Notes under the pieces: generated by a model
Seen by the model: the letters and a program-made list of their open reading frames with translations, nothing else
Database searches by the model: none
Told to the model about the DNA's origin: nothing
Made by a program: the position numbers and the translations under genes
Shown: piece after piece, positions 1 through 64,000 of the stretch
Layout of the letters: every line of letters starts with the position of its first letter
How positions within the stretch are numbered: the stretch's first letter is position 1
From: an uncultured Clostridia bacterium
GTDB lineage: Bacteria > Bacillota > Clostridia > Oscillospirales > Ruminococcaceae
Direction: 5' to 3'
Assembly: GCA_947629905.1 (NCBI GenBank)
Contig: CANRFM010000008.1
Span: forward strand, 5,811-69,810
DNA length: 64,000 nucleotides

Positions 1-873
1 GTGGCAGACAATACGAATTATAATGTTTATACAGCAACGGATGAAGATTATACGCTTCTGAATGCGATCGGTACAGATGCAGGGGGATATGATTACGTAC
101 TGGACGGGTATGCGGATACGCTGTTCCGTTCTGAGGGTGTACTGGAACAGTTCGTGGATCTGTGGCTGAACGGTCAGCGTCTGGTAAACGGCGTGGACTA
201 TCTGGCAGAAAGCGGAAGCACCAAGATCACGATCTATGCGCAGACTTTTGAGAACAAGGCTGACAAAGAGGGCGAGAATACCATTGCTGCTGAATTCCGT
301 ACCAAGGATACCGGAAGTCTGAATACTTTGGGCAATACCAATGAACTGAAACGTACTGCACAGAATTTCCGCCTGTCTGCGGCGGAGGAAACACAAAAGG
401 ATGAAGTGAAAGTCAGCATTCGTGTAAAGGATGCTTCCGGGAATGCTGTATCCGGGCTGACACTGGAACTGCACTCCGACCCGCAGACAGGTGTAACGGA
501 TGCGACCGGAACAGTGGGATTCCAGCCGATCGCCTTCGGGGAACATACGCTTTATGCGAAAGATGCAAGCGGAAAAACAACAGCACAGTGGACATTCCAG
601 CTGGTATCCGGCAAGGAACAGCGTATCGACGGAAATACTGTAACGGCTGTAAAGGGCGGTTCTGTTTTGCTGGAGATGGTATACACCGGAACAGGTCTTG
701 ACAAGCCAACACTGGTTTCTGAAAACACCTCCGACACACAGTCAGAAACAGATGCCACAGCCATCAACCCGGATACGGGAGATGCTTTTGCACTCTGGCG
801 GCTGATCGCATTTGTTTCCTCGCTCCTGATCGGTTCTACATTGTTCCTGCCCCGGAAGCGGAAAACCAGATAA
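1..873 (+). CDS. Cell-surface protein, C-terminal part (5' end outside window) with LPXTG-like sorting signal
   Basis: Frame is open from nt 1. Contains a beta-sandwich-like segment VKVSIRVKDASGNAVSGLTLELHSDPQTGVTDATGTVGF. The C-terminus is NPDTG, then hydrophobic FALWRLIAFVSSLLIGSTLFL, then basic PRKRKTR, which is the tripartite sortase-signal layout. Confidence 0.6.
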   Translation: MADNTNYNVYTATDEDYTLLNAIGTDAGGYDYVLDGYADTLFRSEGVLEQFVDLWLNGQRLVNGVDYLAESGSTKITIYAQTFENKADKEGENTIAAEFRTKDTGSLNTLGNTNELKRTAQNFRLSAAEETQKDEVKVSIRVKDASGNAVSGLTLELHSDPQTGVTDATGTVGFQPIAFGEHTLYAKDASGKTTAQWTFQLVSGKEQRIDGNTVTAVKGGSVLLEMVYTGTGLDKPTLVSENTSDTQSETDATAINPDTGDAFALWRLIAFVSSLLIGSTLFLPRKRKTR

Positions 874-884
874 ATATAAACGAG

Positions 885-921
885 CCGGATAGTGCTGCCG
901 GATCTCCGGCGCACTATTCCG
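885..921 (+). other. Nested palindrome/hairpin just after the surface-protein stop (possible terminator, no T-tract)
   Basis: The sequence is ccggatagtgc-tgccggatctccggc-gcactattccg. The inner GCCGGA-TC-TCCGGC is a perfect palindrome. Confidence 0.3.
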
Positions 922-930
922 ACAGACAGT

Positions 931-1033
931 GTCACCGGAACGGGCAAAGTCCTATTTTGCATGAAATGGTATCACCATGGAGTATTATGATCCAACTGCC
1001 GCACCGACAGAAGCAGCGGCACAGGAGGAATGA
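931..1033 (+). pseudogene. Relic 3' end of a B-type cassette gene
   Basis: Aligns with 2545-2607 and 4666-4728 (tcaccggaac.ggc.aagtcctattttgca...ggtatcac..tggagtattatgatcc). An in-frame TGA replaces the CAA codon (SPERAKSYFA*NGITMEYYDP...AAQEE*). No 5' part is present. It is followed by the same AGGAGG-N8-ATG junction as the intact copies. Confidence 0.7.
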
Positions 1034-1036
1034 ACA

Positions 1037-1831
1037 ATGGCACATATGATGTGGATGCTGCTGGGTCTTCTGGCGGTAGAAGGTCTGGCACTTGGGGGCG
1101 GGCTGCTGATGAGAAAAGCTTTCCGCCGTCCGGAAACGGGACAAACGGAAAAGAAGTCCCCCAACAAAAACGGACTGCTTGCGGCAGCGGTCGTCATGAT
1201 ATTGGCAGGCACAGCCCTTCTGGGCGGGATCCTGTTTCGGGGCAAGACAGAAATGACCCAACAAACAGCAGAAGCCGAGACAGAGGCTGCGACAGAAGCG
1301 CCTGCCGAAGCCCCGACAGAAGCACCAACAGAAGCGCCTACAGAAGAATTGACAGAAGCGCCGACCGAGCCGGTGACAGAGGAATTTCAGCCTGATATGG
1401 ATGCGGTCTGTCTGAATAAGGTAAGTCTGGGCGGTTTCTATCTCGACTATTACACCGACCAGACGGTGGCTGTTATCGGGATCGTGACGGATGAGATCGA
1501 TGGCGTGGCATCCTACGACAGCCTTTATGGCAGTCATGAGACCGTTACGATCCCGGAGGAGATCGAGGGGTATCGTGTACGGGGACTGGATCAAGAAACA
1601 TTGTGGTATGAATACTACTATTCACTACAGCTCTCATGGGACGGCGTGACTTGCCTTCGTGTTCCGGAAGAAATGGAGCTCCCTTGCGACTACGGTTATA
1701 ACTATGAAACTAATGAAGAGTATGAGATCAGCGCAGAAGAAAGTTTTGCAAAACAAGGTGTTACAGTTGAAAGATACGATCCGTCTGCTGAGGATGCACC
1801 GGCAGAAACAGCAGCATCGCAGGAGGAATAA
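1037..1831 (+). CDS. Membrane-anchored surface protein, cassette type A copy 1
   Basis: Two N-terminal hydrophobic helices (MWMLLGLLAVEGLALGGGLL, LLAAAVVMILAGTALLGGILF), a TEAPTE linker, and a C-terminal domain ending FAKQGVTVERYDP. It is a paralog of 3173-4000. Confidence 0.75.
   Translation: MAHMMWMLLGLLAVEGLALGGGLLMRKAFRRPETGQTEKKSPNKNGLLAAAVVMILAGTALLGGILFRGKTEMTQQTAEAETEAATEAPAEAPTEAPTEAPTEELTEAPTEPVTEEFQPDMDAVCLNKVSLGGFYLDYYTDQTVAVIGIVTDEIDGVASYDSLYGSHETVTIPEEIEGYRVRGLDQETLWYEYYYSLQLSWDGVTCLRVPEEMELPCDYGYNYETNEEYEISAEESFAKQGVTVERYDPSAEDAPAETAASQEE
1268..1381 (+). repeat. 12-nt-period coding repeat (TEAP/TEPP linker)
   Basis: Encodes AEAETEAATEAPAEAPTEAPTEAPTEELTEAPTEPVTEE. Confidence 0.8.
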
Positions 1832-1834
1832 GCC

Positions 1835-3169
1835 ATGGACGGTACAAGTATTTTAATGGCGGCAGGTGTCTTTGTTTCTGCACTGCTGACATTCGGAGGC
1901 GGGATGCTGATCTCCGAAGCAAAACGTTCTGACAAGGTACAGCCGGATGAAAAGAAACAACCGGATGAGCAGAAACAGCCTGCTGAAAAAACAAAGACGG
2001 TCGAAAAGACCGGCATGGGAAAGGGTGTACTCGTGCCGGCAGCAACAGCGATGCTGGCAGCCTCTCTGACGTTCGGGGAATTACTGGTCGGTCAGGCAGA
2101 CCGGACAGAAGATACATCCGATATGCTGCTGGAAATGACAACGGAAGCATCTACGGAAGCTCCCACAGAAGCTCCGACAGAGCCGCCTACGGAAGCCCCG
2201 ACAGAACCGCCCACAGAAGCCCCGACAGAGCCGCCGACCCCTTCTTTGGCGGATGCGCCGACCGTATTGCTCCCGTTTGAAAAGGTGATCGATACATATT
2301 CCGAAAAAGCCGGTAACTACACAGGCGGTTTCTTTTGTCCCGAGTATGCGGACGGAACGATCTGCATCTGCGGATTTTGGGGAGACTATGTGGCACTGCA
2401 CGGCGGCAACGACGTTTTGACGATCCCTTTGCAAAATGAGGACTATATCGTGAGAGCGGTAGATACCGCATGGGCAGACTGGACCGGTATCTCTGTCATC
2501 CGTATCCCGGAAGGGATGCCGGTCACGGAGTGGGACACTATACTGTCACCGGAACAGGCGAAGTCCTATTTTGCACAAAATGGTATCACGCTGGAGTATT
2601 ATGATCCGGCTGCCGAGCCGTATGAGGTGACACACACCAAGCCGGTCGTTCCTGCCTTTAGAGATGCTGGTTCAAACATGACAAGTGAAAATGGCTTATG
2701 GGTAGAACATTGTTTAGGCGGTTCAAACAACACAGGTAGAGTTTTCGGGATCGTGGACTATGAGGATGAAGCAAAATTGCCCGATTATGATGCCATTTTT
2801 GGCGGGCATGAAACTGTCACGATCCCGCTGACAGCCGGGGAATGGAATGAATATTCACAGTCAACAGGTGAAGTGACGGCAACGCATCCGCTTTCGGTCA
2901 AAGAGATCATCTTCGGCGGTCTGTTAAGCGGACAGCTGGAGGAATTTAACTGGGCAGGCGTGAAGCATATTCGCATCCCGGAGGACAGCGATATACATTT
3001 TTATGCCTGTGAAGAGAAAATGAGCGACCGAACGGAATTAACCTTTGAGAAATTAAAAGAACAGCTTGCAGAAAACGGCATTACGCTGGAAACCTATGAT
3101 CCGGCTACAGAGGCTGATCCAACGGCAGAAACTGAAGCACCGACAGAAGCAGCGGCACAGGAGGAATGA
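1835..3169 (+). CDS. Membrane-anchored surface protein, cassette type B copy 1 (B-type domain plus an extra A-like domain)
   Basis: N-terminus MDGTSILMAAGVFVSALLTFGGGML, a charged loop, a second TM and a PTE linker. There are two C-terminal domains, each ending G-I-T-L-E-x-YDP. The SD for the next gene lies in the last codons. Confidence 0.75.
   Translation: MDGTSILMAAGVFVSALLTFGGGMLISEAKRSDKVQPDEKKQPDEQKQPAEKTKTVEKTGMGKGVLVPAATAMLAASLTFGELLVGQADRTEDTSDMLLEMTTEASTEAPTEAPTEPPTEAPTEPPTEAPTEPPTPSLADAPTVLLPFEKVIDTYSEKAGNYTGGFFCPEYADGTICICGFWGDYVALHGGNDVLTIPLQNEDYIVRAVDTAWADWTGISVIRIPEGMPVTEWDTILSPEQAKSYFAQNGITLEYYDPAAEPYEVTHTKPVVPAFRDAGSNMTSENGLWVEHCLGGSNNTGRVFGIVDYEDEAKLPDYDAIFGGHETVTIPLTAGEWNEYSQSTGEVTATHPLSVKEIIFGGLLSGQLEEFNWAGVKHIRIPEDSDIHFYACEEKMSDRTELTFEKLKEQLAENGITLETYDPATEADPTAETEAPTEAAAQEE
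2138..2239 (+). repeat. 12-nt-period coding repeat (TEAP/TEPP linker)
   Basis: Encodes TTEASTEAPTEAPTEPPTEAPTEPPTEAPTEPPT. Confidence 0.8.
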
Positions 3170-3172
3170 ACA

Positions 3173-4000
3173 ATGGCACATATAATGTGGATGCTGCTGG
3201 GTGTTCTGGCAGTAGAAGGTCTGGCATTTGGCGGTGGGCTGCTGATGCGAAAAGCTGTCCGCCGTCCGGAAACAGGGCAAACGGAAAAGAAGTCCCCCAA
3301 CAAAAACGGACAGCTTGCAGCAGCGGCAGTCATGACGCTTGTCGGGGCAGTGCTTGCCTGTCTCATCCTGATGCAGGCATTTGCTAAAACCGAAGAAGCC
3401 CAACAGACATTGGAAGCCACGGAAGCTCCGACAGAAGCTTTGACCGAAGCTCCGACAGAACCGCCTACTGAACCACCGACCGAACCGCCGACAGAGCCGC
3501 CGACGGAATTGGAGACAGAGAGTTTTCAGGCATATAAGGAAAAGAAACAATATCAATATCGGTCAATGGCTATGGACTGTATAAACAAAGTAAGTATGGA
3601 CGGATTTTATCTCGATTGTTTTTCCGATAATAAGGTAGTCATTACTGGGTTAGTGACGGATGAGATAGAGGGAGTGGCATCCTATGACAGCCTTTATGGC
3701 AGTCATGAAACAGTCACAGTTCCGGAGAAAATCAATGGGTATCCTGTGTGGGGGATAGACAGCGGACTGATGTCGGAACCTACTTTTGCTGCACCACAGG
3801 CAGTATGGAAAGGCGTGATCTGCCTCCGTGTTCCGAAGGGAATGGATGTGCTCAGCGGTTCTTACTATGACTACGAAAAGGGAGAAGTGATTACTGTCAC
3901 TGGAGAAGAGTGGTTTGCAAAATATGGCATTACCATTGAAAGATACGATCCGTCTGCTGAAGATGCACCGGCAGAAACAGCAGCACCGCAGGAGGAATAA
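3173..4000 (+). CDS. Membrane-anchored surface protein, cassette type A copy 2
   Basis: N-terminus MAHIMWMLLGVLAVEGLAFGGGLLMRKAVRRPETGQTEKKSPNKNG is near-identical to 1037-1831. It has a PTE linker and a C-terminus FAKYGITIERYDPSAEDAPAETAAPQEE. Confidence 0.75.
   Translation: MAHIMWMLLGVLAVEGLAFGGGLLMRKAVRRPETGQTEKKSPNKNGQLAAAAVMTLVGAVLACLILMQAFAKTEEAQQTLEATEAPTEALTEAPTEPPTEPPTEPPTEPPTELETESFQAYKEKKQYQYRSMAMDCINKVSMDGFYLDCFSDNKVVITGLVTDEIEGVASYDSLYGSHETVTVPEKINGYPVWGIDSGLMSEPTFAAPQAVWKGVICLRVPKGMDVLSGSYYDYEKGEVITVTGEEWFAKYGITIERYDPSAEDAPAETAAPQEE
3413..3520 (+). repeat. 12-nt-period coding repeat (TEAP/TEPP linker)
   Basis: Encodes EATEAPTEALTEAPTEPPTEPPTEPPTEPPTELETE. Confidence 0.8.
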
Positions 4001-4003
4001 GTC

Positions 4004-4783
4004 ATGGACGGTACAAGTATTTTAATGGCAGCAGGCATCGGTGTTGCTGCACTGCTGACTTTCGGGGGCGGAATGATGATTTCCGAAGCAAAACGCTCTG
4101 AAAAGGTACAGCCGGATGAAAAGAAAGAGACGGCTGAAAAGACTGGCATGGGAAAGGGCATACTCCTGCCGGCAGCAGCATTGATGCTGGCAGCCTCTCT
4201 GGCGTTCGGGGAATTGCTGGTCGGTCAGGCAGACCGGACAGAGGATATATCCAACACACTGGAATTGACAACGGAAGCTCCTACGGAAGCCCCCACAGAA
4301 GCACCAACAGAGCCGCCTACAGAACCCCCGACAGAGCCGCCAACAGAAGCACCAACGGAACCGCCGCTCCCCTCTTTGGCGGATGCGCCGACCGTATTGA
4401 TTCCGCTTGAAGCCATGCTCGATACATATAATGAAAAGACCGGAAACTACACGGGTGGTTTCCTTTGCCCCATGTATGCGGATGAAACGATCAGCATTAA
4501 CGGATTCTGGGAAGACTATACGGGACCTGAAGTCCTGACGATCCCTTTGAAAAACGGGGATTATATCGTGAGGTCAGTAGACATCTTTTTTCTGGCAAAA
4601 TGGGATGGCATTTCTGTCATCCGCATCCCGGAGGGGATGCAGTTCACTAATCGGAGAAAGATAGTATCACCGGAACAGGCAAAGTCCTATTTTGCACAAA
4701 AAGGTATCACCATGGAGTATTATGATCCGGCGCAGGAGTCGGCATCCACGGAAAGCAGCGCAGATGCAGATCCGGCAAATTAA
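4004..4783 (+). CDS. Membrane-anchored surface protein, cassette type B copy 2
   Basis: The N-terminus MDGTSILMAAGIGVAALLTFGGGMM is as in 1835-3169. It has a PTE linker and a single domain ending FAQKGITMEYYDP. Confidence 0.75.
   Translation: MDGTSILMAAGIGVAALLTFGGGMMISEAKRSEKVQPDEKKETAEKTGMGKGILLPAAALMLAASLAFGELLVGQADRTEDISNTLELTTEAPTEAPTEAPTEPPTEPPTEPPTEAPTEPPLPSLADAPTVLIPLEAMLDTYNEKTGNYTGGFLCPMYADETISINGFWEDYTGPEVLTIPLKNGDYIVRSVDIFFLAKWDGISVIRIPEGMQFTNRRKIVSPEQAKSYFAQKGITMEYYDPAQESASTESSADADPAN
4268..4366 (+). repeat. 12-nt-period coding repeat (TEAP/TEPP linker)
   Basis: Encodes TTEAPTEAPTEAPTEPPTEPPTEPPTEAPTEPP. Confidence 0.8.
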
Positions 4784-4796
4784 AAAGATCGGAGGT

Positions 4797-6065
4797 ATGA
4801 CAATGATAAAACAGATCTTTTCCGCAGTAACGGCACTGGCAATGACAGGCATACTGATGACCTCTGTAGGTGCAGTTCAGGCAGAAGAACCATCTGCACT
4901 GTCGAAAGAGGAAATAGAAGCTCTTATGCCGCAGATCGAAGCAGCGGACAATCTTCTGATACATGAGGAAAACTGTTACAGCAGCACAATAGCAACATCA
5001 GAACTGGCAGAAAAGACTGGTTCAGAATACGGCTATACGCACATGGAAAACCGTGAAAATACGGAAAATCGTGAACGATTGTATAATGAGCTGATGAGCT
5101 GCATGGAGTCGGTCTGGACGAGCGAAACGGATTCCATGCAAATGGACAATGTGTTGGTAGGAACATTCTACATCATGGAAGTATTGGTGCTGGAGGACTT
5201 TGGGCTGAACTTTGATGAAGCTTCGGAAGTCTATGAGATGTTCCGGCATGACAATCCAATATTTTATTTTGCATCCAATGCAGTCTACGGCTATTCCCTA
5301 TCAGATACACAGACAATTCTGATGGTATGCTGCTTTGAAGAATTTGCTCCGGCAGCTGTCAAGCAGGAATGCAATGCCATGATAGAGCCTTATATCATGG
5401 AATATGCCGGATGTGTAGGCAGCGGTTCTACTTTTACTGATGCAAAGGCAATCCATGATAAGCTGATCCTCTCTATGGATTATGCCTATCAGGAAGACGG
5501 TGTGACCCCTTCTGAGACTGGCTATGCACATAGTATCATGGGTGCGATCGTGGGTGAAGGCACTTGTGATGCCTATGCCAAGACTTACCAGATGCTGTGT
5601 GAATATTACGGAATAGAAAGCATTTTTGTGACAGGCTATGTCCATGACAACCATGCATGGAATCTGCTGCAAATGGATGACGGGAATTACTATTTCGTGG
5701 ACTGTACAGGGGACGATCTCGGCGATGCGGCAAGCGATGCGTTTTTTGCTGTGGGAACGGACACGCTCTACCAGACACACACCATCAACACGCCTGAAAA
5801 CATTGGTGCAGACTATCTGTATGCACTCCCGGACATCAGCAAAACAGACTACAATGCAGCTGAAATACCGGAAGATAAGCCGACAGCAGGCGATGTGGAT
5901 CGTGACGGACAGCTCAGCACAGCCGATCTGGTACTGCTACAGAAATGGCTCTTGGCGGCAGATGTTGAGATCAGCAGTGAAAATGCCGATCTGTGCCCGG
6001 ACGGTGTGATAGACATTTTCGATCTTGGCATGATGAAACATATATTGCTTACCGGAACGGTATAA
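4797..6065 (+). CDS. Secreted transglutaminase-like (Cys-His-Asp) protein with C-terminal type-I dockerin
   Basis: GGAGG lies upstream of the ATG at 4797. Signal peptide is MTMIKQIFSAVTALAMTGILMTSVGAVQA. The core reads GEGTCDAYAKTY ... HAWNLLQMDDGNYYFVDCTGDD. The dockerin duplicated Ca-binding loops are GDVDRDGQLSTADLVLLQKWLL and DLCPDGVIDIFDLGMMK. The longer track ORF from 4692 overlaps the previous gene. Confidence 0.7.
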   Translation: MTMIKQIFSAVTALAMTGILMTSVGAVQAEEPSALSKEEIEALMPQIEAADNLLIHEENCYSSTIATSELAEKTGSEYGYTHMENRENTENRERLYNELMSCMESVWTSETDSMQMDNVLVGTFYIMEVLVLEDFGLNFDEASEVYEMFRHDNPIFYFASNAVYGYSLSDTQTILMVCCFEEFAPAAVKQECNAMIEPYIMEYAGCVGSGSTFTDAKAIHDKLILSMDYAYQEDGVTPSETGYAHSIMGAIVGEGTCDAYAKTYQMLCEYYGIESIFVTGYVHDNHAWNLLQMDDGNYYFVDCTGDDLGDAASDAFFAVGTDTLYQTHTINTPENIGADYLYALPDISKTDYNAAEIPEDKPTAGDVDRDGQLSTADLVLLQKWLLAADVEISSENADLCPDGVIDIFDLGMMKHILLTGTV

Positions 6066-6102
6066 AAAATACGCTGAAAAAAGAAAAGGTGAAGGTGAAA
6101 CT

Positions 6103-7239
6103 ATGAGGGTACTGATACTGGACACGGATACAGAATATTCCGGACGCTTGCGGCATTATTGCAGCAAACGTTACACACAGCTGCAATTTTCCGTATGTGA
6201 TGATCCGGAAGCAGCCAAAAAGCTGATGCAGGAGTCAGCTTATGATGTTGTTCTGTTCGATGCGGAATTTGACGATATTCAGCCGGAAAGTCTTGCTCCC
6301 CTGCTTGGTCGGTCGGCATTTGCCTATATCTCCGGCACAAATGAGATCGTGAATGACTGTGACACGATCATGAAGTATATTCCTGTTACGGAAATGTTCA
6401 CAAAGATCTGTGCACTGTATGAAAAGAAGCGTAACCGCATTGTCAGACAAAACAAGGACAGCACGGAACAGGAAAAAAAGACGGAGATCATCACTTTCCT
6501 GCCCGTACACGGCGGTGCGGGAAGTTCAACAATGGCAGCAGCCTGTGCTATGTCGCTTTCGGAGGAAGCGGACGTGCTGTACATCGATCTTGAACAGTGT
6601 CCGTCAGATGCTGTGTTCTTTGACGGCAGCGGCAAAAAAGGGATCTCCGACGTGATTTCCCTGCTCAAGACCAGATATACAGATCCCAGCGTGGTCAATC
6701 TGCTTCACGAAGTCATCCAGAAAGATACAAAGCAGAAGAATTATAAAGTGGACTACATCCGGGGCTATGCGAATATTATGGACTGTCTGTCTATGACAGT
6801 ATCCTGTCTTGATACGCTCCTGAGAGTGCTGCGGGAAAAGATGAATTACCGTTTCATCATCATTGATGCGGATCTTATCATCAGTCCGATCCTGAATAAG
6901 CTGATCGCTGAAACAGATAAGCTGGTATTTGTCAGCTCGGGGGCGGATGTTGCCAATAACAAACTCCGGCGGATCCAACGGTATCTGGAGATCCTCGCAA
7001 GGGATGATGCCTGCGAGATGCCGGAAAAATACCTGCTGTTCAACCAGTATTACGGCATGAAGGAAGAACTTACGGTGGCAGGGGATATGGAGATCCTTGC
7101 AAAGATCGCCCGGTATCGGACAGGAGATAAGACACGCATCACTTCGCAGAATATCCTCCGTGAAGTATTGTCCGGCAAGCAGGTCTTTGCCGCTTTGAAG
7201 CCAAAAGATCCTGATGAAGAGGAAACATCTGTACAGTAA
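6103..7239 (+). CDS. TadZ/CpaE-like protein: receiver-like N-domain plus ParA/MinD-like domain with degenerate P-loop
   Basis: N-terminus MRVLILDTDTE...DVVLFDAEF is REC-like. The central FLPVHGGAGSSTMAAACAMS sits where KGGxGK[ST]T is expected. It is positioned directly upstream of cpaF. Confidence 0.6.
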   Translation: MRVLILDTDTEYSGRLRHYCSKRYTQLQFSVCDDPEAAKKLMQESAYDVVLFDAEFDDIQPESLAPLLGRSAFAYISGTNEIVNDCDTIMKYIPVTEMFTKICALYEKKRNRIVRQNKDSTEQEKKTEIITFLPVHGGAGSSTMAAACAMSLSEEADVLYIDLEQCPSDAVFFDGSGKKGISDVISLLKTRYTDPSVVNLLHEVIQKDTKQKNYKVDYIRGYANIMDCLSMTVSCLDTLLRVLREKMNYRFIIIDADLIISPILNKLIAETDKLVFVSSGADVANNKLRRIQRYLEILARDDACEMPEKYLLFNQYYGMKEELTVAGDMEILAKIARYRTGDKTRITSQNILREVLSGKQVFAALKPKDPDEEETSVQ

Positions 7240-7256
7240 GGCGGTGATGAAACAAG

Positions 7257-8639
7257 ATGAAAATGAATATTGTGATCGATGAGGTCGTCAAGGAGATCTG
7301 CCATGCGATCGATCACGGCGAATTTATGGAAGAGGAAAAAGCCGACGCACAGGGGTTTGAAAAGATCAAGAACAAGGCGGAAAATGTTCAGGCAATACGG
7401 GAATCGGATGATGAGACGTACCGTTCCTACATATGGAAGATACTGGACAGGATACTGGACGAAAACGGAGATTACAAAGCTTCGGATGGTTCCATGGTCT
7501 ACATCATGCCGGAGGACAAGGCAAGGATCGTAGAGCAGGTATTCGGTATGTACCGTGGACTGGGGCTTCTGGACACGCTGCTGATGGATGAGGAGATCAC
7601 GGAGCTGATGGTCAATGGACCGGACAATATCTTCGTGGAGAAAAAAGGACGTGTCATCCGTCTTGATCAGCGTATCTGCAACGATACCGACTGCTCGGAA
7701 GAAGAACGTTTTGAGCGGGGGCGTGTGCAGCTCCGGAAGATCATTCACCGTATCGTGGACATCTGCGGCAGAGAGGTCAACGAGGCTAACCCGATCGTGG
7801 ATGCCCGTTTGAAAGACGGTTCCCGTGTCAATATCGTGCTGCACCCCATTGCCATGTGCGGCGATACCGTGACGATCCGTAAATTCTCCAAAAAGCCCAT
7901 GAGCATCGAACGGCTGATCGCCTACGGTTCGATCACTGAGGAGATCGCCATGAAGCTGAAAATGCTGGTCGGTGCGAAATACAACATCTTCATCAGCGGC
8001 GGTACGGGCAGCGGTAAGACTACCTTCCTGAATGCTCTGTCCAACTACATTCCTCACGATGAACGTGTTATTACCATTGAGGACTCCGCTGAGCTGCAGA
8101 TCACAGGCGTGGACAACTTGGTCAGCCTTGAGACAAAGCAGGCAAATGCAGAGGGCAAGGGTGCGATCACGATCAAAGACCTGATCAAATCCTCCCTGCG
8201 AATGCGTCCGGAACGGATCGTTGTCGGAGAGGTGCGTGGCGAGGAAGCGCTGGATATGCTGCAGGCGATGAATACCGGACATGACGGCTCGCTGTCTACC
8301 GGTCACGCCAATTCTGCCAAAGATATGCTTACCCGTCTGGAAACCATGGTGCTGCAGGGGGCTTCCGGCCTGCCGCTGGATGCTGTGCGAAGGCAGATCG
8401 GTTCGGCGCTGGACATCATCGTCCACCTGTCAAGAATGCGTGACCACTCCCGGAAAGTGGTAGAGATCACAGAAGTGCTTGGCTATGAAAAGGGAGAGAT
8501 CATTCTCAATCCGCTGTATGTGTTCGAGGAGGATAAGGATTCCACACTGGAACACGTGAAGGGCGGTCTGATGCGTACGAAAAATATCATGCAGAACACC
8601 GGAAAGCTCCGTCAGGCGGGCATTCCGGAGGATCTGTAA
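7257..8639 (+). CDS. cpaF: Tad pilus secretion ATPase CpaF/TadA (type II/IV secretion NTPase)
   Basis: Walker A is [16 protein letters not shown], Walker B region is [11 protein letters not shown], with [15 protein letters not shown] and [13 protein letters not shown]. Confidence 0.9.
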
Positions 8640-8658
8640 CAGATCGGAGGGATGAAAA

Positions 8659-9501
8659 GTGAAGAAAAAAGATAAACAAGATACAAAACCGGCAAAGCCG
8701 AAAAAGGAAAAGAAGGTCAAGGAGAAAAAGCCGCAAGTTGTCGAAAATCATGGCATTACCGGTATCGGTACGGACTATACTGTCTACATTCTCAGCCGCA
8801 GTCAGAAATTGCTTGCTCTGGCAGCCGGGCTGCTGATCGGCTTTGTGGCAAGCTACATCTATCTAAACAATACGATCGTGAGCATACTTGTCGGGCTGGT
8901 TGCTGCCTACAAAGCACCTGCGATCTATACGAACATCTTGTTCCGGAAACGGCAGCAGGATCTGCGTGTCCAGTTCCGGGATATGCTCGAATCGCTGAGT
9001 AACTCCTACACGGTCGGCATGACGGCAAACCGGGCATTTCATGCAGCGTATTCGGATATGACGGTCGAACATGGACCAGATGCGTGGATCACCAAAGAAT
9101 TACAGCTGATCTGCTCGGCACATGACAATCAGGGTCTCGAGATCAAGGACATGATGAACGATTTCGCACAGCGGAGCGGTATCGATGATGTGCGCAGTTT
9201 TGCAGGCGTATTTGACGTTTCATCCAACCTTGGCGGTGATATTGCAAAGGTCGTTCGTGAGACACGGGACATGATCGGTGATAAGATCGAAGTGGAACTG
9301 GAAATACAGACCATTGTGACAGCACAGAAGAATCAGCTGAACATTCTTGCGGTCATGCCGCTTATCATGTCACTGCTGACACGAACTTTTGAAACCGGAG
9401 GCGGCGGCGGTATGATCGTTGTGCTGCTCAAACTGGCAGCACTGGGACTGTTCGTCTTTGCCTATTGGATGGGTACAAAGATCGTAGATATCAAAGTCTG
9501 A
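8659..9501 (+). CDS. tadB: TadB-like inner-membrane platform protein (T2SS-F family)
   Basis: GTG start 6 nt after GGAGGG. TM helices are present, along with the GGDIAKVVRETRDMIGDKIEVELEIQTIVTAQKNQLNILAVMPL pattern typical of TadB/GspF-type proteins. Confidence 0.75.
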   Translation: MKKKDKQDTKPAKPKKEKKVKEKKPQVVENHGITGIGTDYTVYILSRSQKLLALAAGLLIGFVASYIYLNNTIVSILVGLVAAYKAPAIYTNILFRKRQQDLRVQFRDMLESLSNSYTVGMTANRAFHAAYSDMTVEHGPDAWITKELQLICSAHDNQGLEIKDMMNDFAQRSGIDDVRSFAGVFDVSSNLGGDIAKVVRETRDMIGDKIEVELEIQTIVTAQKNQLNILAVMPLIMSLLTRTFETGGGGGMIVVLLKLAALGLFVFAYWMGTKIVDIKV

Positions 9502-9512
9502 GAGGTGAGCGT

Positions 9513-10412
9513 ATGTTTTTTATCATGCTGTTGTGTGCAGTGATCTCAACGATCTGTTTTGTGGTGTGGGTAATGCTGTTTCTGCGTTACCGGCATCAGT
9601 TTGACGGAATGCTGGACGATGTGGACGAAAAGACCTTTACACTGAAAAACCTGTATTTCATCGGTCTTGGCTTCATTGAAAGCTATGAGCATATCAAAAA
9701 CACGAAGATCACCGCCAATGAAAAGGCAATCGAAAGAATGAAGTATCTTTCCGAAGTTTTCGGACGGGAAGAAGCGGAGTTATATTACTATATATCGACA
9801 GGGGCAACGATCTCACTGATCCTCACATTTGTGCCGATTGGTCTAATGCTCACCTGCCTTCTGCAGAGCTTTTCCGGACTGTTGTGCGGTGTGCTTCTTG
9901 CAGCAGTTTTACCATATGGTATCCATTTAAGTATCAATTCGGCTGTGGATGCCAAGAAGGATGCCATTCTCAGTGAATTTCCAAAAATGGTGTCCAGACT
10001 GACACTGCTCATCAATGCAGGGATGCTTGTGCGCCGTGCGTGGGATGAGGTCGCTAACTCCGATCATAAGGAGAAGCTGTATGCCGAGATGCGCATAACT
10101 TCCAAGGACATGCAGGAAGGTATGTCCATTGAAGCAGCCATGAATGCCTTTGCATCCCGCTGCGGCATACGTGAAATGCGAAAGTTTTCTTCTATTTTTG
10201 TTCAAGCTGTCAATCGTGGAGCGGCGGATTCGATCGAGTCCATGAAAATAATGGCAGACGAGGCATGGGAACAGAAAAAGCAGATATCCAAACAAAAGGG
10301 CGAGGCAGCTTCCGGAAAGCTCATGATCCCCAATATGATCATGTTTGCCGGGATCCTGCTTGTTGTGGTCGCCCCAATGATCATTACTATGGTCACAAAT
10401 TTTTCGGCGTGA
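9513..10412 (+). CDS. tadC: TadC-like inner-membrane platform protein (T2SS-F family)
   Basis: ATG at 9513 follows GAGGTGAG. Motifs EFPKMVSRLTLLINAGMLVRRAW and AWEQKKQISKQKGEAASGKLMIPNMIMFAGILLVVVAPMI are present. The track ORF start at 9465 overlaps tadB. Confidence 0.75.
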   Translation: MFFIMLLCAVISTICFVVWVMLFLRYRHQFDGMLDDVDEKTFTLKNLYFIGLGFIESYEHIKNTKITANEKAIERMKYLSEVFGREEAELYYYISTGATISLILTFVPIGLMLTCLLQSFSGLLCGVLLAAVLPYGIHLSINSAVDAKKDAILSEFPKMVSRLTLLINAGMLVRRAWDEVANSDHKEKLYAEMRITSKDMQEGMSIEAAMNAFASRCGIREMRKFSSIFVQAVNRGAADSIESMKIMADEAWEQKKQISKQKGEAASGKLMIPNMIMFAGILLVVVAPMIITMVTNFSA

Positions 10413-10427
10413 AAGGAGGTGAAATAT

Positions 10428-10661
10428 ATGCTCGATAAGGTTTTGAACAAGGTCTGCCGTGCATTTCTCAAAGCCAGAAACAAATTTATGGAGCTGGCAA
10501 ATGAGGAAAGCGGTATGGAAACGGTCGAAGTCGTTATTCTGGTTGCGATCGCTGTAGTAGTAGCTGGTGTCATCCTTGACTTTTTGCAAGGTGACAAAGG
10601 TTTCATCAATACAATCTTTACTAAAATTGAAACTGCGATCGGAACTATGCTTGGTGTATAG
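10428..10661 (+). CDS. flp: Flp-family (type IVc) prepilin
   Basis: AGGAGG-N8-ATG. The protein is 77 aa with a basic leader, then ESG|METVEVVILVAIAVVVAGVIL (Gly cleavage site, Glu at +5, hydrophobic helix). Confidence 0.8.
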   Translation: MLDKVLNKVCRAFLKARNKFMELANEESGMETVEVVILVAIAVVVAGVILDFLQGDKGFINTIFTKIETAIGTMLGV

Positions 10662-10689
10662 CCAACATAACTGAAACAGTAGTTCCAAA

Positions 10690-10727
10690 GCCAGCCATCC
10701 TACCATGCCGGATGGCACGGCTTTGTA
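10690..10727 (+). terminator. Imperfect hairpin plus T-rich tail after flp (candidate attenuator)
   Basis: gcc-a-gccatcc ...ggatggc-ac-ggc followed by tttgtat. A second perfect 8-bp hairpin cggcagaa-tt-ttctgccg lies at 10731-10748. Confidence 0.35.
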
Positions 10728-10789
10728 TACGGCAGAATTTTCTGCCGCATGCAAAACCGTAAAAATTATAAAGAAAGCGGGGAAAGATC

Positions 10790-11506
10790 ATGAAGAGAAT
10801 GCGTAAATTTCTGAGGGATGAAAGCGGTGCGGCGGAAATGATAGAAGCTGCTTTTGTCTATCCAGCCGTGTTTCTGTGCCTGTTTCTGCTGATCTATATT
10901 GGACTTTTTATCTTGCAGTCCATTACAGTGGGGACGTACGCACGAAAACTGGCGCTGCTGGCATCGAGGGAGATCGCCTGTCCGGGCTACATAGATATGT
11001 GTATGTATAAGGACGAGAAAGGCGCAGATGTAAGTGCCTTTTCCGATGCATCTGTGGAACTGGCATCGGGGTCAGGTGTCGGTCCCAGCACAAAACCGTC
11101 AACGGTGGATGCACGGCCCTATCGCTATTTCACGTCCAATCTGCTTGACGATGCGACAAACCAACAGCTGGAAAAGGTGGCACGCCAATTGCTGGCAAAA
11201 GGGTCGATCCTTGCGGGAAAAGGAAATGCGACCATAGAAGTGAAGGCGAAGAATTATTTCATCGTGCAGTATGTGACGGTGAGTGTCAAGCAGCCGCTGA
11301 TGGATTTCCCGCTGCTCAAAGCATTCGGTGTCAATCCGACTGTGCAGGCGAGTGCCACAGCAGCCGTAAATGACACGGATGAGTTTGTACGAAATGTGGA
11401 TTTTGTCGCAGATGCCCTGCAGGTGCTTGCCAAAAAGATCGGCATCAATGTGGATGCTATCAAGGATAAAGTCAACGAAGCCATGACAACGCTCAAATTA
11501 AAATAA
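10790..11506 (+). CDS. TadE-like pseudopilin/minor pilin 1
   Basis: N-terminus RDESGAAEMIEAAFVYPAVFLCLFLLIYIGLFIL is a TadE/TadG-type hydrophobic N-terminus. Confidence 0.65.
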   Translation: MKRMRKFLRDESGAAEMIEAAFVYPAVFLCLFLLIYIGLFILQSITVGTYARKLALLASREIACPGYIDMCMYKDEKGADVSAFSDASVELASGSGVGPSTKPSTVDARPYRYFTSNLLDDATNQQLEKVARQLLAKGSILAGKGNATIEVKAKNYFIVQYVTVSVKQPLMDFPLLKAFGVNPTVQASATAAVNDTDEFVRNVDFVADALQVLAKKIGINVDAIKDKVNEAMTTLKLK

Positions 11507-11517
11507 GGAGGTACGAA

Positions 11518-14500
11518 ATGGAACTGATCAGATCACATAAGGGCGCCATCTCAATTTTCTTGATCATCATGCTGCTGCCAATGGTAACGTATGCAACGAT
11601 CATCATTGACGGGGCGAGGGTCATCACTTCCCGAACGACGATCGCCAATGCAGGCGACCTTGCCATGAATGCGGCACTGTCGGAGTATGAACAGACACTT
11701 GAAGATATGTACGGGCTGTTTGCTACGGCAGCTTCCGAGGAAGATCTGAAAATGCAGCTCAAATCCTACTTTGCACAGACCCTTGAGGGAAGATTCTACA
11801 ACGGTCAAAGAGGGGACTACAGTACCCAGCAGCTGACAGATGATGTTATCGATGCGATCTTCCAATATGAGGAAGACAGCCAAGGCATTGCGAATTTCAT
11901 TCAGATGAAAACGGAAGAATTTGACTTTTCTCCTGTGCAGAATTCCTCGCTGGCAAATCAGGCGATCATGAAACGGCAGATCGTGGAGTACATGAAGTAC
12001 AAAGGACCGGTCTCGCTGGCGAGCAACTTGTTCAGCAAGCTGGATTTTCTGAAAGATTCTGCCAGCCAGACAGAAGTTCTGGAGAAGAAAGTCGAATACA
12101 CAGAGAAGCTCGACACCATTCAGGATGCCTGCGAAGCAGCGCTGCAGGCTCTGAACGATTACAATAGTGCAGCAAAAGACTATAACGATACATATGGCAA
12201 AGGAAAAGGCAAAGTCAAAACGATCATTGACAACATGAAAAAAGATTACCAGTATATGTCCGCCTGCCTGCTCATGGAGAAAAGCTCAGAGCTTGAGACG
12301 TTTTCATGGGATGATCTGGATATAACGGAAGATAAAGATGTGAACGATATCAACAGTACGCTCGATCAGATCGAACAGAATCTGACAGCAGAAGAGCTCA
12401 CACGGCAGGATCTGCATGAAATGTTATCCATACTGAAGGTTACCTATGAAAACAGTATCAAATCAGGTTTGATGCGGGGGCTAATGAAAGTGGACATCCA
12501 AGAAGCTCAGGTAGATCCGACAACACAGGAACGTCCCTACCCGACCATTGATCTCATCATAGAGAGCGAAAAACAATATGATGATACCAATGTGCCCTAT
12601 CAGGATCGTCTTGACAATTATGTAAAAGATCTGAATAGCATCTCGCAAGTCGACCGTGCAAATGGCGAGGTCTATGTGCAAGCATTGGAGGAACATTTCC
12701 AGAAACTGAATGAAGCAAATCAATTTGCAAAGGGGGCAGAAGGTTATCTCATCAAGATCAGGGCGACCTATAGAATACTGGAACGTCTGAACTCGTTATA
12801 TAGCAGTATTTTTTCGAGCTATGCACACAAGTATGAATCAGATTATGAAGCAACGTTTAGAAAGTATAATGAAAATGCCAGTGACAAGGATGTAGAAGAC
12901 GCACTGAATGCGGCAAAGAAAAACTGGACGAATATTCAGGACACGAACAATCCATACAACGAATTTATAAGCGAATATTATGAGTTTGATCGGGGGAATT
13001 ATGAGATCAACACTGTGTTTAGTAAATTAAATAACAGTAGCTACGCCAGAAGTGTCAGTGATTTTCTTAAAAAGGTAAGTGATGACAGTATTTACGAGAA
13101 CAGTGCAGATTTTTATGCCGCAAGAGCTGCAGAGGACATCACCGCCTATTATAACTGCGTTGCGGACGTTGCGGCAAAAGCCTTCGCATCCAATTACTAT
13201 TTGGGTGAAGTCATAAAAAAGCTTAAGGATGCGGAAAATGCAAAAAACGACTGGCAGGATAAAGTCAACGGTCTCCCATCCGGCAGTACCAAGACTGCCA
13301 TGCAGAGTGACCTGAAATCAACCACCGAAGGACTCAAAAAGTCAGATGTTGAAGCGCTTCAGAAAGTGATGAAAGGCATTTATGACCTGTTTTCCAAAAA
13401 GAAAAAAGAGATCTTAGATACTGAAATTCAAAAAGGTGTTCAGTTTTGCGGTCTCTCACCGATCAATGTCAAAAAGAGCGGTCCATTTCTAAAAACTGCT
13501 CCATTTTCAAATATATCTAAATTGACCAATGTGAGCGATGTAAACAATATTGCGGCATCACTGGTGGATACTAAACTGCAGATGTCAGAAGATATTGAAA
13601 ACGAGATCGAGGCGAAAATAATCTATGGCATCCAAAATGACGAAAAGTTTTTCCTCACGCTGAAAAGCATCTGCGAACCTTACAAAACGGAAGAAAAAAA
13701 TACAAAGCAGGATGAAGCTATGGACAAGGTCAAACAGATACGTGATGATGCGCAGAAAGAAGCAAAGAAAAGTGATACCACGACAGAACAGAAAACGCCT
13801 GAAAGTGAGACACCAAAAGGCGATGACAGCGGCGGCGATAACAGCGGTGGCGGCGATAACAGCGGCGGCAGCGGTAACAGCGGCAGCGATGGCGACAATA
13901 CCAAAGAAGATAAAGCAGTAAGTAAAGACATCGGTAAAATTTATGAAACGATCGATAGCGTTGCCCAAGCGGGAAACAGTTCGGACAGTATGGAAATGTC
14001 GGGCATATCGAACATGACGTTCGAAAAGAAAGATGACTACAAAGAGGATTCCGGTAATGCCAAAACTGCTTTGACATCGGCACAAAACCTGCTGTCTTCT
14101 CTGAAAAATATCGCTGTGAAGGCAAGAGACTACGCCTATCTGGAAGAATATTTCACAGAAATGTTCACCTGCCGCACATTTACATCCGATGAGCTGATCA
14201 ATAAAAAGCCTCAGGAATTGATGCTGCTCAACGGTTATTCTCCTACTGTTAAAGGGAACAAACACATCAACACCAAAACCAACTGGTACGGCAAAGAGAT
14301 CGAATACATCATCTGGGGTAATCCGGATCTGAATAAGAATCTGGATTACACGGATGCATGGATCTATCTTGTCCGGTTCGCACTCAATGCGATCTACGCT
14401 TTCACATCGTCGGATATCCAGATGGTAGCCCTTGAAATGGCAACAGCTATCGCAGGGTGGACAGTCGTAGGTGTCCCCATTGTACAGGCGTGCATCACGC

Positions 14501-15741
14501 TTGGGCTTGCCGTGGCAGAAAGTGCTTATGATATTGTTCTCCTGCATGAAGGAAAAGACGTACCGATCTATAAAAATGCGCAGACCTTTGTCTGCTCTCC
14601 AGCCGGACTTGCCAATGCAGTCGGAACGCAGCTAACGGAGTATGTGGCAGAAAAGGTGGAAAATGCCATTGACGAGAAGATCGATCAGCTGGCAAACAAC
14701 ACTTATAATAGTATAAATGATGCCATGAGCGACGTAAATGAGGTACTCGACGATTATGTTAACAACCAAGCAGAGGGGATCCTTGCTTCTGTTACGGATC
14801 AGTTTGCGACCCCGATCGTCAATGCACTTACACCGATACTCAACAGCGTTGATACGACACGGGAAAATGCTGTTGATAAGGTGAATGAGATCGAAAAAAA
14901 GATTGAGGATACAATCGAAACTGTATGGAGTAATATCTATGACAGCATCAACAATTCCCTCCCGGATGGTATCGCAAAAGATCTGGCATTGGAAGCATAT
15001 AATAAAGGCAGTGGAACCATCAAAGACAGCTTGAAAGGTGAGATACAAACATATTTTAATAATGTCACAGGCATAAACGATACACTTCCTGAAAATTCCG
15101 TTTACTTTCTCAGAGATCAGCTGGTAGGTGTTAAGAAGGGCGAGGACGGTAAGACAATCGGAACCGGTATCATTTCCGGCTGGATCTACGGATACCGGGA
15201 TACGATAGAAAGTAAAATAAAGAAACTGACTGAAAAAACAAGCCAAAAGATCAAAGACATGGGCGACGAGGGCATAAAGAACCTCAAGAGCACACTGCAC
15301 GACGAACTTGGCAGCATGACCACTGAGATCAGCGGCTCTGTCTCAGAGATGATCACTGACAATCTGGGCAATACTGTCTCAAATAATATGGTCTCTGACA
15401 GCGCAAACTCCAAAGGTTTTACGCTCAATTACAAGGAATACTGCAAGATCATAGTCTTTGTCAAGCTCATCGAAAACAAAGAGGGCGTAATGCTCAACCG
15501 GGCTGCTGCCCTGATAGAGGCAAATGTACAGGCAGCAGAAGGCAACGATCAGTTCGGTATCACTAAGACCTGCACCCTTGTCAAGATCGATGCAACAGTC
15601 CGGATGAAAACATTTTTCCCGTGGGCGGTAAAGGTAGAAGATTCTACTGACGTGGACGGCTCAACGAGTATCCAGCCAGATCTGACCAAACTGGGTGAGT
15701 ACGATGTGGATATCCACTATCAGGGTATCAATGGTTACTAA
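11518..15741 (+). CDS. Giant (1407 aa) TadG-like N-terminally anchored protein of unknown function
   Basis: N-terminus SHKGAISIFLIIMLLPMVTYATIIIDGARVITSRTTIANAGDLAMNAA. A long K/E/D/N-rich region and an SGGDN low-complexity hinge follow. An internal ~60-aa hydrophobic block sits at 14359-14541. The SD GGAGG lies upstream. Confidence 0.8.
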   Translation: MELIRSHKGAISIFLIIMLLPMVTYATIIIDGARVITSRTTIANAGDLAMNAALSEYEQTLEDMYGLFATAASEEDLKMQLKSYFAQTLEGRFYNGQRGDYSTQQLTDDVIDAIFQYEEDSQGIANFIQMKTEEFDFSPVQNSSLANQAIMKRQIVEYMKYKGPVSLASNLFSKLDFLKDSASQTEVLEKKVEYTEKLDTIQDACEAALQALNDYNSAAKDYNDTYGKGKGKVKTIIDNMKKDYQYMSACLLMEKSSELETFSWDDLDITEDKDVNDINSTLDQIEQNLTAEELTRQDLHEMLSILKVTYENSIKSGLMRGLMKVDIQEAQVDPTTQERPYPTIDLIIESEKQYDDTNVPYQDRLDNYVKDLNSISQVDRANGEVYVQALEEHFQKLNEANQFAKGAEGYLIKIRATYRILERLNSLYSSIFSSYAHKYESDYEATFRKYNENASDKDVEDALNAAKKNWTNIQDTNNPYNEFISEYYEFDRGNYEINTVFSKLNNSSYARSVSDFLKKVSDDSIYENSADFYAARAAEDITAYYNCVADVAAKAFASNYYLGEVIKKLKDAENAKNDWQDKVNGLPSGSTKTAMQSDLKSTTEGLKKSDVEALQKVMKGIYDLFSKKKKEILDTEIQKGVQFCGLSPINVKKSGPFLKTAPFSNISKLTNVSDVNNIAASLVDTKLQMSEDIENEIEAKIIYGIQNDEKFFLTLKSICEPYKTEEKNTKQDEAMDKVKQIRDDAQKEAKKSDTTTEQKTPESETPKGDDSGGDNSGGGDNSGGSGNSGSDGDNTKEDKAVSKDIGKIYETIDSVAQAGNSSDSMEMSGISNMTFEKKDDYKEDSGNAKTALTSAQNLLSSLKNIAVKARDYAYLEEYFTEMFTCRTFTSDELINKKPQELMLLNGYSPTVKGNKHINTKTNWYGKEIEYIIWGNPDLNKNLDYTDAWIYLVRFALNAIYAFTSSDIQMVALEMATAIAGWTVVGVPIVQACITLGLAVAESAYDIVLLHEGKDVPIYKNAQTFVCSPAGLANAVGTQLTEYVAEKVENAIDEKIDQLANNTYNSINDAMSDVNEVLDDYVNNQAEGILASVTDQFATPIVNALTPILNSVDTTRENAVDKVNEIEKKIEDTIETVWSNIYDSINNSLPDGIAKDLALEAYNKGSGTIKDSLKGEIQTYFNNVTGINDTLPENSVYFLRDQLVGVKKGEDGKTIGTGIISGWIYGYRDTIESKIKKLTEKTSQKIKDMGDEGIKNLKSTLHDELGSMTTEISGSVSEMITDNLGNTVSNNMVSDSANSKGFTLNYKEYCKIIVFVKLIENKEGVMLNRAAALIEANVQAAEGNDQFGITKTCTLVKIDATVRMKTFFPWAVKVEDSTDVDGSTSIQPDLTKLGEYDVDIHYQGINGY
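13821..13896 (+). repeat. Imperfect ~15-nt coding tandem repeat (DDSGGDNSGGGDNSGGSGNSGSDGD)
   Basis: agcggcggcgataac appears twice, followed by agcggcggcagcggtaac and agcggcagcgatggcgac. Confidence 0.7.
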
Positions 15742-15752
15742 GGGGGCGCACT

Positions 15753-16670
15753 ATGCTAAAAATTCACAGAAACAGAAAAAAAGACGAGACGGGTGCAACA
15801 TCTATCGAAGCAGTCATTAGCCTGACGTTTTTCATGCTGTCCATATTGGCATTGATGTTCATAGCTGCGATCATACAAGTGCAGGCAAATATGCAGTATG
15901 CGATCGGACAGACTGCCAAAGAGATCTCCGGTTATTACTATCTGCTTGACAAGCTTGGGCTTGCCGCTGTCACATCGGGGCAGCTTCCCGCTGAAACAAA
16001 GGAAAAGCTGAACTCGTTGGATTCTACCCTTGCCAGCTTTTCCTCTCTTGCCGGGGATGTGAAGCACACTGCTGAACAGTTTCAGGACTTGGATGAGCTG
16101 ACACCGGATAAATTAGAGGCTTTCATGAAGAACGCAGAAAGCACGGACTTTAAGGAAAAGGCGGAATCTCTCAGCAGTTCTTTCAAGGAAATGGTACAAA
16201 AAGGAGATCCCGTGGAACAGATGAAAGCCGTACTGCAATTGTTTGGCAAGACACTCGTCAGCAAGGCATTTTCCTATTATGTCACACCCTATGTCTGTCG
16301 GGCTCTCGTGCCAAAATATCTGAGCAACGGCAATGACGTGGAAGCCTACTGCGAGGCAATGGGGCTGAAATGGAACTGCGACAAGGATGACAATGCCACC
16401 GAATACATGGATTTCAAAAATTCCCAGCTTCTTATGGACGGAAGGTCGATCAAGATCACTGTAGAGTATACGATCAACACCAAACCCTTGACATTCGGGC
16501 TTGTAGATACGGTTCTGAAATGCCGTCAGACAGCTGCAACGGCAGCATGGATCCGTCCGGAGGACGGAGAAAACTCCTCCAAGAAAAAAATCAAAGACCT
16601 CCCTGTTCCGCCGGAAGTAACAGAACCCGCCAAGGAAGAGGAAGAAAAGCCACAGGAGGGCACGGAATAA
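15753..16670 (+). CDS. TadE-like pseudopilin/minor pilin 2
   Basis: N-terminus KKDETG|ATSIEAVISLTFFMLSILALMFIAAII has Gly followed by Glu at +5. The C-terminal tail is acidic and P-rich. Confidence 0.65.
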   Translation: MLKIHRNRKKDETGATSIEAVISLTFFMLSILALMFIAAIIQVQANMQYAIGQTAKEISGYYYLLDKLGLAAVTSGQLPAETKEKLNSLDSTLASFSSLAGDVKHTAEQFQDLDELTPDKLEAFMKNAESTDFKEKAESLSSSFKEMVQKGDPVEQMKAVLQLFGKTLVSKAFSYYVTPYVCRALVPKYLSNGNDVEAYCEAMGLKWNCDKDDNATEYMDFKNSQLLMDGRSIKITVEYTINTKPLTFGLVDTVLKCRQTAATAAWIRPEDGENSSKKKIKDLPVPPEVTEPAKEEEEKPQEGTE

Positions 16671-17329
16671 TGATCTGGGTTGAGCTGCTGATCGGAGCGG
16701 TCCTATCCGTCCTGCTTTCCGGGCTGGCGGTATGGTACAGGAAGATCTACCTTGATGAAGGGAAATCTTGTCAGCTGGCAGATGCCTTGCAGCAGCAGAA
16801 GCGTGCAGGGCTGCTGCTGTGTGCCGGGTACATCTGCGCAGCAGCCGGAATGCTGCTGACTAAAAAAGAACTGCCGCCCGTAGAGCTTGTACAGAATATC
16901 CTGCTCTGGGATGGAATGCTGCTGACCGCAAGCATTGATCTGCGTGTCAAGAAGATCCCGAACAAACTTGTCCTGCTGCTGCTCTTACTGCGTATTGTGT
17001 GCATGATAATCAGTATTGTGCTTGCACCTGACAGGGCAGTGGTGATCATAGTAGGTTCCTTGATCGGTATGGCAGTCGGCGGCGGTATCATTTTGGTCAT
17101 GCGGCTGTTTTCGAGAAGTGCAGCCGGTGCAGGCGATCTGAAAATGTTTGCCGTTCTGGGAGCCTATTTCGGCTTGCAGGGACTGATGCAGACGATGATC
17201 TATACGCTTTTTGCCTCGGCACTGGTCGCCATAGTGCTGCTGCTGCTGCGAAAAGCGGGAATGAAATCGACAATGCCAATGGCTCCCTTTATGCTGTGGG
17301 GATTGACAGTATATTACATTCTATTATAA
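16670..17329 (+). CDS. Prepilin peptidase, A24 family (TadV/CpaA-like)
   Basis: The ATG overlaps the upstream TAA. The protein is polytopic, with SIDLRVKKIPN and GAGDLKMFAVLGAYFG aspartate motifs. Confidence 0.75.
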   Translation: MIWVELLIGAVLSVLLSGLAVWYRKIYLDEGKSCQLADALQQQKRAGLLLCAGYICAAAGMLLTKKELPPVELVQNILLWDGMLLTASIDLRVKKIPNKLVLLLLLLRIVCMIISIVLAPDRAVVIIVGSLIGMAVGGGIILVMRLFSRSAAGAGDLKMFAVLGAYFGLQGLMQTMIYTLFASALVAIVLLLLRKAGMKSTMPMAPFMLWGLTVYYILL

Positions 17330-17339
17330 GTCTGGAGTG

Positions 17340-18659
17340 ATGATCATGAATAAAGCAATGCCGCTGATCATTCTGTTGGTAATGGTCGGAATGCTGCTCA
17401 TGGGTTGGAACAATATACTGAATTACAACAAGACGAAGCAGATGGAATTTGATGAACATATCAAAGCAGCACAGGCTTTCATGGAGAAAGAGGTGTATAT
17501 CGATGCGGTGAGCGAATATGAAGCTGCTCTGCGGCTCTCACCGCAGAATTATGAGATCGCTGTACAGATCGTGGATCTGTACAGGAAACTGGAAATGGAA
17601 AGTTCCTATATCAGTGCCTGTGAAAAGGCGATCGATGCTGACAGCAAGCAGCTTGACCCCTATCTGTGGGAAGCCGATCACTACCTTGCCACCAATGCCT
17701 ACAGTGATGCGTATTCGATCCTGATGCGGGCAAAAAACAATTTAGAAGACACGAGCGAGATCGATAAGCGCCTTATTGAGATCCTTGGACATTATAACAC
17801 GGTAACACTGAGCTACGGAGATTTTCAGGGCTGGGTATTCGAGGAAAGCGAAAGTACGGGATATGCTGTTGTTTCAGAAAACGGGAAATACGGGCTGCTC
17901 GATTCTTCAAACAGTCTGTATGAGAAATGTGAATACGATGACATAGGTTTACCGATGTCCGGATTGATACCTATCAAAAAAGACGGGGAATACTATTACA
18001 TCAACACAGACGGTTACCGGAAAGTCGTGCCGGATCGTGCAGCAGACTGGCTTGGCTGTTTCCATGATGGCAATGGTGTTATCCGCATTGGTGATCAATA
18101 TGGCTATCTTAATAAGAGCGGCAGCGATCGTCACGTGGAATACGATTTTGCGGGCGGCTTCTGGAATCAGCGGGCAGCAGTCGAAAAGAATGGCAAATGG
18201 GCTCTGATCGACACCAGCTTCAATCAGATCACGGGGTTTGACTTCGATGAGATCCTGACAGATGCGTATGGTTTCTGCTCCATGTATGGTGTATTTTGGG
18301 CAAAGCGTGACGGGGCATACTATCTGTATGATCTGCAGGGGAACTGCATTTCAGACGGGTATGAAGCGGTAAAGCTCTTTGCTTCAGATGAACCTGCGGC
18401 AGTGATGCGGGACGGCAAGTGGGGATTTGTTTCCAAAGAAGGCGAACTGGTAACAGAACCAACATATGAGGAGGCGGATTCTTTTTCCCTCGGCTATGCA
18501 CCCTTCTGTAAAAATGGAAAATGGGGCTGCATCGATGCGGACGGCAATGTCCTCATAAAGCCGGAATTTGACAGTTTGAAGCCATTTTCACAAAACGGCT
18601 ATGCACTTGCAGAGCTGGATGACTTGCAGGAATTTATCGTCGTAACGATCTATGGATAG
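17340..18659 (+). CDS. Membrane-anchored TPR plus WG-repeat (KWG) protein
   Basis: N-terminal TM is MPLIILLVMVGMLLMGW. TPR-like helices (EYEAALRLSPQNYEIAVQIVDLY) are present. Repeated GKYGLLD / GKWALID / GKWGFVS / GKWGCID modules follow. The start is ambiguous (17337, 17340 or 17346). Confidence 0.7.
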   Translation: MIMNKAMPLIILLVMVGMLLMGWNNILNYNKTKQMEFDEHIKAAQAFMEKEVYIDAVSEYEAALRLSPQNYEIAVQIVDLYRKLEMESSYISACEKAIDADSKQLDPYLWEADHYLATNAYSDAYSILMRAKNNLEDTSEIDKRLIEILGHYNTVTLSYGDFQGWVFEESESTGYAVVSENGKYGLLDSSNSLYEKCEYDDIGLPMSGLIPIKKDGEYYYINTDGYRKVVPDRAADWLGCFHDGNGVIRIGDQYGYLNKSGSDRHVEYDFAGGFWNQRAAVEKNGKWALIDTSFNQITGFDFDEILTDAYGFCSMYGVFWAKRDGAYYLYDLQGNCISDGYEAVKLFASDEPAAVMRDGKWGFVSKEGELVTEPTYEEADSFSLGYAPFCKNGKWGCIDADGNVLIKPEFDSLKPFSQNGYALAELDDLQEFIVVTIYG

Positions 18660-18670
18660 GAGATAAGGAT

Positions 18671-20023
18671 ATGGAATTGACAAGGATCCAAAGAGGCAGT
18701 AATATTTATGCCGTATATGACCTCAGCGGCGTTCAGGCACAGGAGGATCATGTGAGCCTGATGATGATCAACAACAACCAAAACGGTTCGATCGGACTTG
18801 CGCCTGTTTCTTTCGAGGAAATGAACGGTGTACGCACCAAGATGCTGTTTGATGTGACAGGGCGTGTGACACTGCGGGAGTATGTGAGCCGGAACATCAC
18901 ACAGGAAGATTTCAGGCAGATGCTCCTGCACCTTGTAGACACGATCGAAGGCTTTGACGAATACATGATCGATGTTTCGCAGGTGCTGCTTGACATGAAC
19001 GCCGTGTTCATCAACGCCATGGATCACAGCGTTTCTTTCCTGTGCATTGCACTTGAGGGCGTACGCAGAACGGATGCCCTGTTCTCGTTTTTCAAGGAAC
19101 TTGTGGAGAGCAGTTTTGTGACAGCAGGTACGGGTGAAGTCAGCTATTTCAACCGTGTCTATAATCTCGTACATACTGCAAATGGCTTTTCCCTGCAAAA
19201 CATCCGCATGGCTGTATTGGAAAAGCCGCAGCAGAAAACCGCAGATCCTGCAAAGCGTGCTGCCGCTCCTGAAGTACAAAGACCAGAACGTGTGGAAGAA
19301 CCGGAGACGATCACCATTTCCGAACAACAGGAGACCGAAGAAAAGGTCGATGTCGTTCCCATGCCAGAGCCGGAGAAAAAAAAGAAAGGGTTGTTCGGCG
19401 GTTTGTTTTCCTCCGGGCGAAAGAAGGAAGAAGCATCCTCAACTGAAAGCGGCTATCGGGGCGGACTTGCAAGCCTGAAAAAAGGAAAAGAACCGATCAC
19501 GGAACAGCCTGCTGTGCCGGCACCGCCTTCCCCCGTTCCTGCTGTTCAGCCGGCATCCGGCGGAACAAGTCTCATTGGTAGTGGTGCAGCACCGATCCCG
19601 GAACAGCCGCAGGCGAAGAAAGAACCTGTCAGAGAGGGGACAATTCTTTTGGGATTAGAGCCGGAAAATCCGCCGCAGCCACAGTCCCCGGCATCCGGAG
19701 CGACCATCCTGCTCACACAGGAAGAAAAACGTGCCTTTCTGATACGCAACCGGAATCAGGGGCGTGTTCTCATCAGCAAGCCTGTCTTTTCGATTGGCAG
19801 AGATGCACCGGAATTGGACTATGATCTGCATGAAAACACCTATATCGGTCACAGACACGCTAATATCCTGCGCCGTAACGGAGAATTTTACTTAGTGGAT
19901 CTCCATTCTGTCAACCACACCTACCTCAACGGCACACTGCTTCAGGCGGACACGGAAATGCGGCTCGCTGACGGTGATACAGTGCGCTTTGCGGATGAGG
20001 ACTTCACCTTTCGCATTCTCTAA
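18671..20023 (+). CDS. FHA-domain protein 1 (unknown N-domain, P-rich linker, C-terminal FHA)
   Basis: The C-terminus reads FSIGRDAPELDYDLHENTYIGHRHANILRRNGEFYLVDLHSVNHTYLNGTLL...GDTVRFADEDFTF. Confidence 0.8.
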   Translation: MELTRIQRGSNIYAVYDLSGVQAQEDHVSLMMINNNQNGSIGLAPVSFEEMNGVRTKMLFDVTGRVTLREYVSRNITQEDFRQMLLHLVDTIEGFDEYMIDVSQVLLDMNAVFINAMDHSVSFLCIALEGVRRTDALFSFFKELVESSFVTAGTGEVSYFNRVYNLVHTANGFSLQNIRMAVLEKPQQKTADPAKRAAAPEVQRPERVEEPETITISEQQETEEKVDVVPMPEPEKKKKGLFGGLFSSGRKKEEASSTESGYRGGLASLKKGKEPITEQPAVPAPPSPVPAVQPASGGTSLIGSGAAPIPEQPQAKKEPVREGTILLGLEPENPPQPQSPASGATILLTQEEKRAFLIRNRNQGRVLISKPVFSIGRDAPELDYDLHENTYIGHRHANILRRNGEFYLVDLHSVNHTYLNGTLLQADTEMRLADGDTVRFADEDFTFRIL

Positions 20024-20037
20024 AAGGGGGAGTAACA

Positions 20038-20823
20038 TTGGATCTTATTGCCGCAGCCGTAACGGACATCGGTATTGAAAAGGGTGTCAATCAGGATAGC
20101 TATGGTGTCAGACTGCTCCGCACAAAGCTGGGGAATATGGCGTTTGCTGTGCTGTGTGACGGAATGGGCGGTCTTTCCTACGGAGAGGTCGCCAGTGCCA
20201 CGGTAGTCGATGCCTTTCAGCGATGGGTCATAGAACGTCTCCCGCAGCTTTGTAACAGCGGTATTTCCGAGCAGATCCTCCGTCAGGAATGGACAGCACT
20301 GCTGCAAAACTGCAATCGGCGGATAGCGGCATACGGAACGGAGAGGGGTATTTCCCTCGGAACGACAGCAGCTGTTCTGCTGCTGACAGAAAGCAGGTAT
20401 TTCTGTATGCATATCGGTGATTCGAGAGTTTACGAGATCACCGCACAGGTAATGCAGCTTACCAGAGATCACAGCCTTGTGGCAAGAGAAGCGGAACTGG
20501 GATTTCTCACGGAGGAACAGGCAAAAAATGACCCAAGACGAAATATCCTTCTGAAATGTATCGGTGCGGCCCCGGATGCTGTTCCGTCATTTCTGTCCGG
20601 CGCAACAAAGGAAAATGCCGTGTATATGCTTTGCAGTGACGGGTTCTGGCACGGGGTAACGGAAGAGACCTTGCTGTGCTGCCTTGCGCCTTCTTCCCTG
20701 CACGATGCCGGTCAGATGGAACAGCAGATCCGCTTTTTGATCGGAGAGAACAAGCGGCAGCAGGAAAACGATAATATCACGATCATCACACTCAAAACCG
20801 GGACACAGGTGAAAACAGGATGA
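20038..20823 (+). CDS. PP2C-family Ser/Thr phosphatase 1
   Basis: TTG start after AGGGGGA. Motifs are NQDSYGV, LCDGMGG, GDSRVY, TRDHS, LCSDGF and NDNITII. Confidence 0.85.
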   Translation: MDLIAAAVTDIGIEKGVNQDSYGVRLLRTKLGNMAFAVLCDGMGGLSYGEVASATVVDAFQRWVIERLPQLCNSGISEQILRQEWTALLQNCNRRIAAYGTERGISLGTTAAVLLLTESRYFCMHIGDSRVYEITAQVMQLTRDHSLVAREAELGFLTEEQAKNDPRRNILLKCIGAAPDAVPSFLSGATKENAVYMLCSDGFWHGVTEETLLCCLAPSSLHDAGQMEQQIRFLIGENKRQQENDNITIITLKTGTQVKTG

Positions 20824-21710
20824 AACAGGGAATGCTTTTAGAAGGAAAATATCAAATCTTTGAGGAGATCAAGCACAGCAGCACGGGAGAAGTCTGCCTT
20901 GCCCGGGCAGGAAACAAATACTACGCTGTCAAGGCAGTCCACCGCAGCGATGCTGCACTGCCGACTGTACTGTATACGGCACAGCACCCCGGTCTTCCTC
21001 ATCTGGAAGAAGTGCTGGAAAAGGGGGACGAGGTGATCTTCATCATGGACTGGATCAGCGGCAGTACGCTGGATCAGTGCCTGAAAGAAACAGGTGTACA
21101 GCCGGAAACTCTCGTGTTGAACTGGGCAGTACAGCTTTGTGATGTGCTGCTCTATCTGCACAGCCTGCCGGTTGTCCACTGTGATATAAAACCGTCTAAT
21201 ATCCTGCTGAGACCGGATGGCAGGCTGGTGCTGATCGATCTGAGTGCTGCCACAACACCCGGCACGCTCCGGAAGTCAGCCGTCAACGGGACACAGGGTT
21301 TTGCAGCACCGGAACTATACACCGGATTTGCCGATGCAAGGACAGATATCTATGCACTTGGGCAGACCTTGCTGGTGCTTTTGACAGGCGGCATTCCGGA
21401 AAGTACGGCACTGCCAACGGCACTCAGAGCTGTATGCAGAGAGACTTTTGCACAGATCATCCTGAAATGCGTACAGCCCCTGCCAGATGACCGTTATCCG
21501 TCCTGTGCAGAACTGATGCAGGCATTGAAAAGCTGTGAGGCTGATCCTGCGGTATCCTCCCGGCATACAGCTTTCTGTCCGCCAACGGAGGAACGTGTGA
21601 CCGAAAAACTTGTAGATACTGCCAGCGCACTGCTTCCGGTCTTGTATCCAGAAGCGGATTTCGAGGTGGTGGAAACACTTGGTTTTACAAGTGCAGCACC
21701 GCTGCGATGA
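20820..21710 (+). CDS. Hanks-type Ser/Thr kinase 1 (soluble, divergent motifs)
   Basis: Motifs are YAVKAV, VHCDIKPSNILL, LIDLS (in the DFG position) and GTQGFAAPE. No TM segment and no clear Gly-rich loop are visible. There is a 4-nt overlap with the upstream phosphatase gene. Confidence 0.75.
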   Translation: MKQGMLLEGKYQIFEEIKHSSTGEVCLARAGNKYYAVKAVHRSDAALPTVLYTAQHPGLPHLEEVLEKGDEVIFIMDWISGSTLDQCLKETGVQPETLVLNWAVQLCDVLLYLHSLPVVHCDIKPSNILLRPDGRLVLIDLSAATTPGTLRKSAVNGTQGFAAPELYTGFADARTDIYALGQTLLVLLTGGIPESTALPTALRAVCRETFAQIILKCVQPLPDDRYPSCAELMQALKSCEADPAVSSRHTAFCPPTEERVTEKLVDTASALLPVLYPEADFEVVETLGFTSAAPLR

Positions 21711-21785
21711 AAAATGGGCGTGAGAGCATGGATCATAGCGTAATTTCAAAAACAGAGATCCATGAGGATCCATAGGGAGAATAGT

Positions 21786-22571
21786 ATGATCGAAAATCAA
21801 ATATACAGGTCACAGCATGATACCGTCTACGTGTCTGTCTATTCTGCCATTGGCGATAGAGAGAATCAGGAGGATTCTTATTTGATATGCAGCAGTGAGA
21901 ATGCGGTCCTTGCTGCGGTCTGTGACGGAATGGGCGGCAGAAAAGGCGGCGAGATCGCAAGCAAAACTGCCATTTCAGGGCTGAAAGAACATTTTGACGG
22001 CACGTTGTACCGGGACAGCTCTTTTTTTACGGATATTGTAGATGAACTGGATGCAAGAGTATTTTTTTTGACGGATCAGAGTAAAAGAAGACTGCACGCC
22101 GGGACAACACTTGCTTCTGTCACGCTCAATAACGGCAGTCTCGATTGGTTTTCAGTTGGTGACAGCCGTATCTATATCATGAGAAACGGGGAAACTATAC
22201 AAGCTACCAGAGATCATAATTATAAAGAAATGCTGATCGATCTGCTGCAGCGGGGGAACATTACAAGGGAGCAATTTGAAAAGGAAAAGAATAAACACGC
22301 TGCATTGACAAGTTATCTTGGGATCGGCGGTGTCAAATTATATGATATCAGCATCACACCATTGGTTCTGAAAGACGGTGACCTGATCATTGTGTCTACT
22401 GACGGATTTTACAATGCCGTGCCAATGGAACAGATCGCAGCTATGGGCAGGAAAAGCACAGATGAGATCATTCATGCGGTCGCAGAGATCTGGGAAGGCA
22501 GCGAAATGTCTGGCAGAGATAATACGACTTGTATTATCATCAAATACTGTGTGGAGGCAGATGAAAAATGA
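21786..22571 (+). CDS. PP2C-family Ser/Thr phosphatase 2
   Basis: GGGAGA lies upstream of the ATG at 21786 (the track ORF starts at 21762). Motifs are QEDSYLI, VCDGMGG, GDSRIY, TRDHN, VSTDGF and RDNTTCIII. Confidence 0.85.
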   Translation: MIENQIYRSQHDTVYVSVYSAIGDRENQEDSYLICSSENAVLAAVCDGMGGRKGGEIASKTAISGLKEHFDGTLYRDSSFFTDIVDELDARVFFLTDQSKRRLHAGTTLASVTLNNGSLDWFSVGDSRIYIMRNGETIQATRDHNYKEMLIDLLQRGNITREQFEKEKNKHAALTSYLGIGGVKLYDISITPLVLKDGDLIIVSTDGFYNAVPMEQIAAMGRKSTDEIIHAVAEIWEGSEMSGRDNTTCIIIKYCVEADEK

Positions 22572-23392
22572 GATTGACGAAATGTGAGAATAAACATTTT
22601 TACGATGCTGACAAGTATGACGAATGTCCGCATTGTGCAAGAAAAAAAGCAGCCAAATCGGGGACTCCGGCGCAAACAAAAAATACTTCACAAAAAACGG
22701 TCGCATTGATCCAAGACACGACAATGACGGGTACACGGGAAGAGAACAAGCCGTACCCACAGCCCGACCTGCCCGCTCCCGGTGCGGATGAAAAACCGCC
22801 GCATCCCAAAATTACAACACAGCTATTGGAACCGCATGAGCCCTCTCCTTCCGACAATGCAGAGGACACTTCCGCTGAGGCAGACAGGCATGATCCATCG
22901 GCAGAGGAAGAGAATGCTGCTGCCTCACAGGATGCATCTGATCTGGCACAGGCGGTTGCTTCATCCAGTATGTCGGTCCATACGGGAGCGGCCGCCAATG
23001 CAAGCCAAAAGACAGTAGCATTTTATGATGTCGGCGGGGTCGATCCGGTCGTAGGGTGGTTAGTTTGTGTGATCGGGGAATATGTCGGTGAATGCTTTAA
23101 CCTGAAGGCAGGTCAGAATTTTATCGGAAGATCCTTGAGTATGGATGTTGCACTGATCAATGAAAAAAGTGTGTCGAGGGAATTTCATGCCGGGATCATA
23201 TTTGACCCGAATGCAAAGCAGTTTTTTGCAGTACCGGGGCAAAGCAATGGATTGACCTATATCAATGGGCAACTCTTATTTTCTGCTGTCCCGCTGAAAT
23301 CCTATGATAAGATCCAGCTGGGAAAAAGCACATATATTTTCATGGCTTTTGCCGGAAATGATTTTATGTGGGATACTTATTTAGGAAAGTGA
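22568..23392 (+). CDS. FHA-domain protein 2 with N-terminal zinc-ribbon-like motif
   Basis: N-terminus is KCENKHFYDADKYDECPHC, followed by a P/A/E-rich linker. The C-terminal FHA reads FIGRSLSMDVALINEKSVSREFHAGII...SNGLTYINGQLL. Confidence 0.8.
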   Translation: MRLTKCENKHFYDADKYDECPHCARKKAAKSGTPAQTKNTSQKTVALIQDTTMTGTREENKPYPQPDLPAPGADEKPPHPKITTQLLEPHEPSPSDNAEDTSAEADRHDPSAEEENAAASQDASDLAQAVASSSMSVHTGAAANASQKTVAFYDVGGVDPVVGWLVCVIGEYVGECFNLKAGQNFIGRSLSMDVALINEKSVSREFHAGIIFDPNAKQFFAVPGQSNGLTYINGQLLFSAVPLKSYDKIQLGKSTYIFMAFAGNDFMWDTYLGK

Positions 23393-23396
23393 TAGA

Positions 23397-25361
23397 ATGA
23401 TGATAAAGTGTTACAATTGTTTCAAAGACTATGATGATGCAAACGCAGAGTGCCCCTACTGCGGTCATATACCGGGATCTGTAAAAAGAGAAGTCAATCA
23501 TCTCCCGCTGGGAAGTATCCTGATCGACCGGTATCTGATCGGAGAGGTCTGCGGCTTCGGCGGTTTTGGCGTGACTTATAAGGCATGGGATATGCAGCTT
23601 GAGGCGATCGTTGCTGTCAAGGAATATTTTCCGAATGGTGCTGTCAACAGAGTTCCCGGCACGGAAGATGTTGTGCTTTTCAGTGGAAATCGTCTGAAAG
23701 AATTTCATTTTGGATTGGTGCGTTTCATAGAAGAAGCCAAAATAACTGCGAAATATGTGTCACATAAAAACATCGTCAATGTATATAATTATTTTGAAAC
23801 CAATAAAACGGCATATATTGTCATGGAATATCTGGATGGGATAACACTGGAAAATTATTTGCAGCAGTTTGAAGACGACGGAGAAAGGATCGATATCGAT
23901 ACGGCTGTTGATATTACGCTGAATGTCTGCAATGCACTGAAAGCGATCCATGCAGACAATGTGATCCACCGGGATGTGAGTCCGGATAATATCTTCATAT
24001 GTTTCAATGGTACGTATAAGCTGTATGACTTTGGCGCTTCCAGATTTTCTCAGAATGAGGATCAGCATTTGACGATCATCCTGAAACCCGGCTATGCGCC
24101 GCCGGAGCAATATGAAAAGGTAAACACACAGGGACCATGGACGGATATTTATGCCTTGGGGGCAACGCTCTACAAAATGTTGACAGGCGTAAAGCCGGTC
24201 GAATCTATGAACCGGAAGATCGTTGATGAACTTCAGGAACCGAAGGAACTTGTTCCCGATATTCCGCAGTATCTTAACGATGCTGTCATGAAGGCAATGG
24301 CAGTGGAACAGCATTTGAGGTTTCAGAAAGTCGAAGAATTTGAGGCTGTCCTAAAAAAAGAAAGACCTGTAGAAGCGGTCAAGACCACCATAAAAAGAAA
24401 AAAGAGGAGAAGAATATCCGGTATCTGTGCAGCTGCAGCGATCGTCCTGACAGGATCAGGGATCTTAGCCTATAACTTGCTGCAGCAAAAGGAAGAAAAC
24501 ACGCTCCCTGCTGCATCGATCGATGTCTGGTATATCGCTGACAGTGATGAATTAACGGGAGCATTAGAAGACATCAAGGATGAATTTTGCAGCAGCTATG
24601 AAGGCGTTTCGGTCAATTATATTGCCATTGAACCGGACGAGTACGATGAGCGCCTCAGCGAAGCGGCACAGGCAGGCAATATGCCTGCGCTGCTGCAAAG
24701 TGATCTGATCGATACAGCCAAATACAGCTTTCTTTCATTAGAGCCTGTCATGGAGGAGATCGATCTGGATAACTACTATATTCTGGGCGACCAGCAAGCT
24801 CAGATCCTTGCGGATAATAAATTGCCGCTGGGTTTCAATATACCGCTGTTTTATATGAATACGACGCTATCCGGGTATTCTGGGGATCCTGTTTCAGAAT
24901 TAAAAGAGATCGCATCTGATGACAGCATGATCGCTGTTGCCCCTCAAACAGAAACTGTATTCCAGAAACTGTTTGGTGGTTATACGTATCAGTCAGCCAC
25001 TTGCGAGCAGTTTTTGGCAGGAGAAGCAGCTTTTTTGTTTTCAGATACAGCGCAGTTTTATGATGTACAGGAAGCACTTCCTGCCAGATTTAAGATGGTA
25101 AAGCTGGGGATAGATGAAGTGCCCTGTACGCTTTGCAATTGTTGGAGCCTTGGTGATTGCGGAGATGAGAAAAAAGAAAAAGTCGCAAGGCGGTTCCTTG
25201 CCTATATGCTGAGTGATAACTCACAGGACTATCTTTTTATCCGGTATAAGGAGCCGGGACTTCCTGTAAATCGAAATGCTCTGGGTGTATATGAGGATGT
25301 CTATCTGGAATTTGAATCCGTCATTTCACCTTCGGAGCAGTATGTATTTGAGCAGAAATAG
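23397..25361 (+). CDS. Hanks-type kinase 2: zinc ribbon, kinase domain, TM, solute-binding-protein-like ectodomain
   Basis: Motifs are CYNCFKDYDDANAECPYCG, GFGGFGVTYKA, VAVKEY, IHRDVSPDNIF and YDFGASR. The TM is ISGICAAAAIVLTGSGILAY. The ectodomain reads IDVWYIADSDELTGALEDIKDEF...AAQAGNMPALLQSD (SBP family-1-like). Confidence 0.8.
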   Translation: MMIKCYNCFKDYDDANAECPYCGHIPGSVKREVNHLPLGSILIDRYLIGEVCGFGGFGVTYKAWDMQLEAIVAVKEYFPNGAVNRVPGTEDVVLFSGNRLKEFHFGLVRFIEEAKITAKYVSHKNIVNVYNYFETNKTAYIVMEYLDGITLENYLQQFEDDGERIDIDTAVDITLNVCNALKAIHADNVIHRDVSPDNIFICFNGTYKLYDFGASRFSQNEDQHLTIILKPGYAPPEQYEKVNTQGPWTDIYALGATLYKMLTGVKPVESMNRKIVDELQEPKELVPDIPQYLNDAVMKAMAVEQHLRFQKVEEFEAVLKKERPVEAVKTTIKRKKRRRISGICAAAAIVLTGSGILAYNLLQQKEENTLPAASIDVWYIADSDELTGALEDIKDEFCSSYEGVSVNYIAIEPDEYDERLSEAAQAGNMPALLQSDLIDTAKYSFLSLEPVMEEIDLDNYYILGDQQAQILADNKLPLGFNIPLFYMNTTLSGYSGDPVSELKEIASDDSMIAVAPQTETVFQKLFGGYTYQSATCEQFLAGEAAFLFSDTAQFYDVQEALPARFKMVKLGIDEVPCTLCNCWSLGDCGDEKKEKVARRFLAYMLSDNSQDYLFIRYKEPGLPVNRNALGVYEDVYLEFESVISPSEQYVFEQK

Positions 25362-25420
25362 AAACAAGAGACAGCGGTTGTAACAGAAACGCATGATCAT
25401 TGTTTCGGTAAGGAGAAAAA

Positions 25421-28400
25421 ATGAAAAAATTCTGTATGGGCTGTATGGAGCAGTATGATGAAGAATTTGAAGTATGTCCATTTTGCGGGTATGTAGATGG
25501 GACAACGGATGAAGATGCATTACATATCACGCCCGGAGAGATCCTGCATGAACGGTATATCGTTGGAAAAGTGATCGGTTTCGGGGGCTTTGGCGTTACT
25601 TATATCGGATGGGATGCTCTTTTAGAGCATAAGATCGCAGTAAAGGAATATATGCCCAGTGAGTTTTCAACAAGAGCCATGGGCACAAAAGAGGTAACTG
25701 TTTTCGGCGGGAAGAAGACCGAACAATTCAACAGCGGTCTGAAAAAATTCCACGAAGAAGCACACAAGCTTGCAAAATTCAACACGGATGATGGTATCGT
25801 GCGTGTTTATGATACATTTGAGGAGAACAACACCGCATACATCATCATGGAACTGTTAGAAGGGCAGACTTTAGCTTCGTACCTCCAGCAGGAAGGTAAG
25901 ATCCCCTATGAAAAGGCGGTCTCTATCATCCTGCCGATCGCACAGGCATTGAAGGATGTCCATGCTGCCGGTGTGATCCACCGTGATATTGCCCCGGACA
26001 ATATTTTTCTGACAAAGGATGGAAAAGTAAAGCTGATCGATTTTGGTGCGGCACGTTTTGCAACCACATCTCACAGCCGAAGTCTGTCCGTTCTGATCAA
26101 GCAGGGCTACTCACCGGAAGAACAGTACAGAAGCCGGGGAGATCAGGGCGCTTATACAGATGTATATGCTTTAGGTGCTGTGCTCTATCGGATGATCACC
26201 GGTGAAACACCGCCGGATGCTTTGGAACGCCGTGCTTTTTTAGAAAACAAGAAGAAAGATATTCTGCTCCCGATCACGAATTTTGCGAAAGATGTGCCAG
26301 AAAATATACAGGCAGCAATTTACAACGCAACAAATGTGCGCATTGAGGACCGCACACAGTCAGCGGATGAACTGATCGAAGAACTGACAACAGATCAACC
26401 GGTAAAACGGAAGAAAGGGAAGATCAAGGCAATAGATTTTCTGCGGTGGCCTTTATGGGCTAAGATCACTTTCCCCTCTCTTGCGGTACTGGTCATCACA
26501 TTGAGTGTATTATTTGCAACCGGCGTGATCGGATTTAAGAATTTTATCAAAGAAAAGATCTATGTCCCGGAGGGAATGGCAAGAGTTCCCTCGATCGTTA
26601 GTTCCAATATAGAAAGCGCAGATGACAGATTAGAAAAAGCAAATTTGCTGTACAGCATTTCCGGAAAAGAATATTCTTCGCTGATAGATGCCGATCTGAT
26701 ATTGTCTCAGAGCGTCAGCGGCGGCTCAGTAGTCTTACAAAATACGATCATCGACCTTATCATCAGCGGCGGTGCTGAAACGGCAGCCGTTCCGAATATT
26801 ATCGGAATGCCCCAAGACAGCGCAGCAGCGCTATTGGAAGAGTCAGGATTTCTGTACAAGATCGAATATGAATTCAGTGAAGCGATCGCAGAAGGCGGCA
26901 TCATCCGTCAAAGCGTTGCGCCGGATTCGGATTATCCGGTCGGCAATGAGATCACCATAACGGTCTCTAAAGGAAGAGATCCGGATCAGGAATATGAAGA
27001 GATCATGGTAAGTGTACCTGATTTTACAGGTCTGACCTATGATGAGGCATTAAAACTTGCGCAGGAACATCAGCTAATCATTATTGCAAAAGAAAAGGCT
27101 TACAGTGCTGAATTTGCAAAAGATACCGTAATGGGGCAAAGTGTTACGGCAGGCTCTGAGATCCTGAGCGGCAATACTGTGGAGCTTACTGTTTCACTTG
27201 GTATCCATATTATCAAGATCCCGGATGTGGTCTATAAAACAGAACAGGATGCCGTTAAAATACTGGAGGGGAACGAATTAAAGGCAAGCATCACCTATGA
27301 GAACAGTGAAACGATCAAGGCTGGACTTGTCATTTCGCAATCCCCCGGCAATGGCGCTGAAGCTTCCGCCGGAGATACCGTTACACTGGTCGTAAGTAAA
27401 GGCGGTACTGCTTTCAATATGCCCAATGTGGTTGGCATGGATGAAAACAGCGCCCGCACACTTTTAACGGGAAAAGGACTGTCGGTAACGGTCGCTTACG
27501 AATACAGCACCTCCACAGCTGCGGGCAATGTTCTGAAACAGAGCATTTCCGCAAATAGTTCTGTCAATCTCGGAACAGCCGTTCAGATCACCGTAAGCAG
27601 CGGAGAGGAACTCCTACAGGTCGCCAATGTCGTTGGCATGGCACAGAAAGATGCGGCAAACGCATTGAAAAATCAAGGCTTTACAGTTAAGGTCAATGAA
27701 AATTACAGCGAAACTGTAGAAAGCGGCAAGGTCATCAGTCAGTCACCGGAAGCAGGCTCCTCTCAGATCAAGAACACCATTGTTCTGTTGACAGTAAGCA
27801 AGGGCAAAGCTCCCATTGAAGTTCCGGATGTGACCGGTGTATCTCAGTCAAACGCTGAGTCTACAATGAAAGCCCTGAAACTTAACGTGAGCATTACAAA
27901 AGAATACAGCGAAACTGCCAGCTACGGCTCTGTCATTTCTCAAGATCCTCCTGCCGGTTCAAAAGCATACAGCGGCGATACGGTCAAACTTGTGATCTGT
28001 AAAGGAAGAGAGCCGGTCACGATCCCGAATGTAGTCGGGATGGACAGTGACACAGCCGCATCAAAGCTTGCAGACCTTGGATTTGTTGTGACCACGACAA
28101 AGCAATACAGTGACAGTGTAGCATCCGGGAAAGTCATTTCTCAATCGCCGGAAAGCGGCACGGGCTACAAGAACGATACGATCAGAATCGTAGTAAGTAA
28201 AGGAAAGTCCCCGGTCGCTCCTTCTGCCATCACTTTAGATCAGTCGAGTGTGACGCTGTATGTCGGCAGGATCAATTCCGCAGCGCAGCTCAGCGCAACA
28301 ATAACGCCGTCTAATGCAAGTGATAAAACGGTATCCTGGACTTCAAGCGACGAAAAGATCGCTGCTGTGACCTCAAATGGTTTTGTTTCCGCTGTAAGCG

Positions 28401-29731
28401 CAGGCACTGCTACGATCACTGCTGTGACCAATACAGGCGGGAAAAAGGCAGTATGTACAGTAAAAGTAATACAGCCCACGCTTACTCTTGATGTTTCGGG
28501 TGCAAATGTAACTGCCGGGATCAGTTACACGATCCAATGTACCTATAGTCCCACAAGCCAAAATATTACATGGAGCTCAAGTGATCCCAATGTGGCGAAA
28601 GTGGATAATGGAAAAGTTACCGCTGTTTCCCCCGGTGAAGCTGTGATCACTGCGGTCTCTGATTACGGCGTTTCCGCTTCATCCCAGATAACGGTAGAGG
28701 AAAGCGAGATATTCTCTTTTGACAAAACAAGTTTTTCGATCGTCGAAGGGGAAAAGGTCAACATCGGTTTGCACGTTGATGCACATGGTGTACTCAATGG
28801 CAGCAAGGGAGAGACAACTATCACCCCAACGGTCACAATGGCTTCTTCCTCCATTGCTGCATTCCAGCTATCCGGGAATAACGGTTACATCCAAGGCATA
28901 ATACCGGGTGAAGAAACACTCAGTTTCTCCTGCTGCGGAAAAACGATCCCGATCCGTTTAACTGTCCGGGCAAAATCGGTCTCAGAGATCTCTGTACTTT
29001 CCGGTCCGACCAAGGTCGATTATGAAAAAGGCGATACTTTAGATACTACAGGTCTTGTTTTGGATGTAAAATACGATAACGGAACATCCGAAACAGTAAA
29101 TTCCAATATTTCCTGTGATCCAGCCATACTGGATCAAGTCGGAACACAGGTAATAACCGTAGAGTATGGCGGCAAACAGACCACATTCACTGTAAATGTC
29201 AAGGAGAGCAGCTATGCAGCAGGAAATTGCGGTGATACCTGCTATTGGAAATTAAACAAAGCAAGCGGCGAACTGACCATCAGCGGAACAGGGCAAATGC
29301 AAACAAGCGCTTATGGTTATCCATGGGATGACTATAAAAACCTGATCACATCTGTAATTATAGAGGAGGGAGTAACTGCACTGGGCGATTATGCCTTTGT
29401 AGACTGTACCAAAATAACAAATGTCGCCTTTCCTGATTCTTTGAAGGGGATCCCAGAAGGTGCATTCCAAAATTGCATGGGATTAACTGCCATTACATTA
29501 GGTCCCAATATTGAATATATCCGAAGTGAAGCATTTATTTTCTGTCCCTACCTTGTCAACATCACAATACAAAATCCAACGTGTGATATAAGCGATACAT
29601 TCATTGCTAATTCGTATAAATATTACGGGACGGATGTTTATGTCATGGATCCGGTCATTTATGGATATTCCAATTCGACCGCCCAGCAGTTTGCGGATGC
29701 TTGCGGTTACACATTCAGTGCTTTAGACTAA
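25421..29731 (+). CDS. Hanks-type kinase 3: zinc ribbon, kinase domain, TM, about 8 PASTA repeats, Ig-like (Big_2-type) domains, LRR-like C-terminus
   Basis: Motifs are CMGCMEQYDEEFEVCPFCG, GFGGFGVTYIG, IAVKEY, IHRDIAPDNIF and IDFGAAR. The TM is AKITFPSLAVLVITLSVLFATGVIGF. There are eight ~65-aa units of the type VPNVVGM..D.A...L...GF......YS..V..G.VISQSP..G. Ig-like units such as ITPSNASDKTVSWTSSDEKIAAV follow. The C-terminus is BspA-type LRR-like (VTALGDYAFVDCTKITNVAFPDSLKGIPEGAFQNC). Confidence 0.85.
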   Translation: MKKFCMGCMEQYDEEFEVCPFCGYVDGTTDEDALHITPGEILHERYIVGKVIGFGGFGVTYIGWDALLEHKIAVKEYMPSEFSTRAMGTKEVTVFGGKKTEQFNSGLKKFHEEAHKLAKFNTDDGIVRVYDTFEENNTAYIIMELLEGQTLASYLQQEGKIPYEKAVSIILPIAQALKDVHAAGVIHRDIAPDNIFLTKDGKVKLIDFGAARFATTSHSRSLSVLIKQGYSPEEQYRSRGDQGAYTDVYALGAVLYRMITGETPPDALERRAFLENKKKDILLPITNFAKDVPENIQAAIYNATNVRIEDRTQSADELIEELTTDQPVKRKKGKIKAIDFLRWPLWAKITFPSLAVLVITLSVLFATGVIGFKNFIKEKIYVPEGMARVPSIVSSNIESADDRLEKANLLYSISGKEYSSLIDADLILSQSVSGGSVVLQNTIIDLIISGGAETAAVPNIIGMPQDSAAALLEESGFLYKIEYEFSEAIAEGGIIRQSVAPDSDYPVGNEITITVSKGRDPDQEYEEIMVSVPDFTGLTYDEALKLAQEHQLIIIAKEKAYSAEFAKDTVMGQSVTAGSEILSGNTVELTVSLGIHIIKIPDVVYKTEQDAVKILEGNELKASITYENSETIKAGLVISQSPGNGAEASAGDTVTLVVSKGGTAFNMPNVVGMDENSARTLLTGKGLSVTVAYEYSTSTAAGNVLKQSISANSSVNLGTAVQITVSSGEELLQVANVVGMAQKDAANALKNQGFTVKVNENYSETVESGKVISQSPEAGSSQIKNTIVLLTVSKGKAPIEVPDVTGVSQSNAESTMKALKLNVSITKEYSETASYGSVISQDPPAGSKAYSGDTVKLVICKGREPVTIPNVVGMDSDTAASKLADLGFVVTTTKQYSDSVASGKVISQSPESGTGYKNDTIRIVVSKGKSPVAPSAITLDQSSVTLYVGRINSAAQLSATITPSNASDKTVSWTSSDEKIAAVTSNGFVSAVSAGTATITAVTNTGGKKAVCTVKVIQPTLTLDVSGANVTAGISYTIQCTYSPTSQNITWSSSDPNVAKVDNGKVTAVSPGEAVITAVSDYGVSASSQITVEESEIFSFDKTSFSIVEGEKVNIGLHVDAHGVLNGSKGETTITPTVTMASSSIAAFQLSGNNGYIQGIIPGEETLSFSCCGKTIPIRLTVRAKSVSEISVLSGPTKVDYEKGDTLDTTGLVLDVKYDNGTSETVNSNISCDPAILDQVGTQVITVEYGGKQTTFTVNVKESSYAAGNCGDTCYWKLNKASGELTISGTGQMQTSAYGYPWDDYKNLITSVIIEEGVTALGDYAFVDCTKITNVAFPDSLKGIPEGAFQNCMGLTAITLGPNIEYIRSEAFIFCPYLVNITIQNPTCDISDTFIANSYKYYGTDVYVMDPVIYGYSNSTAQQFADACGYTFSALD

Positions 29732-29821
29732 AAGCGATCCCGATGCAGTTCCCGGCAGTTTTGAGCCTTGTGGAGACAAAAGACAGTTTGTCCTGTCAGA
29801 TATTATGAGAAGATCGGCACA

Positions 29822-29862
29822 GAGAGTTACCTCTGTGCCGATCCTTTTCTTTATCTATCAGC
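29822..29862 (+). terminator. Rho-independent terminator closing the long + strand gene run
   Basis: A 13-bp perfect stem gatcggcacagag / ctctgtgccgatc is followed by cttttcttt. Confidence 0.75.
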
Positions 29863-29986
29863 ATTTAACAGGGGCGGATAACGGCAAGCATTGACAAAGC
29901 AGATTTGCAGGTGAGATTTTTTGATCATGTACAGAAACGTACATTTTTCCCCCTATTCCGGCTTACTTACGAAAGGGGGTCAGGCA

Positions 29987-30301
29987 ATGGAACAAAAAAC
30001 GAAACTGGTTCTGGACGGGCTGGAGAAGCTTGCTTTCGGGCGTGTCAACGATGCAGTGCGGCTTGCCTTTGCGGATGAGATGCCGTCGCAGGCGGTGCTG
30101 TCCCGGATGAATCTGTTTAACGTTTCCTCGATCAAGCGGGTCAAGGGCGGCGGTGTGGAAATTCAGTTCTTCGACAGGCAGAAGGCACTGGAAAAGCTGT
30201 ACGACTTTGCCCATGCGGGGGAAAACGGCGCTGCGGCGGAAAGTCTCCTCGAAGCGCTGACGGGGGAGGATGCGGATGCGGTTCAGCAGGTTCTCCCCTA
30301 A
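29987..30301 (+). CDS. Phage terminase small subunit-like
   Basis: AAGGGGG lies upstream of the ATG at 29987. The protein is ~105 aa, and its end motif VEIQFFDRQKALEKLYDF resembles the conserved C-terminal block of small terminases. It is positioned upstream of terL. Confidence 0.55.
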   Translation: MEQKTKLVLDGLEKLAFGRVNDAVRLAFADEMPSQAVLSRMNLFNVSSIKRVKGGGVEIQFFDRQKALEKLYDFAHAGENGAAAESLLEALTGEDADAVQQVLP

Positions 30302-31526
30302 ACAAAAGCTCTGCCTGAAATGGTGGGCGATGCCGGAACTGCGGCAGTATGATGCGCTGATCTGTGACGGGGCAGTCCGCAGCGGCAAGACGCTTGCGAT
30401 GTCGCTGGGGTTTCTGTTCTGGGCGCAGGCTTGTGCGGACGGAGGGACGTTTGCGCTATGCGGTAAGACCATAACTTCCCTGCGGCGGAATGTCGTCCGT
30501 CCGCTTCAGGCGGTGCTGGAGGACTGCGGCTTTGATGTGCGGGAGAGGGTGAGCAAGAATTACCTCGATGTGACGGCGTTCGGGCACTGCAACCGGTTTT
30601 ACCTGTTCGGGGGGAAGGATGAAAGCTCGGCGGCGCTCATTCAGGGGATGACGCTGGGGGGCGTGTTCTTTGATGAAGTCGCTCTGATGCCACGTTCCTT
30701 TGTGGAACAGGCGATCGCACGGTGTTCGGTACGGCAGGCGAAGCTCTGGTTCAACTGCAATCCGGAGCACCCCTATCACTGGTTCTACCGGGAATGGATC
30801 TGCAAAGCGAAAGAAAAGCGTGCCCTGCACCTGCACTTCACCATGGAGGACAATCCCTCTCTGCTGGAGAGTGTAAAAGCACGCTACCGGAGAATGTACG
30901 GGGGGATGTTCTATGACCGCTTTGTCCTCGGCAAATGGACTGCACCGACAGGGCTGGTCTATCCGATGTTCGATGCAAGGCGGCACGTGACAAATGAGCT
31001 GCCGGAACGGTGTGACAGGTATGTGATCTCCTGCGACTACGGAACGATCAATCCTACTTCCATGGGACTGTGGGGCGAATCGGGCGGAGTCTGGTACAGG
31101 CTGCGGGAATACTACTATGCCGCAAGGAAAGAGGGCATTTCCCGTACCGATGAGCAGCACTATGCGGGGCTGGTACAACTCGCAGGGGAATTTCCGGTGG
31201 AGTGCGTCATTGTGGATCCGTCGGCGGCAAGCTTCATTGCGTGCATTGCGGCGCACAGGCAGTTCCGGGTCATTCCGGCTGACAATGCTGTGCTGACGGG
31301 GATCCGGCAGGTGAGTGAAGCCCTGCAGCAGGACAGGCTGCGGTTCTCGGCGGGGTGCAGCGACATCCTGCGGGAGTTCGGGCAGTATTGCTGGAAAGAG
31401 GACAGCGCCGGGGATGTTCCGAAAAAAGAAAACGACCATGCGATGGATGATATGCGCTATTTTGTCAGCACCATGCTGCATGGCACACAGAAAGAGGATT
31501 TTGTGGCGATCACAGTCGGGAGGTGA
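30270..31526 (+). CDS. Phage terminase large subunit (PBSX-type)
   Basis: Walker A is DGAVRSGKTLAMS and Walker B is GVFFDEVALM. The C-terminal nuclease block is DHAMDDMRYF. The gene overlaps terS by 32 nt. Confidence 0.85.
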   Translation: MRMRFSRFSPKQKLCLKWWAMPELRQYDALICDGAVRSGKTLAMSLGFLFWAQACADGGTFALCGKTITSLRRNVVRPLQAVLEDCGFDVRERVSKNYLDVTAFGHCNRFYLFGGKDESSAALIQGMTLGGVFFDEVALMPRSFVEQAIARCSVRQAKLWFNCNPEHPYHWFYREWICKAKEKRALHLHFTMEDNPSLLESVKARYRRMYGGMFYDRFVLGKWTAPTGLVYPMFDARRHVTNELPERCDRYVISCDYGTINPTSMGLWGESGGVWYRLREYYYAARKEGISRTDEQHYAGLVQLAGEFPVECVIVDPSAASFIACIAAHRQFRVIPADNAVLTGIRQVSEALQQDRLRFSAGCSDILREFGQYCWKEDSAGDVPKKENDHAMDDMRYFVSTMLHGTQKEDFVAITVGR

Positions 31527-31529
31527 CAT

Positions 31530-32678
31530 ATGCGATTCGGAAAGAAAAAAGAAAAGCTGCCGCTGCCGCAGGTGCAGACGGCAGCAAGAGAGCAGCTCTG
31601 TGAAACACCGGTACAGCTTTACAGCTATGCCTTGTTTGACAAGGTGCGGCGGACTGTGCCGATCGTGGATGCGGCGCTCTCGAAACTGGTGCGGCTGATC
31701 GGGTCATTTACCGTCAAATGCGGTGATGCTGCTCAACAGGCAGGGTTAGACCACTTTCTGCAGGAAGTACCGGTGGGGCTGACGGGGCAGTCGATCTACA
31801 GCTTTATTGACTGCTATTTAGACAGTCTTTTGGTCTGCGGCAATGCGGTCGGGGAAATTGTTCCCGGCAAGGGAAACCGCTGTATTGCCGGGCTGTGGAA
31901 CGGCAATGCTGCGGACATTATCGTCCGCCCCGGTGCTGCACCGCTCGAACGGCAGTACCTGCTGCGCACGCCGGACGGGGAACAGCTGCTCCCGCACCCG
32001 GAACGGATCCTGTTTTCTGCTTTGAAACCGCCGCCGGGCGGCATTTACGGGGTATCTGTCTTACAGGGGCTGCCGGTGTTTGCAGATATTCTGCTGCGCA
32101 TTTATGAATGCGTGGGGCAGAACTTCGACAGGGCTGGCAATATCCGCTATGCGGTGACGTATAAGCCGTCCGGTGATCCGACGGAGGCTGCCTATGCGGC
32201 TGACCGGGCGAAAACCATTGCACGGGAATGGTCGGAGGGGATGCAGGCTGCCCGGCGGGGGGAGATACGGGATTTTGTTTCAGTCGGGGATGTGGACATT
32301 AAGGTGATCGGCGCTGAGGGGTCGATGCCGGACACGGAAATACCTGTCCGGCAGCTCCTCGAACAGATGCTGTCAAAGCTCTCTGTACCGCCGTTTCTGC
32401 TCGGGCTGAGCTGGTCCTCGACGGAACGGATGTCGGCGCAGCAGGCGGATATTCTCACTTCGGAGCTGGAATATTACCGGAGACTGCTTGAGCCGGTCAT
32501 CTGCCGCATTGCACAGGCGTATTTGCAGCTTTCAGGCACTTACACGACAGTCGAAGTCGTGTGGGACAATATCAATTTACAGGATGAAGTGGAGCTTGCA
32601 AGGGCAAGACTCTACAACGCACAGGCAGCAGAGGCGGAACAGGCACTCTCTGCCGTACAGCAGAAGGAGGAATTGTAA
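31530..32678 (+). CDS. Phage portal protein
   Basis: The protein is 382 aa and lies immediately after terL. GGGAGG is the SD. The call rests on size and position, and the sequence feel is consistent with HK97-type portals. Confidence 0.65.
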   Translation: MRFGKKKEKLPLPQVQTAAREQLCETPVQLYSYALFDKVRRTVPIVDAALSKLVRLIGSFTVKCGDAAQQAGLDHFLQEVPVGLTGQSIYSFIDCYLDSLLVCGNAVGEIVPGKGNRCIAGLWNGNAADIIVRPGAAPLERQYLLRTPDGEQLLPHPERILFSALKPPPGGIYGVSVLQGLPVFADILLRIYECVGQNFDRAGNIRYAVTYKPSGDPTEAAYAADRAKTIAREWSEGMQAARRGEIRDFVSVGDVDIKVIGAEGSMPDTEIPVRQLLEQMLSKLSVPPFLLGLSWSSTERMSAQQADILTSELEYYRRLLEPVICRIAQAYLQLSGTYTTVEVVWDNINLQDEVELARARLYNAQAAEAEQALSAVQQKEEL

Positions 32679-33643
32679 TGTACAACGAAACAAAACTCGA
32701 AAAGGGACTGTATCACCTTGCGAACAAGAGCTTTTTGCAGGCGCTCGAAGAGGCAGACCCGGATGTGCAGTATGCGGGTACACCGCTCGGAAAGCTCGAT
32801 GCCTATGAACGGCAGCTCAAGCGGTTTGACATTCGTGTCAGCGGTCCGCTGTGTGACAGGGTGGAGAAATTCTTTACCACAACGGAAAGCGCCGTGCTGT
32901 TTCCGGAATTCGTGCGCAGGGCTGTGATGCAGGGCATGGAGGATTCTGTGCTCGGAGACATTACGGCTGTAGTCTCCCGCAGTGAGTCGAACCGCTATCA
33001 GGGTATTGATCTGACGGATACGGCTGCCTATACGACGACAAATGCCGGGGTGGAAATGCCGGCTTCTTCCATCGGGGAATGCACGGATGCGATCACCCTC
33101 ACGAAATATGGCAGACTTGTCAAGGCGACCTATGAGGCTGTCCGTCAGCAGAGACTGGATGTGTTCGCTCTCATGCTGCGCAGGGTCGGAAAGTGTTTGG
33201 CGGATGCGATGCTTTCTGCGGCTTTGAACGTCCTGAAAACCGGGGCAACTTCCGTAACGACTGCCGCTTCAACGCTGACTTATGGGGATGTTGCGGGGCT
33301 GTACGGGAGTTTCAAGAGCTTTTCTTTGCAGGCGGTGCTGGCTTCTCCGGCGGTCATTGCGCAGATCTTGGCTATGACGCAGATGGAGCATACGAGTGCA
33401 GCGGATGCCAAAGACCTGCGCCTGCCGTTCGGGGCAAGGCTGATCTGCTGTCCGCAGCTGGACGACAAGACGGTGCTTGGGCTGGATACGGATTTTGCGC
33501 TGGAGCAGATCCAGAGCAGTGATGTGGTTCTGGAGACGGACAAGCTCATTGACAGACAGCTTGACTGCATTGGCATTTCTGTGAATATCGGCTTCCGCAG
33601 ACTGATGAAGGATGCGGTGCAGGTCGTGACCATTCAGGCGTAA
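32678..33643 (+). CDS. Major capsid protein-like (HK97 fold type, no obvious delta domain)
   Basis: There is a TAATG overlap with the portal gene. The block ITLTKYGRLVKATYEAVRQQRLDVFALMLRRVGKCLADAMLSAAL resembles the conserved MCP core pattern. Confidence 0.55.
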   Translation: MYNETKLEKGLYHLANKSFLQALEEADPDVQYAGTPLGKLDAYERQLKRFDIRVSGPLCDRVEKFFTTTESAVLFPEFVRRAVMQGMEDSVLGDITAVVSRSESNRYQGIDLTDTAAYTTTNAGVEMPASSIGECTDAITLTKYGRLVKATYEAVRQQRLDVFALMLRRVGKCLADAMLSAALNVLKTGATSVTTAASTLTYGDVAGLYGSFKSFSLQAVLASPAVIAQILAMTQMEHTSAADAKDLRLPFGARLICCPQLDDKTVLGLDTDFALEQIQSSDVVLETDKLIDRQLDCIGISVNIGFRRLMKDAVQVVTIQA

Positions 33644-33687
33644 GCGGGGCGGGGGCTTTTGCTCCCGTCTCCGGAAAGGAGGCAGCT

Positions 33688-34491
33688 ATGACGGACATGG
33701 AAAAGCTGAACCGCTTTACACGGCGGGCGCTCACGGAGGAGGAGGTCTATCTCTTTGATGTGATCCTCTGTGACAATGATGTGGACAGGGATATGGAACG
33801 GTTTTCTGATGCGGCTTTAGAGCAGATGCAGAAGCTCTTTGTCGGGAAAACGGGGATCTTCGATCACAATATGCGCTCCGTGGGACAGACGGCTCGCATT
33901 TATGATGCGGCTGTTGTGAAAGAACCGGACAAGCGCACGAAAGACGGCAGGACTTACTGTTCGCTCCGGGCGAAAGCCTATATGGTGCGCACGGACTCGA
34001 ATGCTGACCTGATCCGGGAAATCGAGGGCGGTATCAAGAAAGAGGTCAGCGTTTCCTGCTCGGCAGCAAAGCGTATTTGCTCCGTCTGCGGGGCTGACAG
34101 GGCGCAGGCTGTCTGTGCGCACGTGCCGGGCAGGACGTATGGCGACAAGTTCTGTCATACGATCTTAGATGATGTGCAGGATGCGTATGAATGGAGCTTT
34201 GTGGCAGTGCCGGCGCAGGTCGGGGCAGGTGTTACCAAACATTTCAGCGGAAAGGAGAATGACGGCATGGAACAGGTACAGGAGACTTTGCAGGAAGTAG
34301 AAAAAATGCTCCGGGCGGAGGTACTCAACCTTTGCGGCGGAACGGGGACGGTTTCAAAGGCGATGCAGCTTGCAGCAGAAAAAATGGACGTGCGGGAGCT
34401 GATGCAGTTCCGGCAGGCGCTGCTTGCTTCGGAAACGGCAGAGAATGTGCAGCTTGCGGGGGCGCAGCTCGATGCTTTTGTGCAGAGATAA
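33688..34491 (+). CDS. Prohead protease-like / scaffold-like protein
   Basis: LFDVILCDNDVDRDMERFSDAAL...GIFDHN...EVSVSC...EWSFVAVPAQ resembles the S78 prohead protease layout. It has a Cys cluster CSVCGADRAQAVCAH and a helical acidic C-terminus. Confidence 0.45.
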   Translation: MTDMEKLNRFTRRALTEEEVYLFDVILCDNDVDRDMERFSDAALEQMQKLFVGKTGIFDHNMRSVGQTARIYDAAVVKEPDKRTKDGRTYCSLRAKAYMVRTDSNADLIREIEGGIKKEVSVSCSAAKRICSVCGADRAQAVCAHVPGRTYGDKFCHTILDDVQDAYEWSFVAVPAQVGAGVTKHFSGKENDGMEQVQETLQEVEKMLRAEVLNLCGGTGTVSKAMQLAAEKMDVRELMQFRQALLASETAENVQLAGAQLDAFVQR

Positions 34492-34503
34492 GGGGGACTG
34501 GGT

Positions 34504-34857
34504 TTGAATATTCAGATGATCAGTTCGCTGTTTGTGCTTTTTTCCGGTGAGACGGACAGCAGACGGTATTTGCCGCTGATCACGGCTGCGGTATATGAAG
34601 TGATGCAGCAGCTGCGCCCGGAAGTGGACGGTTCGGAGGCAAGGCTCTGCTATCTGGCGGCGGCGGTGGCTAATCTTCGCTATGTGCAGATGTTCGGGGC
34701 AAGGGAATCGGCGCTGGCGACCTATGCGGGGAATGTCACGAGAAATTCGGACTTTTCCCCTGCCCGCTTTGCGAAACAGCTTGTGCTTTCCTACAGGCGG
34801 CTCTGTGCGGACTTGCTGAAAGAAGAGGATTTTGTATTTACTGGCGTCAGGGGGTGA
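34504..34857 (+). CDS. Small phage-module protein (possible head-tail adaptor)
   Basis: TTG start 7 nt after AAGGGGGA. The protein is 117 aa. The call rests on position after the head genes only. Confidence 0.4.
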   Translation: MNIQMISSLFVLFSGETDSRRYLPLITAAVYEVMQQLRPEVDGSEARLCYLAAAVANLRYVQMFGARESALATYAGNVTRNSDFSPARFAKQLVLSYRRLCADLLKEEDFVFTGVRG

Positions 34858-35269
34858 GGGCTTGCTGGCATTGACGGAACAAGTGGTCGGACACCTGAAA
34901 GCGGCTGGGCTGCGGGAGGTCTATCCTGCCTTTGATGCTGTGCCGTTTTCACGCAAATCGCAGACACTTTTTACGGTCATTACACCGGAAGCCATACAGC
35001 TCGATCTCCCTTTCCCTGACAACAGGGGGGATGTCCGTCCGTTTACGGCACGGTTCCGTGCTTCGGTGCTGATCCCGATGGGCTCACCGGTGCAGTGGGC
35101 GGAGGATTTCTTTTACGAAAAACTGCTGCCGTATCTGGAGCAGATGGGCAGCGTACTGTGTGAGATCCATGCACCGCAGACAGATATTGCACTGGGGCGT
35201 GTGGTGTTTGCGGCATCGTTCCGGCTGCGGGGAATGTATATCGATGACGGAGAGGGGGGCGCACTATGA
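34832..35269 (+). CDS. Small phage-module protein (possible head completion/neck)
   Basis: The ORF is tightly packed with its neighbours. The start is uncertain; an alternative TTG at 34862 follows GGGGTGAGG. Confidence 0.4.
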   Translation: MYLLASGGEGLLALTEQVVGHLKAAGLREVYPAFDAVPFSRKSQTLFTVITPEAIQLDLPFPDNRGDVRPFTARFRASVLIPMGSPVQWAEDFFYEKLLPYLEQMGSVLCEIHAPQTDIALGRVVFAASFRLRGMYIDDGEGGAL

Positions 35270-35658
35270 GCTTGCAATTACGGCAGATGCAGGATATTCC
35301 GTTACTGGTCAATGATATTCTGCTGCGCCTGACGGACTATGCTATTACGGGCGGCTGTCTGGTGCGGGAAGAGGGTACGGCAGAGGGAACGGCAGTGATC
35401 ACTGCCTGCTACCCCAAAGGCACAAGGCTGACACTGAAGGGCAGACTGACGGACATGAACACGGACACGGCAAAAACGGCAGCGGCACTCGATGACATTC
35501 TGCATAGCGGTTCGGCTTGTAAGGTGACGATCGGGGCGCTGCACTGCAGTGAACTGCGGCTGGTGGGGTATGCACTTTCCGGGGGAGAAGATTTCCCGGT
35601 GCTGAAGCTGGTGTTCTACACGCAGGCGGCGCTTACGGAGATGACAGAATGGAACTGA
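35266..35658 (+). CDS. Small phage-module protein, unknown
   Basis: The protein is 130 aa, with an ATGA overlap with the upstream ORF. Confidence 0.4.
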   Translation: MSLQLRQMQDIPLLVNDILLRLTDYAITGGCLVREEGTAEGTAVITACYPKGTRLTLKGRLTDMNTDTAKTAAALDDILHSGSACKVTIGALHCSELRLVGYALSGGEDFPVLKLVFYTQAALTEMTEWN

Positions 35659-36575
35659 CACTGCGGCTGTATGCGGGGGACAGCTATACGGATGAGCACA
35701 CGTGTATCGGGCTTTCCCTCGAACGGGAAGCGTATACGCCATATACGCAGCTTTCGGCTTTGTTTCTTTCTACAGCGCCGGACGGGTATGGGGCAGTCAG
35801 CCGGATAGAACTGCTTTGGGGGGATGTGCTCCTGTGCTGCGGGACAACAGACCTTGTGGACTGTTATTGGAAAGACGGCGCACGTCTGGTGCGGGTGCGC
35901 TCCCGGAGTTTTACGGCGGCACTGCTGCAAAATGAATTTCCGCAGGGGATGTATACGAATATCACCTTTGCGCAGCTGATGACGGATTTCTGTCAGATGC
36001 CGCACGTCACCTACGAAAACGAAACACGCACCAATTATATTGCCGTCAAAGAGGGGACGACTGCATGGGACTGCGTGGTGGCATTCGGCTATAAGCTGAC
36101 AAATCACTACCCCTATATCGTGGACAACTGTGTGATGCTCAGTCCGCCGGCTGCGCCGGTGCTGCATACGGTCGATGCTGCACAGGTGACGGCTTACGGG
36201 GAGACGGCTGACTCGACAAGGATCATCAGCCATTATCACATGGAAGAAATAGACGGCACGCCGAATGCCTATGAATCGGTAAATGCTGCGGCGGCGGCTT
36301 CGGAGATCGTGCGGCACAAGCAGATCACCTTTGACAGGCAGTTTGCCTATTTCCCGATGCAGGCACTATCGTTCCGGAATGCCTATTCCTGCCGGCAGAG
36401 CAGGTCGAAATACCTTGTCTACAACGGCTTTGGCAATGAGCAGATCGGGGACAAGGTCAGCTTCGGGGCATTTATGGACAATATGACGATCAGCCGGGTA
36501 CTGCTCACGGTCGGGCAGCAAGGTGTCCGTACCAAGCTGTGGGCGTATCAGGATGAATTTTATAATACGAAATAG
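35649..36575 (+). CDS. Phage-module protein, unknown (308 aa)
   Basis: This is the last ORF of the module and overlaps the upstream ORF by 10 nt. No motif was recognised. Confidence 0.45.
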   Translation: MELTLRLYAGDSYTDEHTCIGLSLEREAYTPYTQLSALFLSTAPDGYGAVSRIELLWGDVLLCCGTTDLVDCYWKDGARLVRVRSRSFTAALLQNEFPQGMYTNITFAQLMTDFCQMPHVTYENETRTNYIAVKEGTTAWDCVVAFGYKLTNHYPYIVDNCVMLSPPAAPVLHTVDAAQVTAYGETADSTRIISHYHMEEIDGTPNAYESVNAAAAASEIVRHKQITFDRQFAYFPMQALSFRNAYSCRQSRSKYLVYNGFGNEQIGDKVSFGAFMDNMTISRVLLTVGQQGVRTKLWAYQDEFYNTK

Positions 36576-36626
36576 GGAGATCCGCTCCCTTTCCACTTTC
36601 TCCGGTTTTGCCGGTTTATATAGAGA

Positions 36627-36666
36627 GACCCCGGTGCTTTTTACGGCACCGGGGTCGTTGTTTTTT
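36627..36666 (+). terminator. Rho-independent terminator after the phage-like module
   Basis: An 11-bp perfect stem gaccccggtgc / gcaccggggtc is followed by gttgtttttt. Confidence 0.75.
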
Positions 36667-36674
36667 CTGGCAGG

Positions 36675-36989
36675 CTATTTCTCCTGCTTGGTTTCTGCTT
36701 CATCATAACAGGGAAAGTGGGGTACTTCTTCTCCCGTTGTATCGTAGAAATACTGTTTCAGCTCGTCAAGACGCTTGTCCAGTCTTTTGAAATCCCGTGG
36801 CTTCTCGCATTTGAGCGCATCGTGCCGCCAAATATGTTGGGCTTCTCTCATATTTTTCACAAACGGATGTTCCTCGTCATCCATATTCATGTTGTGATTG
36901 AACATATAGCGGAAGTATATTGCCGCTACATCATTGGCATAGTCCATAAGGCATTCCGTTTCAAGTGTCCGGTCAAACTTCTTTTGCAT
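36675..36989 (-). CDS. Hypothetical protein (104 aa)
   Basis: ATG at 36989 follows GGAGAA. The sequence MQKKFDRTLETECLMDYANDV... has no recognised family. It is the last gene of the minus-strand string. Confidence 0.5.
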   Translation of the reverse strand: MQKKFDRTLETECLMDYANDVAAIYFRYMFNHNMNMDDEEHPFVKNMREAQHIWRHDALKCEKPRDFKRLDKRLDELKQYFYDTTGEEVPHFPCYDEAETKQEK

Positions 36990-37017
36990 GACTGTTCTCC
37001 TTTCATGAAATGGCTGT

Positions 37018-37593
37018 TTACTTGAGGTCAATATATTTCCAGTAGCCTTTCAGATACACTGCACCCGAAATCACCGTCAGCAGCACGGAGAGCCACACCA
37101 GTACGGTCATGACAAGATTTACAATACCTGCGGCACTTCCGGAAAAGGTCGGGACAAATTCGCAGACCGAAAACCAGAGGAGAATGCCCACGATCGTCAC
37201 CATGGTGAATGCGGTTTTCAGCTTGCCCCAGATACCGGCTGCGACTACAACACCTTTTTCTGCTGTCACAAGGCGCAGTCCGCTTACCATGAATTCCCGT
37301 GCGGCAATAATCGTCACCACAATGCCATTGACCGGGCAGTCATACACGTCCGACAGCACTGCCAATGCCGCAAGCACGAGAATTTTATCCGCAAGCGGGT
37401 CTGCGAATTTACCGAATGTTGTAATTAAATTGTCCCGCCGGGCAATTTTCCCGTCCAGTGCATCCGTAATAGATGCTGCCGCAAATATCAGCAGGGCGCA
37501 GCTCACGTGAAACGGGAAATTCACATACATACACACCAGAAACACCGGGACAAGGCAGATGCGCAGCAAGGTCAGCTTGTTCGGGAGATTCAT
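37018..37593 (-). CDS. pgsA: CDP-diacylglycerol--glycerol-3-phosphate 3-phosphatidyltransferase
   Basis: The CDP-alcohol phosphatidyltransferase motif DALDGKIARRDNLITTFGKFADPLADK is present, and the protein is polytopic. Confidence 0.85.
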   Translation of the reverse strand: MNLPNKLTLLRICLVPVFLVCMYVNFPFHVSCALLIFAAASITDALDGKIARRDNLITTFGKFADPLADKILVLAALAVLSDVYDCPVNGIVVTIIAAREFMVSGLRLVTAEKGVVVAAGIWGKLKTAFTMVTIVGILLWFSVCEFVPTFSGSAAGIVNLVMTVLVWLSVLLTVISGAVYLKGYWKYIDLK

Positions 37594-38915
37594 GCGATCA
37601 CCTCGCCCAGCAGGTCATAATCCAGTGTATCAGTGATGCGGATCTTTACATAATCGCCGATCTGCAATTGTTCCTCGGATGTAAAGAATACCTTGCCGTC
37701 AATGTCCGGCGCATCGGCTTCGGTCCTGCCGAAATAGCATTCTGCCCAGCGGTCAAAGCCCTCGACGACTGCTGTTTTTACCGTGTCAAGCTGTGCGGCA
37801 TTGTAGTCCGCACTGATCTGTGCCTGATGTTCCATGAGGATGTCCGCACGGTGCAGGCGTTCTTCCTCTTCGACCTGATCGGGCATTTCGGCTGCCTTGG
37901 TGCCCTCTTCCTGAGAATAGGCAAAGCACCCCATGCGTTCAAAGTGCATTGCCTTGACAAATTCTGCAAGCTCCGTGAACTGTGCTTCTGTCTCCCCCGG
38001 AAAGCCTGTCATCAGCGTTGTCCGGAGTACGATGCCGGGGATACGCTCCCGGAGTCTGGCGATCAGCGCCTGTAATTCCGCTTTAGTAGAAGGACGGTTC
38101 ATGCGGTGCAGGATCTCGTCATTGCAGTGCTGAATGGGCATATCGATATATTTCACGATCTTGTCCTGATTCGCTATCGTGTCAATGAGTTCGTCCGTGA
38201 TGCGCTCCGGGTAGCAGTACAGCACCCGTATCCAGCGGAGCTTTTCAATTTCACACAGCTTGTTCAGCAATTCCGGCAGGCAGGGCTTGCCGTAGAGGTC
38301 TTCCCCGTAGCGGGTCGTATCCTGTGCGATCACGCACAGCTCCGTTACGCCGTTTTCTGCAAGCTGACGGGCTTCGGTGAGTACATCTTCCATCGGTACG
38401 CTCCGGTAGCCGCCCCGTATCATCGGAATGGCGCAGTAGGTGCAGCAATTGGAGCAGCCCTCGGCGATTTTCAGGTAGGAGAAAAAGGGCAGCGTGGTGA
38501 TGATGCGGTCTCCGGTCAGTTCGGCATCCCGCTTTTGGGAAAACTGTACCACCCGCTCCCCGTGCAGCACCCTGTCTAAAATGTCCACAATGTCCTTGTT
38601 GTCGCCGATTCCGATGACGGCATCGGCTTCCGGAAATTCTTTGGCAGCTTCTTCCCGGTAACGTTCTGTCAGGCAGCCTGTGAGGATGAGCTTTTTCACC
38701 GTACCCTCTTTTTTCAGGGCGGCAATTTCAAGAATGGTCTCGATCGCCTCTTCCTTTGCCGCCTGAATGAAGCCGCAGGTGTTCACCACTGCCACATCGG
38801 ACTCCCCAAATTCTGTCACCAGTTCATAGCCGTGTACACGGAGCTTTTTCAGCATCCGTTCGGAGTCCACCAAATTCTTGCTGCATCCGAGCGATACCAT
38901 ACTAACTTTGATCAC
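37590..38915 (-). CDS. rimO: Ribosomal protein S12 methylthiotransferase
   Basis: N-terminus is VSLGCSKNLVDSE. The radical-SAM motif is CSNCCTYCAIP. The C-terminus is TRAM-like. Confidence 0.8.
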   Translation of the reverse strand: MIKVSMVSLGCSKNLVDSERMLKKLRVHGYELVTEFGESDVAVVNTCGFIQAAKEEAIETILEIAALKKEGTVKKLILTGCLTERYREEAAKEFPEADAVIGIGDNKDIVDILDRVLHGERVVQFSQKRDAELTGDRIITTLPFFSYLKIAEGCSNCCTYCAIPMIRGGYRSVPMEDVLTEARQLAENGVTELCVIAQDTTRYGEDLYGKPCLPELLNKLCEIEKLRWIRVLYCYPERITDELIDTIANQDKIVKYIDMPIQHCNDEILHRMNRPSTKAELQALIARLRERIPGIVLRTTLMTGFPGETEAQFTELAEFVKAMHFERMGCFAYSQEEGTKAAEMPDQVEEEERLHRADILMEHQAQISADYNAAQLDTVKTAVVEGFDRWAECYFGRTEADAPDIDGKVFFTSEEQLQIGDYVKIRITDTLDYDLLGEVIA

Positions 38916-39553
38916 GCCTCGTCCTCCTCGTCCGTTTCGTTCGCAAAATAATCTGCAATGGCAGCTTTTACGCTTCGATAATCATACCCAAGCCTTGCCA
39001 TACCGGCAATGACCTTTTCCCGTGTCCGGTAGTCTTTCGGGTCGGTCAGCACTTTGCCGTACTTCTTTTTCAGCACCTCCGGCAGGTTCTCCTCTGCCGT
39101 GTCGGCATACTGCTCTAAAATTTCTTCCGTCAGCGTTTTGTCAAGCCCCCGGTGCAGCATTTCCTGCTCTGCCCGGAACAGCCCGTAGTGCTTGCGCTCC
39201 ACCAGATATTCTGCCAATTTTTCCGCATAGCGGGCATCGTTCAGCAAGCCTTTCTGCACAAGGGCTGCTATCACATACTGGCAGAGGGGCTTGTCCTGAT
39301 AGGTCTGCATCAGTTTCCGGTACAGCATCAGGCTCGAATAGTCCCTGTCATCGAGCAGATACAGCGCCCGCTGCATTGCCCTGTGGCGGCGGGACTTCTC
39401 GTGCAGCTCCGACAGCAGGTCTTCTTCCGCTTCTCCGCCGGCGGTGATGCCGTTCTTTTCGAGCAGTCTCCCGTCAATTTCATAGACGGCGGTTTCCGTC
39501 ACCACTTCATAATAGCTCCGCTTCCGCCTTAGCTCCTGTATCTGCATCGTCAC
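38912..39553 (-). CDS. recX: RecX regulatory protein
   Basis: It lies directly downstream of recA with a 4-nt overlap. The helical-repeat pattern [22 protein letters not shown] is present. Confidence 0.75.
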
Positions 39554-40764
39554 TCGTCTGTCGGGTCAAATTCCTCGAAATCATCATCGGCACTGATGTC
39601 CTCGGCAATGTCCGGCACGTCCGCTTCGTCTGTCTTCGGGGGTTCTTCGCCGGTTTCAATCGCTTCCTGAACGGCTTCGGCATCCTCGTTTTCCTCATCG
39701 GAGGGGGACATATCGATCTGGTCGATGTGTTCCATGATCTTTGCCTCGATCTCCTTGCGGAATTCCTCGTCCTCGAGTAGGCGTTTCTTCACATTATCCC
39801 GTCCCTGTCCGAGTTTGTTGCCGTTATAGCTGAACCACGAGCCGCTCTTCTTGATGATGTCCAGCTCTACAGCAAGGTCGGCGATCTCCCCATTCCGGGA
39901 AATGCCCTTGCCGTAGATATTGTCAAATTCACACTCACGGAACGGCGGAGCGACTTTGTTCTTGACGACTTTCACTTTCATGCGGTTGCCGTAGGGGACA
40001 CCGCCCTCTTTGAGTACCTCGCCCTTGCGCACGTCCATGCGGATGGTGGCATAGAATTTCAGGGCACGGCCGCCGGGGGTCGTTTCGGGGTTGCCATACA
40101 TGACACCGATCTTTTCACGGATCTGGTTGATGAAAATGGCAACGCAGCCCGTCTTGGAAATGACAGCGGTCAGCTTGCGCATTGCCTGCGACATCAGGCG
40201 AGCAAGCTGTCCGACATGGCTGTCGCCCATTTCGCCGTCGATTTCGGCTTTGGTCGTCATGGCAGCAACGGAGTCCACGACCAGTACATCCACACCGCCC
40301 GAACGGACAAGCTGTTCGGAGATCTCCAGTGCCTGTTCGCCGCTGTCCGGCTGGGAGACGAGCAGTTCATTGATATTTACGCCCAAAGCCATGGCATATT
40401 TCGGGTCAAGGGCGTGTTCCACATCGATGAACGCTGCCGTGCCGCCCATTTTCTGGGCTTCGGCTACGATGTGGAGTGCAACGGTCGTCTTACCGGAGCT
40501 TTCCGGTCCGTACAGTTCGACGATACGTCCTCTCGGCACACCGCCGACACCTAATGCAAGATCCAGTGTCAGCGATCCGGTCGGGATGACTTCGACATCG
40601 ATTTTCTTCTTGTCCCCAAGGCGCATGACAGCACCCTCGCCAAAGGCTTTGGTGATCATTTTCATAGCACGGTCAAGGGCTGCCTGTTTCTCCTCTTTCG
40701 TGGTCGGTGCCTGATACATCGCAGGCTTTTTTTCCTTGGTTTTGGTCGTTTTGGCTTTTGCCAT
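39550..40764 (-). CDS. recA: Recombinase RecA (N-terminal basic extension, long acidic C-tail)
   Basis: ATG at 40764 follows AGGAGG. Motifs are [26 protein letters not shown] and VVVDSVAAM. The track ORF from 40824 lacks an SD. Confidence 0.95.
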
Positions 40765-41599
40765 CGTTAATTCCTCCTTCATATGTGCCGCAAGTACCCA
40801 ATACAATGCGGTCATTGCCGGCAAGATCCGGCAGTATTTCTATCTGCTGAAAACCCTGCTCCCTGAACAGATCCGCTACCGCTTTTCCCTGTGTTTCGCC
40901 TATCTCAAAGGCAAGCATCCCGCCGGGGCGGAGCTTCTGTTTCCAGAGCGGCAGCATCTTCCGGTAAAAAAGCAGCCCGTCCGTACCGCCACGCAGGGCA
41001 GTTTCCGGCTCACGGCGTACTTCCCTTTGCAGGGTGCACATTTCGGCATCGGTAATATAGGGCGGATTGCTGACGATCACGTCCGCTTCCGGGAGTGTTC
41101 TGCACAATGCAGCATCCAGTACATCCCCCTTGTGCAGCTTTACGGGCAAACCGTGCAGGGCACAATTGCGCCGGGCGTAGGACAATGCCGTTTCATACAG
41201 ATCCACGGCGTGTACTTCTGCCGCCGGGAACAGCTTTTGCAGTGCAAGCGCAATGCAGCCGCTGCCCGTACACAAATCAAGGATACAGTGCGGCGGCTTG
41301 CCGGCAAAGCGTTCCTGCACGGCATCGATCAGCGTTTCCGTATCCGGACGGGGGATCAGCACCCCCTCGCCCACGAACAGGCGCATACCGTAAAATTCCC
41401 ACTCCCCCAACAGATATTGCAGCGGTTCGCCTTCTATGCGGCGCTGTGAAAGCCTGTGAATTTCCGCTGCCTGTGCCGGGGTAGGCTGTGTGAAACCGTT
41501 TCCGGTGATGTGTCCGGTTAGGCACTGCGCTTCAAAGCGGGCATCGGGGATGCCGTTTGCCGCAAGCTGTGCGGTCAGTTCCGACAGGAAACTCACCAC
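40673..41599 (-). CDS. prmC: Release-factor glutamine methyltransferase with ~45-aa C-terminal read-on into recA
   Basis: Motifs are [13 protein letters not shown] and IVSNPPYI. The stop lies at 40673, 92 nt inside recA. Confidence 0.8.
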
Positions 41600-42540
41600 T
41601 TATCATCCTCCAGATTTTCGGGGATGCAGGGCTTGAGGGCTGCGATCGCTACCTCGATCTGTGAGGCATCCGGTTCCCGGGTGGTGATGCGCTGGAGCTG
41701 CAAGCCGGGGTAGGAGATGCACTTCGCCAGCCAGCCGTTACTTCTGCCGGCAAACTGGATGCACTCAAACGAACACCCGACCGTTACCGGCAGCAAAAGA
41801 ATGCTGCACAAAAAGCGCTGCCACGTCACCGTGAACGGCACAAAGCACATCACCAGAATGCTGATGAACAGCGTCAGGAAAATGAAACTCGTTCCGCAGC
41901 GGGGGTGCAGGCGGGTCTGTTTTTTCACGTTCTCCACCGTCAGCGGCAGACCTGCCTCAAAGCAGGCAATGGTCTTATGTTCTGCCCCATGATATTCATA
42001 GGTACGGCGGATGTCTTTCATCAGCCCCGTCAGCGCCATATAGCCGATAAAGATCACGATCTTGACAACGCCCTCTGCGAACGACCGCACAAAGCAGTTG
42101 ACCGTGAACGGCTTGACCAGTCCGACAAGCCATTTCGGGAGGAACAGAAACAGTGCCAGCGCCATAGCAAGCCCTATGAACATACTCACCGTCATGATAC
42201 CCTCCACGGTCTTTTCCGTGAAATGTTCGTCCAGCCATTTTTCAAATTTGGACTCGTTTTCTTCTTCCGCTTCTTCCTCCGTGATCTGCTTTTCGGCAGA
42301 TTTCATCATATATGTATAGCCGTCTGTCAGTGACATGATAAAGCTGTACACGCCCCGGATGAGCGGTGTACGGCGGTACCATGCCTTTTTCTTCGGCAGT
42401 TCCCATGTCTCGACATCCACCGTACCGTCCGGCAGGCGGCAAGCCATTGCCCCCGTGTAGACTCCTTTCATCATGATCCCCTCGATCAGTGCCTGTCCGC
42501 CGATCTTGCTCTTGTGACAGCACTTCTGCTTGTCGCTCAT
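41593..42540 (-). CDS. DUF1385-family membrane protein
   Basis: N-terminus is IGGQALIEGIMMKG. It sits in the position upstream of prmC that I recall as usual for this family. Confidence 0.7.
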   Translation of the reverse strand: MSDKQKCCHKSKIGGQALIEGIMMKGVYTGAMACRLPDGTVDVETWELPKKKAWYRRTPLIRGVYSFIMSLTDGYTYMMKSAEKQITEEEAEEENESKFEKWLDEHFTEKTVEGIMTVSMFIGLAMALALFLFLPKWLVGLVKPFTVNCFVRSFAEGVVKIVIFIGYMALTGLMKDIRRTYEYHGAEHKTIACFEAGLPLTVENVKKQTRLHPRCGTSFIFLTLFISILVMCFVPFTVTWQRFLCSILLLPVTVGCSFECIQFAGRSNGWLAKCISYPGLQLQRITTREPDASQIEVAIAALKPCIPENLEDDKW

Positions 42541-43988
42541 TGTGTGCCTCCTTTGGGTTCGGGCTTCTGTCCCGGCGGCAGCGTGATCGTCACCGTCGTG
42601 CCAAGTCCTTCCTCGCTTAACAGATCCAGCCGTCCGCCGTGGGCGGTGATGATCTCATCTGCCACGGCAAGCCCGATACCAGAACCACGCCGGGTATGGT
42701 TCGGTTTGTAAAATTTTTCCTTAACTCTCGGCAGGTCGGATGCCTTGATGCCGCAGCCGGTATCGCTCACGCTCACCACGATATTGCCGCCGTGTTCTGC
42801 CGCTTCAATATGCACGTGTCCGCCGGGTTCCGAATACTTGATGGCATTGTCAATGATGTTGATGAATACCTGCCGGATGCGGTTCTTGTCGCCGTAGAGG
42901 AACGGCAGCATTTCCGGCTCATCGTAGGTAATGCGTATCTGCTCCCGTTCTGCCTTGTCCTGATAGATCAACACGGCATCGCCCAGTTCTGCAAGCACGT
43001 CCATCATGTCTTTCTGCAAGCTGAAATGCCCGCTCTGCATTCTCGAAAAGTCAAGCAGCTCCTCCACCATGCGGGACAGACGTTCTGTCTCGTTGACGAT
43101 GACGTTCATGCCCTTGTGAATGGTCTCCGGGTCGTTTTCCATGCAGATCGTCTCTGCCCAGCCCTTGATGGCTGTCAGCGGTGTGCGCAGTTCATGGGAC
43201 ACGGAGGAAATAAATTCATTCTTCATCTCCTCCGCATTGGAGAGTTCGTCTGCCATGTGGTTGATGGCGGTACACAGATCGCCGATCTCGTCATTGCCGT
43301 TGTAGCGGATGCGGAAGGAAAAATCGCCCTTGGCGAATTTCCCGGCGGTCGTACTCAGCTGCGTGATCGGGCGGATGATGCTGCCCACAAAATAGATGCC
43401 CGTGACGACCAAAAGCAGCAGAATGGCAGCGCATACGACCGTTGCCCCGATCGTGAGCGTCGTGATACTGGCATCGACCTCCGAAAGGGAAGTCACGACC
43501 CGCACGGCACTGTATTCCGTACTGAATGTGGAAATATCCATGCAGACTGCCATGATCTTTTCGCTGTTCTCCGCCTTGCCGACCCAGTAGCCGCTGCCGC
43601 CGTTTTGCAGATCGTCATAATCCGGCAGCGCCGTGTCCGATGACGGCGAAAAGCCCGATGAGGTCAGCACGACACGTCCCTTGCCGTTGACTGCCATGAG
43701 TTCCATTTTGTCCTTTGCCGAAAAGCTCTCAAAGGTGGAGCGCATTTCTGAAGAAAGATTCGTCTCCGTGTCCTGTGCGTAGCGGGCAAGGATATTGACT
43801 ACGCTCGTCAGCTCGTTCATCAGCTTCTGCCGTGCGCCGGCGTAGTAGAAACTCTGGATGGCATACACAAAGGCAAGCTCTATGGCAATGATGATCATGA
43901 CCAGAACGGCTAAGTTATTGGCGATCCACCGGCGGAACAGGGTACGCTTCTTTTCGGGGGCGTGGGTGAGGTCCTTAAACTTTATCAT
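42537..43988 (-). CDS. Sensor histidine kinase (2 TM, HAMP, HisKA, HATPase)
   Basis: Motifs are SHELRTPLTAI, NAIKYS, DTGCGI and GSGIGLAV. Confidence 0.85.
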   Translation of the reverse strand: MIKFKDLTHAPEKKRTLFRRWIANNLAVLVMIIIAIELAFVYAIQSFYYAGARQKLMNELTSVVNILARYAQDTETNLSSEMRSTFESFSAKDKMELMAVNGKGRVVLTSSGFSPSSDTALPDYDDLQNGGSGYWVGKAENSEKIMAVCMDISTFSTEYSAVRVVTSLSEVDASITTLTIGATVVCAAILLLLVVTGIYFVGSIIRPITQLSTTAGKFAKGDFSFRIRYNGNDEIGDLCTAINHMADELSNAEEMKNEFISSVSHELRTPLTAIKGWAETICMENDPETIHKGMNVIVNETERLSRMVEELLDFSRMQSGHFSLQKDMMDVLAELGDAVLIYQDKAEREQIRITYDEPEMLPFLYGDKNRIRQVFINIIDNAIKYSEPGGHVHIEAAEHGGNIVVSVSDTGCGIKASDLPRVKEKFYKPNHTRRGSGIGLAVADEIITAHGGRLDLLSEEGLGTTVTITLPPGQKPEPKGGTQ

Positions 43989-44676
43989 TCCACTTATAGC
44001 CGTAGCCCCAGATCGTCACGATATACTGCGGATTGGACGGCTCGTCCTCGATCTTCAGGCGGATGCGGCGGATGTTCACGTCCACGATCTTATAGTCCCC
44101 GTAGTAGTTCTCGCCCCAGATATGCCCCAAAATGCTCGCACGGTCAAGGGCTGTGTTCTTGTTGTTCATGAAGTATTCGAGGATCTGATATTCCACCTGT
44201 GTCAAATCAATGGGCACACCGTTTTTGGCGACGGTGCGGCTTTTCAGGTTGAGGGTGAACGGTCCGGATTCAATGACCGGGCTGGAGTCGTCATGGATGA
44301 AACTCATGCACACCCGGCGGTAGATCGCATCTACCCGTGCGGTCAGCTCCGACAGAGAAAAGGGCTTGGTGATATAATCATCCGCCCCGATCATCAGACC
44401 GCTGACTTTATCCATTTCCTGTGTGCGGGCAGTGAGCATGATAATGCCCAGTGTGGAGCTTTTCTCCCGCAGGCGTTTGCACACGGTAAAGCCGTCAATG
44501 CCGGGCATCATGATGTCGAGCAGCACAATGTCGAAATTTCCGTTCTCGTCATCAAATTTCTGCAATGCCGCTTCGCCGTTGTTCACGTCCACCACATCAT
44601 AGCCGGCACGTTTCAGGTTGATGACAACGCAGTCACGGATGACATCTTCATCTTCGCAGACAAGGATACGCTTCAT
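43975..44676 (-). CDS. OmpR-family response regulator
   Basis: Motifs are ILVCEDE, DIVLLDIMMPGIDG and KPF. The C-terminal winged helix reads IWGYGYKW. Confidence 0.85.
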   Translation of the reverse strand: MKRILVCEDEDVIRDCVVINLKRAGYDVVDVNNGEAALQKFDDENGNFDIVLLDIMMPGIDGFTVCKRLREKSSTLGIIMLTARTQEMDKVSGLMIGADDYITKPFSLSELTARVDAIYRRVCMSFIHDDSSPVIESGPFTLNLKSRTVAKNGVPIDLTQVEYQILEYFMNNKNTALDRASILGHIWGENYYGDYKIVDVNIRRIRLKIEDEPSNPQYIVTIWGYGYKWNDKV

Positions 44677-44692
44677 AGCTTACCTCCTTATA

Positions 44693-46027
44693 TCAGTTAA
44701 AAAAACGCAGACAGGGCAGGAGTTTTCCGATCGTCAGGGAAAGGGGCTGTCCGGCTTCTGCTTTGACCAGATAGCTTGCCGTTCCCTTGGTATACATCAG
44801 GCTGTAGCCGGCGGCAAGCCGTTCGTTCCGGTCTGCCTCGTCATAGGCGATATAAATACGCAGCAGCACGGGCATGGTGTCTTCCCATGCGCCGTCATAG
44901 GCAACAATGCGCAGTTCGCTGTCGATGGGGTCACGTTCCACAGAGGCGTGTCCTACCCATGCTTCCGGCAGCAGAAAGGCATAGCCGTTTCCGGTGCTGT
45001 AGTAGCTGCTATATTCCGTGAACAGCCTGTCATTCTCCATCATCAGCCACCGTGTCTGGCGTATCTGTTCCGATTCGGGGGCATCCTCATAGCCGAGGAA
45101 AACCGACTGCACCGGAATTTCCGGCACGTCATCCCCGTCAATATCCCGGCACACAAGCCCTGCCCGGCGCACGGTATCTTCCGCTTTGCGCCCGCAGCGC
45201 TGTAACAAATTCACAAGCGTGCCCTCCTCAAGGCTTAAGATCTCCGTTTGCAGGTTTGCCGTTCCGGTCGCTGCATCCACATAAAGAGCCACGCCGCCGT
45301 CCGGCAGTGTGCCGTACAGGAGCTGCGTGTAGTCCGTGTAATTGTCCCGGAAACTGTATTTATGCTCGAAATACCGTCCGTCCTCCGCCAGTGAATAAAC
45401 AGCCGCATAGGCAGCTTCCATGCCTGCCGCTGCGCCGAGCAGCACCAGATCGGGATTGCGTGCGCCGCTTCCGGCATAGGCAACATCAAACAGCGCATAG
45501 CTGTGGTACAGTGTCTGTTCGAGGTAGCTGTCCGTGTAGGAATAGACGGAGATATATTTTTCCGACTGGTTCGCTGTCAGGTAGCCGACAATGATATTCA
45601 TCCGGTCATTGTCGCCCAGCGGGGAGATGACGACTTTTTCGATCTCCGTCCCCTCAGCACTCCGGTCGCAGACCGATGCCCACACGCCGTCAATGCAGTC
45701 CAGTACATTGATGCGCAGACCCGTATCGGGGGCGGTGAGGTTGTTCTTTTCGTAGAATACGATCGCTTCTTCCGCCGTGTCGCCGTCAATATCGGCAATG
45801 ATGAATGCCGAAAGATAGCTGCCCCGTGTGGGGTATTTCAGCCGGATGTCTGAACCGGCTGCATCCTGCAATGCCTGATAGATCTGCTCCTGCTGTCCGC
45901 TTAACTTCGGGGGGGTCAGCATGGTGTCTACATTGACACCCAATGAACAGCCCGACAGCAGCACGGTCAGCAGCACCATGCAGATCAGCAGGGCAAAGCG
46001 CTTACTTGCGGTCGGAAAGCGGTACAT
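44693..46027 (-). CDS. Lipoprotein, unknown function
   Basis: The signal peptide with lipobox is LLTVLLSGC|S. Confidence 0.6.
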   Translation of the reverse strand: MYRFPTASKRFALLICMVLLTVLLSGCSLGVNVDTMLTPPKLSGQQEQIYQALQDAAGSDIRLKYPTRGSYLSAFIIADIDGDTAEEAIVFYEKNNLTAPDTGLRINVLDCIDGVWASVCDRSAEGTEIEKVVISPLGDNDRMNIIVGYLTANQSEKYISVYSYTDSYLEQTLYHSYALFDVAYAGSGARNPDLVLLGAAAGMEAAYAAVYSLAEDGRYFEHKYSFRDNYTDYTQLLYGTLPDGGVALYVDAATGTANLQTEILSLEEGTLVNLLQRCGRKAEDTVRRAGLVCRDIDGDDVPEIPVQSVFLGYEDAPESEQIRQTRWLMMENDRLFTEYSSYYSTGNGYAFLLPEAWVGHASVERDPIDSELRIVAYDGAWEDTMPVLLRIYIAYDEADRNERLAAGYSLMYTKGTASYLVKAEAGQPLSLTIGKLLPCLRFFN

Positions 46028-47363
46028 AGGGCTTCTTTCTCGAAACTGCCTTATAGGCAGGGCGGATGATCCTGCCGCCGGTAGTCAGTTCCTCCATGCG
46101 GTGTGCTGCCCAGCCTGCCATTCTTGCCACGGCAAACAGCGGTGTATACAGCTCCTGCGGGATTTTCAGCATCCGGTAGACCAGACCGGAATACATATCC
46201 ACATTGGCGCAAAAGGTCTTTTCCTTGCCCATTTCCTCCCGCATGATGACGGGGGTCAGGCGTTCGATGGTATCCAACAGGTGAAATTCCGCTTCGATCT
46301 CTTTGCCCTTGGCAAGGCGGAAAGCCTGTTTTTTCAGGATCACTGCCCGGGGGTCGGACAGGGTATAGACAGCATGACCCATGCCGTAGATCAGTCCGCT
46401 GCCGTCTCCGGCTTCCTTGCGGAGTATTTTGCGGATGTGGTCGGCAACTTCGCCCTCGTTGTCCCAGTGGGTGACATTTGCCTTGAAATCCTCCAGCATA
46501 GCTGAAACCTTGATATTCGCACCGCCGTGCCGTGCACCTTTCAGGGAGCAGACAGCGCCCGAATAGGCAGAGTACGCATCCGTTCCGGAAGAAGTCAGCA
46601 CCCGGCAGGTAAAGGTCGAATTGTTACCGCCGCCGTGCTCGGCGTGGAGCATCAGCATACAGTCAAGCAGCTGTGCTTCCTCCGGGGTGTACTGCCGGTC
46701 GGGGCGGAGCATGGACAGAATCGTCTCAGCCGTCTTTTCACCGGGGCGCAGGGGGTGCATGAACAGGGTCTGGTTGTCGAAATGCTTGCGCTTGACCTGA
46801 TAGGCATTCACCATGATGATCGGCAGCTTGGCAAGCAGGCGGATGGCTGTGCGCATCTCGTATTCGAGCCCGGTCTCCTCGCAGTCCTCGTCATAGTAGG
46901 AATACAGGGACAGAATGGAGCGGGCAAGCTTGTTCATGATGTTCCGGGAGGGGGCTTTCATCATCATATCGACCACAAAGCCCGACGGCAGTTCCCGCTG
47001 CATGGACAGATAATGGTTGAACGCTTCCAGTTCTTCCGCAGTCGGCAGCTTGCCGAACAGCAGCAAAAAGGCAGTCTCCTCGTAGCCGAAGCGCTTTTCT
47101 TTCATGGCATTGGCAACCAAGTCATAGATATTATACCCCCGGTAGATCAGTTCGCCGGGGATCGGTTCGACTTCGCCCTCGTTCACAACATAGCCGTGTA
47201 CGTTGCAGATATTGGTGATCCCTGCCAGTACGCCGGTGCCGTCACTCCGGCGCAGCCCCCGCTTGACGTGGAACTTCTGGTACAGTTCCGGTTCAATGCG
47301 GGAATGATTTTGCAGATCGGCGCATAACTTTTGCATATCGGCATTGGTAAATACATGACTCAT
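46002..47363 (-). CDS. Citrate synthase (Si-type family)
   Basis: ATG at 47363 follows AGGAGG. Motifs are LHAEHGGGNNSTF, GARHGGAN and GMGHAVY. Confidence 0.85.
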   Translation of the reverse strand: MSHVFTNADMQKLCADLQNHSRIEPELYQKFHVKRGLRRSDGTGVLAGITNICNVHGYVVNEGEVEPIPGELIYRGYNIYDLVANAMKEKRFGYEETAFLLLFGKLPTAEELEAFNHYLSMQRELPSGFVVDMMMKAPSRNIMNKLARSILSLYSYYDEDCEETGLEYEMRTAIRLLAKLPIIMVNAYQVKRKHFDNQTLFMHPLRPGEKTAETILSMLRPDRQYTPEEAQLLDCMLMLHAEHGGGNNSTFTCRVLTSSGTDAYSAYSGAVCSLKGARHGGANIKVSAMLEDFKANVTHWDNEGEVADHIRKILRKEAGDGSGLIYGMGHAVYTLSDPRAVILKKQAFRLAKGKEIEAEFHLLDTIERLTPVIMREEMGKEKTFCANVDMYSGLVYRMLKIPQELYTPLFAVARMAGWAAHRMEELTTGGRIIRPAYKAVSRKKPYVPLSDRK

Positions 47364-47456
47364 AGGGCGTGCCTCCTGTTCTGAAATGAAAATCCTCTGT
47401 ATACTACCTATTATAACACCAATTCCTTGTAAAGTCAAGTGGCAGACAGACATGGA

Positions 47457-47484
47457 GCATATTTTTGCACGAAATACATACAAA
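47457..47484 (+). promoter_or_regulatory. Sigma-E-type sporulation promoter candidate for spoIID
   Basis: GCATATT (47457-47463), a 13-nt spacer, then CATACAAA (47477-47484). The Bacillus sigma-E consensus as I recall it is ZHATAXX-N14-CATACAHT. The site lies 46 nt upstream of the ATG. Confidence 0.5.
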
Positions 47485-47529
47485 AACAAAGTCTGCGCCC
47501 GTTTTGCTTAAAGAAAGGATGGGAAGCGT

Positions 47530-48561
47530 ATGAAAAATTATTTTCTGCAATGTCTCGTTTTCTGTGCGGGGCTGACGGTGATCCCCATGATACCGGCATT
47601 CCTGCTCACACCGGCTTCGGCTGCGCCGGAACAGGCGGGGGAGCTGGTCTTCACGGAGTTTACAGAACCTGTCACGGCAGAGAGCGAATCTTCCACACAA
47701 GCCAGTGAACCTGTGGAAAACCTGCCTGAATGCTACCGGGTTCGCTGCACGGCGACGGGGGAGATCCTGAACGTGCCGGTGCGGGACTACCTCATCGGGG
47801 CTGTGGGGGCGGAGATGCCTGTCTCCTTTGCGCCGGAAGCCCTCAAGGCGCAGGTCGTGGCAGCGCACACCTATGCGGAACGGCAGCGGCTTCTGTCGGC
47901 TGCAAGGGGGGACGAGGCGGATTTTTCGGACGACCCGGCGCAGTTTCAGGCATTTCTCACGGATGAACAGATGCGGGAACGGTGGGGTGACAGCTACGCT
48001 GCCAATTATGCCGTGCTCTCCGCTGCCGTGGATGCGGTCGGGGGAGAACTGCTCACCTACGAAAATGAACCGATCATCGCCGCTTTTCATGCCATGTCGG
48101 GCGGCAAGACGGAATCCGCTGCCAATGTCTGGGGGAATGATGTCGCCTACCTGCAATCGGTGGACAGTGCTGCCGACACGGAAGCGCCCGGCTTTACAGA
48201 AAGCGTAGACTTCACGCCGGAAGAGGTCATGGAGAAGCTCACGGCTGCCCATGTGGGGCTGACGATCGGCGGAGATGCTGCGGAATGGTTCGGGACACCG
48301 ATCGTTTCGGAAGCCGGGACTGTGCTTGAAATTTCGGCAGGGGACGGCATTTTTACCGGGCAGGAGCTGCGGAGCATTTTCGGGCTGCGGTCGGCGGATT
48401 TTACGGTCAGCTATGCAGAGGGGAAATTCACCTTTACGACACACGGCTACGGGCATTCTGTCGGCATGAGCCAGTACGGCGCAAATGCGATGGCACTTGC
48501 CGGAAGCGGCTACCGGGACATTTTAGCGTACTACTATCCGGGTACGCAGCTCACGCAGTAG
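47530..48561 (+). CDS. spoIID: Stage II sporulation protein D (lytic transglycosylase)
   Basis: Motifs are VVAAHTYA, FHAMSGGKTESAANVWG and GYGHSVGMSQYGANAMA. Confidence 0.85.
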   Translation: MKNYFLQCLVFCAGLTVIPMIPAFLLTPASAAPEQAGELVFTEFTEPVTAESESSTQASEPVENLPECYRVRCTATGEILNVPVRDYLIGAVGAEMPVSFAPEALKAQVVAAHTYAERQRLLSAARGDEADFSDDPAQFQAFLTDEQMRERWGDSYAANYAVLSAAVDAVGGELLTYENEPIIAAFHAMSGGKTESAANVWGNDVAYLQSVDSAADTEAPGFTESVDFTPEEVMEKLTAAHVGLTIGGDAAEWFGTPIVSEAGTVLEISAGDGIFTGQELRSIFGLRSADFTVSYAEGKFTFTTHGYGHSVGMSQYGANAMALAGSGYRDILAYYYPGTQLTQ

Positions 48562-50698
48562 GCACATCCGGGAATGCTAAATCAATATGCCCGCCGTTGA
48601 CATCGGCACGGGCGCAGAGGACTGTCACCGGGTCGCCGAGGTGAATGCTGAACTCCGGGCTGCGGATATACCAGCCGGGTTCGGTCTCGTATTCCCCCTC
48701 CGGGAAGTCGTGAATGTGCAGAAAGCCCTCTGCCATATTCTCCAGCGTGACATACACGCCATAGTCCGTCACACCGCTGACAATGCCCTGAAAGACCTCC
48801 CCCACGTGCGCCTGCATATATTCGGCAGCGTAGCACCTGTCGGCTTCCCGCTCAAGCTGCACGGCACGCAGTTCTGTTTCTGAGGAATGGAGTGCTGCCT
48901 GTTCCGTGAAACGCCGGAAACGCCTTTGCACTGCTTCCCGGCTGCTGCCGGCAAGATAGGCGGACAAGATCCGGTGGACTGCTAAATCGGGATAGCGCCG
49001 TATCGGGGACGTGAAATGCACATAATCCGCTAATGCAAGCCCGAAATGACCGAGCGGTTCTTCGCTGTACCTTGCCTTTGCCATAGCACGCAGCACCAGT
49101 GCATTGACGACTGGAAAATACGGCTTATCCCGGTTTTCCTCAAGCAGACGGCAGAGGTCGGACGGCTGCGCCTTGTGGAATTGCGGGCGCTCTGCACCGA
49201 GCTTTTCGAGAATGTCTTTCAGGTTGTCAAGGCGGTCGGGGGAGGGTTCTTCGTGTACACGGCAGACCAGAGGCAGTTCCTGCTCCCGTGCAAAACGGGC
49301 AACGGCTTCATTGGCGCAGAGCATACAGGCTTCAATGATGCGTTCGCTGCGCCCTCTCCGGATGGGGGAAAGCCCTGCACATCTGCCGTTTTCGTCAAGC
49401 AGCAGGGTAGCTTCGGTGCTTTCCAGTTCGGGTGCGCCCCGTTCCCGGCGGAGCGCTTCAAGCCTGTCCGTCAGGGCATCGAGCAAATGCAAAGACGGTG
49501 TGACCGCTGCATAGGCTTCCTGTAATGTGGGAGAAGCCGTGCCGTCCAAAATGGCATTGCATTCGCTGTAGACACCCCGCTTCACGGAGCGGATAATAGA
49601 CTTGGTGAGCCGGGTCTGTAAAATTTCACCCGCCGGGGAAAGCTTCATGAATGCCGAAACAGCAAGCCTGTCCGCTCCGCCGTTGAGGGAGCAGATGCCG
49701 TTGGACAGGGCTTGCGGCAGCATGGGAATGACTTTGTCGGCGTAGTAAATGCTTGTCCCCCGGCGGAAGGCTTCCTTGTCCAGTACCGAACCTGCCTGTA
49801 CATAGTGGGACACGTCCGCAATGTGCACACCGAGCGTATAGCTCCCGTCCGGGTGCTGTTCTATCGAGACGGCATCGTCTAAATCTTTCGCCGCTACGCC
49901 GTCTATCGTGAAAATACAGCGCTCCCGGAGGTCAAGCCGTCCGGTAAGGTCAGTCTCCGGGATGCCTGTTTCCGCTCTCTGCTGCGCTTCTCTTAAGACT
50001 TCGGGCGGAAATTCTGTGGGAATATCCTGTGCGGCGAGATAGGCTGCCATACAGGCGGCTGCCGATTCTGCTGTGCCGAAATTGTGCAGCACTTTCACCC
50101 GATGTCGGCTGTGGCGGTCGCCCCGCTTGGTCAGTAGGCAGAGCACTTTATCGCCGGGCGAACAGGGTACACTTTCCCGGCTGTCAATGCGGATCTGCAC
50201 GGTCATATTGTCTGGCATAAGGCAAATCCCGTCCTCCCCGTCAAGCACCATGCCCGAAAGGCGGCAGGCGGGGTTTTCTTCCGTGATGCGGAGTACTTCG
50301 GCTTCGGGGGAGTCACTCTGGGAGGGCATGATGCGGGCAAGCACCTTGTCGCCCGGCATTGCACCGCAGAAAGCCCTGCCGGGGACGAAATAGTCCGTTC
50401 CCCCCTCGTCCCGGATAAAGCCGAACCCTGCGTGCAGCCGCACGACCTCTGCCCGGAAGCTGTTTTCTGTCAGAATATAATCATGCCGCCGCAGGAGCAG
50501 TTCCCCGTCCCGGATGAGCTGTTGCAGGGCAGCTTCGTAGTCCGCTTTACAGCGGCGGGAATGGCATTTCCTGCCGAGTTCTGCCTGTGACAGCGTACCT
50601 GCTTCATGCAGAATTGCCCGTATCTTCCGGACAAGTGCTGCCTGTCCGGCAGGGCTTGCCGCCTTGCGGGCAGCGTGTTTCCGGTTATGTCTTGCCAT
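48551..50698 (-). CDS. rnr: Ribonuclease R
   Basis: ATG at 50698. A cold-shock-like GFGFIRDEGG, an RNB core (DLDDAVS, RLAVSAFM...) and a C-terminal S1 domain (VFQGIVSGVTDYGVYVTL) are present. Confidence 0.85.
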   Translation of the reverse strand: MARHNRKHAARKAASPAGQAALVRKIRAILHEAGTLSQAELGRKCHSRRCKADYEAALQQLIRDGELLLRRHDYILTENSFRAEVVRLHAGFGFIRDEGGTDYFVPGRAFCGAMPGDKVLARIMPSQSDSPEAEVLRITEENPACRLSGMVLDGEDGICLMPDNMTVQIRIDSRESVPCSPGDKVLCLLTKRGDRHSRHRVKVLHNFGTAESAAACMAAYLAAQDIPTEFPPEVLREAQQRAETGIPETDLTGRLDLRERCIFTIDGVAAKDLDDAVSIEQHPDGSYTLGVHIADVSHYVQAGSVLDKEAFRRGTSIYYADKVIPMLPQALSNGICSLNGGADRLAVSAFMKLSPAGEILQTRLTKSIIRSVKRGVYSECNAILDGTASPTLQEAYAAVTPSLHLLDALTDRLEALRRERGAPELESTEATLLLDENGRCAGLSPIRRGRSERIIEACMLCANEAVARFAREQELPLVCRVHEEPSPDRLDNLKDILEKLGAERPQFHKAQPSDLCRLLEENRDKPYFPVVNALVLRAMAKARYSEEPLGHFGLALADYVHFTSPIRRYPDLAVHRILSAYLAGSSREAVQRRFRRFTEQAALHSSETELRAVQLEREADRCYAAEYMQAHVGEVFQGIVSGVTDYGVYVTLENMAEGFLHIHDFPEGEYETEPGWYIRSPEFSIHLGDPVTVLCARADVNGGHIDLAFPDVPTA

Positions 50699-50880
50699 AA
50701 GAACCTCCCTTTTATGCAAAGAAAAACGATCAGGTGCGATCGATGATGTCAGGAATAGAAAAGTAACACCCATGAAGCCGGGTGATCAAACCCGCTTCCA
50801 AATGCCTGACGGCACTGGCGGTGCTTCTATAGGTGTTACTACAAGAAGTATACCACATCTTTATGGACTTGTCAAGAGCT

Positions 50881-50912
50881 AAAAAAATCCCCTGAGCCAT
50901 TTCACTCAGGGG
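50881..50912 (-). terminator. Rho-independent terminator after secG
   Basis: On the minus strand, cccctgag-tgaaatgg-ctcagggg is followed by attttttt. Confidence 0.7.
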
Positions 50913-50929
50913 TGCGCCTTTCCTGTCAT

Positions 50930-51211
50930 TTACTCTCCGGTACTCTGGAAGAATGTCATAATATACGGTATCACAACATTCATGCAGAAAATAATGACAA
51001 AGCAGAGAATGCCCAAGATCTTTGTCAGCTTGGCAAGTGCGGCTTCTCTGGTATTGCCCTCGTTCTGTCCGTAGAAAGATTCGTTCATGCCGCCGCCCAG
51101 TGCGGATGTCATGCTGTCCTGACTTCTGTCGTCCTGCATCAGGCACAGGATGATGATGAGCAGCGCCAGTACCAGTACGATCGCACCGCAGATGATCTCA
51201 TAGACTTCCAT
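50930..51211 (-). CDS. secG: Preprotein translocase subunit SecG
   Basis: ATG at 51211 follows AGGAGT. The protein is 93 aa with two TMs flanking LMQDDRSQDSMTSALGGG. It lies upstream of rnr, as in many Firmicutes. Confidence 0.65.
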   Translation of the reverse strand: MEVYEIICGAIVLVLALLIIILCLMQDDRSQDSMTSALGGGMNESFYGQNEGNTREAALAKLTKILGILCFVIIFCMNVVIPYIMTFFQSTGE

Positions 51212-51357
51212 AGTTACACTCCTTGCTATGATAGATTCATACCTACTTATTATAGCACAGTGCGGTTTTTTTGTCAAGGGGTTTGTCAAATTTTTATGGA
51301 AGTTGCGGGACTTTGTACAGCAAAATGAAAAAATTCGTAGATTTTCACAAAAAGCCC

Positions 51358-51386
51358 TTGCAATTTCAGAAAAACTGTGCTATACT
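51358..51386 (+). promoter_or_regulatory. Sigma-A promoter candidate
   Basis: TTGCAA, a 17-nt spacer, then TATACT with an extended TGc. Confidence 0.55.
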
Positions 51387-51452
51387 ATATATGATCGGGT
51401 TTCCGTCACCTGCGGCACCCCCGCAGAACATCATTACAGGGAGGAATTTATC

Positions 51453-52061
51453 ATGTCTTTTTTTGACCAGTTAAAGGCGAATCTTACCAATGCCGGCAGA
51501 ACCGCACAGCAGGCTGCCAAGAACATGAGCGACAGCAGTGCGCTCAAGCGGGAGATGAACACGGAGAAGAGCAACATCCAGCAGAAGTATCTTGAGATCG
51601 GGCAGACTTACTATGAACAGCACCAGAATGACCCGGCTGATCCTTTTGCAGAGCAGATAGCATCCATTACAGCTTCCGCCAAGCATATCGAAGAGCTCGA
51701 AGCTGAAATTCAGGCTGTTCAGAGCCGTAAGGCTGACCTCGTTCCCGTACCGCAGGCAACTGCCCCCGCTGCTGCACCGCAGCCTACCGCTATGGTTTGT
51801 ATGCAGTGCGGTGCGACCTATGACACGACACAGGTATTCTGTGCAAGCTGCGGACAGAAGCTGACACCGCAGTACCCGACACCGGCTGCCGCTGCCGCTG
51901 CACCCGCACAGACCGCCGCAGATGTACAGCAGCAACCTGTTGCACCGGAAGCTGCACCTGTACCGGAAACACCTGCTCCTGCACCGGAAACAGCTGCTCC
52001 TGCACCGGAAACAACCGATGCACCTGCACCGGATGCACCGAATACCGACAGCGAAGCTTAA
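51453..52061 (+). CDS. Zinc-ribbon protein (coiled-coil N-terminus, CxxC-N10-CxxC, P/A-rich tail)
   Basis: GGAGGA lies upstream of the ATG at 51453. The ribbon is CMQCGATYDTTQVFCASCGQ. Confidence 0.65.
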   Translation: MSFFDQLKANLTNAGRTAQQAAKNMSDSSALKREMNTEKSNIQQKYLEIGQTYYEQHQNDPADPFAEQIASITASAKHIEELEAEIQAVQSRKADLVPVPQATAPAAAPQPTAMVCMQCGATYDTTQVFCASCGQKLTPQYPTPAAAAAAPAQTAADVQQQPVAPEAAPVPETPAPAPETAAPAPETTDAPAPDAPNTDSEA

Positions 52062-52154
52062 ATCACAGCCGTCCTGCACAGGCAGGGCAATACAGAACAC
52101 TACGGGTCGAATCTACAGGAAAGGGTTTGCCGGGATGACCGGCGGTGAAATCGG

Positions 52155-54128
52155 ATGCCAGATAGACACATACATATTGCTGTCATTGTATCAACGATCG
52201 ACGAGGAATACCAGAGCGGCATCCTCAGAGGCATTCGGCAGTTTGCCTTTGCCAACAATATCACCCTCGATCACTTTGTCGCTTTCGGCAATATCGGGAG
52301 CGACATCCGGCACGATACGGGGGAGTATAATATTTTCTCCCTTGCCGATTTTTCCCGGTTTGACGGCGTGATACTCGTCATCAATACCATTCAGTTTGCC
52401 GATTGTCTGGAGCGTGTACTCGAACGGGTGCGGGCTTCCGGCATTCCGGCAGTCTGCATTGACAAGAATGTTGCCGGGTTCTATTATATTGGTATCGACA
52501 ACGAAATGGCAATGCACGCTATGGTGGAGCATTTCATCGTCAAGCACGGCTTTGAGCGCATCAATTTCATTTCCGGACCGGCGGATAATATTGACAGCGT
52601 ACAGCGCCTGAAAGCCTACAAGGAAGTACTGACGCAGCACGGCATTCTCGTGGAGGAGGAGCGCATCTATCACGGGCGGTTCGTTTCACGGGACGGTGTG
52701 GATGCCGTGCAGAAATTCATGAACTCTGACCTCGAAATGCCGCAGGCAATCGTCTGCGCCAATGACACGATGGCAATTGCTGCCGTCAGTGCTTTGATGC
52801 ACCATGGGGTGCGTGTGCCGGAGGATGTGGCAGTTTCCGGGTTTGACTACATCTACAATGCCCGGAACTATGCGCCCTCGCTGACATCCGTGGAACGTCC
52901 GCTCGAACGGGTCGGACAGCTTGCGTGTCAGAAGATTTTGAATCACCTTGACGGCAAACCGCAGGAGCGGGAATCTATGCTTGACATTTTCTGCCGGTTC
53001 TCTCAGAGCTGTGGCTGCTGTGAAGCACCCATCATGGATGCGGATGAATTCAAGCGGCGGAACTTCACGGTACTGGAATCGTTCTCGGATGATGTTTCAC
53101 TGGCAAGCCGTCTCTCGTCCTCTTTGGCGGAGTGCGATAATTTAGAGGAATTTGTGGAGAATCTGCGGTATTTCATTCCGGATTTTCACTGCAAGGAGTT
53201 CTACCTCTGCCTGTGCGACAGTTGGCGGCACGGCGTGACGGACGAGCAGGAAGAACGCTATCCTGTCCCGGTGCTTTCGGCGAATGATTACATCGTAAAC
53301 GGCTACGGGGAGCGCATTGTTGTGCCGCTTGCCTACCGGAACGGGCGGTTTTACGATATGCCGGACTTTGCGGCAGAGGAGATGCTGCCGGGAATGTTTG
53401 ACGAAAAAAGCGAAACGGGGAATTATTACTTCGTCCCGCTGCATTTCCGGGAACGGTGCATGGGGTACTGTGTCATCAAGGACAGCAATTTCCCTACCAG
53501 CAGCAAGCTGTTTCACAACATTGTCATGGACATTGCCAATTCCCTCGAAAGTGTGCGCAAAATTGTGCGGCTGGACAAGGTGACCCAGAACCTCAACCGG
53601 CTGTACACGATAGACCCGCTTGCCGGCATCAACAACCGGAACGGCTTCCGCATCGACACCAGTCAGCTCTACAGCTACTGCATGGAAGCACAGAAGCCGG
53701 TGATGCTGATGTTCCTCGACATGGACGGGCTGAAACGTATCAACGACACGTTCGGTCACAAGGCGGGCGATGCTGCCATTATGGGCATGGCGGAAGCCAT
53801 CAAGCGTGCCTGCACGGGCGGTGAGGTCTGCTGCCGGTTCGGCGGGGATGAGTTCATCATCTTTGCGGCGGACTACACGGAAGAACAGGCGCAGTCGCTC
53901 TCCGAGCGCATCCTCGAATGTCTGGAGAGCCTGAATGCCGAAAGGCAGCTGCCCTACAAACTGGCTGCCTCGTTAGGGTTTCATATCACTGTACCCGAAC
54001 CGGGAACGAATCTGTTCCAGCTTGTGACGGTCGCTGACAACATCATGTATGCTGCCAAAAAGAAGAAGAAGACCTCCCGCTACCTGAAACACGGGAAGAA
54101 CGGGGAAACGGATACGGATACGGAATGA
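52155..54128 (+). CDS. Diguanylate cyclase with N-terminal LacI-type (periplasmic-binding-protein fold) ligand domain, no HTH
   Basis: The N-terminus reads IAVIVSTIDEEYQSGILRGI...CANDTMAIAAVSAL...VSGFD (sugar-binding fold). The C-terminus reads NRNGF...DMDGLKRINDTFGHKAGD...FGGDEFIIF. Confidence 0.8.
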   Translation: MPDRHIHIAVIVSTIDEEYQSGILRGIRQFAFANNITLDHFVAFGNIGSDIRHDTGEYNIFSLADFSRFDGVILVINTIQFADCLERVLERVRASGIPAVCIDKNVAGFYYIGIDNEMAMHAMVEHFIVKHGFERINFISGPADNIDSVQRLKAYKEVLTQHGILVEEERIYHGRFVSRDGVDAVQKFMNSDLEMPQAIVCANDTMAIAAVSALMHHGVRVPEDVAVSGFDYIYNARNYAPSLTSVERPLERVGQLACQKILNHLDGKPQERESMLDIFCRFSQSCGCCEAPIMDADEFKRRNFTVLESFSDDVSLASRLSSSLAECDNLEEFVENLRYFIPDFHCKEFYLCLCDSWRHGVTDEQEERYPVPVLSANDYIVNGYGERIVVPLAYRNGRFYDMPDFAAEEMLPGMFDEKSETGNYYFVPLHFRERCMGYCVIKDSNFPTSSKLFHNIVMDIANSLESVRKIVRLDKVTQNLNRLYTIDPLAGINNRNGFRIDTSQLYSYCMEAQKPVMLMFLDMDGLKRINDTFGHKAGDAAIMGMAEAIKRACTGGEVCCRFGGDEFIIFAADYTEEQAQSLSERILECLESLNAERQLPYKLAASLGFHITVPEPGTNLFQLVTVADNIMYAAKKKKKTSRYLKHGKNGETDTDTE

Positions 54129-54140
54129 ATCAAGCAAAGG

Positions 54141-54222
54141 TCGGCGCAGAGCCTGCGCTCCCGTTTTGCCTCCCAATGCGCCTGACGGCGCAAAGGTCGG
54201 CTTGCATGACTGATAGTGCAGT
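54141..54222. repeat. Structured ~82-nt repeat, copy 1
   Basis: Hairpin A gcgcag-agc-ctgcgc (54144-54158), then gcctcccaatgc, hairpin B gcgcc-tgac-ggcgc (54178-54191), then aaaggtcggcttg...tagtgcagt. Confidence 0.75.
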
Positions 54223-54237
54223 ATCAAAATAGTGACA

Positions 54238-54268
54238 GGACGCCCTGAATCGGGGCGTCCTTTATTTC
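54238..54268 (+). terminator. Rho-independent terminator candidate downstream of the cyclase gene
   Basis: ggacgccc-tgaatcg-gggcgtcc is followed by tttatttcc. Confidence 0.6.
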
Positions 54269-54290
54269 CGTCGCATTTCACGACGGAAAT
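54264..54290. other. 10-bp perfect hairpin whose 5' arm is the preceding terminator's T-tract
   Basis: The sequence is atttccgtcg-catttca-cgacggaaat. Confidence 0.6.
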
Positions 54291-54361
54291 GCAATTCAGG
54301 TAGATGAGGTCGGTAAAATCGACCCCACAGGGGCGCAGGGGTATGAACCAGATTCACACCC

Positions 54362-54444
54362 TTCCGGCAGGCTGCCGGCTCCGTGGTGCCTCCCAATGCC
54401 GCCTGACGGCGGCAAAGGTCGGCTTGTTCGGTTGGTAGTGCAGT
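54362..54444. repeat. Structured ~82-nt repeat, copy 2
   Basis: Hairpin A ccggcag-g-ctgccgg (54364-54378), then gcctcccaatgc, hairpin B gccgcc-tgac-ggcggc (54398-54413), then aaaggtcggcttg...tagtgcagt. Confidence 0.75.
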
Positions 54445-54462
54445 TTAGGGGGCATACACTGT

Positions 54463-54790
54463 GGCGTATGGTATACGCCATTGCTATACGCCCGTTTTGG
54501 CTATTTATAGCCAATCATACGCCCATACGCCTAAAAAGCAAGTTGTCCTTATATTGATACCACACGTGCAGTGCACAGCCTTTGCACGCCACCTGCACAC
54601 GCCTGTTTTGGCTATGTATAGGGCTTTGCACGTCTGCACGCCTTTTTTCTTTGTTGCTATTATATATATATTATACTACCGTACCATGTACACCCTGCTG
54701 TACACCCTGATGAACGTCTGTTTTTTGCTGTATATAGCCATTGGTACGCCGGTACGCCTTTTGGGCTTGTTGTCCTTATATATACTGTAC
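54463..54790. repeat. Three tandem ~100-115-bp units with a common scaffold but unit-specific 8-mer words
   Basis: Each unit has 2 upstream words, gtttt + GGCTAT-N-TATAGCC-like palindrome, 2 abutting words, a T-run, then (c)ttgttg(t/c)c(c)ttatata. The abutting words are catacgcc x2 (54516-54531), tgcacgtc/tgcacgcc (54627-54642) and ggtacgcc x2 (54743-54758). Confidence 0.75.
54562..54790. repeat. Left arm of long inverted repeat (units 2-3)
   Basis: The reverse complement of 55111-55366 aligns here. By hand alignment, identity is roughly nine positions in ten over 54595-54790 and weaker over 54562-54594. Confidence 0.8.
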
Positions 54791-55057
54791 TATATTTTTT
54801 CAACCATACTGTTTCTATTAAAATCAAATAAAATATATCTGTATTTCTATGATAACATGAAACTTATCCATAGAATGGACATATTTTTATCCAGTTACAA
54901 TAGAAAAAAGTATAAAACTGCCAAAATGACAGTTTTGCAATACCCGAAAGGGTGTAACTCTAATGGACACCCTTTGACGGAATACAAAGCTCCACAACAA
55001 AATAATATCGAGTTTTAACAAAACGTTAAAAGTCATATTAAAAAAATATATCAGTCG

Positions 55058-55080
55058 GTATACCCTGAATCGGGGTATAC
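55058..55080. other. Hairpin with the same loop as the 54238 terminator but a swapped stem
   Basis: gtataccc-tgaatcg-gggtatac versus ggacgccc-tgaatcg-gggcgtcc. Confidence 0.6.
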
Positions 55081-55110
55081 TTAGGCTAATGTCATGAAAT
55101 GCGGCGGCAG

Positions 55111-55366
55111 GTATAGTATATATAAGGACAACAAGCCCGAAAGGCGTACCGGCGTACCAATGGCTATAATACGTACTTTCTGCCCGTTCAACAAGGTGTA
55201 CAGCAGGGTGTACATGGTACGGTAGTATAATATATATATATATATATATATATAATAGCAACAAAGAAAAAAGGCGTGCAGGCGTGCGAATGGCTATACA
55301 CAGCCAAAACAGGCGTGTGCCGATGCCGTGCGCAGGTAAAAATGACGTGCATCTGCACGTGTAACA
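55111..55366. repeat. Right arm of long inverted repeat (inverted units 3'-2')
   Basis: See the left arm. This arm is longer because of the (TA)12 run. Confidence 0.8.
55231..55254. repeat. (TA)12 microsatellite
   Basis: tatata... runs from 55231 to 55254. The homologous site in the left arm (54661-54670) is (TA)5. Confidence 0.9.
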
Positions 55367-55398
55367 CACACTGCATTGCTGCTTTTTTCAAAAAACAC

Positions 55399-55427
55399 TT
55401 GACAAACGCTCCGAAATGTGATATACT
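55399..55427 (+). promoter_or_regulatory. Sigma-A promoter candidate for cysK
   Basis: TTGACA (55399-55404), a 17-nt spacer, then TATACT (55422-55427) with an extended TGa. Confidence 0.65.
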
Positions 55428-55480
55428 ATAAGCATACCAAACATATAGGTAAACAAGTCGTTTACGGAAAGGAGTTTCAC

Positions 55481-56407
55481 ATGAAAGTTTTTCATTCTTT
55501 TACGGAACTGGTAGGAGGTACGCCGCTGCTGGAGCTGACGCACCTCGAAAAGGCAAACGGTCTGGAGGCGACTGTCCTCGGCAAGCTTGAATACTTCAAC
55601 CCCGCCGGGTCGGTCAAGGACAGAGTAGCCGTTGCCATGATCGAGGATGCAGAGGCAAGGGGCGTGCTCAAAAAGGGCAGCGTCATCATCGAACCGACCA
55701 GCGGTAACACCGGGATCGGGCTTGCGGCTGTGGCTGCGGCTCGGGGCTATCGGCTGATCATCACCATGCCGGAAACGATGAGCATCGAGCGCCGCAACCT
55801 GATGAGAGCCTACGGGGCAGAACTCGTGCTGACAGAGGGCGCAAAGGGCATGAAAGGCGCAATCGCCAAGGCGGAGGAGCTTGCCAAGGAGATCCCGGAC
55901 AGCTTCATCCCGTCCCAGTTCTCCAACCCTGCCAACCCTGCCATCCACCAGAAAACGACCGGCGTGGAGATCTGGAACGATACGGACGGCAAGGTCGCTA
56001 TTCTCGTTGCCGGGGTCGGCACGGGCGGCACGATCAGCGGCGCAGGGGCTTACCTGAAATTCCAGAACCCTGATATTAAAATTGTTGCCGTTGAACCGGC
56101 AAGCTCTCCTGTACTCTCCAAGGGGACTTCCGGACCGCATAAAATTCAGGGCATCGGTGCGGGTTTCGTGCCGGACACGCTGAATACGGACATTTATGAC
56201 GAAATCATCCCGGTCGTGAATGAGGATGCCTTTGCTGCCGGGCGTGCCGTTGCCAGAAGTGAGGGCGTACTGGTCGGCATTTCCTCCGGTGCGGCTGTAT
56301 GGGCTGCCATAGAGCTTGCCAAACGCCCCGAAAACAAGGGAAAAATCATCGTCGCTGTCCTGCCGGACACGGGTGAACGCTATCTTTCCACACCGATGTT
56401 CGACTGA
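55481..56407 (+). CDS. cysK: Cysteine synthase A (O-acetylserine sulfhydrylase)
   Basis: GGAG lies upstream of the ATG at 55481. Motifs are [24 protein letters not shown] and [10 protein letters not shown]. Confidence 0.9.
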
Positions 56408-56415
56408 AAACACAA

Positions 56416-56448
56416 ACCGGGATGCCTTTCGGTATCCCGGTCTGTTTA
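56416..56448. terminator. Bidirectional terminator between cysK and feoA
   Basis: accgggatgcc-tttc-ggtatcccggt has T-rich flanks on both strands. Confidence 0.65.
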
Positions 56449-56450
56449 TC

Positions 56451-56684
56451 TCAATGCTGCTCCCGCTGTATGACAATACCCCGTGCATCGGCATTGCGTA
56501 AAGCGACCACAGCGCCCCGTATCCGGTAGGCGGCAAGGTCTGTACCTTTCTGGATACAAGTCACTGCCGTACCCGGGATCAGTCCGATGTCCTGCAAGCG
56601 GCTCCGGATCACGCCTTTCAGGCGGAAACCCAGTATACGCCCGGTCGCCCCCTCCGGGAGCATATCCAATGAAAATCGTTCCAT
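56451..56684 (-). CDS. feoA: FeoA-domain protein (orphan)
   Basis: ATG at 56684 lies 6 nt after GGGAGG. The protein is 77 aa and SH3-like, with pattern ...GATGRILGF...RLQDIGLIPGTAVTCIQKG..AAYRIRGAVVALR. Confidence 0.65.
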   Translation of the reverse strand: MERFSLDMLPEGATGRILGFRLKGVIRSRLQDIGLIPGTAVTCIQKGTDLAAYRIRGAVVALRNADARGIVIQREQH

Positions 56685-56788
56685 GTGCATCCTCCCTGCT
56701 GCTATTCTATGCAGCGGGGGGATGTTCGGTGTCAGGACTTCATTTCGGCATTGACACTATGGACTGGGAAAGGCAGGTCTTTCCGCAG

Positions 56789-57463
56789 TCAGCCGCCCCT
56801 TTCACAGCGTAATTTTGCAGCAAGCTCCGGCAACGAATCGCCTGTCCACGCTGCAAGGCGGCAGATCTCTGCCCATTCTGCCGGAGGACAGCTCTTGTCC
56901 CGCACCCCAGCAACCGGAAATCCGCCCTTTACTGCCGTCTGTACGCAGTGCAGGGCATCCTCTACGATCAAAGTCTCTGCCGGTGCTGTGCCGAGCAGGG
57001 CGGCGGCTGCCTGATACATGGCAGGGGTAGTCTTGCCGCCCGGTACATCCTCCGCTGTGAGGAGGAATTGCAGCCGTTCGAGGATGCCGAGCCGCTTCAG
57101 GGCAGCCTCTGCGGAACTCCGGTACGTCGCCGTAGCTATGCCGTAGGGAATGCCGTGCCTGTCCAAAAAGTCCAAAAACGCTGCCGCACCCGGTTTCAGG
57201 GGGATGCGTGTCCGGTAATATTCCGCTGCCATTTCCTCGATGCGCCGTATCACGTCACCCGGTGTGCAGCCGATGCCAAATTCCCGGACGAAGTACTCTG
57301 CCCACTCTTCCATGCTCATCTTGTTCACCTGCTCCGAAAGCCCCTCCGGCAGGGTGAGGTGATGTTCCTCGAAAAAGCGGATGTCAATTTCATGCCAGAT
57401 CGGCATAGAATCGAGCAGAGTACCGTCCATGTCCAGAATGACACCCCGGATACCGTGCAGCAT
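56789..57463 (-). CDS. HAD-superfamily hydrolase (beta-phosphoglucomutase-like subfamily)
   Basis: Motif I is VILDMDGTLLDS. The cap region and IVEDA motif IV are present. Confidence 0.75.
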   Translation of the reverse strand: MLHGIRGVILDMDGTLLDSMPIWHEIDIRFFEEHHLTLPEGLSEQVNKMSMEEWAEYFVREFGIGCTPGDVIRRIEEMAAEYYRTRIPLKPGAAAFLDFLDRHGIPYGIATATYRSSAEAALKRLGILERLQFLLTAEDVPGGKTTPAMYQAAAALLGTAPAETLIVEDALHCVQTAVKGGFPVAGVRDKSCPPAEWAEICRLAAWTGDSLPELAAKLRCERGG

Positions 57464-58665
57464 CAGTTCCTGCCCTCCATGACGATACGAGCCCGGAAAT
57501 CCTCCTCCGCCGAGGAAATTGCCCCCTGCGCCAGCCCATAAACGTGCGAAGCCCTTTCTTCGAGGCGGACAAAGGCTGCCGCCGTGCTGCCCTCATCCCG
57601 CAGACGGGACAGCGAGGTGTTGACCGGCAGCTTACAGCGCTCCCGTATCATACCGAGCAGCTCCCGCCCTCTGTCGTTAAAGGCAAGCACCCGGACGTAG
57701 GGCGGTTTTTCCTGCATCAGCTCCCGTGGAATGCCGAGCAGCGCACTCATGACAATGCGCCGGATGCGGGACATGGTGTAGCACCGGGTCTTGACGGCGG
57801 CAAGAAATTCCTCAAGGCTGTTGGCATTGCGGGCAGCGTAGAAACGGCTTGCCAACGATTCATTCATGTCCGGCAGCGTGAGCAGCTCCTCCGTGGTGAT
57901 CGTCCGCAAACGGTAGAGGGCGACACGTTCCAATTGCTGCATAGAGGCGATGCGCCCCTCTGCAATGCGGTCAGTCAGGAGCTTTGCCGCAAAGGACGGT
58001 ACAAATTCCGGGTAGTTCAGCTCCCCCTCCAACACGGACTTGCGCAGGAAACTCGCACTGGCAAACTGCCCGGCAGTCTGCGCACTGTCATGCCCCACAT
58101 ACCGCCTCGGCACGGTAAATGCCTTAAACTGCACATTCTGCCGCTGCATGGCTTTGCAGTATTCAATAGCAAGAATATTATTCGGGTCGTACATCTTTGC
58201 GGCAACCTGATTGCCGTAGCGCTGCCGGACGATCTCAAACACGGCAGCCGGGTAGGCTTCGCCCTGCTTCATGCGCTCCCGGATGCGGTCGCCGTAAATT
58301 GTAGTCGTGGAGACAATTGCTTCGGTCAGCAAGGAAATCGTCTCAATATCGCCGCTCGAGCTGCCGAACGACAGTTCATCCACCACGCCTAAATTGTGCA
58401 GCAGCCAGACCGCACCGGATGCATAGAGCTCCGCCGGGGCGCAGGACTGCGGGGTAGGCAGTTCGACCACAAGGTCTGCCCCTGCCCGCACGGCAAGACG
58501 GGAACGGTCGAATTTACTCAGCAGGGCGACATCCCCCCGCTGGACAAAATTACCGCTTAACACGCACACGATATGGGTCGCACCGTTTCTCCGGGTTTCC
58601 CGGATATGATAGACGTGACCATTGTGCAGGGGGTTGTATTCGCAGATGATACCGCTGACTTTCAT
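57463..58665 (-). CDS. tmcAL: tRNA(Met) cytidine acetate ligase (UPF0348/YlbM family nucleotidyltransferase)
   Basis: N-terminus is GIICEYNPLHNGHVYHI. The protein is ~400 aa. Confidence 0.7.
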   Translation of the reverse strand: MKVSGIICEYNPLHNGHVYHIRETRRNGATHIVCVLSGNFVQRGDVALLSKFDRSRLAVRAGADLVVELPTPQSCAPAELYASGAVWLLHNLGVVDELSFGSSSGDIETISLLTEAIVSTTTIYGDRIRERMKQGEAYPAAVFEIVRQRYGNQVAAKMYDPNNILAIEYCKAMQRQNVQFKAFTVPRRYVGHDSAQTAGQFASASFLRKSVLEGELNYPEFVPSFAAKLLTDRIAEGRIASMQQLERVALYRLRTITTEELLTLPDMNESLASRFYAARNANSLEEFLAAVKTRCYTMSRIRRIVMSALLGIPRELMQEKPPYVRVLAFNDRGRELLGMIRERCKLPVNTSLSRLRDEGSTAAAFVRLEERASHVYGLAQGAISSAEEDFRARIVMEGRN

Positions 58666-58744
58666 GACTTTCTCTCCTTTTCTATTTCTGCACCGGAAAT
58701 ACAGGGCGCAGATGAAAAAAATTGTAACTTTTTTCTAAAAACAC

Positions 58745-58772
58745 TTGATTTTTCTGAAAAAAAGTGTATAAT
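58745..58772 (+). promoter_or_regulatory. Sigma-A promoter candidate for ackA
   Basis: TTGATT (58745-58750), a 16-nt spacer, then TATAAT (58767-58772), preceded by gtg. Confidence 0.55.
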
Positions 58773-58825
58773 GGTAAATGGGTAAACTGTTACCGAATCT
58801 TAAAAACCGAAAGGAACGATAGAGT

Positions 58826-60025
58826 ATGCTGATTTTAGTTGTAAACGCCGGGAGTTCCTCTCTCAAGTACCAGCTTCTGAACATGGACGATGAGAGCGTA
58901 CTTGCCAAGGGCAACTGCGACCGTATCGGAATTGACGGTCATATCGCCCACAAAACGGCGGACGGCAGGGAATTTGCTGCCGACTGTGCTTTCCCGACAC
59001 ACACCGAAGCTTTCATGAAGCTTGTGGAGGTGCTCACCACCGGAGATGCCGCTGTCATCAAGGACATGAGCGAGATCGCCGCTGTCGGGCACCGCATCGT
59101 ACAAGGTGCGGAACTGTTCTCCGAAACGACGCTCGTCACGGACGAGATCATTGACAAGATCGATGAACTCCGGGAACTTGCACCGGTGCATAACCATGCA
59201 CACGCCCTTGCGCTGCGTGCCTGCAAATCTGTTCTCCCCGCAGGTGTACCGCAGGCGGCTGTATTTGACACGGCATTCCACCAGACCATGCCGGAAAAGG
59301 CATATATGTACGGTCTGCCCTACGAGGACTATGAACAGTATCATGTCCGCAAGTACGGTTTCCACGGCACTTCTCACCGTTTTGTCTCCGCTGCCCTTGC
59401 CAAGGCAATGGGGAAAGACCCGAAAGAGCTCAAGATCGTTTCCTGTCATCTCGGCAACGGCTCATCCATTACCGCAGTGGACGGCGGCAAGTCCGTTGAC
59501 ACGACCATGGGCTTCACACCGCTCGACGGTCTGCTGATGGGAACAAGAACGGGTGCGCTCGACCCGTCTGCCGTAACTTACATTATGGAAAAGCACGGCT
59601 TCACGCCGGAGGAAATGTCCGACTACATGAACAAGAAGTCCGGTTTCCTCGGGGTTTCCGGTGTCGGCTCGGATAACCGGGATGTTTCCGCCGCTGCGAG
59701 TGAGGGCAATGCACGGGCGCAGCTCACAAAGGATATGCTTGTCTACCAGATCAAGAAGTACATCGGCGCTTTTGCCGCTGCCATGAATGGGCTCGATGCA
59801 GTCCTCTTTACAGGCGGTATCGGTGAAAATGCACCGGATGTCCGTGAGGCTGTCTGCTCCGATATGGACGTGCTCGGCATCCAGATAGACACGGTAGCCA
59901 ATGCCGGGGTACGGGGCAAGCTGGCGAAGATCTCGCAGTCGGATTCCAAGGTCGATGTCTGGGTCGTACCCACCAACGAGGAACTGCTGATCGCAAGAGA
60001 CACGCTGGCACTCATCACAAAGTAA
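58826..60025 (+). CDS. ackA: Acetate kinase
   Basis: Motifs are LVVNAGSSSLKYQL, HRIVQG, GFHGTSH and FTGGIGEN. Confidence 0.95.
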   Translation: MLILVVNAGSSSLKYQLLNMDDESVLAKGNCDRIGIDGHIAHKTADGREFAADCAFPTHTEAFMKLVEVLTTGDAAVIKDMSEIAAVGHRIVQGAELFSETTLVTDEIIDKIDELRELAPVHNHAHALALRACKSVLPAGVPQAAVFDTAFHQTMPEKAYMYGLPYEDYEQYHVRKYGFHGTSHRFVSAALAKAMGKDPKELKIVSCHLGNGSSITAVDGGKSVDTTMGFTPLDGLLMGTRTGALDPSAVTYIMEKHGFTPEEMSDYMNKKSGFLGVSGVGSDNRDVSAAASEGNARAQLTKDMLVYQIKKYIGAFAAAMNGLDAVLFTGGIGENAPDVREAVCSDMDVLGIQIDTVANAGVRGKLAKISQSDSKVDVWVVPTNEELLIARDTLALITK

Positions 60026-60032
60026 GAGCTTC

Positions 60033-60062
60033 GGAGGGGGCTTATCAGTCCCCTCTTTTCTA
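60033..60062 (+). terminator. Rho-independent terminator after ackA
   Basis: gagggggct-tatc-agtcccctc is followed by ttttctatt. Confidence 0.65.
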
Positions 60063-60114
60063 TTATAACAGACTTTGGGCAGAATTGCAAGTATATTTAT
60101 TGAGGATGATAGGT

Positions 60115-60504
60115 ATGGAGCATTTGATGGAATATGCCCGCCGGGCAAGGGAACAGGCTTACTGCCCGTATTCGCATTTTGCGGTAGGGGCTGCGCTGCT
60201 GACGGCGGACGGAACGATTTACACGGGCTGCAATATTGAGAACGCCTCGTATTCCTTGGGGGTATGTGCGGAGCGGACTGCCGTGTTTAAGGCAGTTTCA
60301 GAGGGGAAGCGGAACTTCTTGGCAATTGCCGTCTGCGGTGCGCCCGAGGGGGAAAGCCCGGACAAGCCCTGCATCCCCTGCGGTGCCTGCCTACAGGTGC
60401 TATCGCAATTCTGCGGGGAGGATTTCCCGGTCATCCTCTCGGACGGGGTGCATCCCCTGAAAGCATTCCTCCCGGTACGCTTTACCATGCAAGAACAGGA
60501 GTAA
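60115..60504 (+). CDS. cdd: Cytidine deaminase
   Basis: Motifs are CPYSHFAVGAALL, NIENASY, CAERTAVF and PCGACLQVL. Confidence 0.85.
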   Translation: MEHLMEYARRAREQAYCPYSHFAVGAALLTADGTIYTGCNIENASYSLGVCAERTAVFKAVSEGKRNFLAIAVCGAPEGESPDKPCIPCGACLQVLSQFCGEDFPVILSDGVHPLKAFLPVRFTMQEQE

Positions 60505-60508
60505 CCAT

Positions 60509-61780
60509 ATGAAATTGAAATACCAACGATATGTCCGCATCGGGCTGACAGGATTTGGCATCGTGGCGGCGGGGCTGCTGTTCTTCTTCCTGCTGTTCCG
60601 CTTTGCAGAGGTGAAAGCAGCGCTAAGCTCTGTCATGGGCATTGTCACGCCGTTTATTTACGGGGCAGTGATCGCCTATATCCTTGCGCCGCTGTGCAAC
60701 CGCATTGAAACCACGCTGATGAAACTGCTCCGCCTGCAAGAGCGAAAGGGTTGGATCGCTACCATTGCCATTGTCGTTTCACTGGTGCTGTTAATTGCCA
60801 TAATCTGGGTGCTGGTACTGTTAGTCATTCCGCAGGTGTGGGACAGTGTGCTCGGCATTGCGGCAGCCGTACCGGGGCAGCTTGCCTCTGCCAATAGTTG
60901 GCTGCACCGGCTTTTGCAGCAGTTCCCGGAATTGCAGACCTACTGGGATCAGGCATATCTGTATGTGACGACAGGCACGGACAGCCTGTTGAGCAAGCCG
61001 GACGGCTTAGAGGACTGGCTGAAAAACGATGTGCTCCCGAATGTCGGCACGGTAATGAGCGGCGTGGGAACGGGTGTCGCTGCCTTTTTGAATACGGTCA
61101 AGAACCTGTTCCTCGGACTGTTGATCTCCATTTATTTCCTTGCAAGCCGGAAACAGTTTGCAGCGCAGGGGAAAATGCTCCTGAGCGGCATCTTCCGTCC
61201 GCACTGGGCAGACCTCGTGGAGGAAGAGTTCCGGTATGCGGACAGGATGTTCAACGGTTTCCTCATGGGCAAGCTGTTGGATTCGGCAATTATCGGGGCG
61301 CTCTGTTTTATCGGGACGACGATTTTAGGCTTTGAATCGGCTGCTCTGATCAGCGTTGTGATCGGCGTAACGAATATCATTCCGTTTTTCGGTCCGCTCA
61401 TCGGGGCAATTCCGTGTTTGCTGCTGCTCTTGCTCGAAGACCCGATGCACGCTCTGTACTTCCTGATCTTCATCATCCTGTTGCAACAGTTAGACGGCAA
61501 TCTGATCGGTCCGAAGATCTTGGGCAATTCCACGGGGCTGTCCAGTTTCTGGGTGCTGTTCTCGATTCTGCTGTTTGGCGGATTATGGGGCTTTGTGGGA
61601 ATGCTTGTCGGTGTGCCGCTGTTTGCGGTCATCTATGACATTATCCGGAAGCTGACCTTTTACGGTCTGCACCAGCACGAACGGGCTGAAATGATCGACA
61701 CCTACAATGCAGCCTTTCACCCCGAACCGCTGCCCAAAAAGCCCCGGCAGAAGAAAGAAAAGGTAAAAAAAGCCAAATGA
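60509..61780 (+). CDS. AI-2E family transporter (UPF0118/PerM-like)
   Basis: The protein is polytopic. The conserved block reads NIIPFFGPLIGAIP...LQQLDGNLIGPKILG. Confidence 0.75.
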   Translation: MKLKYQRYVRIGLTGFGIVAAGLLFFFLLFRFAEVKAALSSVMGIVTPFIYGAVIAYILAPLCNRIETTLMKLLRLQERKGWIATIAIVVSLVLLIAIIWVLVLLVIPQVWDSVLGIAAAVPGQLASANSWLHRLLQQFPELQTYWDQAYLYVTTGTDSLLSKPDGLEDWLKNDVLPNVGTVMSGVGTGVAAFLNTVKNLFLGLLISIYFLASRKQFAAQGKMLLSGIFRPHWADLVEEEFRYADRMFNGFLMGKLLDSAIIGALCFIGTTILGFESAALISVVIGVTNIIPFFGPLIGAIPCLLLLLLEDPMHALYFLIFIILLQQLDGNLIGPKILGNSTGLSSFWVLFSILLFGGLWGFVGMLVGVPLFAVIYDIIRKLTFYGLHQHERAEMIDTYNAAFHPEPLPKKPRQKKEKVKKAK

Positions 61781-61786
61781 ATCAAG

Positions 61787-61818
61787 CCCCTGCCAGACAG
61801 ACGGCAGGGGTATTTTGC
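61787..61818 (+). terminator. Rho-independent terminator
   Basis: cccctgcc-agacagac-ggcagggg is followed by tattttgctg. Confidence 0.65.
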
Positions 61819-61854
61819 TGTCTGCCTTCTGAAATGGGCATAATTTTACACAGA

Positions 61855-61908
61855 TTTAACATAAGCTTGCTTACATCTTTACATTGTTCTGTTATGATAA
61901 ATATGTGA
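61855..61908 (+). promoter_or_regulatory. 11-bp-phased TTNACA repeats (PhoP-box-like) plus a -10 candidate upstream of the Na/Pi transporter
   Basis: TTTACA at 61855, TTAACA at 61866 and TTTACA at 61888 (offsets of 11 and 22 bp). TATGAT lies at 61903-61908. Confidence 0.3.
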
Positions 61909-61977
61909 GAGATTATCAGATTATTTTAAGATTGTTTCTGTAAAATCAGAACAGAACACCGGAAAGGCGGAATTTGT

Positions 61978-63768
61978 ATGGATGTAAAGGATGTCGTGCT
62001 TGCCTGTATCATGGTCATTGGCGGGCTGGCTTTTTTTCTGTATGGCATGAATGTCATGTCCTCCGGACTGGAGAAAATGGCAGGCGGCAAGCTCGAACAG
62101 GCGCTGAAAAAGCTCACCGCTTCGCCTTTGATCGCCCTGCTGCTTGGCACGGGCATCACCATTGTCCTGCAATCCTCTTCCTCGCTGACGGTCATGCTTG
62201 TGGGACTGGTCAACTGCGGGGTCATGGAAGTCAGTCAGACCGTCTATGTCATCATCGGGGCGAATATCGGCAAGACATTCACCACATGGCTGCTCTGCCT
62301 GATGGGTGTCAATACAGAGGGTCCGCTCTGGCTCTCCCTCCTCAACCCGGAATATTTCTCCCTGATCTTTGCGCTTATCGGAGCAGTGCTCATGATGGGC
62401 AAGAGCAGCGGCAGAAAAAAAGATACCGGCAGCATTCTGGTCGGCTTTGCCATTCTCATGTATGGCATGGTGCTGATGAAAGATGCTGTCGGACCGCTGA
62501 AAGATTCCCCGGAATTTCAGCAGCTCCTCACACGCTTTGACAACCCGATCCTCGGCGTTCTGGTGGGTACTGTCGTAACGGGCGTTATCCAGAGTTCTGC
62601 CGCTTCTGTCGGCATTCTCCAGACCCTTGCGGAAAGCACCGGAACGATCACGTTCGGCATGGCGATCCCGATCATCATGGGGCAGAACATCGGCACTTGC
62701 GTGACGGCACTCATCTCCTCGATCGGTGTCAGCAAGAACGCCCGGAAAGTCAGCGTCATCCATATTGTGTTCAATGTGATCGGTACGGTCGCACTGCTGA
62801 CTTTGTATGAAGTACTGGATATGGTGATTGGGTTTGCGTTCTCGGATTGGGTCATTGATGCGGTCGGCATTGCCATTGTACACACGATTTTCAATATCCT
62901 GACCATGCTGCTGCTCATGCCGTTTGCCAACCAGCTCGAACGGCTTGCCAACTTCATTCTCCGGGACAAAGCCGGGGAAACTGCGGAAAAGCCCAAAAAG
63001 CAGCACACCCTCCTCGACAAGCGGCTGCTCTCCACGCCGTCCGCTGCCCTTGCGGAATGCGATGATGCTTCCCGGAGAATGGCGCTCCTTGCCAAGGATA
63101 CCGTGCTGATGAGCATTTCCCTCCTCAAGGAATATGACGAAAAGGTCGAAAAGAAGGTCTACAAGAACGAGGACAAGCTTGACAGCTACGAGGACAGGAT
63201 CGGTTCTACACTGGTACAGCTCAGTGCGCAGGCGCTTTCAGAGCATGACAGCCAGATGTGTTCCCGGGTGCTGCGGGCGATCGGGGACTTTGAACGGCTC
63301 GGTGACCATGCCATCAATATTGCCCAGAGTGCCAAGGAGATCCACGAGACCGGACAGCATTTCTCCGAGGATGCCCAGAAAGAAATGGAGATCCTCACCA
63401 ATGCGATCCACGAAATTTTGGAAAACACCTATGCGGTCTATATTTCCCTCGATCAGAAAGATGCTGCCAACATCGAACCGCTCGAACAGGTCATTGACTA
63501 CCTGACGAGAGACATCAAGGCGAACCACGTCAAGCGGCTGCAAAAGGGCGTTTGCACGATCGAGACCGGCTTTGTACTGGCGGATATTCTGAACAATTAC
63601 GAACGTGTCTCCGACCACTGTTCCAATATTGCCGTTTCCGTCATTGAGACTTCGCACAATATGTTTGAAACGCACAGCTACCTCAGCAAGGTGAAATTCG
63701 GGAACAAGAACTTCAACGACAATTTTGAACGCTTCTCCGAAAAATACAAGCTCCCCGGCATGGCATAA
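61978..63768 (+). CDS. Na/Pi cotransporter family protein with C-terminal PhoU-like domains
   Basis: The N-terminal half is polytopic, with a duplicated QSSSA(S/L) motif (LQSSSSLTVMLVG, IQSSAASVGILQ). The C-terminus has ERLGDHAINIA and ERVSDHCSNIA PhoU repeats. Confidence 0.8.
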   Translation: MDVKDVVLACIMVIGGLAFFLYGMNVMSSGLEKMAGGKLEQALKKLTASPLIALLLGTGITIVLQSSSSLTVMLVGLVNCGVMEVSQTVYVIIGANIGKTFTTWLLCLMGVNTEGPLWLSLLNPEYFSLIFALIGAVLMMGKSSGRKKDTGSILVGFAILMYGMVLMKDAVGPLKDSPEFQQLLTRFDNPILGVLVGTVVTGVIQSSAASVGILQTLAESTGTITFGMAIPIIMGQNIGTCVTALISSIGVSKNARKVSVIHIVFNVIGTVALLTLYEVLDMVIGFAFSDWVIDAVGIAIVHTIFNILTMLLLMPFANQLERLANFILRDKAGETAEKPKKQHTLLDKRLLSTPSAALAECDDASRRMALLAKDTVLMSISLLKEYDEKVEKKVYKNEDKLDSYEDRIGSTLVQLSAQALSEHDSQMCSRVLRAIGDFERLGDHAINIAQSAKEIHETGQHFSEDAQKEMEILTNAIHEILENTYAVYISLDQKDAANIEPLEQVIDYLTRDIKANHVKRLQKGVCTIETGFVLADILNNYERVSDHCSNIAVSVIETSHNMFETHSYLSKVKFGNKNFNDNFERFSEKYKLPGMA

Positions 63769-63811
63769 CAAAAACAGGAACAGTCCTCCACGGGCTGTTC
63801 CTGTTATTTTT
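63769..63811. terminator. Bidirectional terminator between convergent genes
   Basis: An 11-bp stem aacaggaacag / ctgttcctgtt is flanked by aaaa and attttt. Confidence 0.7.
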
Positions 63812-64000
63812 TAGATAAAATCAGAGATCTGCACCGTATCGTCATTGAGTTTGGCAGCAATGTATTGCAGGATGATGGATACATCATCTACGGTTAATCT
63901 TCCGTCACCGTTCACATCGGCAGCCTTGAACTGTGCTTCGCTAAATTGGATTTCCCCGAAAATCTGCCCGGAAATATCCTGCAATATTGCAGAAGTATCG
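63811..64000 (-). CDS. C-terminal end of a dockerin-bearing protein (5' part outside window)
   Basis: The reverse-strand translation is ...SAILQDISGQIFGEIQFSEAQFKAADVNGDGRLTVDDVSIILQYIAAKLNDDTVQISDFI*. This is a dockerin Ca-binding repeat. It is absent from the ORF track because it is truncated by the window edge. Confidence 0.65.
   Translation of the reverse strand, partial: DTSAILQDISGQIFGEIQFSEAQFKAADVNGDGRLTVDDVSIILQYIAAKLNDDTVQISDFI

Follow-up and report, generated by a model that had tools for sequence, protein, structure and literature searches.

The locus at positions 6103-29731 raises the question of whether a Tad/Flp pilus machine and a set of Ser/Thr kinases, PP2C phosphatases and FHA proteins, encoded one after the other, belong to a single system. 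The window, which is the whole stretch of DNA analysed, spans 64 kb and comes from a Gram-positive gut or rumen bacterium. According to the open reading frame listing and Pfam, the locus consists of 17 consecutive genes on the + strand, from a TadZ-like gene to a PASTA kinase gene, and the original prediction of such a tightly joined run is borne out. From the TadZ-like gene to the first tadE-like gene, the junctions calculated from the coordinates measure +17, +19, +11, +6 and +128 nt, the last one following flp. The next junctions, up to the first PP2C gene, are +11, +11, -1, +7, +11 and +14 nt. Those from this gene to the PASTA kinase gene are -4, +51, -4, +4 and +59 nt, where the +51 nt before the second PP2C gene become +75 nt if the second Met is taken as the start. 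The boundaries 17329/17337-40, 18659/18671 and 20023/20038 lie as quoted beforehand.

The cluster ends at an intrinsic terminator (29812-29853, + strand), whose hairpin at 29812-29843 has a 13-bp stem with 8 GC pairs and is followed by CTTTTCTTTA. This is the sole strong + strand hairpin in the terminator scan, as anticipated, although its position differs from the 29822-29862 first given. The scan detects no + strand terminator-like sites in the intergenic gaps inside the cluster, and the totals of promoter-like and terminator-like sites show no excess over shuffles. The flp-tadE intergenic region (10662-10789, + strand) is structured (RNA fold dG -42.2 kcal/mol, z -4.24 versus shuffles), carries no U-tail and is a possible transcript-processing, stabilising or attenuating element.

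The upstream part of the locus contains a complete and closely packed set of Tad core parts, all on the + strand like the genes that follow them. The TadZ-like protein (6103-7239) combines an atypical receiver domain (ARD) with a ParA/MinD-like ATPase domain. Its Pfam matches to TadZ-like_ARD (2e-5) and AAA_31 each fall under the curated cut-off, and it matches the Eubacterium rectale TadZ structure 3FKQ over its full length (E 1.2e-26). The CpaF/TadA secretion ATPase (7257-8639; Pfam T2SSE 7.5e-56) matches the solved CpaF structures 8rkd and 9e24 (E 1.5e-88). The TadB-like inner-membrane platform protein (8659-9501) is multi-TM by hydropathy and has no Pfam match; a profile of it picks up both platform paralogs in each of the related loci. 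The second platform protein, TadC (9513-10412; T2SSF 5.4e-9), is encoded in a frame that opens at 9465, with the Met at 9513 as the likely start, and its homologs at 60-100% identity all match T2SSF. The Flp-type major pilin (10419-10661; Flp1_like 1.8e-5) scores 24.5 bits, beneath the cut-off of 33.5 bits, and carries the sequence ...EESG/METVEVVILVAIAVVVAG, a class III signal of the G/xxxxE type.

Two pseudopilins flank a giant protein. The first one, TadE-like and 238 aa long (10790-11506), has the N-terminal sequence ...DESGAAEMIEAAFVYPAVFL... and then a TM segment; it is found in essentially all related loci, and the ortholog in locus L008 has a weak Pfam TadE match. The second one, TadE/F-like and 305 aa long (15753-16670), has ...DETGATSIEAVISLTFFML... 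at its N-terminus, also followed by a TM segment, and its L060 ortholog matches Pfam TadE (1.4e-4). The 1407-aa giant between them (11518-15741; DUF5702 1.3e-26) starts with a TadE/G-like hydrophobic segment and is, judged from its sequence, a TadG-like minor pilin or tip protein. It has 204 homologs at E <= 1e-5, which measure 1076-1774 aa among the 120 matches listed. The prepilin peptidase TadV (16670-17329; Peptidase_A24 1.2e-10; frame opening at 16520) completes the set.

The linkage between these genes and the signaling genes was surveyed in related loci anchored on the DUF5702 giant, with the FHA protein as second anchor. The survey thus describes Tad loci with one of these proteins and has no bearing on those without both. 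Tad loci account for 66 of the 72 DUF5702-anchored genome loci and belong to Oscillospiraceae, Ruminococcus, Lachnospiraceae, Erysipelotrichaceae, Peptococcaceae and Bacillales. Among the 42 evaluable loci, those whose downstream DNA extends over at least 9 kb, a TPR/WG protein and a DUF6382-FHA protein are present in all (42/42 each), a Hanks kinase in 40/42 and a PP2C in 32/42; within the DNA surveyed, 10/42 are without the phosphatase and 2/42 without the kinase. The FHA-anchored loci (9 + 10) show the Tad arrangement wherever upstream DNA is present, and in none of them does the FHA protein stand beside unrelated genes. In the rearranged loci L044, L050 and L078 the FHA gene still adjoins tadZ/cpaF. 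The gene order is kept, with overlapping junctions, in the cultured Thomasclavelia saccharogumia DSM 17460. CpaF and the DUF6382 domain yield correlated matrices of pairwise identity (r 0.86, reached in 0/500 permutations), a correlation that shared species phylogeny could by itself explain.

The Tad-signaling linkage is therefore conserved across at least five families and is no local accident. The predicted wiring of an FHA/PP2C/Hanks-kinase set to a Gram-positive Tad apparatus passes this neighbourhood test, and relatives of the DUF5702 type do not carry the Tad genes without the FHA gene. To our knowledge, pairs of PP2C and PASTA kinase are near-universal in Bacillota, and the four distal genes are lineage-specific, so that a housekeeping cluster of this kind might have come to lie beside a Tad operon by chance. 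The survey counts (42/42 FHA, 40/42 kinase) effectively refute this explanation. The junctions are tight or overlapping in L060 as in the window, and no housekeeping genes of the RodA/PBP or rsmB/rlmN type neighbour the window locus.

The conserved unit is smaller than, and different from, the predicted block of three kinases, two PP2C and two FHA proteins, although that block is present in the window. It comprises the TPR/WG membrane protein, the DUF6382-FHA protein, usually a PP2C, and one kinase; the remaining signaling genes (second PP2C, FHA2, SBP kinase and PASTA kinase) are additions specific to certain lineages. The TPR/WG protein (17337-18659) contains WG (KWG) beta-repeats (WG_beta_rep 1.4e-35) and a TPR region (TPR_19 2e-6). 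A simple hydropathy scan places its single TM segment at aa 1-29, and the protein is probably extracellular; the same scan finds no TM segment in STK1, FHA1, FHA2 and both PP2C. The first PP2C (20038-20823; PP2C_2 3.2e-11) belongs to a group in which the metal-binding motifs D20, DG(M)GG, GDxR, DG and DN are kept in 37-39 of 39 orthologs. STK1 (20820-21710; 296 aa; Pkinase 5.3e-26) is an HCD/DLS variant, with DLS in place of DFG. It retains the catalytic K38, D122, N127, D140 and E165, conserved in 45/45, 44/45, 44/45, 45/45 and 45/45 sequences, respectively (STK1 and 44 orthologs). The conserved kinase of most relatives is a receptor whose ectodomain is helical and TPR-like; STK1 of the window, which occupies the same position, is atypical in being soluble and carrying DLS. 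Many relatives encode Big_3-like giants of 2200-3300 aa directly after the kinase.

The DUF6382-FHA protein, FHA1 (18671-20023; DUF6382 1e-14, FHA 4.5e-14), has a disordered linker (aa ~188-350) between its DUF6382 domain (aa 1-185) and its FHA domain (aa 355-450); the linker contains three T-x-x-L motifs and a basic patch. The FHA domain had been foreseen, but the protein is not the plain FHA protein then proposed. The AF2 model of its N-terminal domain (pLDDT 90.5, pTM 0.87) adopts, with moderate Foldseek support (TM ~0.55, E ~1e-4 to 1e-3), an EssB/YukC/TraF-like pseudokinase fold; the best matches are TraF-N (8cba, E 2.4e-4), YukC (6z0f, E 9e-4) and 9qks, with true kinases next. The FHA domain is nearest to GarA/OdhI in sequence and structure (33% identity), and Foldseek also matches it to the FHA domain of ArnA, the Sulfolobus archaellum regulator. 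The NCBIfam TagH/VI_FHA match of the protein reaches 33 bits against a cut-off of 120, and 1 of 112 DUF6382-FHA representatives has a TM-like segment.

As the Tad cluster is accompanied by genes for a kinase, a phosphatase and a pThr-reader, protein phosphorylation probably acts as the switch of the machine; we infer this phospho-gating from sequence. The locus is best explained as a complete Gram-positive, secretin-less Tad/Flp type IVc locus of a distinct and widespread Bacillota subtype, whose adaptor, the DUF6382-FHA protein, would be phospho-switched by the kinase and PP2C (probability about 0.55). The hallmarks of the subtype are the giant DUF5702 TadG-like protein, the TPR/WG membrane protein and the dedicated Ser/Thr signaling set. 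Alternatively, the pseudokinase-FHA protein could be a structural hub that binds its partners without pThr, the kinase and phosphatase having a minor or different role. In the window protein and its close clade the pocket reads GHRHA instead of the SRRHA of GarA; the phosphate-binding Ser is replaced by Gly and the Arg by His, and therefore pThr reading may be weakened there. PP2C is also dispensable in 10/42 loci, and the FHA-pseudokinase contact (EssC-EssB) of T7SSb is reported as phospho-independent (PMC11217815; PMC13037476). Nevertheless, the window FHA1 still has the conserved pocket Arg, Asn and Thr, and the canonical S-R pair is found in 57 of the 98 scored members of the wider family. 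The kinase is encoded in 40/42 loci with its catalytic residues kept in 44-45/45. The linkers are enriched ~17-fold over shuffles in T-x-[VIL]-[LIM] (1.73 vs 0.10 per linker), with at least two copies in 32/55 locus proteins and 62/111 library representatives, whereas T-x-x-L motifs are missing in ~1/4 of the adaptor homologs. A phospho-independent scaffold is accordingly unlikely.

In the phospho-switched reading, a membrane receptor kinase, in most relatives with the TPR-like ectodomain, would sense an envelope or surface cue. In the window this role would fall to the added kinases with SBP-like and PASTA/Ig/LRR ectodomains, and the soluble STK1 might act downstream of them. The kinase would then phosphorylate Thr in the T-x-x-L repeats of the adaptor linker and possibly the Tad platform proteins too. 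The adaptor FHA domain would read the linker pThr in cis or in trans, as GarA/OdhI or DgcB do, and this would alter the adaptor conformation or oligomeric state. Subsequently, the pseudokinase domain would dock on the machine from the cytoplasmic side, with TadZ/CpaF as the most likely partner, and license or localise pilus assembly, as in the EssB pseudokinase-EssC FHA hub of T7SSb. PP2C would reset the switch.

The signaling set might instead be co-expressed with the pilus and act on another target: wall remodelling for filament passage, pilin gene expression (compare archaeal ArnA/ArnB) or an adhesin. The classic role of PASTA kinases is the control of cell-wall homeostasis; the Big_3-like giants past the kinase and the Foldseek match to ArnA would also fit. 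On the other hand, the FHA gene moves along with tadZ/cpaF in rearranged loci, and no DNA-binding domain is found by Pfam in the signaling module. In T7SSf, a DUF6382-FHA protein occurs together with a protein that has a TadZ-like ARD, and this pairing suggests a partner at the level of the machine. Such a separate target is quite unlikely.

The adaptor family also occurs in type VII secretion. T7SSe/f include DUF6382-FHA proteins (TseJ/TsfJ) and PPM phosphatases (TseF/TsfF); T7SSe adds the kinase TseD, and T7SSf has the ATPase TsfV with a TadZ-like ARD (Garrett et al. 2024, PMC11217815). The same paper finds T7SSg/h always beside Tad genes, treats the adjacency as possibly coincidental and contains no description of a Tad-kinase-FHA system. 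The block could thus be a T7SSe/f-like variant lying by chance beside the Tad locus. It has the DUF6382-FHA adaptor family, a membrane kinase and a phosphatase of the PP2C/PPM type in common with T7SSe/f, but its partner machine is Tad. Within the Tad gene order, the module occupies the part that follows tadV/WG, up to the cluster end. No EssC-size or FtsK-type ORF occurs in the 64-kb window, where the biggest ORF outside the locus encodes a 740-aa RNase R, and Pfam annotation of the flanks of 9 relatives shows no EssC/FtsK ATPase. WXG100 or YukD genes were not noted in the window or these flanks in a non-exhaustive scan of small ORFs. A secretion variant is consequently very improbable. The top structural matches of DUF6382 are the membrane pseudokinases EssB/YukC of T7SSb, an interaction hub that likewise pairs with an FHA domain (YukC binds that of YukB; PMC13037476), and TraF of the pIP501 T4SS. 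DUF6382 is shorter (~180 aa), soluble, 7-12% identical and joined to its own FHA domain by a disordered linker.

No Tad locus linked to a kinase/PP2C/FHA set is described in the literature searched, as had been presumed, and the coupling is new relative to it. In the Pseudomonas aeruginosa H1-T6SS, PpkA, PppA and Fha1 gate assembly post-translationally, the FHA protein being the kinase substrate. Like the window, this system places a receptor Hanks kinase, a PP2C and an FHA scaffold inside an envelope nanomachine cluster, whereas the window machine is a Tad type IV filament of a monoderm without T6SS core genes, and its FHA protein has in addition multiple T-x-x-L repeats and, at the N-terminus, the pseudokinase-like domain. 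In GarA/OdhI and DgcB, a Hanks kinase phosphorylates a Thr motif (ETTS) or N-terminal peptide, to which the FHA domain of the same protein then binds. GarA/OdhI have the FHA domain closest to that of FHA1, which differs in its replaced pocket Ser and its several T-x-x-L repeats; the targets there are metabolic enzymes and, for DgcB, a diguanylate cyclase, whereas the output of the window adaptor is pseudokinase-like. The actinobacterial cluster fhaA-fhaB-pstP-rodA-pbpA-pknA-pknB likewise combines, in one operon, PASTA-type kinases with a PP2C and two FHA proteins. The window has no RodA or PbpA, its set is embedded in a pilus locus, and Ig-like and LRR modules of adhesin type are part of its PASTA kinase. 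The Myxococcus Kil and Bdellovibrio Tad loci are rich in FHA-domain proteins, and their Tad-derived machines are proposed for contact-triggered signaling (PMC8460266; bioRxiv 2026.07.08.737194). They are diderm with secretin, unlike the window locus, and KilF carries a fused FHA domain, which Pfam does not find in the window CpaF. A text search of both papers finds no mention of Hanks-type kinases or PP2C within tad/kil loci, the Bdellovibrio paper mentioning histidine kinases only, and no DUF6382 or DUF5702 is reported. The T6SS threonine phosphorylation pathway is also cited in PMC8460266.

Overall, the earlier interpretation is partly supported: the Tad-signaling coupling stands, the block composition and the plain-FHA reading need correction. 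The lineage-specific genes, which only some lineages carry and which at times lie upstream of tadZ, may form an extra input layer (second PP2C, FHA2, STK2 and STK3). Additional PP2C such as the second one (21762-22571; PP2C_2 3.1e-14) occur in close relatives only, e.g. L004, L010, L012 and L090. FHA2 (22568-23392; FHA 2.8e-7) is paired with STK2, has an N-terminal Cys-rich, zinc-ribbon-like motif and retains GR and SR..H in an alignment with the FHA domain of Bdellovibrio DgcB; the FHA2-STK pair recurs in L004, L010, L012, L034, L053, L057, L058, L065, L090 and L091. STK2 (23397-25361; Pkinase 2.1e-37) and STK3 (25421-29731; Pkinase 8.9e-38) both begin with a zinc-ribbon-like N-terminus and a kinase domain, followed by a TM segment at ~aa 339-362 and ~aa 345-376, respectively. 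Of the ectodomains first assigned, the SBP one of STK2 is a partial match (SBP_bac_8 4.8e-8), while PASTA in STK3 is robust (6.8e-113); the proposed licensing cues (cell wall, solute or surface) are speculative. The STK3 ectodomain holds 8 PASTA stretches with Big_2, Big_3 and BspA-type LRR (Pfam LRR_5) modules.

Seventeen consecutive genes occupy the plus strand of the window between positions 6103 and 29731. Their order includes a TadZ-like protein, the CpaF ATPase (Pfam T2SSE), a TadB-like protein, TadC (T2SSF), a Flp-like pilin, a giant DUF5702 protein (11518-15741) and a prepilin peptidase (Peptidase_A24). Distal to these lie a protein with TPR and WG_beta_rep domains (the WG protein), a DUF6382-FHA adaptor (FHA1), a PP2C phosphatase, a soluble kinase (Pkinase; STK1), a second phosphatase (PP2C2) and a second FHA protein (FHA2). 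The last two genes encode receptor kinases, one combining Pkinase with a partial SBP_bac_8 domain (STK2) and the other combining Pkinase with eight PASTA, Big_2, Big_3 and LRR_5 domains (STK3). The intergenic gaps range from -4 to +19 nt, apart from three wider ones: flp is followed by 128 nt, PP2C2 is preceded by 51 or 75 nt and STK3 by 59 nt. The terminator scan places the single strong plus-strand terminator of the cluster at 29812-29843. The original prediction of a same-strand run of 17 genes, from TadZ to the PASTA kinase, with tight junctions, three exceptions and a sole strong terminator (there put at 29822-29862), is borne out by the ORF listing, Pfam, the coordinates and the scan. 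Promoter-like and terminator-like sites inside the cluster are not more frequent than in shuffled sequences, so these counts neither prove nor disprove a single operon. The 128-nt gap between flp and tadE (10662-10789) contains unusually stable hairpins (dG -42 kcal/mol, z -4.2) without a U-tail, and a gap after flp is also present in relatives. These hairpins could be a candidate processing, stabilising or attenuating element that sets the pilin:machinery ratio.

Feature by feature, the locus belongs with the Gram-positive Tad systems. The secretion ATPase is of the CpaF/TadA type, with a T2SSE match of 7.5e-56 and solved CpaF structures matching at E 1.5e-88. TadC matches T2SSF (5.4e-9) and is directly preceded by its paralog, a multi-TM TadB-like protein without a Pfam match; in the related loci that include the upstream region, the TadB and TadC profiles each cross-detect both paralogs. 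The TadZ-like protein matches the E. rectale TadZ structure 3FKQ over its full length (E 1.2e-26), and its Pfam ARD match reaches 25.3 bits, below the 27.4-bit cut-off. The prepilin peptidase is recognised as Peptidase_A24 (1.2e-10). The pilin is an 80-aa ORF in which SG/METVE is followed by a hydrophobic helix, with Pfam Flp1_like at only 24.5 bits vs a cut-off of 33.5. The 238-aa, 305-aa and giant proteins carry a TadE/G-type N-terminal signal followed by a hydrophobic helix; Pfam TadE is not matched by the window proteins and is weakly matched by orthologs in two related loci, L008 and L060 (1.4e-4). Pfam finds no secretin domain (RcpA/TadD, diderm-only parts) in any protein of the locus, which is expected of a monoderm and does not speak against membership of the Gram-positive Tad branch.

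The same gene order recurs in relatives. Homologs of FHA1 comprise 40 proteins, all built of DUF6382 and FHA, and the lookup of their contigs gave an identical order in 9/9 loci at 24-54% identity: T2SSE, TadB, T2SSF, Flp, a protein of ~240 aa, the DUF5702 giant, one or two unknown proteins, Peptidase_A24, WG_beta_rep, DUF6382-FHA and PP2C. Pkinase comes after PP2C in all nine except L009, whose contig ends just past the FHA gene. A second scan, covering one genome per GTDB species and anchored on an alignment of the 1407-aa giant, yielded 72 loci, 66 of which are Tad loci. By their record titles, the 72 come from Oscillospiraceae, Ruminococcus, Acutalibacteraceae, Lachnospiraceae, Erysipelotrichaceae, Peptococcaceae and Bacillales or Bacillota MAGs. 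Two cultured strains are among the Erysipelotrichaceae carriers, Thomasclavelia saccharogumia DSM 17460 (L060) and T. cocleata DSM 1551 (L079). Loci were annotated by labelling six-frame ORFs with profiles from the window proteins. Where at least 9 kb follow the giant gene (42 loci), the WG protein and DUF6382-FHA are each present in 42/42, a Hanks kinase in 40/42 and PP2C in 32/42. In T. saccharogumia, Pfam reads TadE-like, A24, TPR+WG, DUF6382+FHA, PP2C and Pkinase, and the junctions between the genes overlap. With the FHA protein as anchor, a metagenome scan added 10 further loci, 10/10 with the same arrangement, its sample being 10 close relatives only, with T7SS-type DUF6382 proteins outside it. 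The TadC homolog search reached down to 60% identity, and every protein in it belongs to the same Tad subtype.

The neighbourhood survey thus upholds the predicted coupling of Tad, kinase, PP2C and FHA genes, and a Tad locus without the kinase block, or the block beside unrelated genes, was looked for and not found among relatives sampled through the giant or the FHA protein. Chance adjacency, by which the module would merely adjoin the Tad genes or form part of a housekeeping cluster, was rejected on the strength of this synteny. The six non-Tad loci of the giant-anchored scan (L029, L030, L032, L047, L054 and L072) carry DUF5702 paralogs of ~1200 aa (864 aa in L072), with the giant gene at ~10000-13600 in L029, L032 and L047; they sit in a conserved setting with Tad genes absent nearby, which Pfam reads in L032 as a PG_binding_1 protein, the giant, MscS and RadA. 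These giants in housekeeping context are orphan paralogs and no counter-examples to the coupling. Three rearranged loci retain the parts, and in each the FHA gene adjoins tadZ/cpaF: L044 reads PP2C, TadZ, FHA, CpaF ... WG, STK, PP2C, STK-PASTA; L050 reads WG, TadZ, FHA; and L078 reads Pep, STK, WG, TadZ, CpaF, FHA, PP2C. Between CpaF and the DUF6382 domain, the matrices of pairwise identity are correlated (r 0.86, a value reached by 0/500 permutations), and shared species phylogeny could also give this correlation.

The conserved core consists of the WG/TPR protein, DUF6382-FHA, usually a PP2C, and one kinase. The block of three kinases, two PP2Cs and two FHA proteins first proposed therefore holds in part: one kinase, FHA1 and (usually) one PP2C are conserved, and PP2C2, FHA2 and the SBP and PASTA kinases are confined to a subset of loci. 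In most loci the core kinase has 560-590 aa and comprises a kinase domain, a single TM helix and ~270 aa of helical ectodomain; in other loci the ectodomain is PASTA-type or beta-propeller-like. STK1 of the window is unusually short and soluble. It was aligned with 44 kinases from related loci, in each case the first one past the FHA gene (n=45), which gave the catalytic Lys in 45/45, the HRD-Asp and the Asn each in 44/45, and the DFG-Asp and the APE-Glu each in 45/45; STK1 has all the catalytic residues and is the sole sequence with DLS for DFG. Among 39 PP2Cs, the metal-binding Asp/Gly motifs show little or no variation. Judging from these alignments, both the kinase and the PP2C are under selection.

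The pair of an FHA2-like gene and a zinc-ribbon kinase gene is found again, before or after the Tad core, in at least 10 related loci, and its positions include one upstream of tadZ. In the window, a Cys-rich, zinc-ribbon-like N-terminal motif is found in FHA2 (22568-22660), STK2 (23397-23470) and STK3 (25421-25500), with the form CxxC...CxxC in STK2 and STK3. Several other lineages instead have, past the kinase, two small ORFs of ~150-240 aa and then a Big_3-like giant of 2200-3300 aa (L003, 14257-21443; L006, 14961-21509; L007, 14291-21731; L008, 14435-21932). This giant may serve as an adhesin or be cargo of the system.

The adaptor was modelled with AlphaFold2 from a 32-sequence alignment of database proteins. 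The N-domain (DUF6382, aa 1-185) gives a confident model (pLDDT 90.5, pTM 0.87), the linker (aa 188-345) is disordered and the C-terminal FHA domain is confident. In Foldseek searches against the PDB, the FHA1 domain is nearest to GarA/OdhI (30-33% identity). The best matches of the N-domain are TraF-N of the pIP501 T4SS (8cba, E 2.4e-4, TM 0.57) and then YukC/EssB, the T7SSb pseudokinase (6z0f, 9qks), with bona fide kinases ranking after them; TM is about 0.5-0.57 over these hits. Because of this ranking, a compact pseudokinase-like fold has moderate support for DUF6382. The HRD, DFG and VAIK motifs are not visible by eye in the DUF6382 alignment consensus. FHA1 differs from the EssB/YukC/TraF family, which has a bitopic membrane build (TM helix plus extracellular domain), in that no TM segment was found in it; a TM-like stretch occurs in 1/112 family representatives. 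TraF is a structural homolog of YukC, and the YukC pseudokinase dimer binds the FHA domains of YukB/EssC (PMC13037476). In the main rival to a phospho-switch, the adaptor would act as a phospho-independent scaffold, as for EssC-FHA/EssB.

T-x-x-(I/L) is the classical FHA ligand pattern, and in GarA/OdhI and DgcB the FHA domain binds a phospho-Thr motif of its own protein (PDB 2kfu, 6hc1). The linker carries a conserved basic/amphipathic patch (KKKGLFGGLFSS.KKKK) and [GE]TT[VI]L repeats, which in the window FHA1 read GTSLI, GTILL and ATILL, at about aa 310, 337 and 353 respectively. T-x-[VIL]-[LIM] motifs are ~17-fold above shuffled linkers (1.73 vs 0.10 per linker), with at least two copies in 32/55 locus proteins. 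An exhaustive search found the DUF6382 domain in 814 clusters (50% identity) at E <= 1e-3; among 112 full-length representatives, 111 end in an FHA domain, and at least one motif is present in 83/111. The FHA1 pocket of the window and its close clade reads GHRHA vs SRRHA in GarA, with Ser replaced by Gly and Arg by His, and it keeps the Arg of GR, the His, the Asn and the Thr. The majority of the wider DUF6382-FHA family has an S-R pocket, as does the L060 protein. In FHA2 the pocket keeps GR and SR..H, with a one-residue insertion.

Comparison with known systems places the window locus outside the T6SS, the T7SS, the actinobacterial fhaA-pknB cluster and Kil. The PpkA/PppA/Fha1 pathway of the T6SS has the same logic; a Hanks kinase, a PP2C and an FHA scaffold encoded with the machine are also found by Pfam in the window. 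The T6SS core (TssB/C, Hcp, VgrG, TssM and others) was not found among the Pfam domains of the window, and the profile for TagH-type Fha1 (NCBIfam VI_FHA) reaches 33 bits vs a cut-off of 120; the window system is an analogue of the T6SS phosphorylation pathway, not a member. T7SSe/f have in common with the window locus a DUF6382-FHA protein (TseJ/TsfJ) and a PPM phosphatase, with or without a kinase (PMC11217815), which is the ground for reading the module as a T7SS accessory. This reading was rejected: no ORF of the size or family of the FtsK-type multi-ATPase EssC/TsxC occurs in the 64-kb window or in the nine Pfam-annotated relatives, flanks included. No WXG100 protein was found in the window or the nine relatives in a non-exhaustive scan of small ORFs. 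Another rival has the kinase/PP2C/FHA set aimed elsewhere, at wall remodelling, at expression or at an adhesin, such as the Big_3-like giants could be. In the actinobacterial fhaA-fhaB-pstP-rodA-pbpA-pknA-pknB cluster, RodA and PbpA lie between phosphatase and kinases, in a setting of division or cell-wall genes, whereas the window locus has no FtsW/RodA or transpeptidase domains by Pfam.

Kil has a CpaF-type ATPase with a fused N-terminal FHA domain and a short secretin (PMC8460266); the window CpaF is without FHA, and a secretin is absent. FHA enrichment near Tad-like genes is described for Myxococcus Kil (PMC8460266) and Bdellovibrio (bioRxiv 2026.07.08.737194), and text searches of these two papers turned up no Hanks-type kinase or PP2C in the loci. 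The module is missing from the Bulleidia extructa tad locus (PMC12786226) and from the TANB77 pilus locus (PMC11680825), both of them other Tad subtypes, and pili are unmentioned in the bacterial STK atlas preprint. The full-text literature searched, which leaves most subscription-journal papers outside, holds no description of a Tad-STK-PP2C-FHA system in Bacillota, an earlier one being possible, and no mention at all of DUF5702.

In the most far-reaching reading, given a probability of roughly 0.4, these loci represent a widespread, undescribed Bacillota Tad subtype that is obligatorily gated by a dedicated Ser/Thr phospho-switch, whose reader is a soluble EssB-like pseudokinase-FHA fusion with a multi-site T-x-x-L acceptor linker, and whose set of adaptor, phosphatase and TadZ-like receiver also serves T7SSe/f. 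In the mechanism judged most likely, a receptor Hanks kinase would sense an envelope cue and phosphorylate the adaptor on its T-x-x-L repeats; Tad proteins are possible further substrates. The FHA domain would then bind the phosphorylated repeats in cis or in trans and thereby change the state of the adaptor, and the pseudokinase domain would dock on the cytoplasmic platform, so that assembly is licensed or positioned. TadZ/CpaF would be the favoured docking partner, because rearrangement of the loci has left the FHA gene adjoining tadZ/cpaF and because in T7SSf a member of this adaptor family occurs together with a TadZ-like ARD protein (PMC11217815). PP2C would reset the switch, and the extras of the window (SBP-like and PASTA/Ig/LRR receptor kinases, FHA2 and PP2C2) would add inputs.

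Tad pili drive colonisation, biofilm formation and contact-dependent behaviour, and to our knowledge essentially nothing is known of their post-translational control in Gram-positive bacteria. The complete set of kinase, phosphatase and predicted pThr reader is an integral, conserved part of one Tad subtype, which is carried by dozens of gut and rumen species (Oscillospiraceae, Ruminococcus, Lachnospiraceae and Erysipelotrichaceae), cultured Thomasclavelia strains included. The model is directly testable, as candidate phospho-sites, an adaptor and likely partners are named. It would link T7SS, T4SS and Tad by a common pseudokinase-FHA architecture and would give a working role, in the Tad context, to three Pfam families with little or no assigned function (DUF6382, DUF5702 and WG_beta_rep). 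If the far-reaching reading is true, the pseudokinase-FHA hub would serve Gram-positive envelope machines in general (T7SS, conjugative T4SS and Tad) as an exchangeable module of control, and gut and rumen Clostridia would deploy their pili in a signal-dependent way.

The regions flanking the cluster contain several further genes. Positions 1-873 encode the C-terminal portion of a CarboxypepD_reg protein, homologous (E ~3e-39) to a 774-aa unknown protein; in L001 and L002, the closest relatives, the gene of the latter directly follows the kinase. The window protein may be a surface protein associated with the system whose gene has changed sides of the locus. Four tandem genes at 1037-4783 (up1 to up4) encode single-TM proteins of two alternating paralog types, up1/up3 sharing 170/276 and up2/up4 193/275 aligned residues, each with (T/P)EAPTE repeats. 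Pfam recognises next to nothing in these proteins (one sub-threshold DUF6541 hit), and no counterpart of them lies beside the Tad loci of relatives. Just upstream of tadZ (4692-6065) lies the gene of a transglutaminase-core protein with a type I dockerin, which suggests a cellulosome-bearing, Ruminococcus-like host. Directly past the cluster terminator, phage terminase, portal and capsid genes occupy 30270-34491 and the GC content rises from ~0.45 to 0.58; this segment resembles a prophage remnant or a GTA-like element that borders on the Tad locus. The same chromosome stretch also encodes a periplasmic-binding-protein-type sensor fused to a GGDEF diguanylate cyclase (52155-54128), and the rest of the window is housekeeping by Pfam, with RecA, RNase R, citrate synthase and others.

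Follow-up and report, generated by a model that had tools for sequence, protein, structure and literature searches.

A giant DUF5702 protein encoded between two TadE-like genes of a clostridial Tad pilus operon

Large minor pilins of Tad systems and the locus in the window

CpaL and TadG are minor-pilin-like proteins that carry a G/A-X4-F/E site and for which a tip complex with CpaJ and CpaK is predicted (PMC12607857). Like the apical minor pilins of the GspK type, CpaL lacks a glutamate at position +5 (Glu5) (PMC12607857, PMC12918778). The C-terminal strand of CpaL is required for assembly, and the middle of the protein is mostly dispensable (PMC12918778). Large pilins of the TadG/KilN kind form the backbone of the tip complex and carry novel modules (PMC12075869).

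The window analyzed here, a stretch of 64,000 nucleotides from an uncultured Clostridia bacterium, holds the full operon of a Tad (type IVc) pilus, and all features given below lie on its plus (+) strand. The Tad assembly genes form one block (6103..10412) that encodes a TadZ-like protein (6103-7239), the TadA ATPase (7257-8639), TadB (8659-9501), and TadC (9465-10412). This block is followed by an Flp-like major pilin gene (10419..10661; 80 aa as listed; ESG↓METVE, with the arrow at the putative cleavage site). Further downstream are a TadE-like minor pilin of 238 aa (10790..11506; ESG↓AAEMIE), the gene of interest (11518..15741), a second TadE-like minor pilin of 305 aa (15753..16670; ETG↓ATSIE, with Glu5), and a TadV-type prepilin peptidase (Peptidase_A24; 16520..17329), the true start of which probably lies inside the ORF as listed. 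Both TadE-like proteins have class-III-signal-like N-termini. Pfam TadE matches the 238-aa and 305-aa ORFs below threshold (E = 0.022 and 0.093, respectively), and 6 of 10 homologues of these flanking ORFs match TadE as well.

The gene of interest encodes a TadG-like protein with a DUF5702 domain, referred to here as the giant. It is an uninterrupted, ATG-started ORF of 1407 aa that is separated from each flanking TadE-like ORF by 11 nt. Its ribosome-binding site is strong (Shine-Dalgarno AAGGAGG at 11505..11511, 6 nt 5' of the ATG at 11518). The first-pass annotation had described a TadG-like ORF between two TadE-like genes, 4-6 times as long as its neighbors, and both statements hold (measured ratios of 5.9 and 4.6). 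The arrangement is typical, with most of 66 species-level loci showing the order TadZ-TadA-TadB-TadC-(Flp)-TadE-GIANT-TadE-TadV. Like TadG of Aggregatibacter and CpaL of Caulobacter, the giant adjoins two TadE/TadF-type minor pilin genes in a tad operon, here together with TadV. KilN of the Tad-like Kil system of Myxococcus is likewise a large TadG-like pilin beside two smaller minor pilins.

The giant is a full-length member of the DUF5702 family

Pfam DUF5702 (PF18960) matches the giant at 93.7 bits (E = 1.3e-26), above the gathering score of 26 bits. The match is split into one segment at aa 825-1036 and another at aa 1292-1362, with an insertion between them. All of the homologues retrieved (n = 204) are full length and contain PF18960, and an exhaustive search for relatives yielded 1125 clusters at E ≤ 1e-3. 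Among the matches listed, 120 of 120 homologues carry the same N-terminal and C-terminal modules in one ORF. Many rumen and gut Clostridia carry this operon type, among them Ruminococcus, Oscillospiraceae, Lachnospiraceae, Hungatella, and Thomasclavelia.

The giant begins with a conserved N-terminal module (aa 1-231; 11518..12210), followed by a variable polar spacer that is presumed to be helical (aa 232-859; 12211..14094). DUF5702 part 1 (aa 860-1042; 14095..14643) covers Pfam profile positions 18-204 and is followed by a helical insertion of 252 aa with a predicted helix of ~80 residues (aa 1043-1294; 14644..15399). DUF5702 part 2 (aa 1295-1407; 15400..15738) comprises two helices and a four-stranded sheet, and its profile match (positions 211-275) spans aa 1292-1362. 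This architecture is typical of the family, with the domain split by the insertion in the giant. A survey of length and domain variation, as suggested by the first-pass annotation, showed that the N-terminal module and the exact C-terminus are conserved in 180 relatives, whereas the spacer (203-1014 aa) and the insertion (3-287 aa, practically missing in some) vary. Part 2 always forms the exact C-terminus (...GINGY).

The giant could be read as a gene-fusion or frameshift artefact of two genes, a possibility raised in the first-pass annotation, and the gene is in fact annotated as a pair of ORFs at three loci: L067 (579 + 813 aa, on a contig at 2.3x coverage), L050 (537 + 573 aa), and L054 (948 + 93 aa). 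Against this, 60 of the 66 species-level genomic loci contain a single giant ORF (665-1831 aa) with both end modules alike. In addition, the short matches of the exhaustive search are fragments at contig ends, and the ORF in the window is unbroken and has its own strong ribosome-binding site. Because the relatives are single long ORFs, we consider the artefact refuted and give it practically no credence. Judged by its sequence relatives, the giant is a normal full-length DUF5702 family member in a fixed pilus-operon slot of many gut Clostridia.

The spacer had been described as rich in K, E, D, and N and as possibly coiled-coil. The composition is as described (K+E 15-24% and D+N 12-21% across aa 101-800, with Gly and Pro scarce). 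We do not assert a coiled coil because self-BLAST found no internal repeats in the giant and heptad periodicity is weak; the sole support comes from profile matches, compositional in nature, to proteins that are helical or coiled-coil. A PDB sequence search with the giant, and then with the family profile, similarly returned only low-complexity or compositional matches to helical proteins (ApoA-IV, a chemoreceptor, SMC, and SNARE). The SGGDN hinge placed after this stretch is present, as part of a Gly/Ser/Asp/Asn low-complexity linker that is predicted to be disordered (GDDSGGDNSGGGDNSGGSGNSGSDGDN, aa 768-794; 13819..13899). It is not a general feature of the family, in which the linker is unconserved; found in 9 of 186 relatives, the hinge is lineage-specific.

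A prepilin-like N-terminus and a proposed role at the pilus tip

The giant starts with MELIRSHKGAISIFLIIMLLPMVTYATIIIDGARV, the hydrophobic TadE/G-type N-terminus recognized in the first-pass annotation. A basic leader (aa 1-9) ends at Gly9 and is followed by a hydrophobic α1N-like segment (aa 10-30; leader and segment, 11518..11607). The putative prepilin-peptidase site reads KG↓AISIF, with Phe at +5 and then 21 apolar residues, as in the TadG/CpaL type of G/A-X4-F/E site with a hydrophobic helix. Gly9 and Pro21 are invariant in the family. The Glu at +5 of general type IV minor pilins is replaced by Phe in the giant; among its relatives, this residue is Phe in 116 of 150 and Glu in none. Glu5 is found in Flp and in the downstream TadE-like family, and the first Glu of the upstream TadE-like family is at +5 or +6. 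The predicted insertion free energy of the N-terminal anchor is -1.18 kcal/mol (family median, -0.49 kcal/mol).

By analogy with the described systems, the giant is most likely a pilin-like protein at the pilus tip. We estimate a probability of roughly 60% that it is the large TadG/CpaL/KilN-equivalent minor pilin of the Clostridia/Firmicute Tad (type IVc) pilus. Both the giant and TadG/CpaL have a Gly-X4-Phe site without Glu5, conserved ends around a variable middle, and a strictly conserved extreme C-terminus, and the N-terminus of the giant resembles the PF13400 type at a score below the Pfam cut-off. Similar to KilN, the giant bears a module without a PDB relative, long helices included. 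As in GspK and PilX-PilK, its size exceeds that of the other minor pilins in the set, and its lack of Glu5 fits the top of a priming complex. It was on account of the missing Glu5 that we placed the giant as the candidate top-most subunit.

Several differences temper these comparisons. Unlike TadG and CpaL, the giant is 2-3x longer, occurs in monoderm hosts, and ends in a C-terminal DUF5702 without a detectable structural relative. Its sequence kinship with KilN is N-terminal at most, and its host is a non-predator with no evidence of toxicity. No fold similarity to GspK or PilX-PilK was detected for the modeled DUF5702 domain, and the size gap is tenfold. Three findings count against a tip pilin. 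First, PF13400 "Tad" (TadE/G-like) matches aa 9-49 at 18.5 bits (E = 0.0025), under the Pfam gathering score of 22.3 bits, so that the recommended HMM searches identified DUF5702 and left PF13400 below the cut-off for the giant itself. PF13400 is found at the N-terminus of 17 of 23 family members (E ≤ 0.01; best E = 3.4e-6). Second, the vWA domain with its MIDAS, present in TadG and CpaL, is absent from the giant in Pfam and NCBIfam scans. Third, to our knowledge, its >1,100 extracellular residues far exceed those of every characterized tip pilin. The first-pass annotation had suggested a pilus-tip adhesin or length ruler; the operon slot, the PF13400 matches of family members, and Gly-X4-Phe make a tip role plausible, and a ruler has no specific support. 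A sortase-anchored adhesin was rejected, as the giant lacks an LPXTG motif and its C-terminus reads ...HYQGINGY.

The giant may instead belong to the machinery outside the filament. With an uncleaved N-terminal anchor, its long helical ectodomain would span the cell wall as a scaffold for the Flp filament or a conduit through which it passes, taking the place of the RcpA/RcpC/TadD envelope components found in diderms. This is conceivable given that the family is limited to monoderm Firmicutes and present in every locus of the operon type retrieved via the family, that the helical ectodomain is very long, and that even in model organisms there is no settled view of where TadG sits or what it does (PMC6916266). 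However, a tip complex agrees better with the Gly-X4-Phe N-terminus and the slot between Glu5-bearing minor pilins, a spacer that varies from 203 to 1014 aa would be odd for a wall-spanning ruler, and known monoderm type IV pili have no need for a conduit (PMC6916266). We therefore consider the machinery reading unlikely.

As a tip pilin, the giant would enter the membrane via its class-III-type signal and α1N helix and would probably be cleaved after Gly9 (G↓AISIF) by the TadV of the operon. Together with the two flanking Glu5-bearing TadE-like minor pilins, it would assemble on the TadB/TadC platform. We infer that this complex primes Flp polymerization and ends at the pilus tip. The N-terminal module and DUF5702, with its invariant extreme C-terminus, most likely constitute an assembly-competent base, from which the variable spacer and insertion would point outward as lineage-specific surface modules.

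We know of little work on the Tad pili of Firmicutes, which appear to be barely studied. If the giant is a tip subunit, then DUF5702 and a hypervariable spacer would be what meets plant fiber, host mucosa, or other cells, and no "modular minor pilin" known so far would be larger than the giant. The protein can also serve to test a recent proposal, according to which TadG-like proteins tailor Tad tips and license assembly by their conserved ends.

The hydrophobic block and the DUF5702 fold

Within DUF5702 lies the ~60-residue hydrophobic segment reported in the first-pass annotation (WIYLVRFALNAIYAFTSSDIQMVALEMATAIAGWTVVGVPIVQACITLGLAVAESAYDIVL, aa 948-1008; 14359-14541), followed by 399 residues, consistent with the earlier figure of about 400. 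It is the only Kyte-Doolittle peak of the giant apart from the N-terminus, and no part of DUF5702 is better conserved. The block is enclosed by three apolar helices that are conserved (aa 938-963, 965-979, and 985-1010; 14329..14547), and R953, A975, G980, P987, E1001, and D1005 are invariant in this region. The predicted DUF5702 structure is a compact alpha/beta domain (pLDDT 84, pTM 0.76), in which the block has a pLDDT of 94-97.

The block had been interpreted as a second membrane-competent hairpin indicative of a cargo or effector. The hydrophobic stretch is confirmed, but three helices are predicted rather than two. These are short (15-26 residues), their contiguous apolar runs reach just 14-15 residues, and Arg, Glu, and Asp within them are invariant. 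The block is of borderline hydrophobicity for entering a membrane; its best 19-mer has an unfavorable predicted insertion energy of +3.46 kcal/mol (family median, +3.2 kcal/mol), compared with -1.18 kcal/mol for the N-terminal anchor. The membrane hairpin therefore finds no support. On the basis of pLDDT, pTM, and sequence, the block is probably buried in the compact domain, which comes close to the globular-fold outcome that the first-pass annotation had named as contrary to its proposal. In this model, the block looks like a core of three helices within the alpha/beta domain of DUF5702 rather than an independent transmembrane hairpin.

These data also bear on whether the giant is a membrane-active tip or effector, in which DUF5702 would be an "inside-out" helical domain that shields its apolar helices and inserts them on contact into a target membrane or its own. 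Such a protein would resemble those of the colicin, Bcl-2, or ClyA type, or the toxic Tip4 of the Myxococcus Kil Tad pilus. Three consecutive, small-residue-rich apolar helices in an amphipathic helical setting are compatible with such a function, there is precedent for a toxic TadG-like tip (PMC12075869), and the top Foldseek matches of a 647-residue model against the PDB are the pore formers ClyA, Hbl, and Nhe. However, these matches do not rise above noise (E ≥ 0.19, TM ≤ 0.19), Pfam scans matched no pore-forming family, and likeness to colicin, ClyA, or Hbl/Nhe was thus found neither by structure nor by sequence. The family-median insertion energy, the short apolar runs, and the invariant R953, E1001, and D1005 also argue against insertion, and we regard an effector as improbable. 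It is highly improbable that DUF5702 is a membrane-active or envelope-piercing module on the Tad pilus tips of gut Clostridia, with its apolar three-helix core freed on contact. If true, these pili would be contact-dependent delivery or puncturing devices rather than simple adhesive fibers.

The spliced DUF5702 domain gave a best Foldseek E of 1.6 against the PDB, with no pilin match, and nothing significant against BFVD. The structural analysis proposed in the first-pass annotation thus produced a confident DUF5702 model and no structural relative. Scans against NCBIfam and PHROGs returned nothing meaningful for the giant, tblastn against plasmids gave no match, and a literature search for DUF5702 or PF18960 found no papers. 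Because the fold has no detectable PDB relative, DUF5702 is a reasonable target for structure determination. An enzyme was rejected since the giant matches no catalytic family. The earlier statement that no enzymatic motif is recognizable is right in part, as Pfam does recognize DUF5702. The invariant residues E877, C885, E927, E929, E1001, and D1005 could bind a metal or make up a polar network in the interior.

Genomic context and family of the giant gene

The giant gene (11518-15741, plus strand) is the uninterrupted 1,407-aa ORF reported by the first-pass annotation, with an ATG start codon and AAGGAGG 6 nt upstream of it. An 11-nt gap separates it on either side from a TadE-like gene (238 and 305 aa), and all three belong to a complete Tad operon. 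This operon encodes a TadZ-like protein (6103-7239), the TadA ATPase (7257-8639), TadB and TadC (8659-10412), a Flp-like pilin (10419-10661; ESG|METVE), the upstream TadE-like protein (10790-11506), the giant protein, the second TadE-like protein (15753-16670; ETG|ATSIE), and a Peptidase_A24 prepilin peptidase (16520-17329; 269 aa as listed). In the window, both flanking genes match TadE below the Pfam cut-off; the match recurs in 6 of 10 homologues of these genes, one of which exceeds the cut-off. As listed, the peptidase ORF shares 150 nt with the 3′ end of the second TadE-like gene and has an Arg/Gly-rich N-terminal extension. Homologues of the peptidase are 210-230 aa long, and therefore the true start of the 269-aa ORF is probably internal.

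A word-indexed search returned 204 homologues of the giant protein. Among the 120 matches listed, lengths ranged from 1,076 to 1,774 aa, and every protein contained DUF5702 (PF18960). An exhaustive phmmer search with residues 855-1042, clustered at 50% identity, yielded 1,125 clusters at E ≤ 1e-3 (524 at E ≤ 1e-10). Nearly all exceeded 1,000 aa, and the shorter matches inspected were fragments at contig ends. Scanning one genome per species gave 66 loci, from Oscillospiraceae, Ruminococcus, Lachnospiraceae, Hungatella, Lachnoclostridium, Peptococcaceae, Erysipelotrichaceae (Thomasclavelia saccharogumia DSM 17460), and a Bacillales MAG. Carriers that can be cultured include T. saccharogumia DSM 17460 and Lachnospiraceae bacterium 45-P1. 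Gene order across these loci is near-invariant: TadZ-TadA-TadB-TadC-(Flp)-TadE-GIANT-TadE-TadV-WG/TPR-FHA-PP2C.

The giant gene was called as two ORFs in only three of the 66 loci: L067 (265-4430; 579 + 813 aa, on a contig with 2.3x coverage), L050 (4853-8205; 537 + 573 aa), and L054 (8015-11529; 948 + 93 aa). These calls are probably assembly errors or pseudogenes rather than natural split genes. Given this rarity and the large family of long relatives, we rejected a fusion origin. Within this widespread, uncharacterised family, the giant protein is a typical full-length representative; a literature search found no mention of DUF5702 or PF18960.

Conserved ends and the TadG-like signature

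Pfam matches DUF5702 to the giant protein in two pieces, residues 825-1036 (profile positions 18-204) and 1292-1362 (positions 211-275). HMMs built from the family and applied to 180 relatives defined a conserved N-terminal module (residues 1-231 of the giant protein), a spacer of 203-1,014 aa (628 aa here), and an insertion of 3-287 aa between the two parts of DUF5702 (252 aa here). The second part always forms the exact C-terminus. Based on this module placement, residues 1043-1294 are inserted into a domain that some relatives carry in one piece. A Gly/Ser/Asp/Asn linker occupies residues 768-794. The giant protein has no internal repeats, and its heptad signal is weak.

The N-terminus, quoted correctly in the first-pass annotation, matches PF13400 (Putative Flp pilus-assembly TadE/G-like) below threshold, at 18.5 bits; the profile matches 17 of 23 relatives at E ≤ 0.01 (best, 3.4e-6). 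Gly9 and Pro21 are invariant in the family. At position +5 after the conserved Gly, 116 of 150 relatives have Phe and the rest have Leu, Ile, Met, or Val (Gly in one); none of the 150 has Glu. Glu occupies +5 in 49 of 54 downstream TadE-like proteins and 12 of 13 Flp proteins. Among 52 upstream TadE-like proteins, the Gly is followed by its first Glu at +5 in 24 and at +6 in 20.

CpaL, the Caulobacter TadG orthologue, has recently been described as minor-pilin-like; it combines a G/A-X4-F/E site with a vWA domain and is predicted to build the tip complex together with CpaJ and CpaK (PMC12607857). Pilus assembly requires its extreme C-terminal β-strand, whereas the middle ~470 residues are largely dispensable, and CpaL is taken as a GspK/PilK analogue (PMC12918778). 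In Myxococcus, large TadG-like KilN pilins are the backbone of interchangeable Tip complexes; these pilins bear modules that lack any PDB relative, and one of the Tips is toxic by itself (PMC12075869). The giant protein resembles CpaL and the KilN proteins in operon position, in an N-terminal signature lacking Glu5, and in its conserved ends, variable middle, and invariant C-terminus. Unlike them, it has no vWA domain, is 2-3 times larger, and carries DUF5702. Its operon context and its N-terminal G/A-X4-F/E-type motif fit a TadG assignment. The giant protein is best interpreted as the TadG-like minor pilin at the apex of a Clostridial Tad pilus, bearing a new type of module; the earlier suggestion of a pilus-tip protein is plausible.

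The hydrophobic block of DUF5702

Translation of nt 14359-14541 exactly reproduces the hydrophobic stretch that had been noted (residues 948-1008, the block). The block and the N-terminal anchor are the only peaks in the Kyte-Doolittle profile. The earlier suggestion was that the block forms a second membrane-competent hairpin and that the protein could therefore be an effector. It is the best-conserved stretch of the protein, with invariant positions in its region including R953, A975, G980, P987, E1001, D1005, G1012, and K1019. In an AlphaFold2 model of residues 761-1407 (pLDDT 68 overall), the block forms three helices with a pLDDT of 85-93. When the insertion was removed by joining residues 855-1042 to 1295-1407, the model reached a pLDDT of 84.2 (94-97 across the block) and a pTM of 0.76, with eight longer helices, a few short turns, and then a four-stranded sheet.

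Summed on the Hessa biological hydrophobicity scale, the insertion energy was -1.18 kcal/mol for the N-terminal anchor versus +3.46 kcal/mol for the best 19-mer of the block (family medians, -0.49 and +3.2). The block reached +1 or lower in only 8 of 186 relatives, and its contiguous apolar runs span 14-15 residues. The models and the sequence suggest that the block forms the core of a compact domain instead of acting as a transmembrane hairpin in its own right, and with this placement and the unfavorable energy, the effector argument is unsupported. Latent, toxin-like membrane insertion by the block is possible, but we consider it very unlikely that DUF5702 is a membrane-active tip module.

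Foldseek searches with both models against the PDB, and with the spliced model against BFVD, returned no significant match. Against the PDB, the lowest E was 0.19 for the model of residues 761-1407 (ClyA, TM ≤ 0.19) and 1.6 for the spliced model; against BFVD it was 0.25. Profile and sequence searches of the PDB yielded helical matches of a purely compositional kind: to ApoA-IV on the insertion, and to chemoreceptor, SMC, and SNARE coiled coils on the spacer.

DUF5702 also contains invariant acidic and Cys residues (E877, C885, E927, E929, E1001, and D1005; window 14146-14532, residues 877-1005), in a region with the motifs LEEYFTEMFTC and GxEIEYILWG. This set could coordinate a metal, form a buried polar network, or belong to an unrecognised active site.

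Neighboring genes

A block of signaling genes (17337-29731) continues from the Tad operon. It encodes a WG-repeat/TPR protein (17337-18659), a DUF6382+FHA protein (18671-20023), two PP2C phosphatases (20038-20823 and 21762-22571), a second FHA protein (22568-23392), and three Ser/Thr kinases (20820-21710, 23397-25361, and 25421-29731), the last of 1,436 aa with PASTA, Big_2, and LRR domains. Synteny of the WG/TPR, FHA, and PP2C genes with the Tad genes holds in most of the 66 loci and suggests phospho-regulation of the pilus. T7SSe/f loci also have DUF6382-FHA proteins among their components (PMC11217815).

Directly 5′ of TadZ (4692-6065) lies a gene whose product combines a transglutaminase-like core with a type I dockerin, suggesting a cellulosome-producing, Ruminococcus-like host; none of the 66 related loci has a counterpart of this gene. 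Four ORFs further upstream (1037-4783; 264, 444, 275, and 259 aa) lack significant Pfam matches, with only a weak one to DUF6541, and have no counterparts in related Tad loci. Downstream of the kinase genes, a region encoding a phage terminase large subunit, portal, and capsid protein (30270-33643) looks like a prophage or phage remnant.

Follow-up and report, generated by a model that had tools for sequence, protein, structure and literature searches.

What is a cluster of genes for a phage-like head and its DNA-packaging motor doing among the housekeeping genes of a Clostridia bacterium? The question is raised by a 64-kb stretch of DNA from an uncultured member of the Ruminococcaceae (hereafter the window), in which nine co-directional ORFs, tightly packed or overlapping, take up 6.6 kb of the + strand (29987-36575). 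A preliminary description of this module had called it tail-less and regulator-less, and had left three answers side by side: a domesticated particle-forming or gene transfer agent (GTA)-like module, a satellite remnant relying on helper tails, or simple prophage decay. Here we present a computational analysis of the module and its relatives. Our reading is that it is probably a domesticated, vertically inherited, phage-derived GTA-like "viriform" operon for a small DNA-filled particle with a minimal tail tip, and we prefer this to a dying prophage because at least 58 species have inherited the module vertically and under purifying selection.

Results

Architecture and genomic context

The nine ORFs were found as first described, and each edge of the module carries a terminator made of a hairpin (29812-29843 on the left, 36627-36656 on the right) and a T-run, the first lying about 10 nt from where it had been placed (Table 1). 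The 3′ terminator is also kept in the closest relative, L011. Downstream of the module follow pgsA, rimO, recX and recA, identified by motifs and orthologs; every neighbour out to about 15 kb is a host gene, and housekeeping genes flank the module on both sides, here as in those relatives' loci that have Pfam annotation. The GC content of the module (0.56-0.58) resembles that of the downstream block (mostly 0.52-0.58), as had been suggested for the adjacent core genes in general, but not that of the upstream kinase block (0.43-0.49).

Table 1. Coordinates and main evidence for the features of the module and its edges; dN/dS is for the window against L011.
Feature	Coordinates	Strand	Length	dN/dS	Evidence and remarks
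Intrinsic terminator of upstream kinase gene	29812..29853	+			13-bp stem, 8 GC pairs, then CTTTTCTTTA; left boundary of module
Possible sigma-A promoter	29891..29920	+			TTGACA, 18-nt spacer, extended -10 TGaGATTTT; read directly from sequence
Palindrome	29927..29944	+			ATGTAC-AGAAAC-GTACAT; 43 nt 5′ of terS ATG
TerS-like small terminase	29987..30301	+	104 aa	0.012	Terminase_2 E 0.0012
TerL large terminase	30270..31526	+	418 aa	0.11	ATPase domain and RNaseH-like nuclease domain
Portal protein	31530..32678	+	382 aa	0.11	Phage_portal 6.8e-11; phrog_30703 1.5e-136
Major capsid protein (MCP)	32678..33643	+	321 aa	0.075	Phage_capsid_4 3.1e-14; phrog_3922 2e-63
ORF5	33688..34491	+	267 aa		phrog_16951 1.4e-91 (function unknown); protease/scaffold-like
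ORF6	34504..34857	+	117 aa	0.09	presumed neck protein, by position; conserved in all loci
ORF7	34832..35269	+	145 aa	0.38	putative neck protein; weak gpU likeness
ORF8	35266..35658	+	130 aa	0.37	AF2 model pLDDT 69 (moderate confidence); predicted tail-tube fold
ORF9	35649..36575	+	308 aa	0.145	AF2 pLDDT 79, pTM 0.77; predicted baseplate-hub fold
Intrinsic terminator, operon end	36627..36666	+			12-bp stem, 9 GC pairs, then T-run

The genes by which a phage moves, replicates and escapes were looked for around the module. No integrase, repressor or other regulator, replication, tape-measure, sheath, fibre or lysis gene lies within about 15 kb of it, in agreement with the preliminary description, and no att-like direct repeats flank it, as had also been noted. 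The 64-kb window holds no tRNA gene. Neither the window nor the Pfam-annotated flanks of the relatives contain an integrase, alpA or replication gene, and receptor-binding, lysis and regulator genes were found neither in these 64 kb nor in 10 kb on each side in relatives. A tailocin or PBSX-like element was considered and rejected, there being no sheath, long tube, tape measure or baseplate-set ORFs in the module or its flanks.

Packaging and capsid genes

The assignments of TerL, portal and MCP made beforehand are upheld by Pfam and PHROG profile matches. TerL matches Terminase_6N (1.5e-11), Terminase_3, Terminase_6C and phrog_2 (1.3e-49), and carries the two Walker motifs, A (GAVRSGKT) and B (VFFDE). 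The TerS assignment has the Terminase_2 match in its favour, a weak one that lies below the Pfam cut-off and covers profile positions 64-128 of 141 only. The TerS proteins of distant relatives are about 160 aa long (that of L069, at 162 aa, matches Terminase_2) and bear an N-terminal extension with the conserved motif F..Y...G...EAA..AGF...TA, which we read as the Terminase_2 HTH domain and which is absent from the window clade. Because the match is limited to those positions and the extension is present in the distant relatives only, the TerS of the module is, judged by its sequence, a truncated Terminase_2 protein, consisting of the oligomerisation core without the N-terminal HTH DNA-binding domain.

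Relatives of the MCP occur on more than 564 IMG/VR contigs. A search of 50,697 phage records turned up no more than five matches, all of them "Bacteriophage sp." VLP contigs, and none of the records is a cultured phage with this capsid gene. One of the five, MT835508 (46.7 kb), was examined in detail; it carries RpoA, RnfC and ABC transporters, a gene content that marks it as a piece of bacterial chromosome; it was assembled from faecal VLP DNA and bears a sister module.

ORF5 had been called protease/scaffold-like. The window protein itself has no PDB match and no Pfam match at E <= 0.1, while its homolog in L002 (46% identical) matches Peptidase_S78_2 at 4.6e-5, which supports the protease call transitively and weakly. 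His60, Ser121, C131, C134, C143 and H145 are invariant, and in the clades L063-68 and L001-3 the homolog is located between portal and MCP. We take ORF5 to be probably an XkdF/S78_2-like prohead serine protease that has a Cys3-His insertion and ends, at its C-terminus, in a helical, scaffold-like tail.

Putative neck and tail-tip genes

ORF6 gave no significant match in homology searches, and its position in the gene order alone makes it the presumed head-tail adaptor. ORF7 is possibly a gpU-like tail terminator or stopper: a PDB profile search places lambda gpU at E 0.039, which is not significant, and hhalign aligns the two at equivalent positions (probability 43%, E 2.5e-4).

For the last two ORFs, a fold search suggests parts of a tail tip, and the label "tail-less" does not hold up. 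The ORF8 model finds, by Foldseek, baseplate tube-like chains of E217 and Pa193 (1e-5), SPP1 Dit (9e-5) and the RcGTA chains 6toa_G/6tba_50 (3-6e-4), with TM about 0.6; its predicted structure is that of a tail-tube-fold protein, be it Dit, a tube initiator or a tube-like ring. The ORF9 model finds tail proteins of Neisseria and MuSo2, together with Mu gp44 and VgrG, at E 4e-14 to 1e-12 (TM 0.6), which points to a baseplate hub of the gp27/Mu gp44 type. Small at 308 aa, this hub is without spike or effector extension, and it is always the final gene of the module in the 58 loci; at 50% identity its family forms 489 clusters, of which almost all are about 300-320 aa in length. Neither model gave podovirus tail-nozzle-like matches.

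The region upstream of terS

The possible sigma-A promoter is weak: it was not called by a promoter scanner, and it is not conserved in L011, whose homology to the window begins only at 29916. A palindrome just downstream, of a family with the consensus TTGYAY-N6-RTRCAA, is the single match in the window, and such a site stands upstream of terS, at the same relative position, in 42 loci. Exact sites number 34 in 1.04 Mb of loci, and 28 of them occupy the pre-terS position, against about 1.2 expected. The palindrome may serve as the operator of a regulator acting in trans, or else as a leader hairpin. The label "regulator-less" agrees with the lack of a regulator gene in cis but has to be qualified in view of this conserved site.

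Conservation, selection and inheritance

The collinear nine-gene set, 6.4-7.4 kb long, occurs among housekeeping genes in 58 GTDB species-level loci (Ruminococcus/Oscillospiraceae), a lower bound for the number of carrier species, every carrier being a MAG. No truncated reading frames were seen in any carrier genome, and copies are full-length in 48/48 cases for TerL, 51/51 for portal, 35/35 for ORF8 and 59/60 for ORF9. As all carriers are MAGs, assembly or binning artefacts are conceivable; the recurrence of the same architecture in independent assemblies speaks against them. Synteny is common to 15-16 species, and with the nearest relative it breaks exactly at the 5′ edge of the module.

Between the window and L011, dN/dS lies at 0.01-0.38 in each of the nine genes, and dS comes to about 0.30-0.36 in the six largest module genes and to 0.18-0.36 in flanking core genes. 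Among the 11 species with common aroA-MBL-rlmH-radical SAM flanks, module identity follows flank identity closely (Mantel r = 0.94; none of 5000 permutations as high). Because dN/dS is low, dS is like that of the flanking core genes and the two divergences are so correlated, the module is inherited vertically under purifying selection. Together with the intactness of the module in 58 species, these values lend strong support to the domestication option of the preliminary description. We saw no case of relatives that lack the module and carry a full prophage with the same genes. Purifying selection means that the genes are useful; it is not proof that the use is gene transfer.

Discussion

Traits by which GTAs are recognised are present here: a chromosomal phage-like packaging cluster without integration, excision or replication genes, vertical inheritance under purifying selection, and a small terminase that, by its sequence, has no sequence-specific DNA-binding domain. 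GTAs are also marked by heads that hold less DNA than their own gene set, a cargo of essentially random host DNA, its transfer into recipients and regulation by the host, traits that the module may have as well. The nearest parallel is FpGTA of Faecalibacterium prausnitzii (PMC12946183, Nat Commun 2026), which belongs to the same bacterial order as the host of the module. It, too, is a chromosomal operon of TerS, TerL, portal, protease/scaffold and MCP without integrase or replication genes, and its TerS does without a DNA-binding domain; the particles look tail-less or short-tailed, and FpGTA is near-ubiquitous in its genus (PMC12946183). The description of FpGTA nevertheless sets the module apart. 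FpGTA I has ten ORFs in 10.5 kb, with an MCP of the N4-gp56 family, a podovirus tail nozzle and a Prp-like protease, whereas the module packs nine ORFs into 6.6 kb, with a putative XkdF-like protease/scaffold, a predicted tube-fold ring and a predicted gp27-type hub. FpGTA carries a Prp-like cysteine protease between its portal and MCP genes, as well as the nozzle; the module has instead ORF5, whose homolog matches Peptidase_S78_2, and a last gene modelled as a hub; given ring and hub rather than nozzle, the tail parts would therefore come from a different phage lineage. FpGTA also has a second (lysis/fibre) operon, and none is known for the module.

RcGTA of Rhodobacter capsulatus and the other alphaproteobacterial GTAs are likewise vertically inherited head-tail clusters under purifying selection, and in RcGTA, which has a hub like the module, lysis and attachment are encoded away from the main cluster. 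The TerS of RcGTA is not known to have an HTH DNA-binding domain either. At about 14-15 kb, RcGTA encodes a tail tube, a tape measure, a distal tail protein, a hub and the megatron; the module has no tape measure, no separate pair of tube and Dit, and no fibres. It comes from a different phylum and shows no detectable sequence homology to RcGTA, and the resemblance of ORF8 to the RcGTA tube and neck proteins (6toa_G, 6tba_50) is at the level of the predicted fold.

Particle formation and DNA transfer are predicted from the genes, and they might proceed as follows. A host-encoded factor acting at the palindrome would activate the operon in some of the cells. The MCP would assemble on the portal with ORF5 as scaffold and protease, and a sequence-unspecific TerS-TerL motor would fill the heads, by the headful, with arbitrary chromosomal DNA. 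Once the portal was closed by ORF6 and ORF7, a ring of six ORF8 subunits and a hub of three ORF9 subunits would be placed directly on the neck, giving a podovirus-looking stub, since there is no tube polymer and no tape measure. Release, and probably also receptor-binding parts, would be supplied by genes elsewhere in the genome, as in RcGTA and FpGTA operon II.

How complete such a particle is depends on those other genes. There is an appreciable chance, short of even, that the module is the structural half of a split element whose wedge, fibre and lysis genes lie elsewhere and complete a short-tailed particle with a Mu/P2-type baseplate. The fold of ORF9 is common to the Mu gp44, P2 gpD and T4 gp27 hubs of the Mu/P2/diffocin-type baseplate, and in L146, a relative from a sister lineage, the hub is followed, as gp44 is by gp47 in Mu, by a Baseplate J homolog (PDB diffocin CD1371 6e-16; Mu gp47) and by four more ORFs, which by size alone may be read as gp25-like and gpI-like wedge proteins. 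FpGTA and RcGTA are both multi-locus. The nine-gene form, however, has a hub without wedge, sheath, spike or tape measure, and the genes expected of the other half are absent from the window and, at every locus, from the 10 kb flanking the module on each side. A split element is a refinement of the GTA-like reading rather than a true rival to it.

A true rival would be a domesticated particle with a role other than transfer, such as killing, adhesion, the release of eDNA or protein, or service as an anti-phage decoy. PBSX, which packages DNA yet acts like a bacteriocin, is a precedent; in many systems, gp27-like hubs serve to attack or plug a membrane; neither an RBP nor a fibre turned up near the module; and conservation and selection leave the function unspecified, a caveat raised for FpGTA as well (PMC12946183). 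What makes such a role rather unlikely is that terS and terL belong to the most tightly constrained genes, so that DNA packaging itself is evidently under selection, and that a killing device would be expected to have a sheath, a long tube, a toxin domain or a larger hub with a spike or effector extension, none of which is present.

We think it very unlikely that the module is a capsid-forming satellite of the cf-PICI kind, or an immobilised remnant of one, making its own heads and borrowing the tails of a helper phage. Its TerS, TerL, portal, protease, MCP and connectors do resemble the compact morphogenesis modules that cf-PICIs, which have no full tail, reportedly contain. But cf-PICIs are mobile, with integrase, regulatory and replication genes and att sites, whereas integrase, alpA, replication genes and att repeats are all missing from the module and its surroundings, its divergence follows that of host genes while its chromosomal sites stay fixed, and it has putative tail-tip proteins of its own, a ring and hub that would block the attachment of helper tails; the satellite-remnant option in its integrase-bearing form is accordingly disfavoured. 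Decay of an ordinary prophage down to its head module, which the phage-derived genes, a GC content somewhat above that of the upstream flank and the incomplete tail might suggest, is scarcely credible and effectively refuted, as the intact frames had already hinted, by nine genes intact in 58 species, dN/dS far under 1, dS equal to that of host genes, correlated divergence and a conserved cis element, and recent horizontal spread is contradicted by the same co-divergence with the host.

If the GTA-like reading is right, the module may have a counterpart in packaging data. GTA-like packaging of host fragments of 4.6-8.9 kb is prominent in Ruminococcaceae and Oscillospiraceae, and the fragments reported from related taxa measure 4.07-6.3 kb (PMC12946183); the module itself is 6.6 kb long. 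Tentatively, then, the nine-gene operon could be the machine of the "very short GTA" packaging (fragments of about 4-5 kb) reported in Ruminococcus_C and its relatives among the gut Clostridia. No known self-contained DNA-packaging particle would then be smaller; its domestication would be independent of that of FpGTA, its tail architecture would be new, with a Dit-like ring and gp27-type hub on the neck without tube or tape measure, and a host regulator would govern it through the conserved palindrome as operator. We regard this reading, taken jointly in all its parts, as doubtful, though worth stating.

Conclusions

The gene cluster for gut GTA-like packaging has been experimentally pinned down only in Faecalibacterium, and the module offers a sequence-defined and widespread candidate for the 4-6 kb "very short GTA" signals in Ruminococcus_C. 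Its carriers include fibre-degrading Ruminococcus of rumen and gut. Many "viral" contigs of 3-10 kb, and MT835508 with its "Bacteriophage sp." label, are apparently this host-borne element or a sister element, and not phages. If active, the module would be a second, independently domesticated type of GTA in the Bacillota, the most compact yet, and would show how little tail suffices.

Organization of the module

The nine open reading frames of the module all lie on the forward strand and either overlap or are separated by gaps of at most 44 nt (ORF listing of the window). TerL, the portal and the major capsid protein (MCP) are matched by both Pfam and PHROG families, as the preliminary description had named them, and its terminators correspond to terminator-like hairpins on either side; a search for att-like direct repeats found none, in keeping with its claim that flanking repeats are absent, and the window contains no tRNA gene. 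Its likening of the base composition to that of the adjacent core genes stands for the downstream side (mostly 0.52-0.58 GC, the module being at 0.56-0.58) and not for the upstream kinase block (0.43-0.49). Genes for a tape measure, sheath, fibre or lysis are absent from the module.

Features of the window in and around the module (positions in the window)
Feature	Position	Strand	Detail
Signalling/pilus-like region	11518-25361		
Low-GC block	25421-29916		
Terminator-like hairpin, 5' side	29812-29843		
Palindrome	29927-29944		ATGTACAGAAACGTACAT
Module	29987-36575	+	
TerL		+	Terminase_6N 1.5e-11, phrog_2 1.3e-49 (family scans)
Portal		+	Phage_portal; phrog_30703 1.5e-136 (family scans)
MCP		+	Phage_capsid_4 3e-14, phrog_3922 2e-63 (family scans)
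ORF5	33688-34491	+	
ORF6	34504-34857	+	
ORF7	34832-35269	+	
ORF8	35266-35658	+	
ORF9	35649-36575	+	
Terminator-like hairpin, 3' side	36627-36656		
118-aa ORF	36675-37031	-	Epsilon_antitox PF08998, 2e-6
Repeat copies	54157-54215, 54365-54449		

ORF5 belongs to a PHROG without known function, and in its alignment His60, Ser121 and a Cys3-His cluster (Cys131, Cys134, Cys143, His145) are invariant. A homolog in a sister module (L002), 46% identical, matches Peptidase_S78_2 (XkdF) at 4.6e-5. The gene order is portal-MCP-ORF5 in most loci and portal-ORF5-MCP in two clades (L063-L068 and L001-L003), where ORF5 takes the canonical position of the protease between portal and MCP. With moderate confidence, we read ORF5 as a putative protease-scaffold fusion. 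Residues 131-145, with the four cluster residues, fall inside the putative protease domain and look like a zinc-binding insertion; we know of no description of such an insertion in prohead proteases.

A predicted stub of a tail tip

None of the products of ORF6 to ORF9 in the window has a Pfam or PHROG match, scanning every member of the ORF6, ORF7 and ORF8 alignments against both collections returned noise-level matches only, and PDB profile searches with ORF5, ORF6 and ORF8 yielded no usable match. Predicted structures tell more about the last two genes. The ORF8 model (pLDDT 69) matches tail-tube-fold proteins at E 1e-5 to 6e-4, among them the baseplate tube-like chains of E217/Pa193, the tube proteins of monocin and diffocin, the N-domain of SPP1 Dit and neck/tube chains of RcGTA. 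The AlphaFold2 model of ORF9, built from 22 homologs (pLDDT 79, pTM 0.77), matches Mu gp44, the MuSo2 and Neisseria 43-kDa tail proteins, pyocin and diffocin hubs, VgrG and T4 gp27 at E 4e-14 to 1e-7 with a TM of about 0.6, and by this model ORF9 is a predicted gp27-type baseplate hub. In tblastn searches ORF9 found no match among phage records, and hhalign found nothing significant between the hub profile and the final ORF of the sister module in L002.

The two remaining ORFs are less distinct. ORF7 bears a weak resemblance to the lambda tail terminator gpU (PDB profile E 0.039; hhalign probability 43%, E 2.5e-4), with consistent positions; hhalign found nothing significant between it and SPP1 gp16.1, SPP1 gp17 or ORF8. 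ORF6 likewise gave nothing significant against lambda FII and SPP1 gp15, and may be the adaptor, judging from its position in the operon. Thus, of the four ORFs left unassigned in the preliminary description, two acquire tail folds, one a faint likeness and one nothing, and its headline of a tail-less module does not hold: because ORF8 has a predicted tube fold and ORF9 a predicted hub fold, the module is modelled as comprising a head with its neck and a rudimentary tail tip, rather than a head alone.

Distribution, inheritance and function

Homologs of ORF9 are all 300-320 aa long and come from Ruminococcus and Oscillospiraceae MAGs; in an exhaustive profile search the family comprises 489 clusters at 50% identity, and 127 of these have E < 1e-30. 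When one genome was scanned for each GTDB species, 58 loci with the module were found, and wherever the locus has sufficient length tblastn together with ORF calling yields the nine genes, collinear and over 6.4-7.4 kb, with ORF9 last. Copies are full length for TerL (48/48), portal (51/51), ORF8 (35/35) and ORF9 (59/60). No isolate carrier was confirmed by a broad ORF9 homolog search with cluster look-up, the results of which were all MAG proteins; the one carrier with a species name is an R. flavefaciens MAG (L044).

The flanks of the module in relatives are housekeeping genes: 15-16 species have in common aroA, rlmH and genes for an MBL-fold hydrolase and a radical SAM protein on the upstream side, and spoVS and ymdB on the downstream side, and the synteny with pgsA and rimO downstream that the preliminary description proposed to look for exists in four loci, the window among them. 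In the window itself the neighbourhood out to about 15 kb consists of host genes (among them those for a DUF5702 protein, prepilin peptidase, FHA/PP2C/Hanks-kinase genes, pgsA, rimO, recX, recA), followed farther out by prmC, a two-component system, citrate synthase, RNase R and a GGDEF protein. The dN/dS values that it also called for, taken against the nearest relative (L011, 94% ORF9 identity), range from 0.012 to 0.38: TerS 0.012, TerL 0.11, portal 0.11, MCP 0.075, ORF5 0.085, ORF6 0.09, ORF7 0.38, ORF8 0.37 and ORF9 0.145. The dS is about 0.30-0.36 in the six largest module genes and 0.18-0.36 in the flanking core genes. Across 11 species with shared flanks, protein identities of module and flanks are correlated (Mantel r 0.94; none of 5000 permutations as high), with mean pairwise identities of 72.7% and 75.5%, respectively. 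Together, the dN/dS, the dS and the module-flank correlation are the mark of a module that has long been inherited vertically and kept under selection.

The first ORF, TerS, has a weak Terminase_2 match (E 0.0012) confined to profile positions 64-128 of 141, a stretch that we read as the probable oligomerisation core. Distant relatives (L044, L048, L049, L051, L052 and L069 among them) have a TerS of about 160 aa with an N-terminal extension bearing the conserved motif F..Y...G...EAA..AGF...TA, which would be the Terminase_2 HTH domain; the clearest case is L069, with 162 aa and a Terminase_2 match. TerS of the window clade and of the L063-68 clade begins right at the core. A TerS that has lost its DNA-binding domain is characteristic of RcGTA. 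For FpGTA, from Faecalibacterium, such a loss is reported in PMC12946183.

We are highly confident that the module has been domesticated and vertically inherited. The best mechanistic reading, which we consider reasonably probable, is a GTA-like function in which host DNA would be packaged and possibly transferred, because of the analogy with known GTAs, the terminase genes, which are kept and under strong constraint, and the HTH-less TerS. Ranked by weight, the first rival, that the particle serves another use, appears unlikely; an immobilised satellite is improbable, the divergence data not being those of a mobile element. Plain decay is the least credible of all, since those data do not have the signature of a decaying element either.

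A palindrome upstream of terS

In 42 loci, including distant clades and one VLP contig, an 18-bp palindrome, TTGYAY-N6-RTRCAA, lies 45-60 nt 5' of the terS start. Exact sites number 34 in 1.04 Mb of loci, 28 of them at this position (shuffles gave about 1.2), and the window copy is the sole match in the window. At each core pair, 37-41 of the 41 unique sites have complementary bases, and C-G pairs covary to T-A. Since homology with L011 starts at 29916, just 5' of the palindrome, the palindrome is part of the conserved unit. A and T tracts lengthen it in the short-TerS clade, giving a hairpin with a U-run behind it. A purely intrinsic terminator is an unlikely explanation for the whole: hairpin stability varies from -3.9 to -24.6 kcal/mol across loci, the long-TerS clade lacks the U-run, and yet the core is conserved. 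For these reasons we favour a candidate protein-binding operator, the 5-N6-5 geometry of which looks CRP/FNR-like; alternatively, it could be a leader attenuator or leader hairpin, and Rfam matched no family in the leader region. CodY-box-like AATTTTCWGAAAATT sequences occur just 5' of the palindrome in some loci.

Surroundings of the module

Several features of the surroundings deserve mention in their own right. The signalling/pilus-like region encodes a 1407-aa DUF5702 protein, a prepilin peptidase (Peptidase_A24), a WG-repeat/TPR protein, two FHA proteins, two PP2C phosphatases and two further Hanks-type kinases. Synteny with L011 breaks exactly at the 5' edge of the module, the low-GC block being replaced there by unrelated genes; this block encodes a 1436-aa Ser/Thr kinase with a repeat region and an LRR_5-like C-terminus (judged by eye and from tblastn hits on LRR_5 proteins). 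Tandem LRR_5 (BspA-like) surface-protein genes adjoin the module in L007, L027, L041, L040, L052 and L010; these may be coincidental or attachment partners, and as receptor-binding partners they were set aside, being present in few loci only. Between the 3' hairpin and pgsA, the epsilon antitoxin-like ORF has no zeta toxin gene beside it, and segment 36667-37016 is missing from L011. A repeat of about 60-85 nt (86% identity) lies far from the module in the window and immediately 3' of ORF9 in L011 (2012-2071, 10925-11008), and is possibly a small element of mobile or REP-like nature. In L069, a Glyco_hydro_25 (lysozyme-family) gene and a TatD DNase gene (864-1601) lie about 3 kb upstream of the module, a pair not kept near it in other relatives.

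Relatives in viral databases

Of 50,697 phage records, just five match the MCP, all of them unannotated 'Bacteriophage sp.' contigs obtained from VLP preparations of human faeces. Three faecal VLP contigs, MT835508.1 (L002), MT836604.1 (L001) and MT835769.1 (L003), were deposited as 'UNVERIFIED: Bacteriophage sp.' and carry sister modules; the first, of 46.7 kb, has RpoA, RnfC, ApbE, MgtC and ABC transporters around its module, and by this gene content is clearly a fragment of a bacterial chromosome. Relatives of the MCP occur on more than 564 IMG/VR contigs, of which almost all are fragments of 3-10 kb, and in the longer ones ORF9 is again last and followed by opposite-strand genes. Hundreds of these 'viral' contigs appear to be pieces of the host-borne element or of a sister element. 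One contig (L146, IMGVR_UViG_3300000482_000093, 7452-11204) continues beyond the hub with ORFs of 111, 114, 357, 189 and 155 aa, the 357-aa product being a Baseplate J protein (diffocin CD1371, 6e-16 in PDB; Mu gp47). Such post-hub genes are absent from the window and from the 10 kb around every nine-gene module, and L146, a less reduced contig of a sister lineage, suggests an ancestor with a Mu/P2-type baseplate.

Comparison with known gene transfer agents

A 2026 preprint put forward candidate GTAs in gut Clostridia and left the clusters unresolved. In the FpGTA paper (PMC12946183, 2026), GTA-like packaging of 4.6-8.9 kb host fragments is described in Ruminococcaceae and Oscillospiraceae. 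Its 'very short GTA' events measure 4.6 kb (Ruminococcus_C callidus), 4.07 kb (HGM11616) and 6.3 kb (QANA01); for the R. callidus and HGM11616 events the available part of the paper reports no gene cluster. There, FpGTA has an operon I of ten ORFs over 10.5 kb, an operon II with baseplate, fibre and lysis genes, and 40-nm, apparently tail-less capsids; in the supplement its MCP is placed in the N4-gp56 family, and a Prp-like protease and a tail nozzle are annotated. By that annotation, FpGTA is of podovirus-type ancestry, whereas the module here has predicted tube-fold and gp27-hub parts. The module would thus represent a new form of GTA-like element, more compact, of a different tail lineage and widely conserved.
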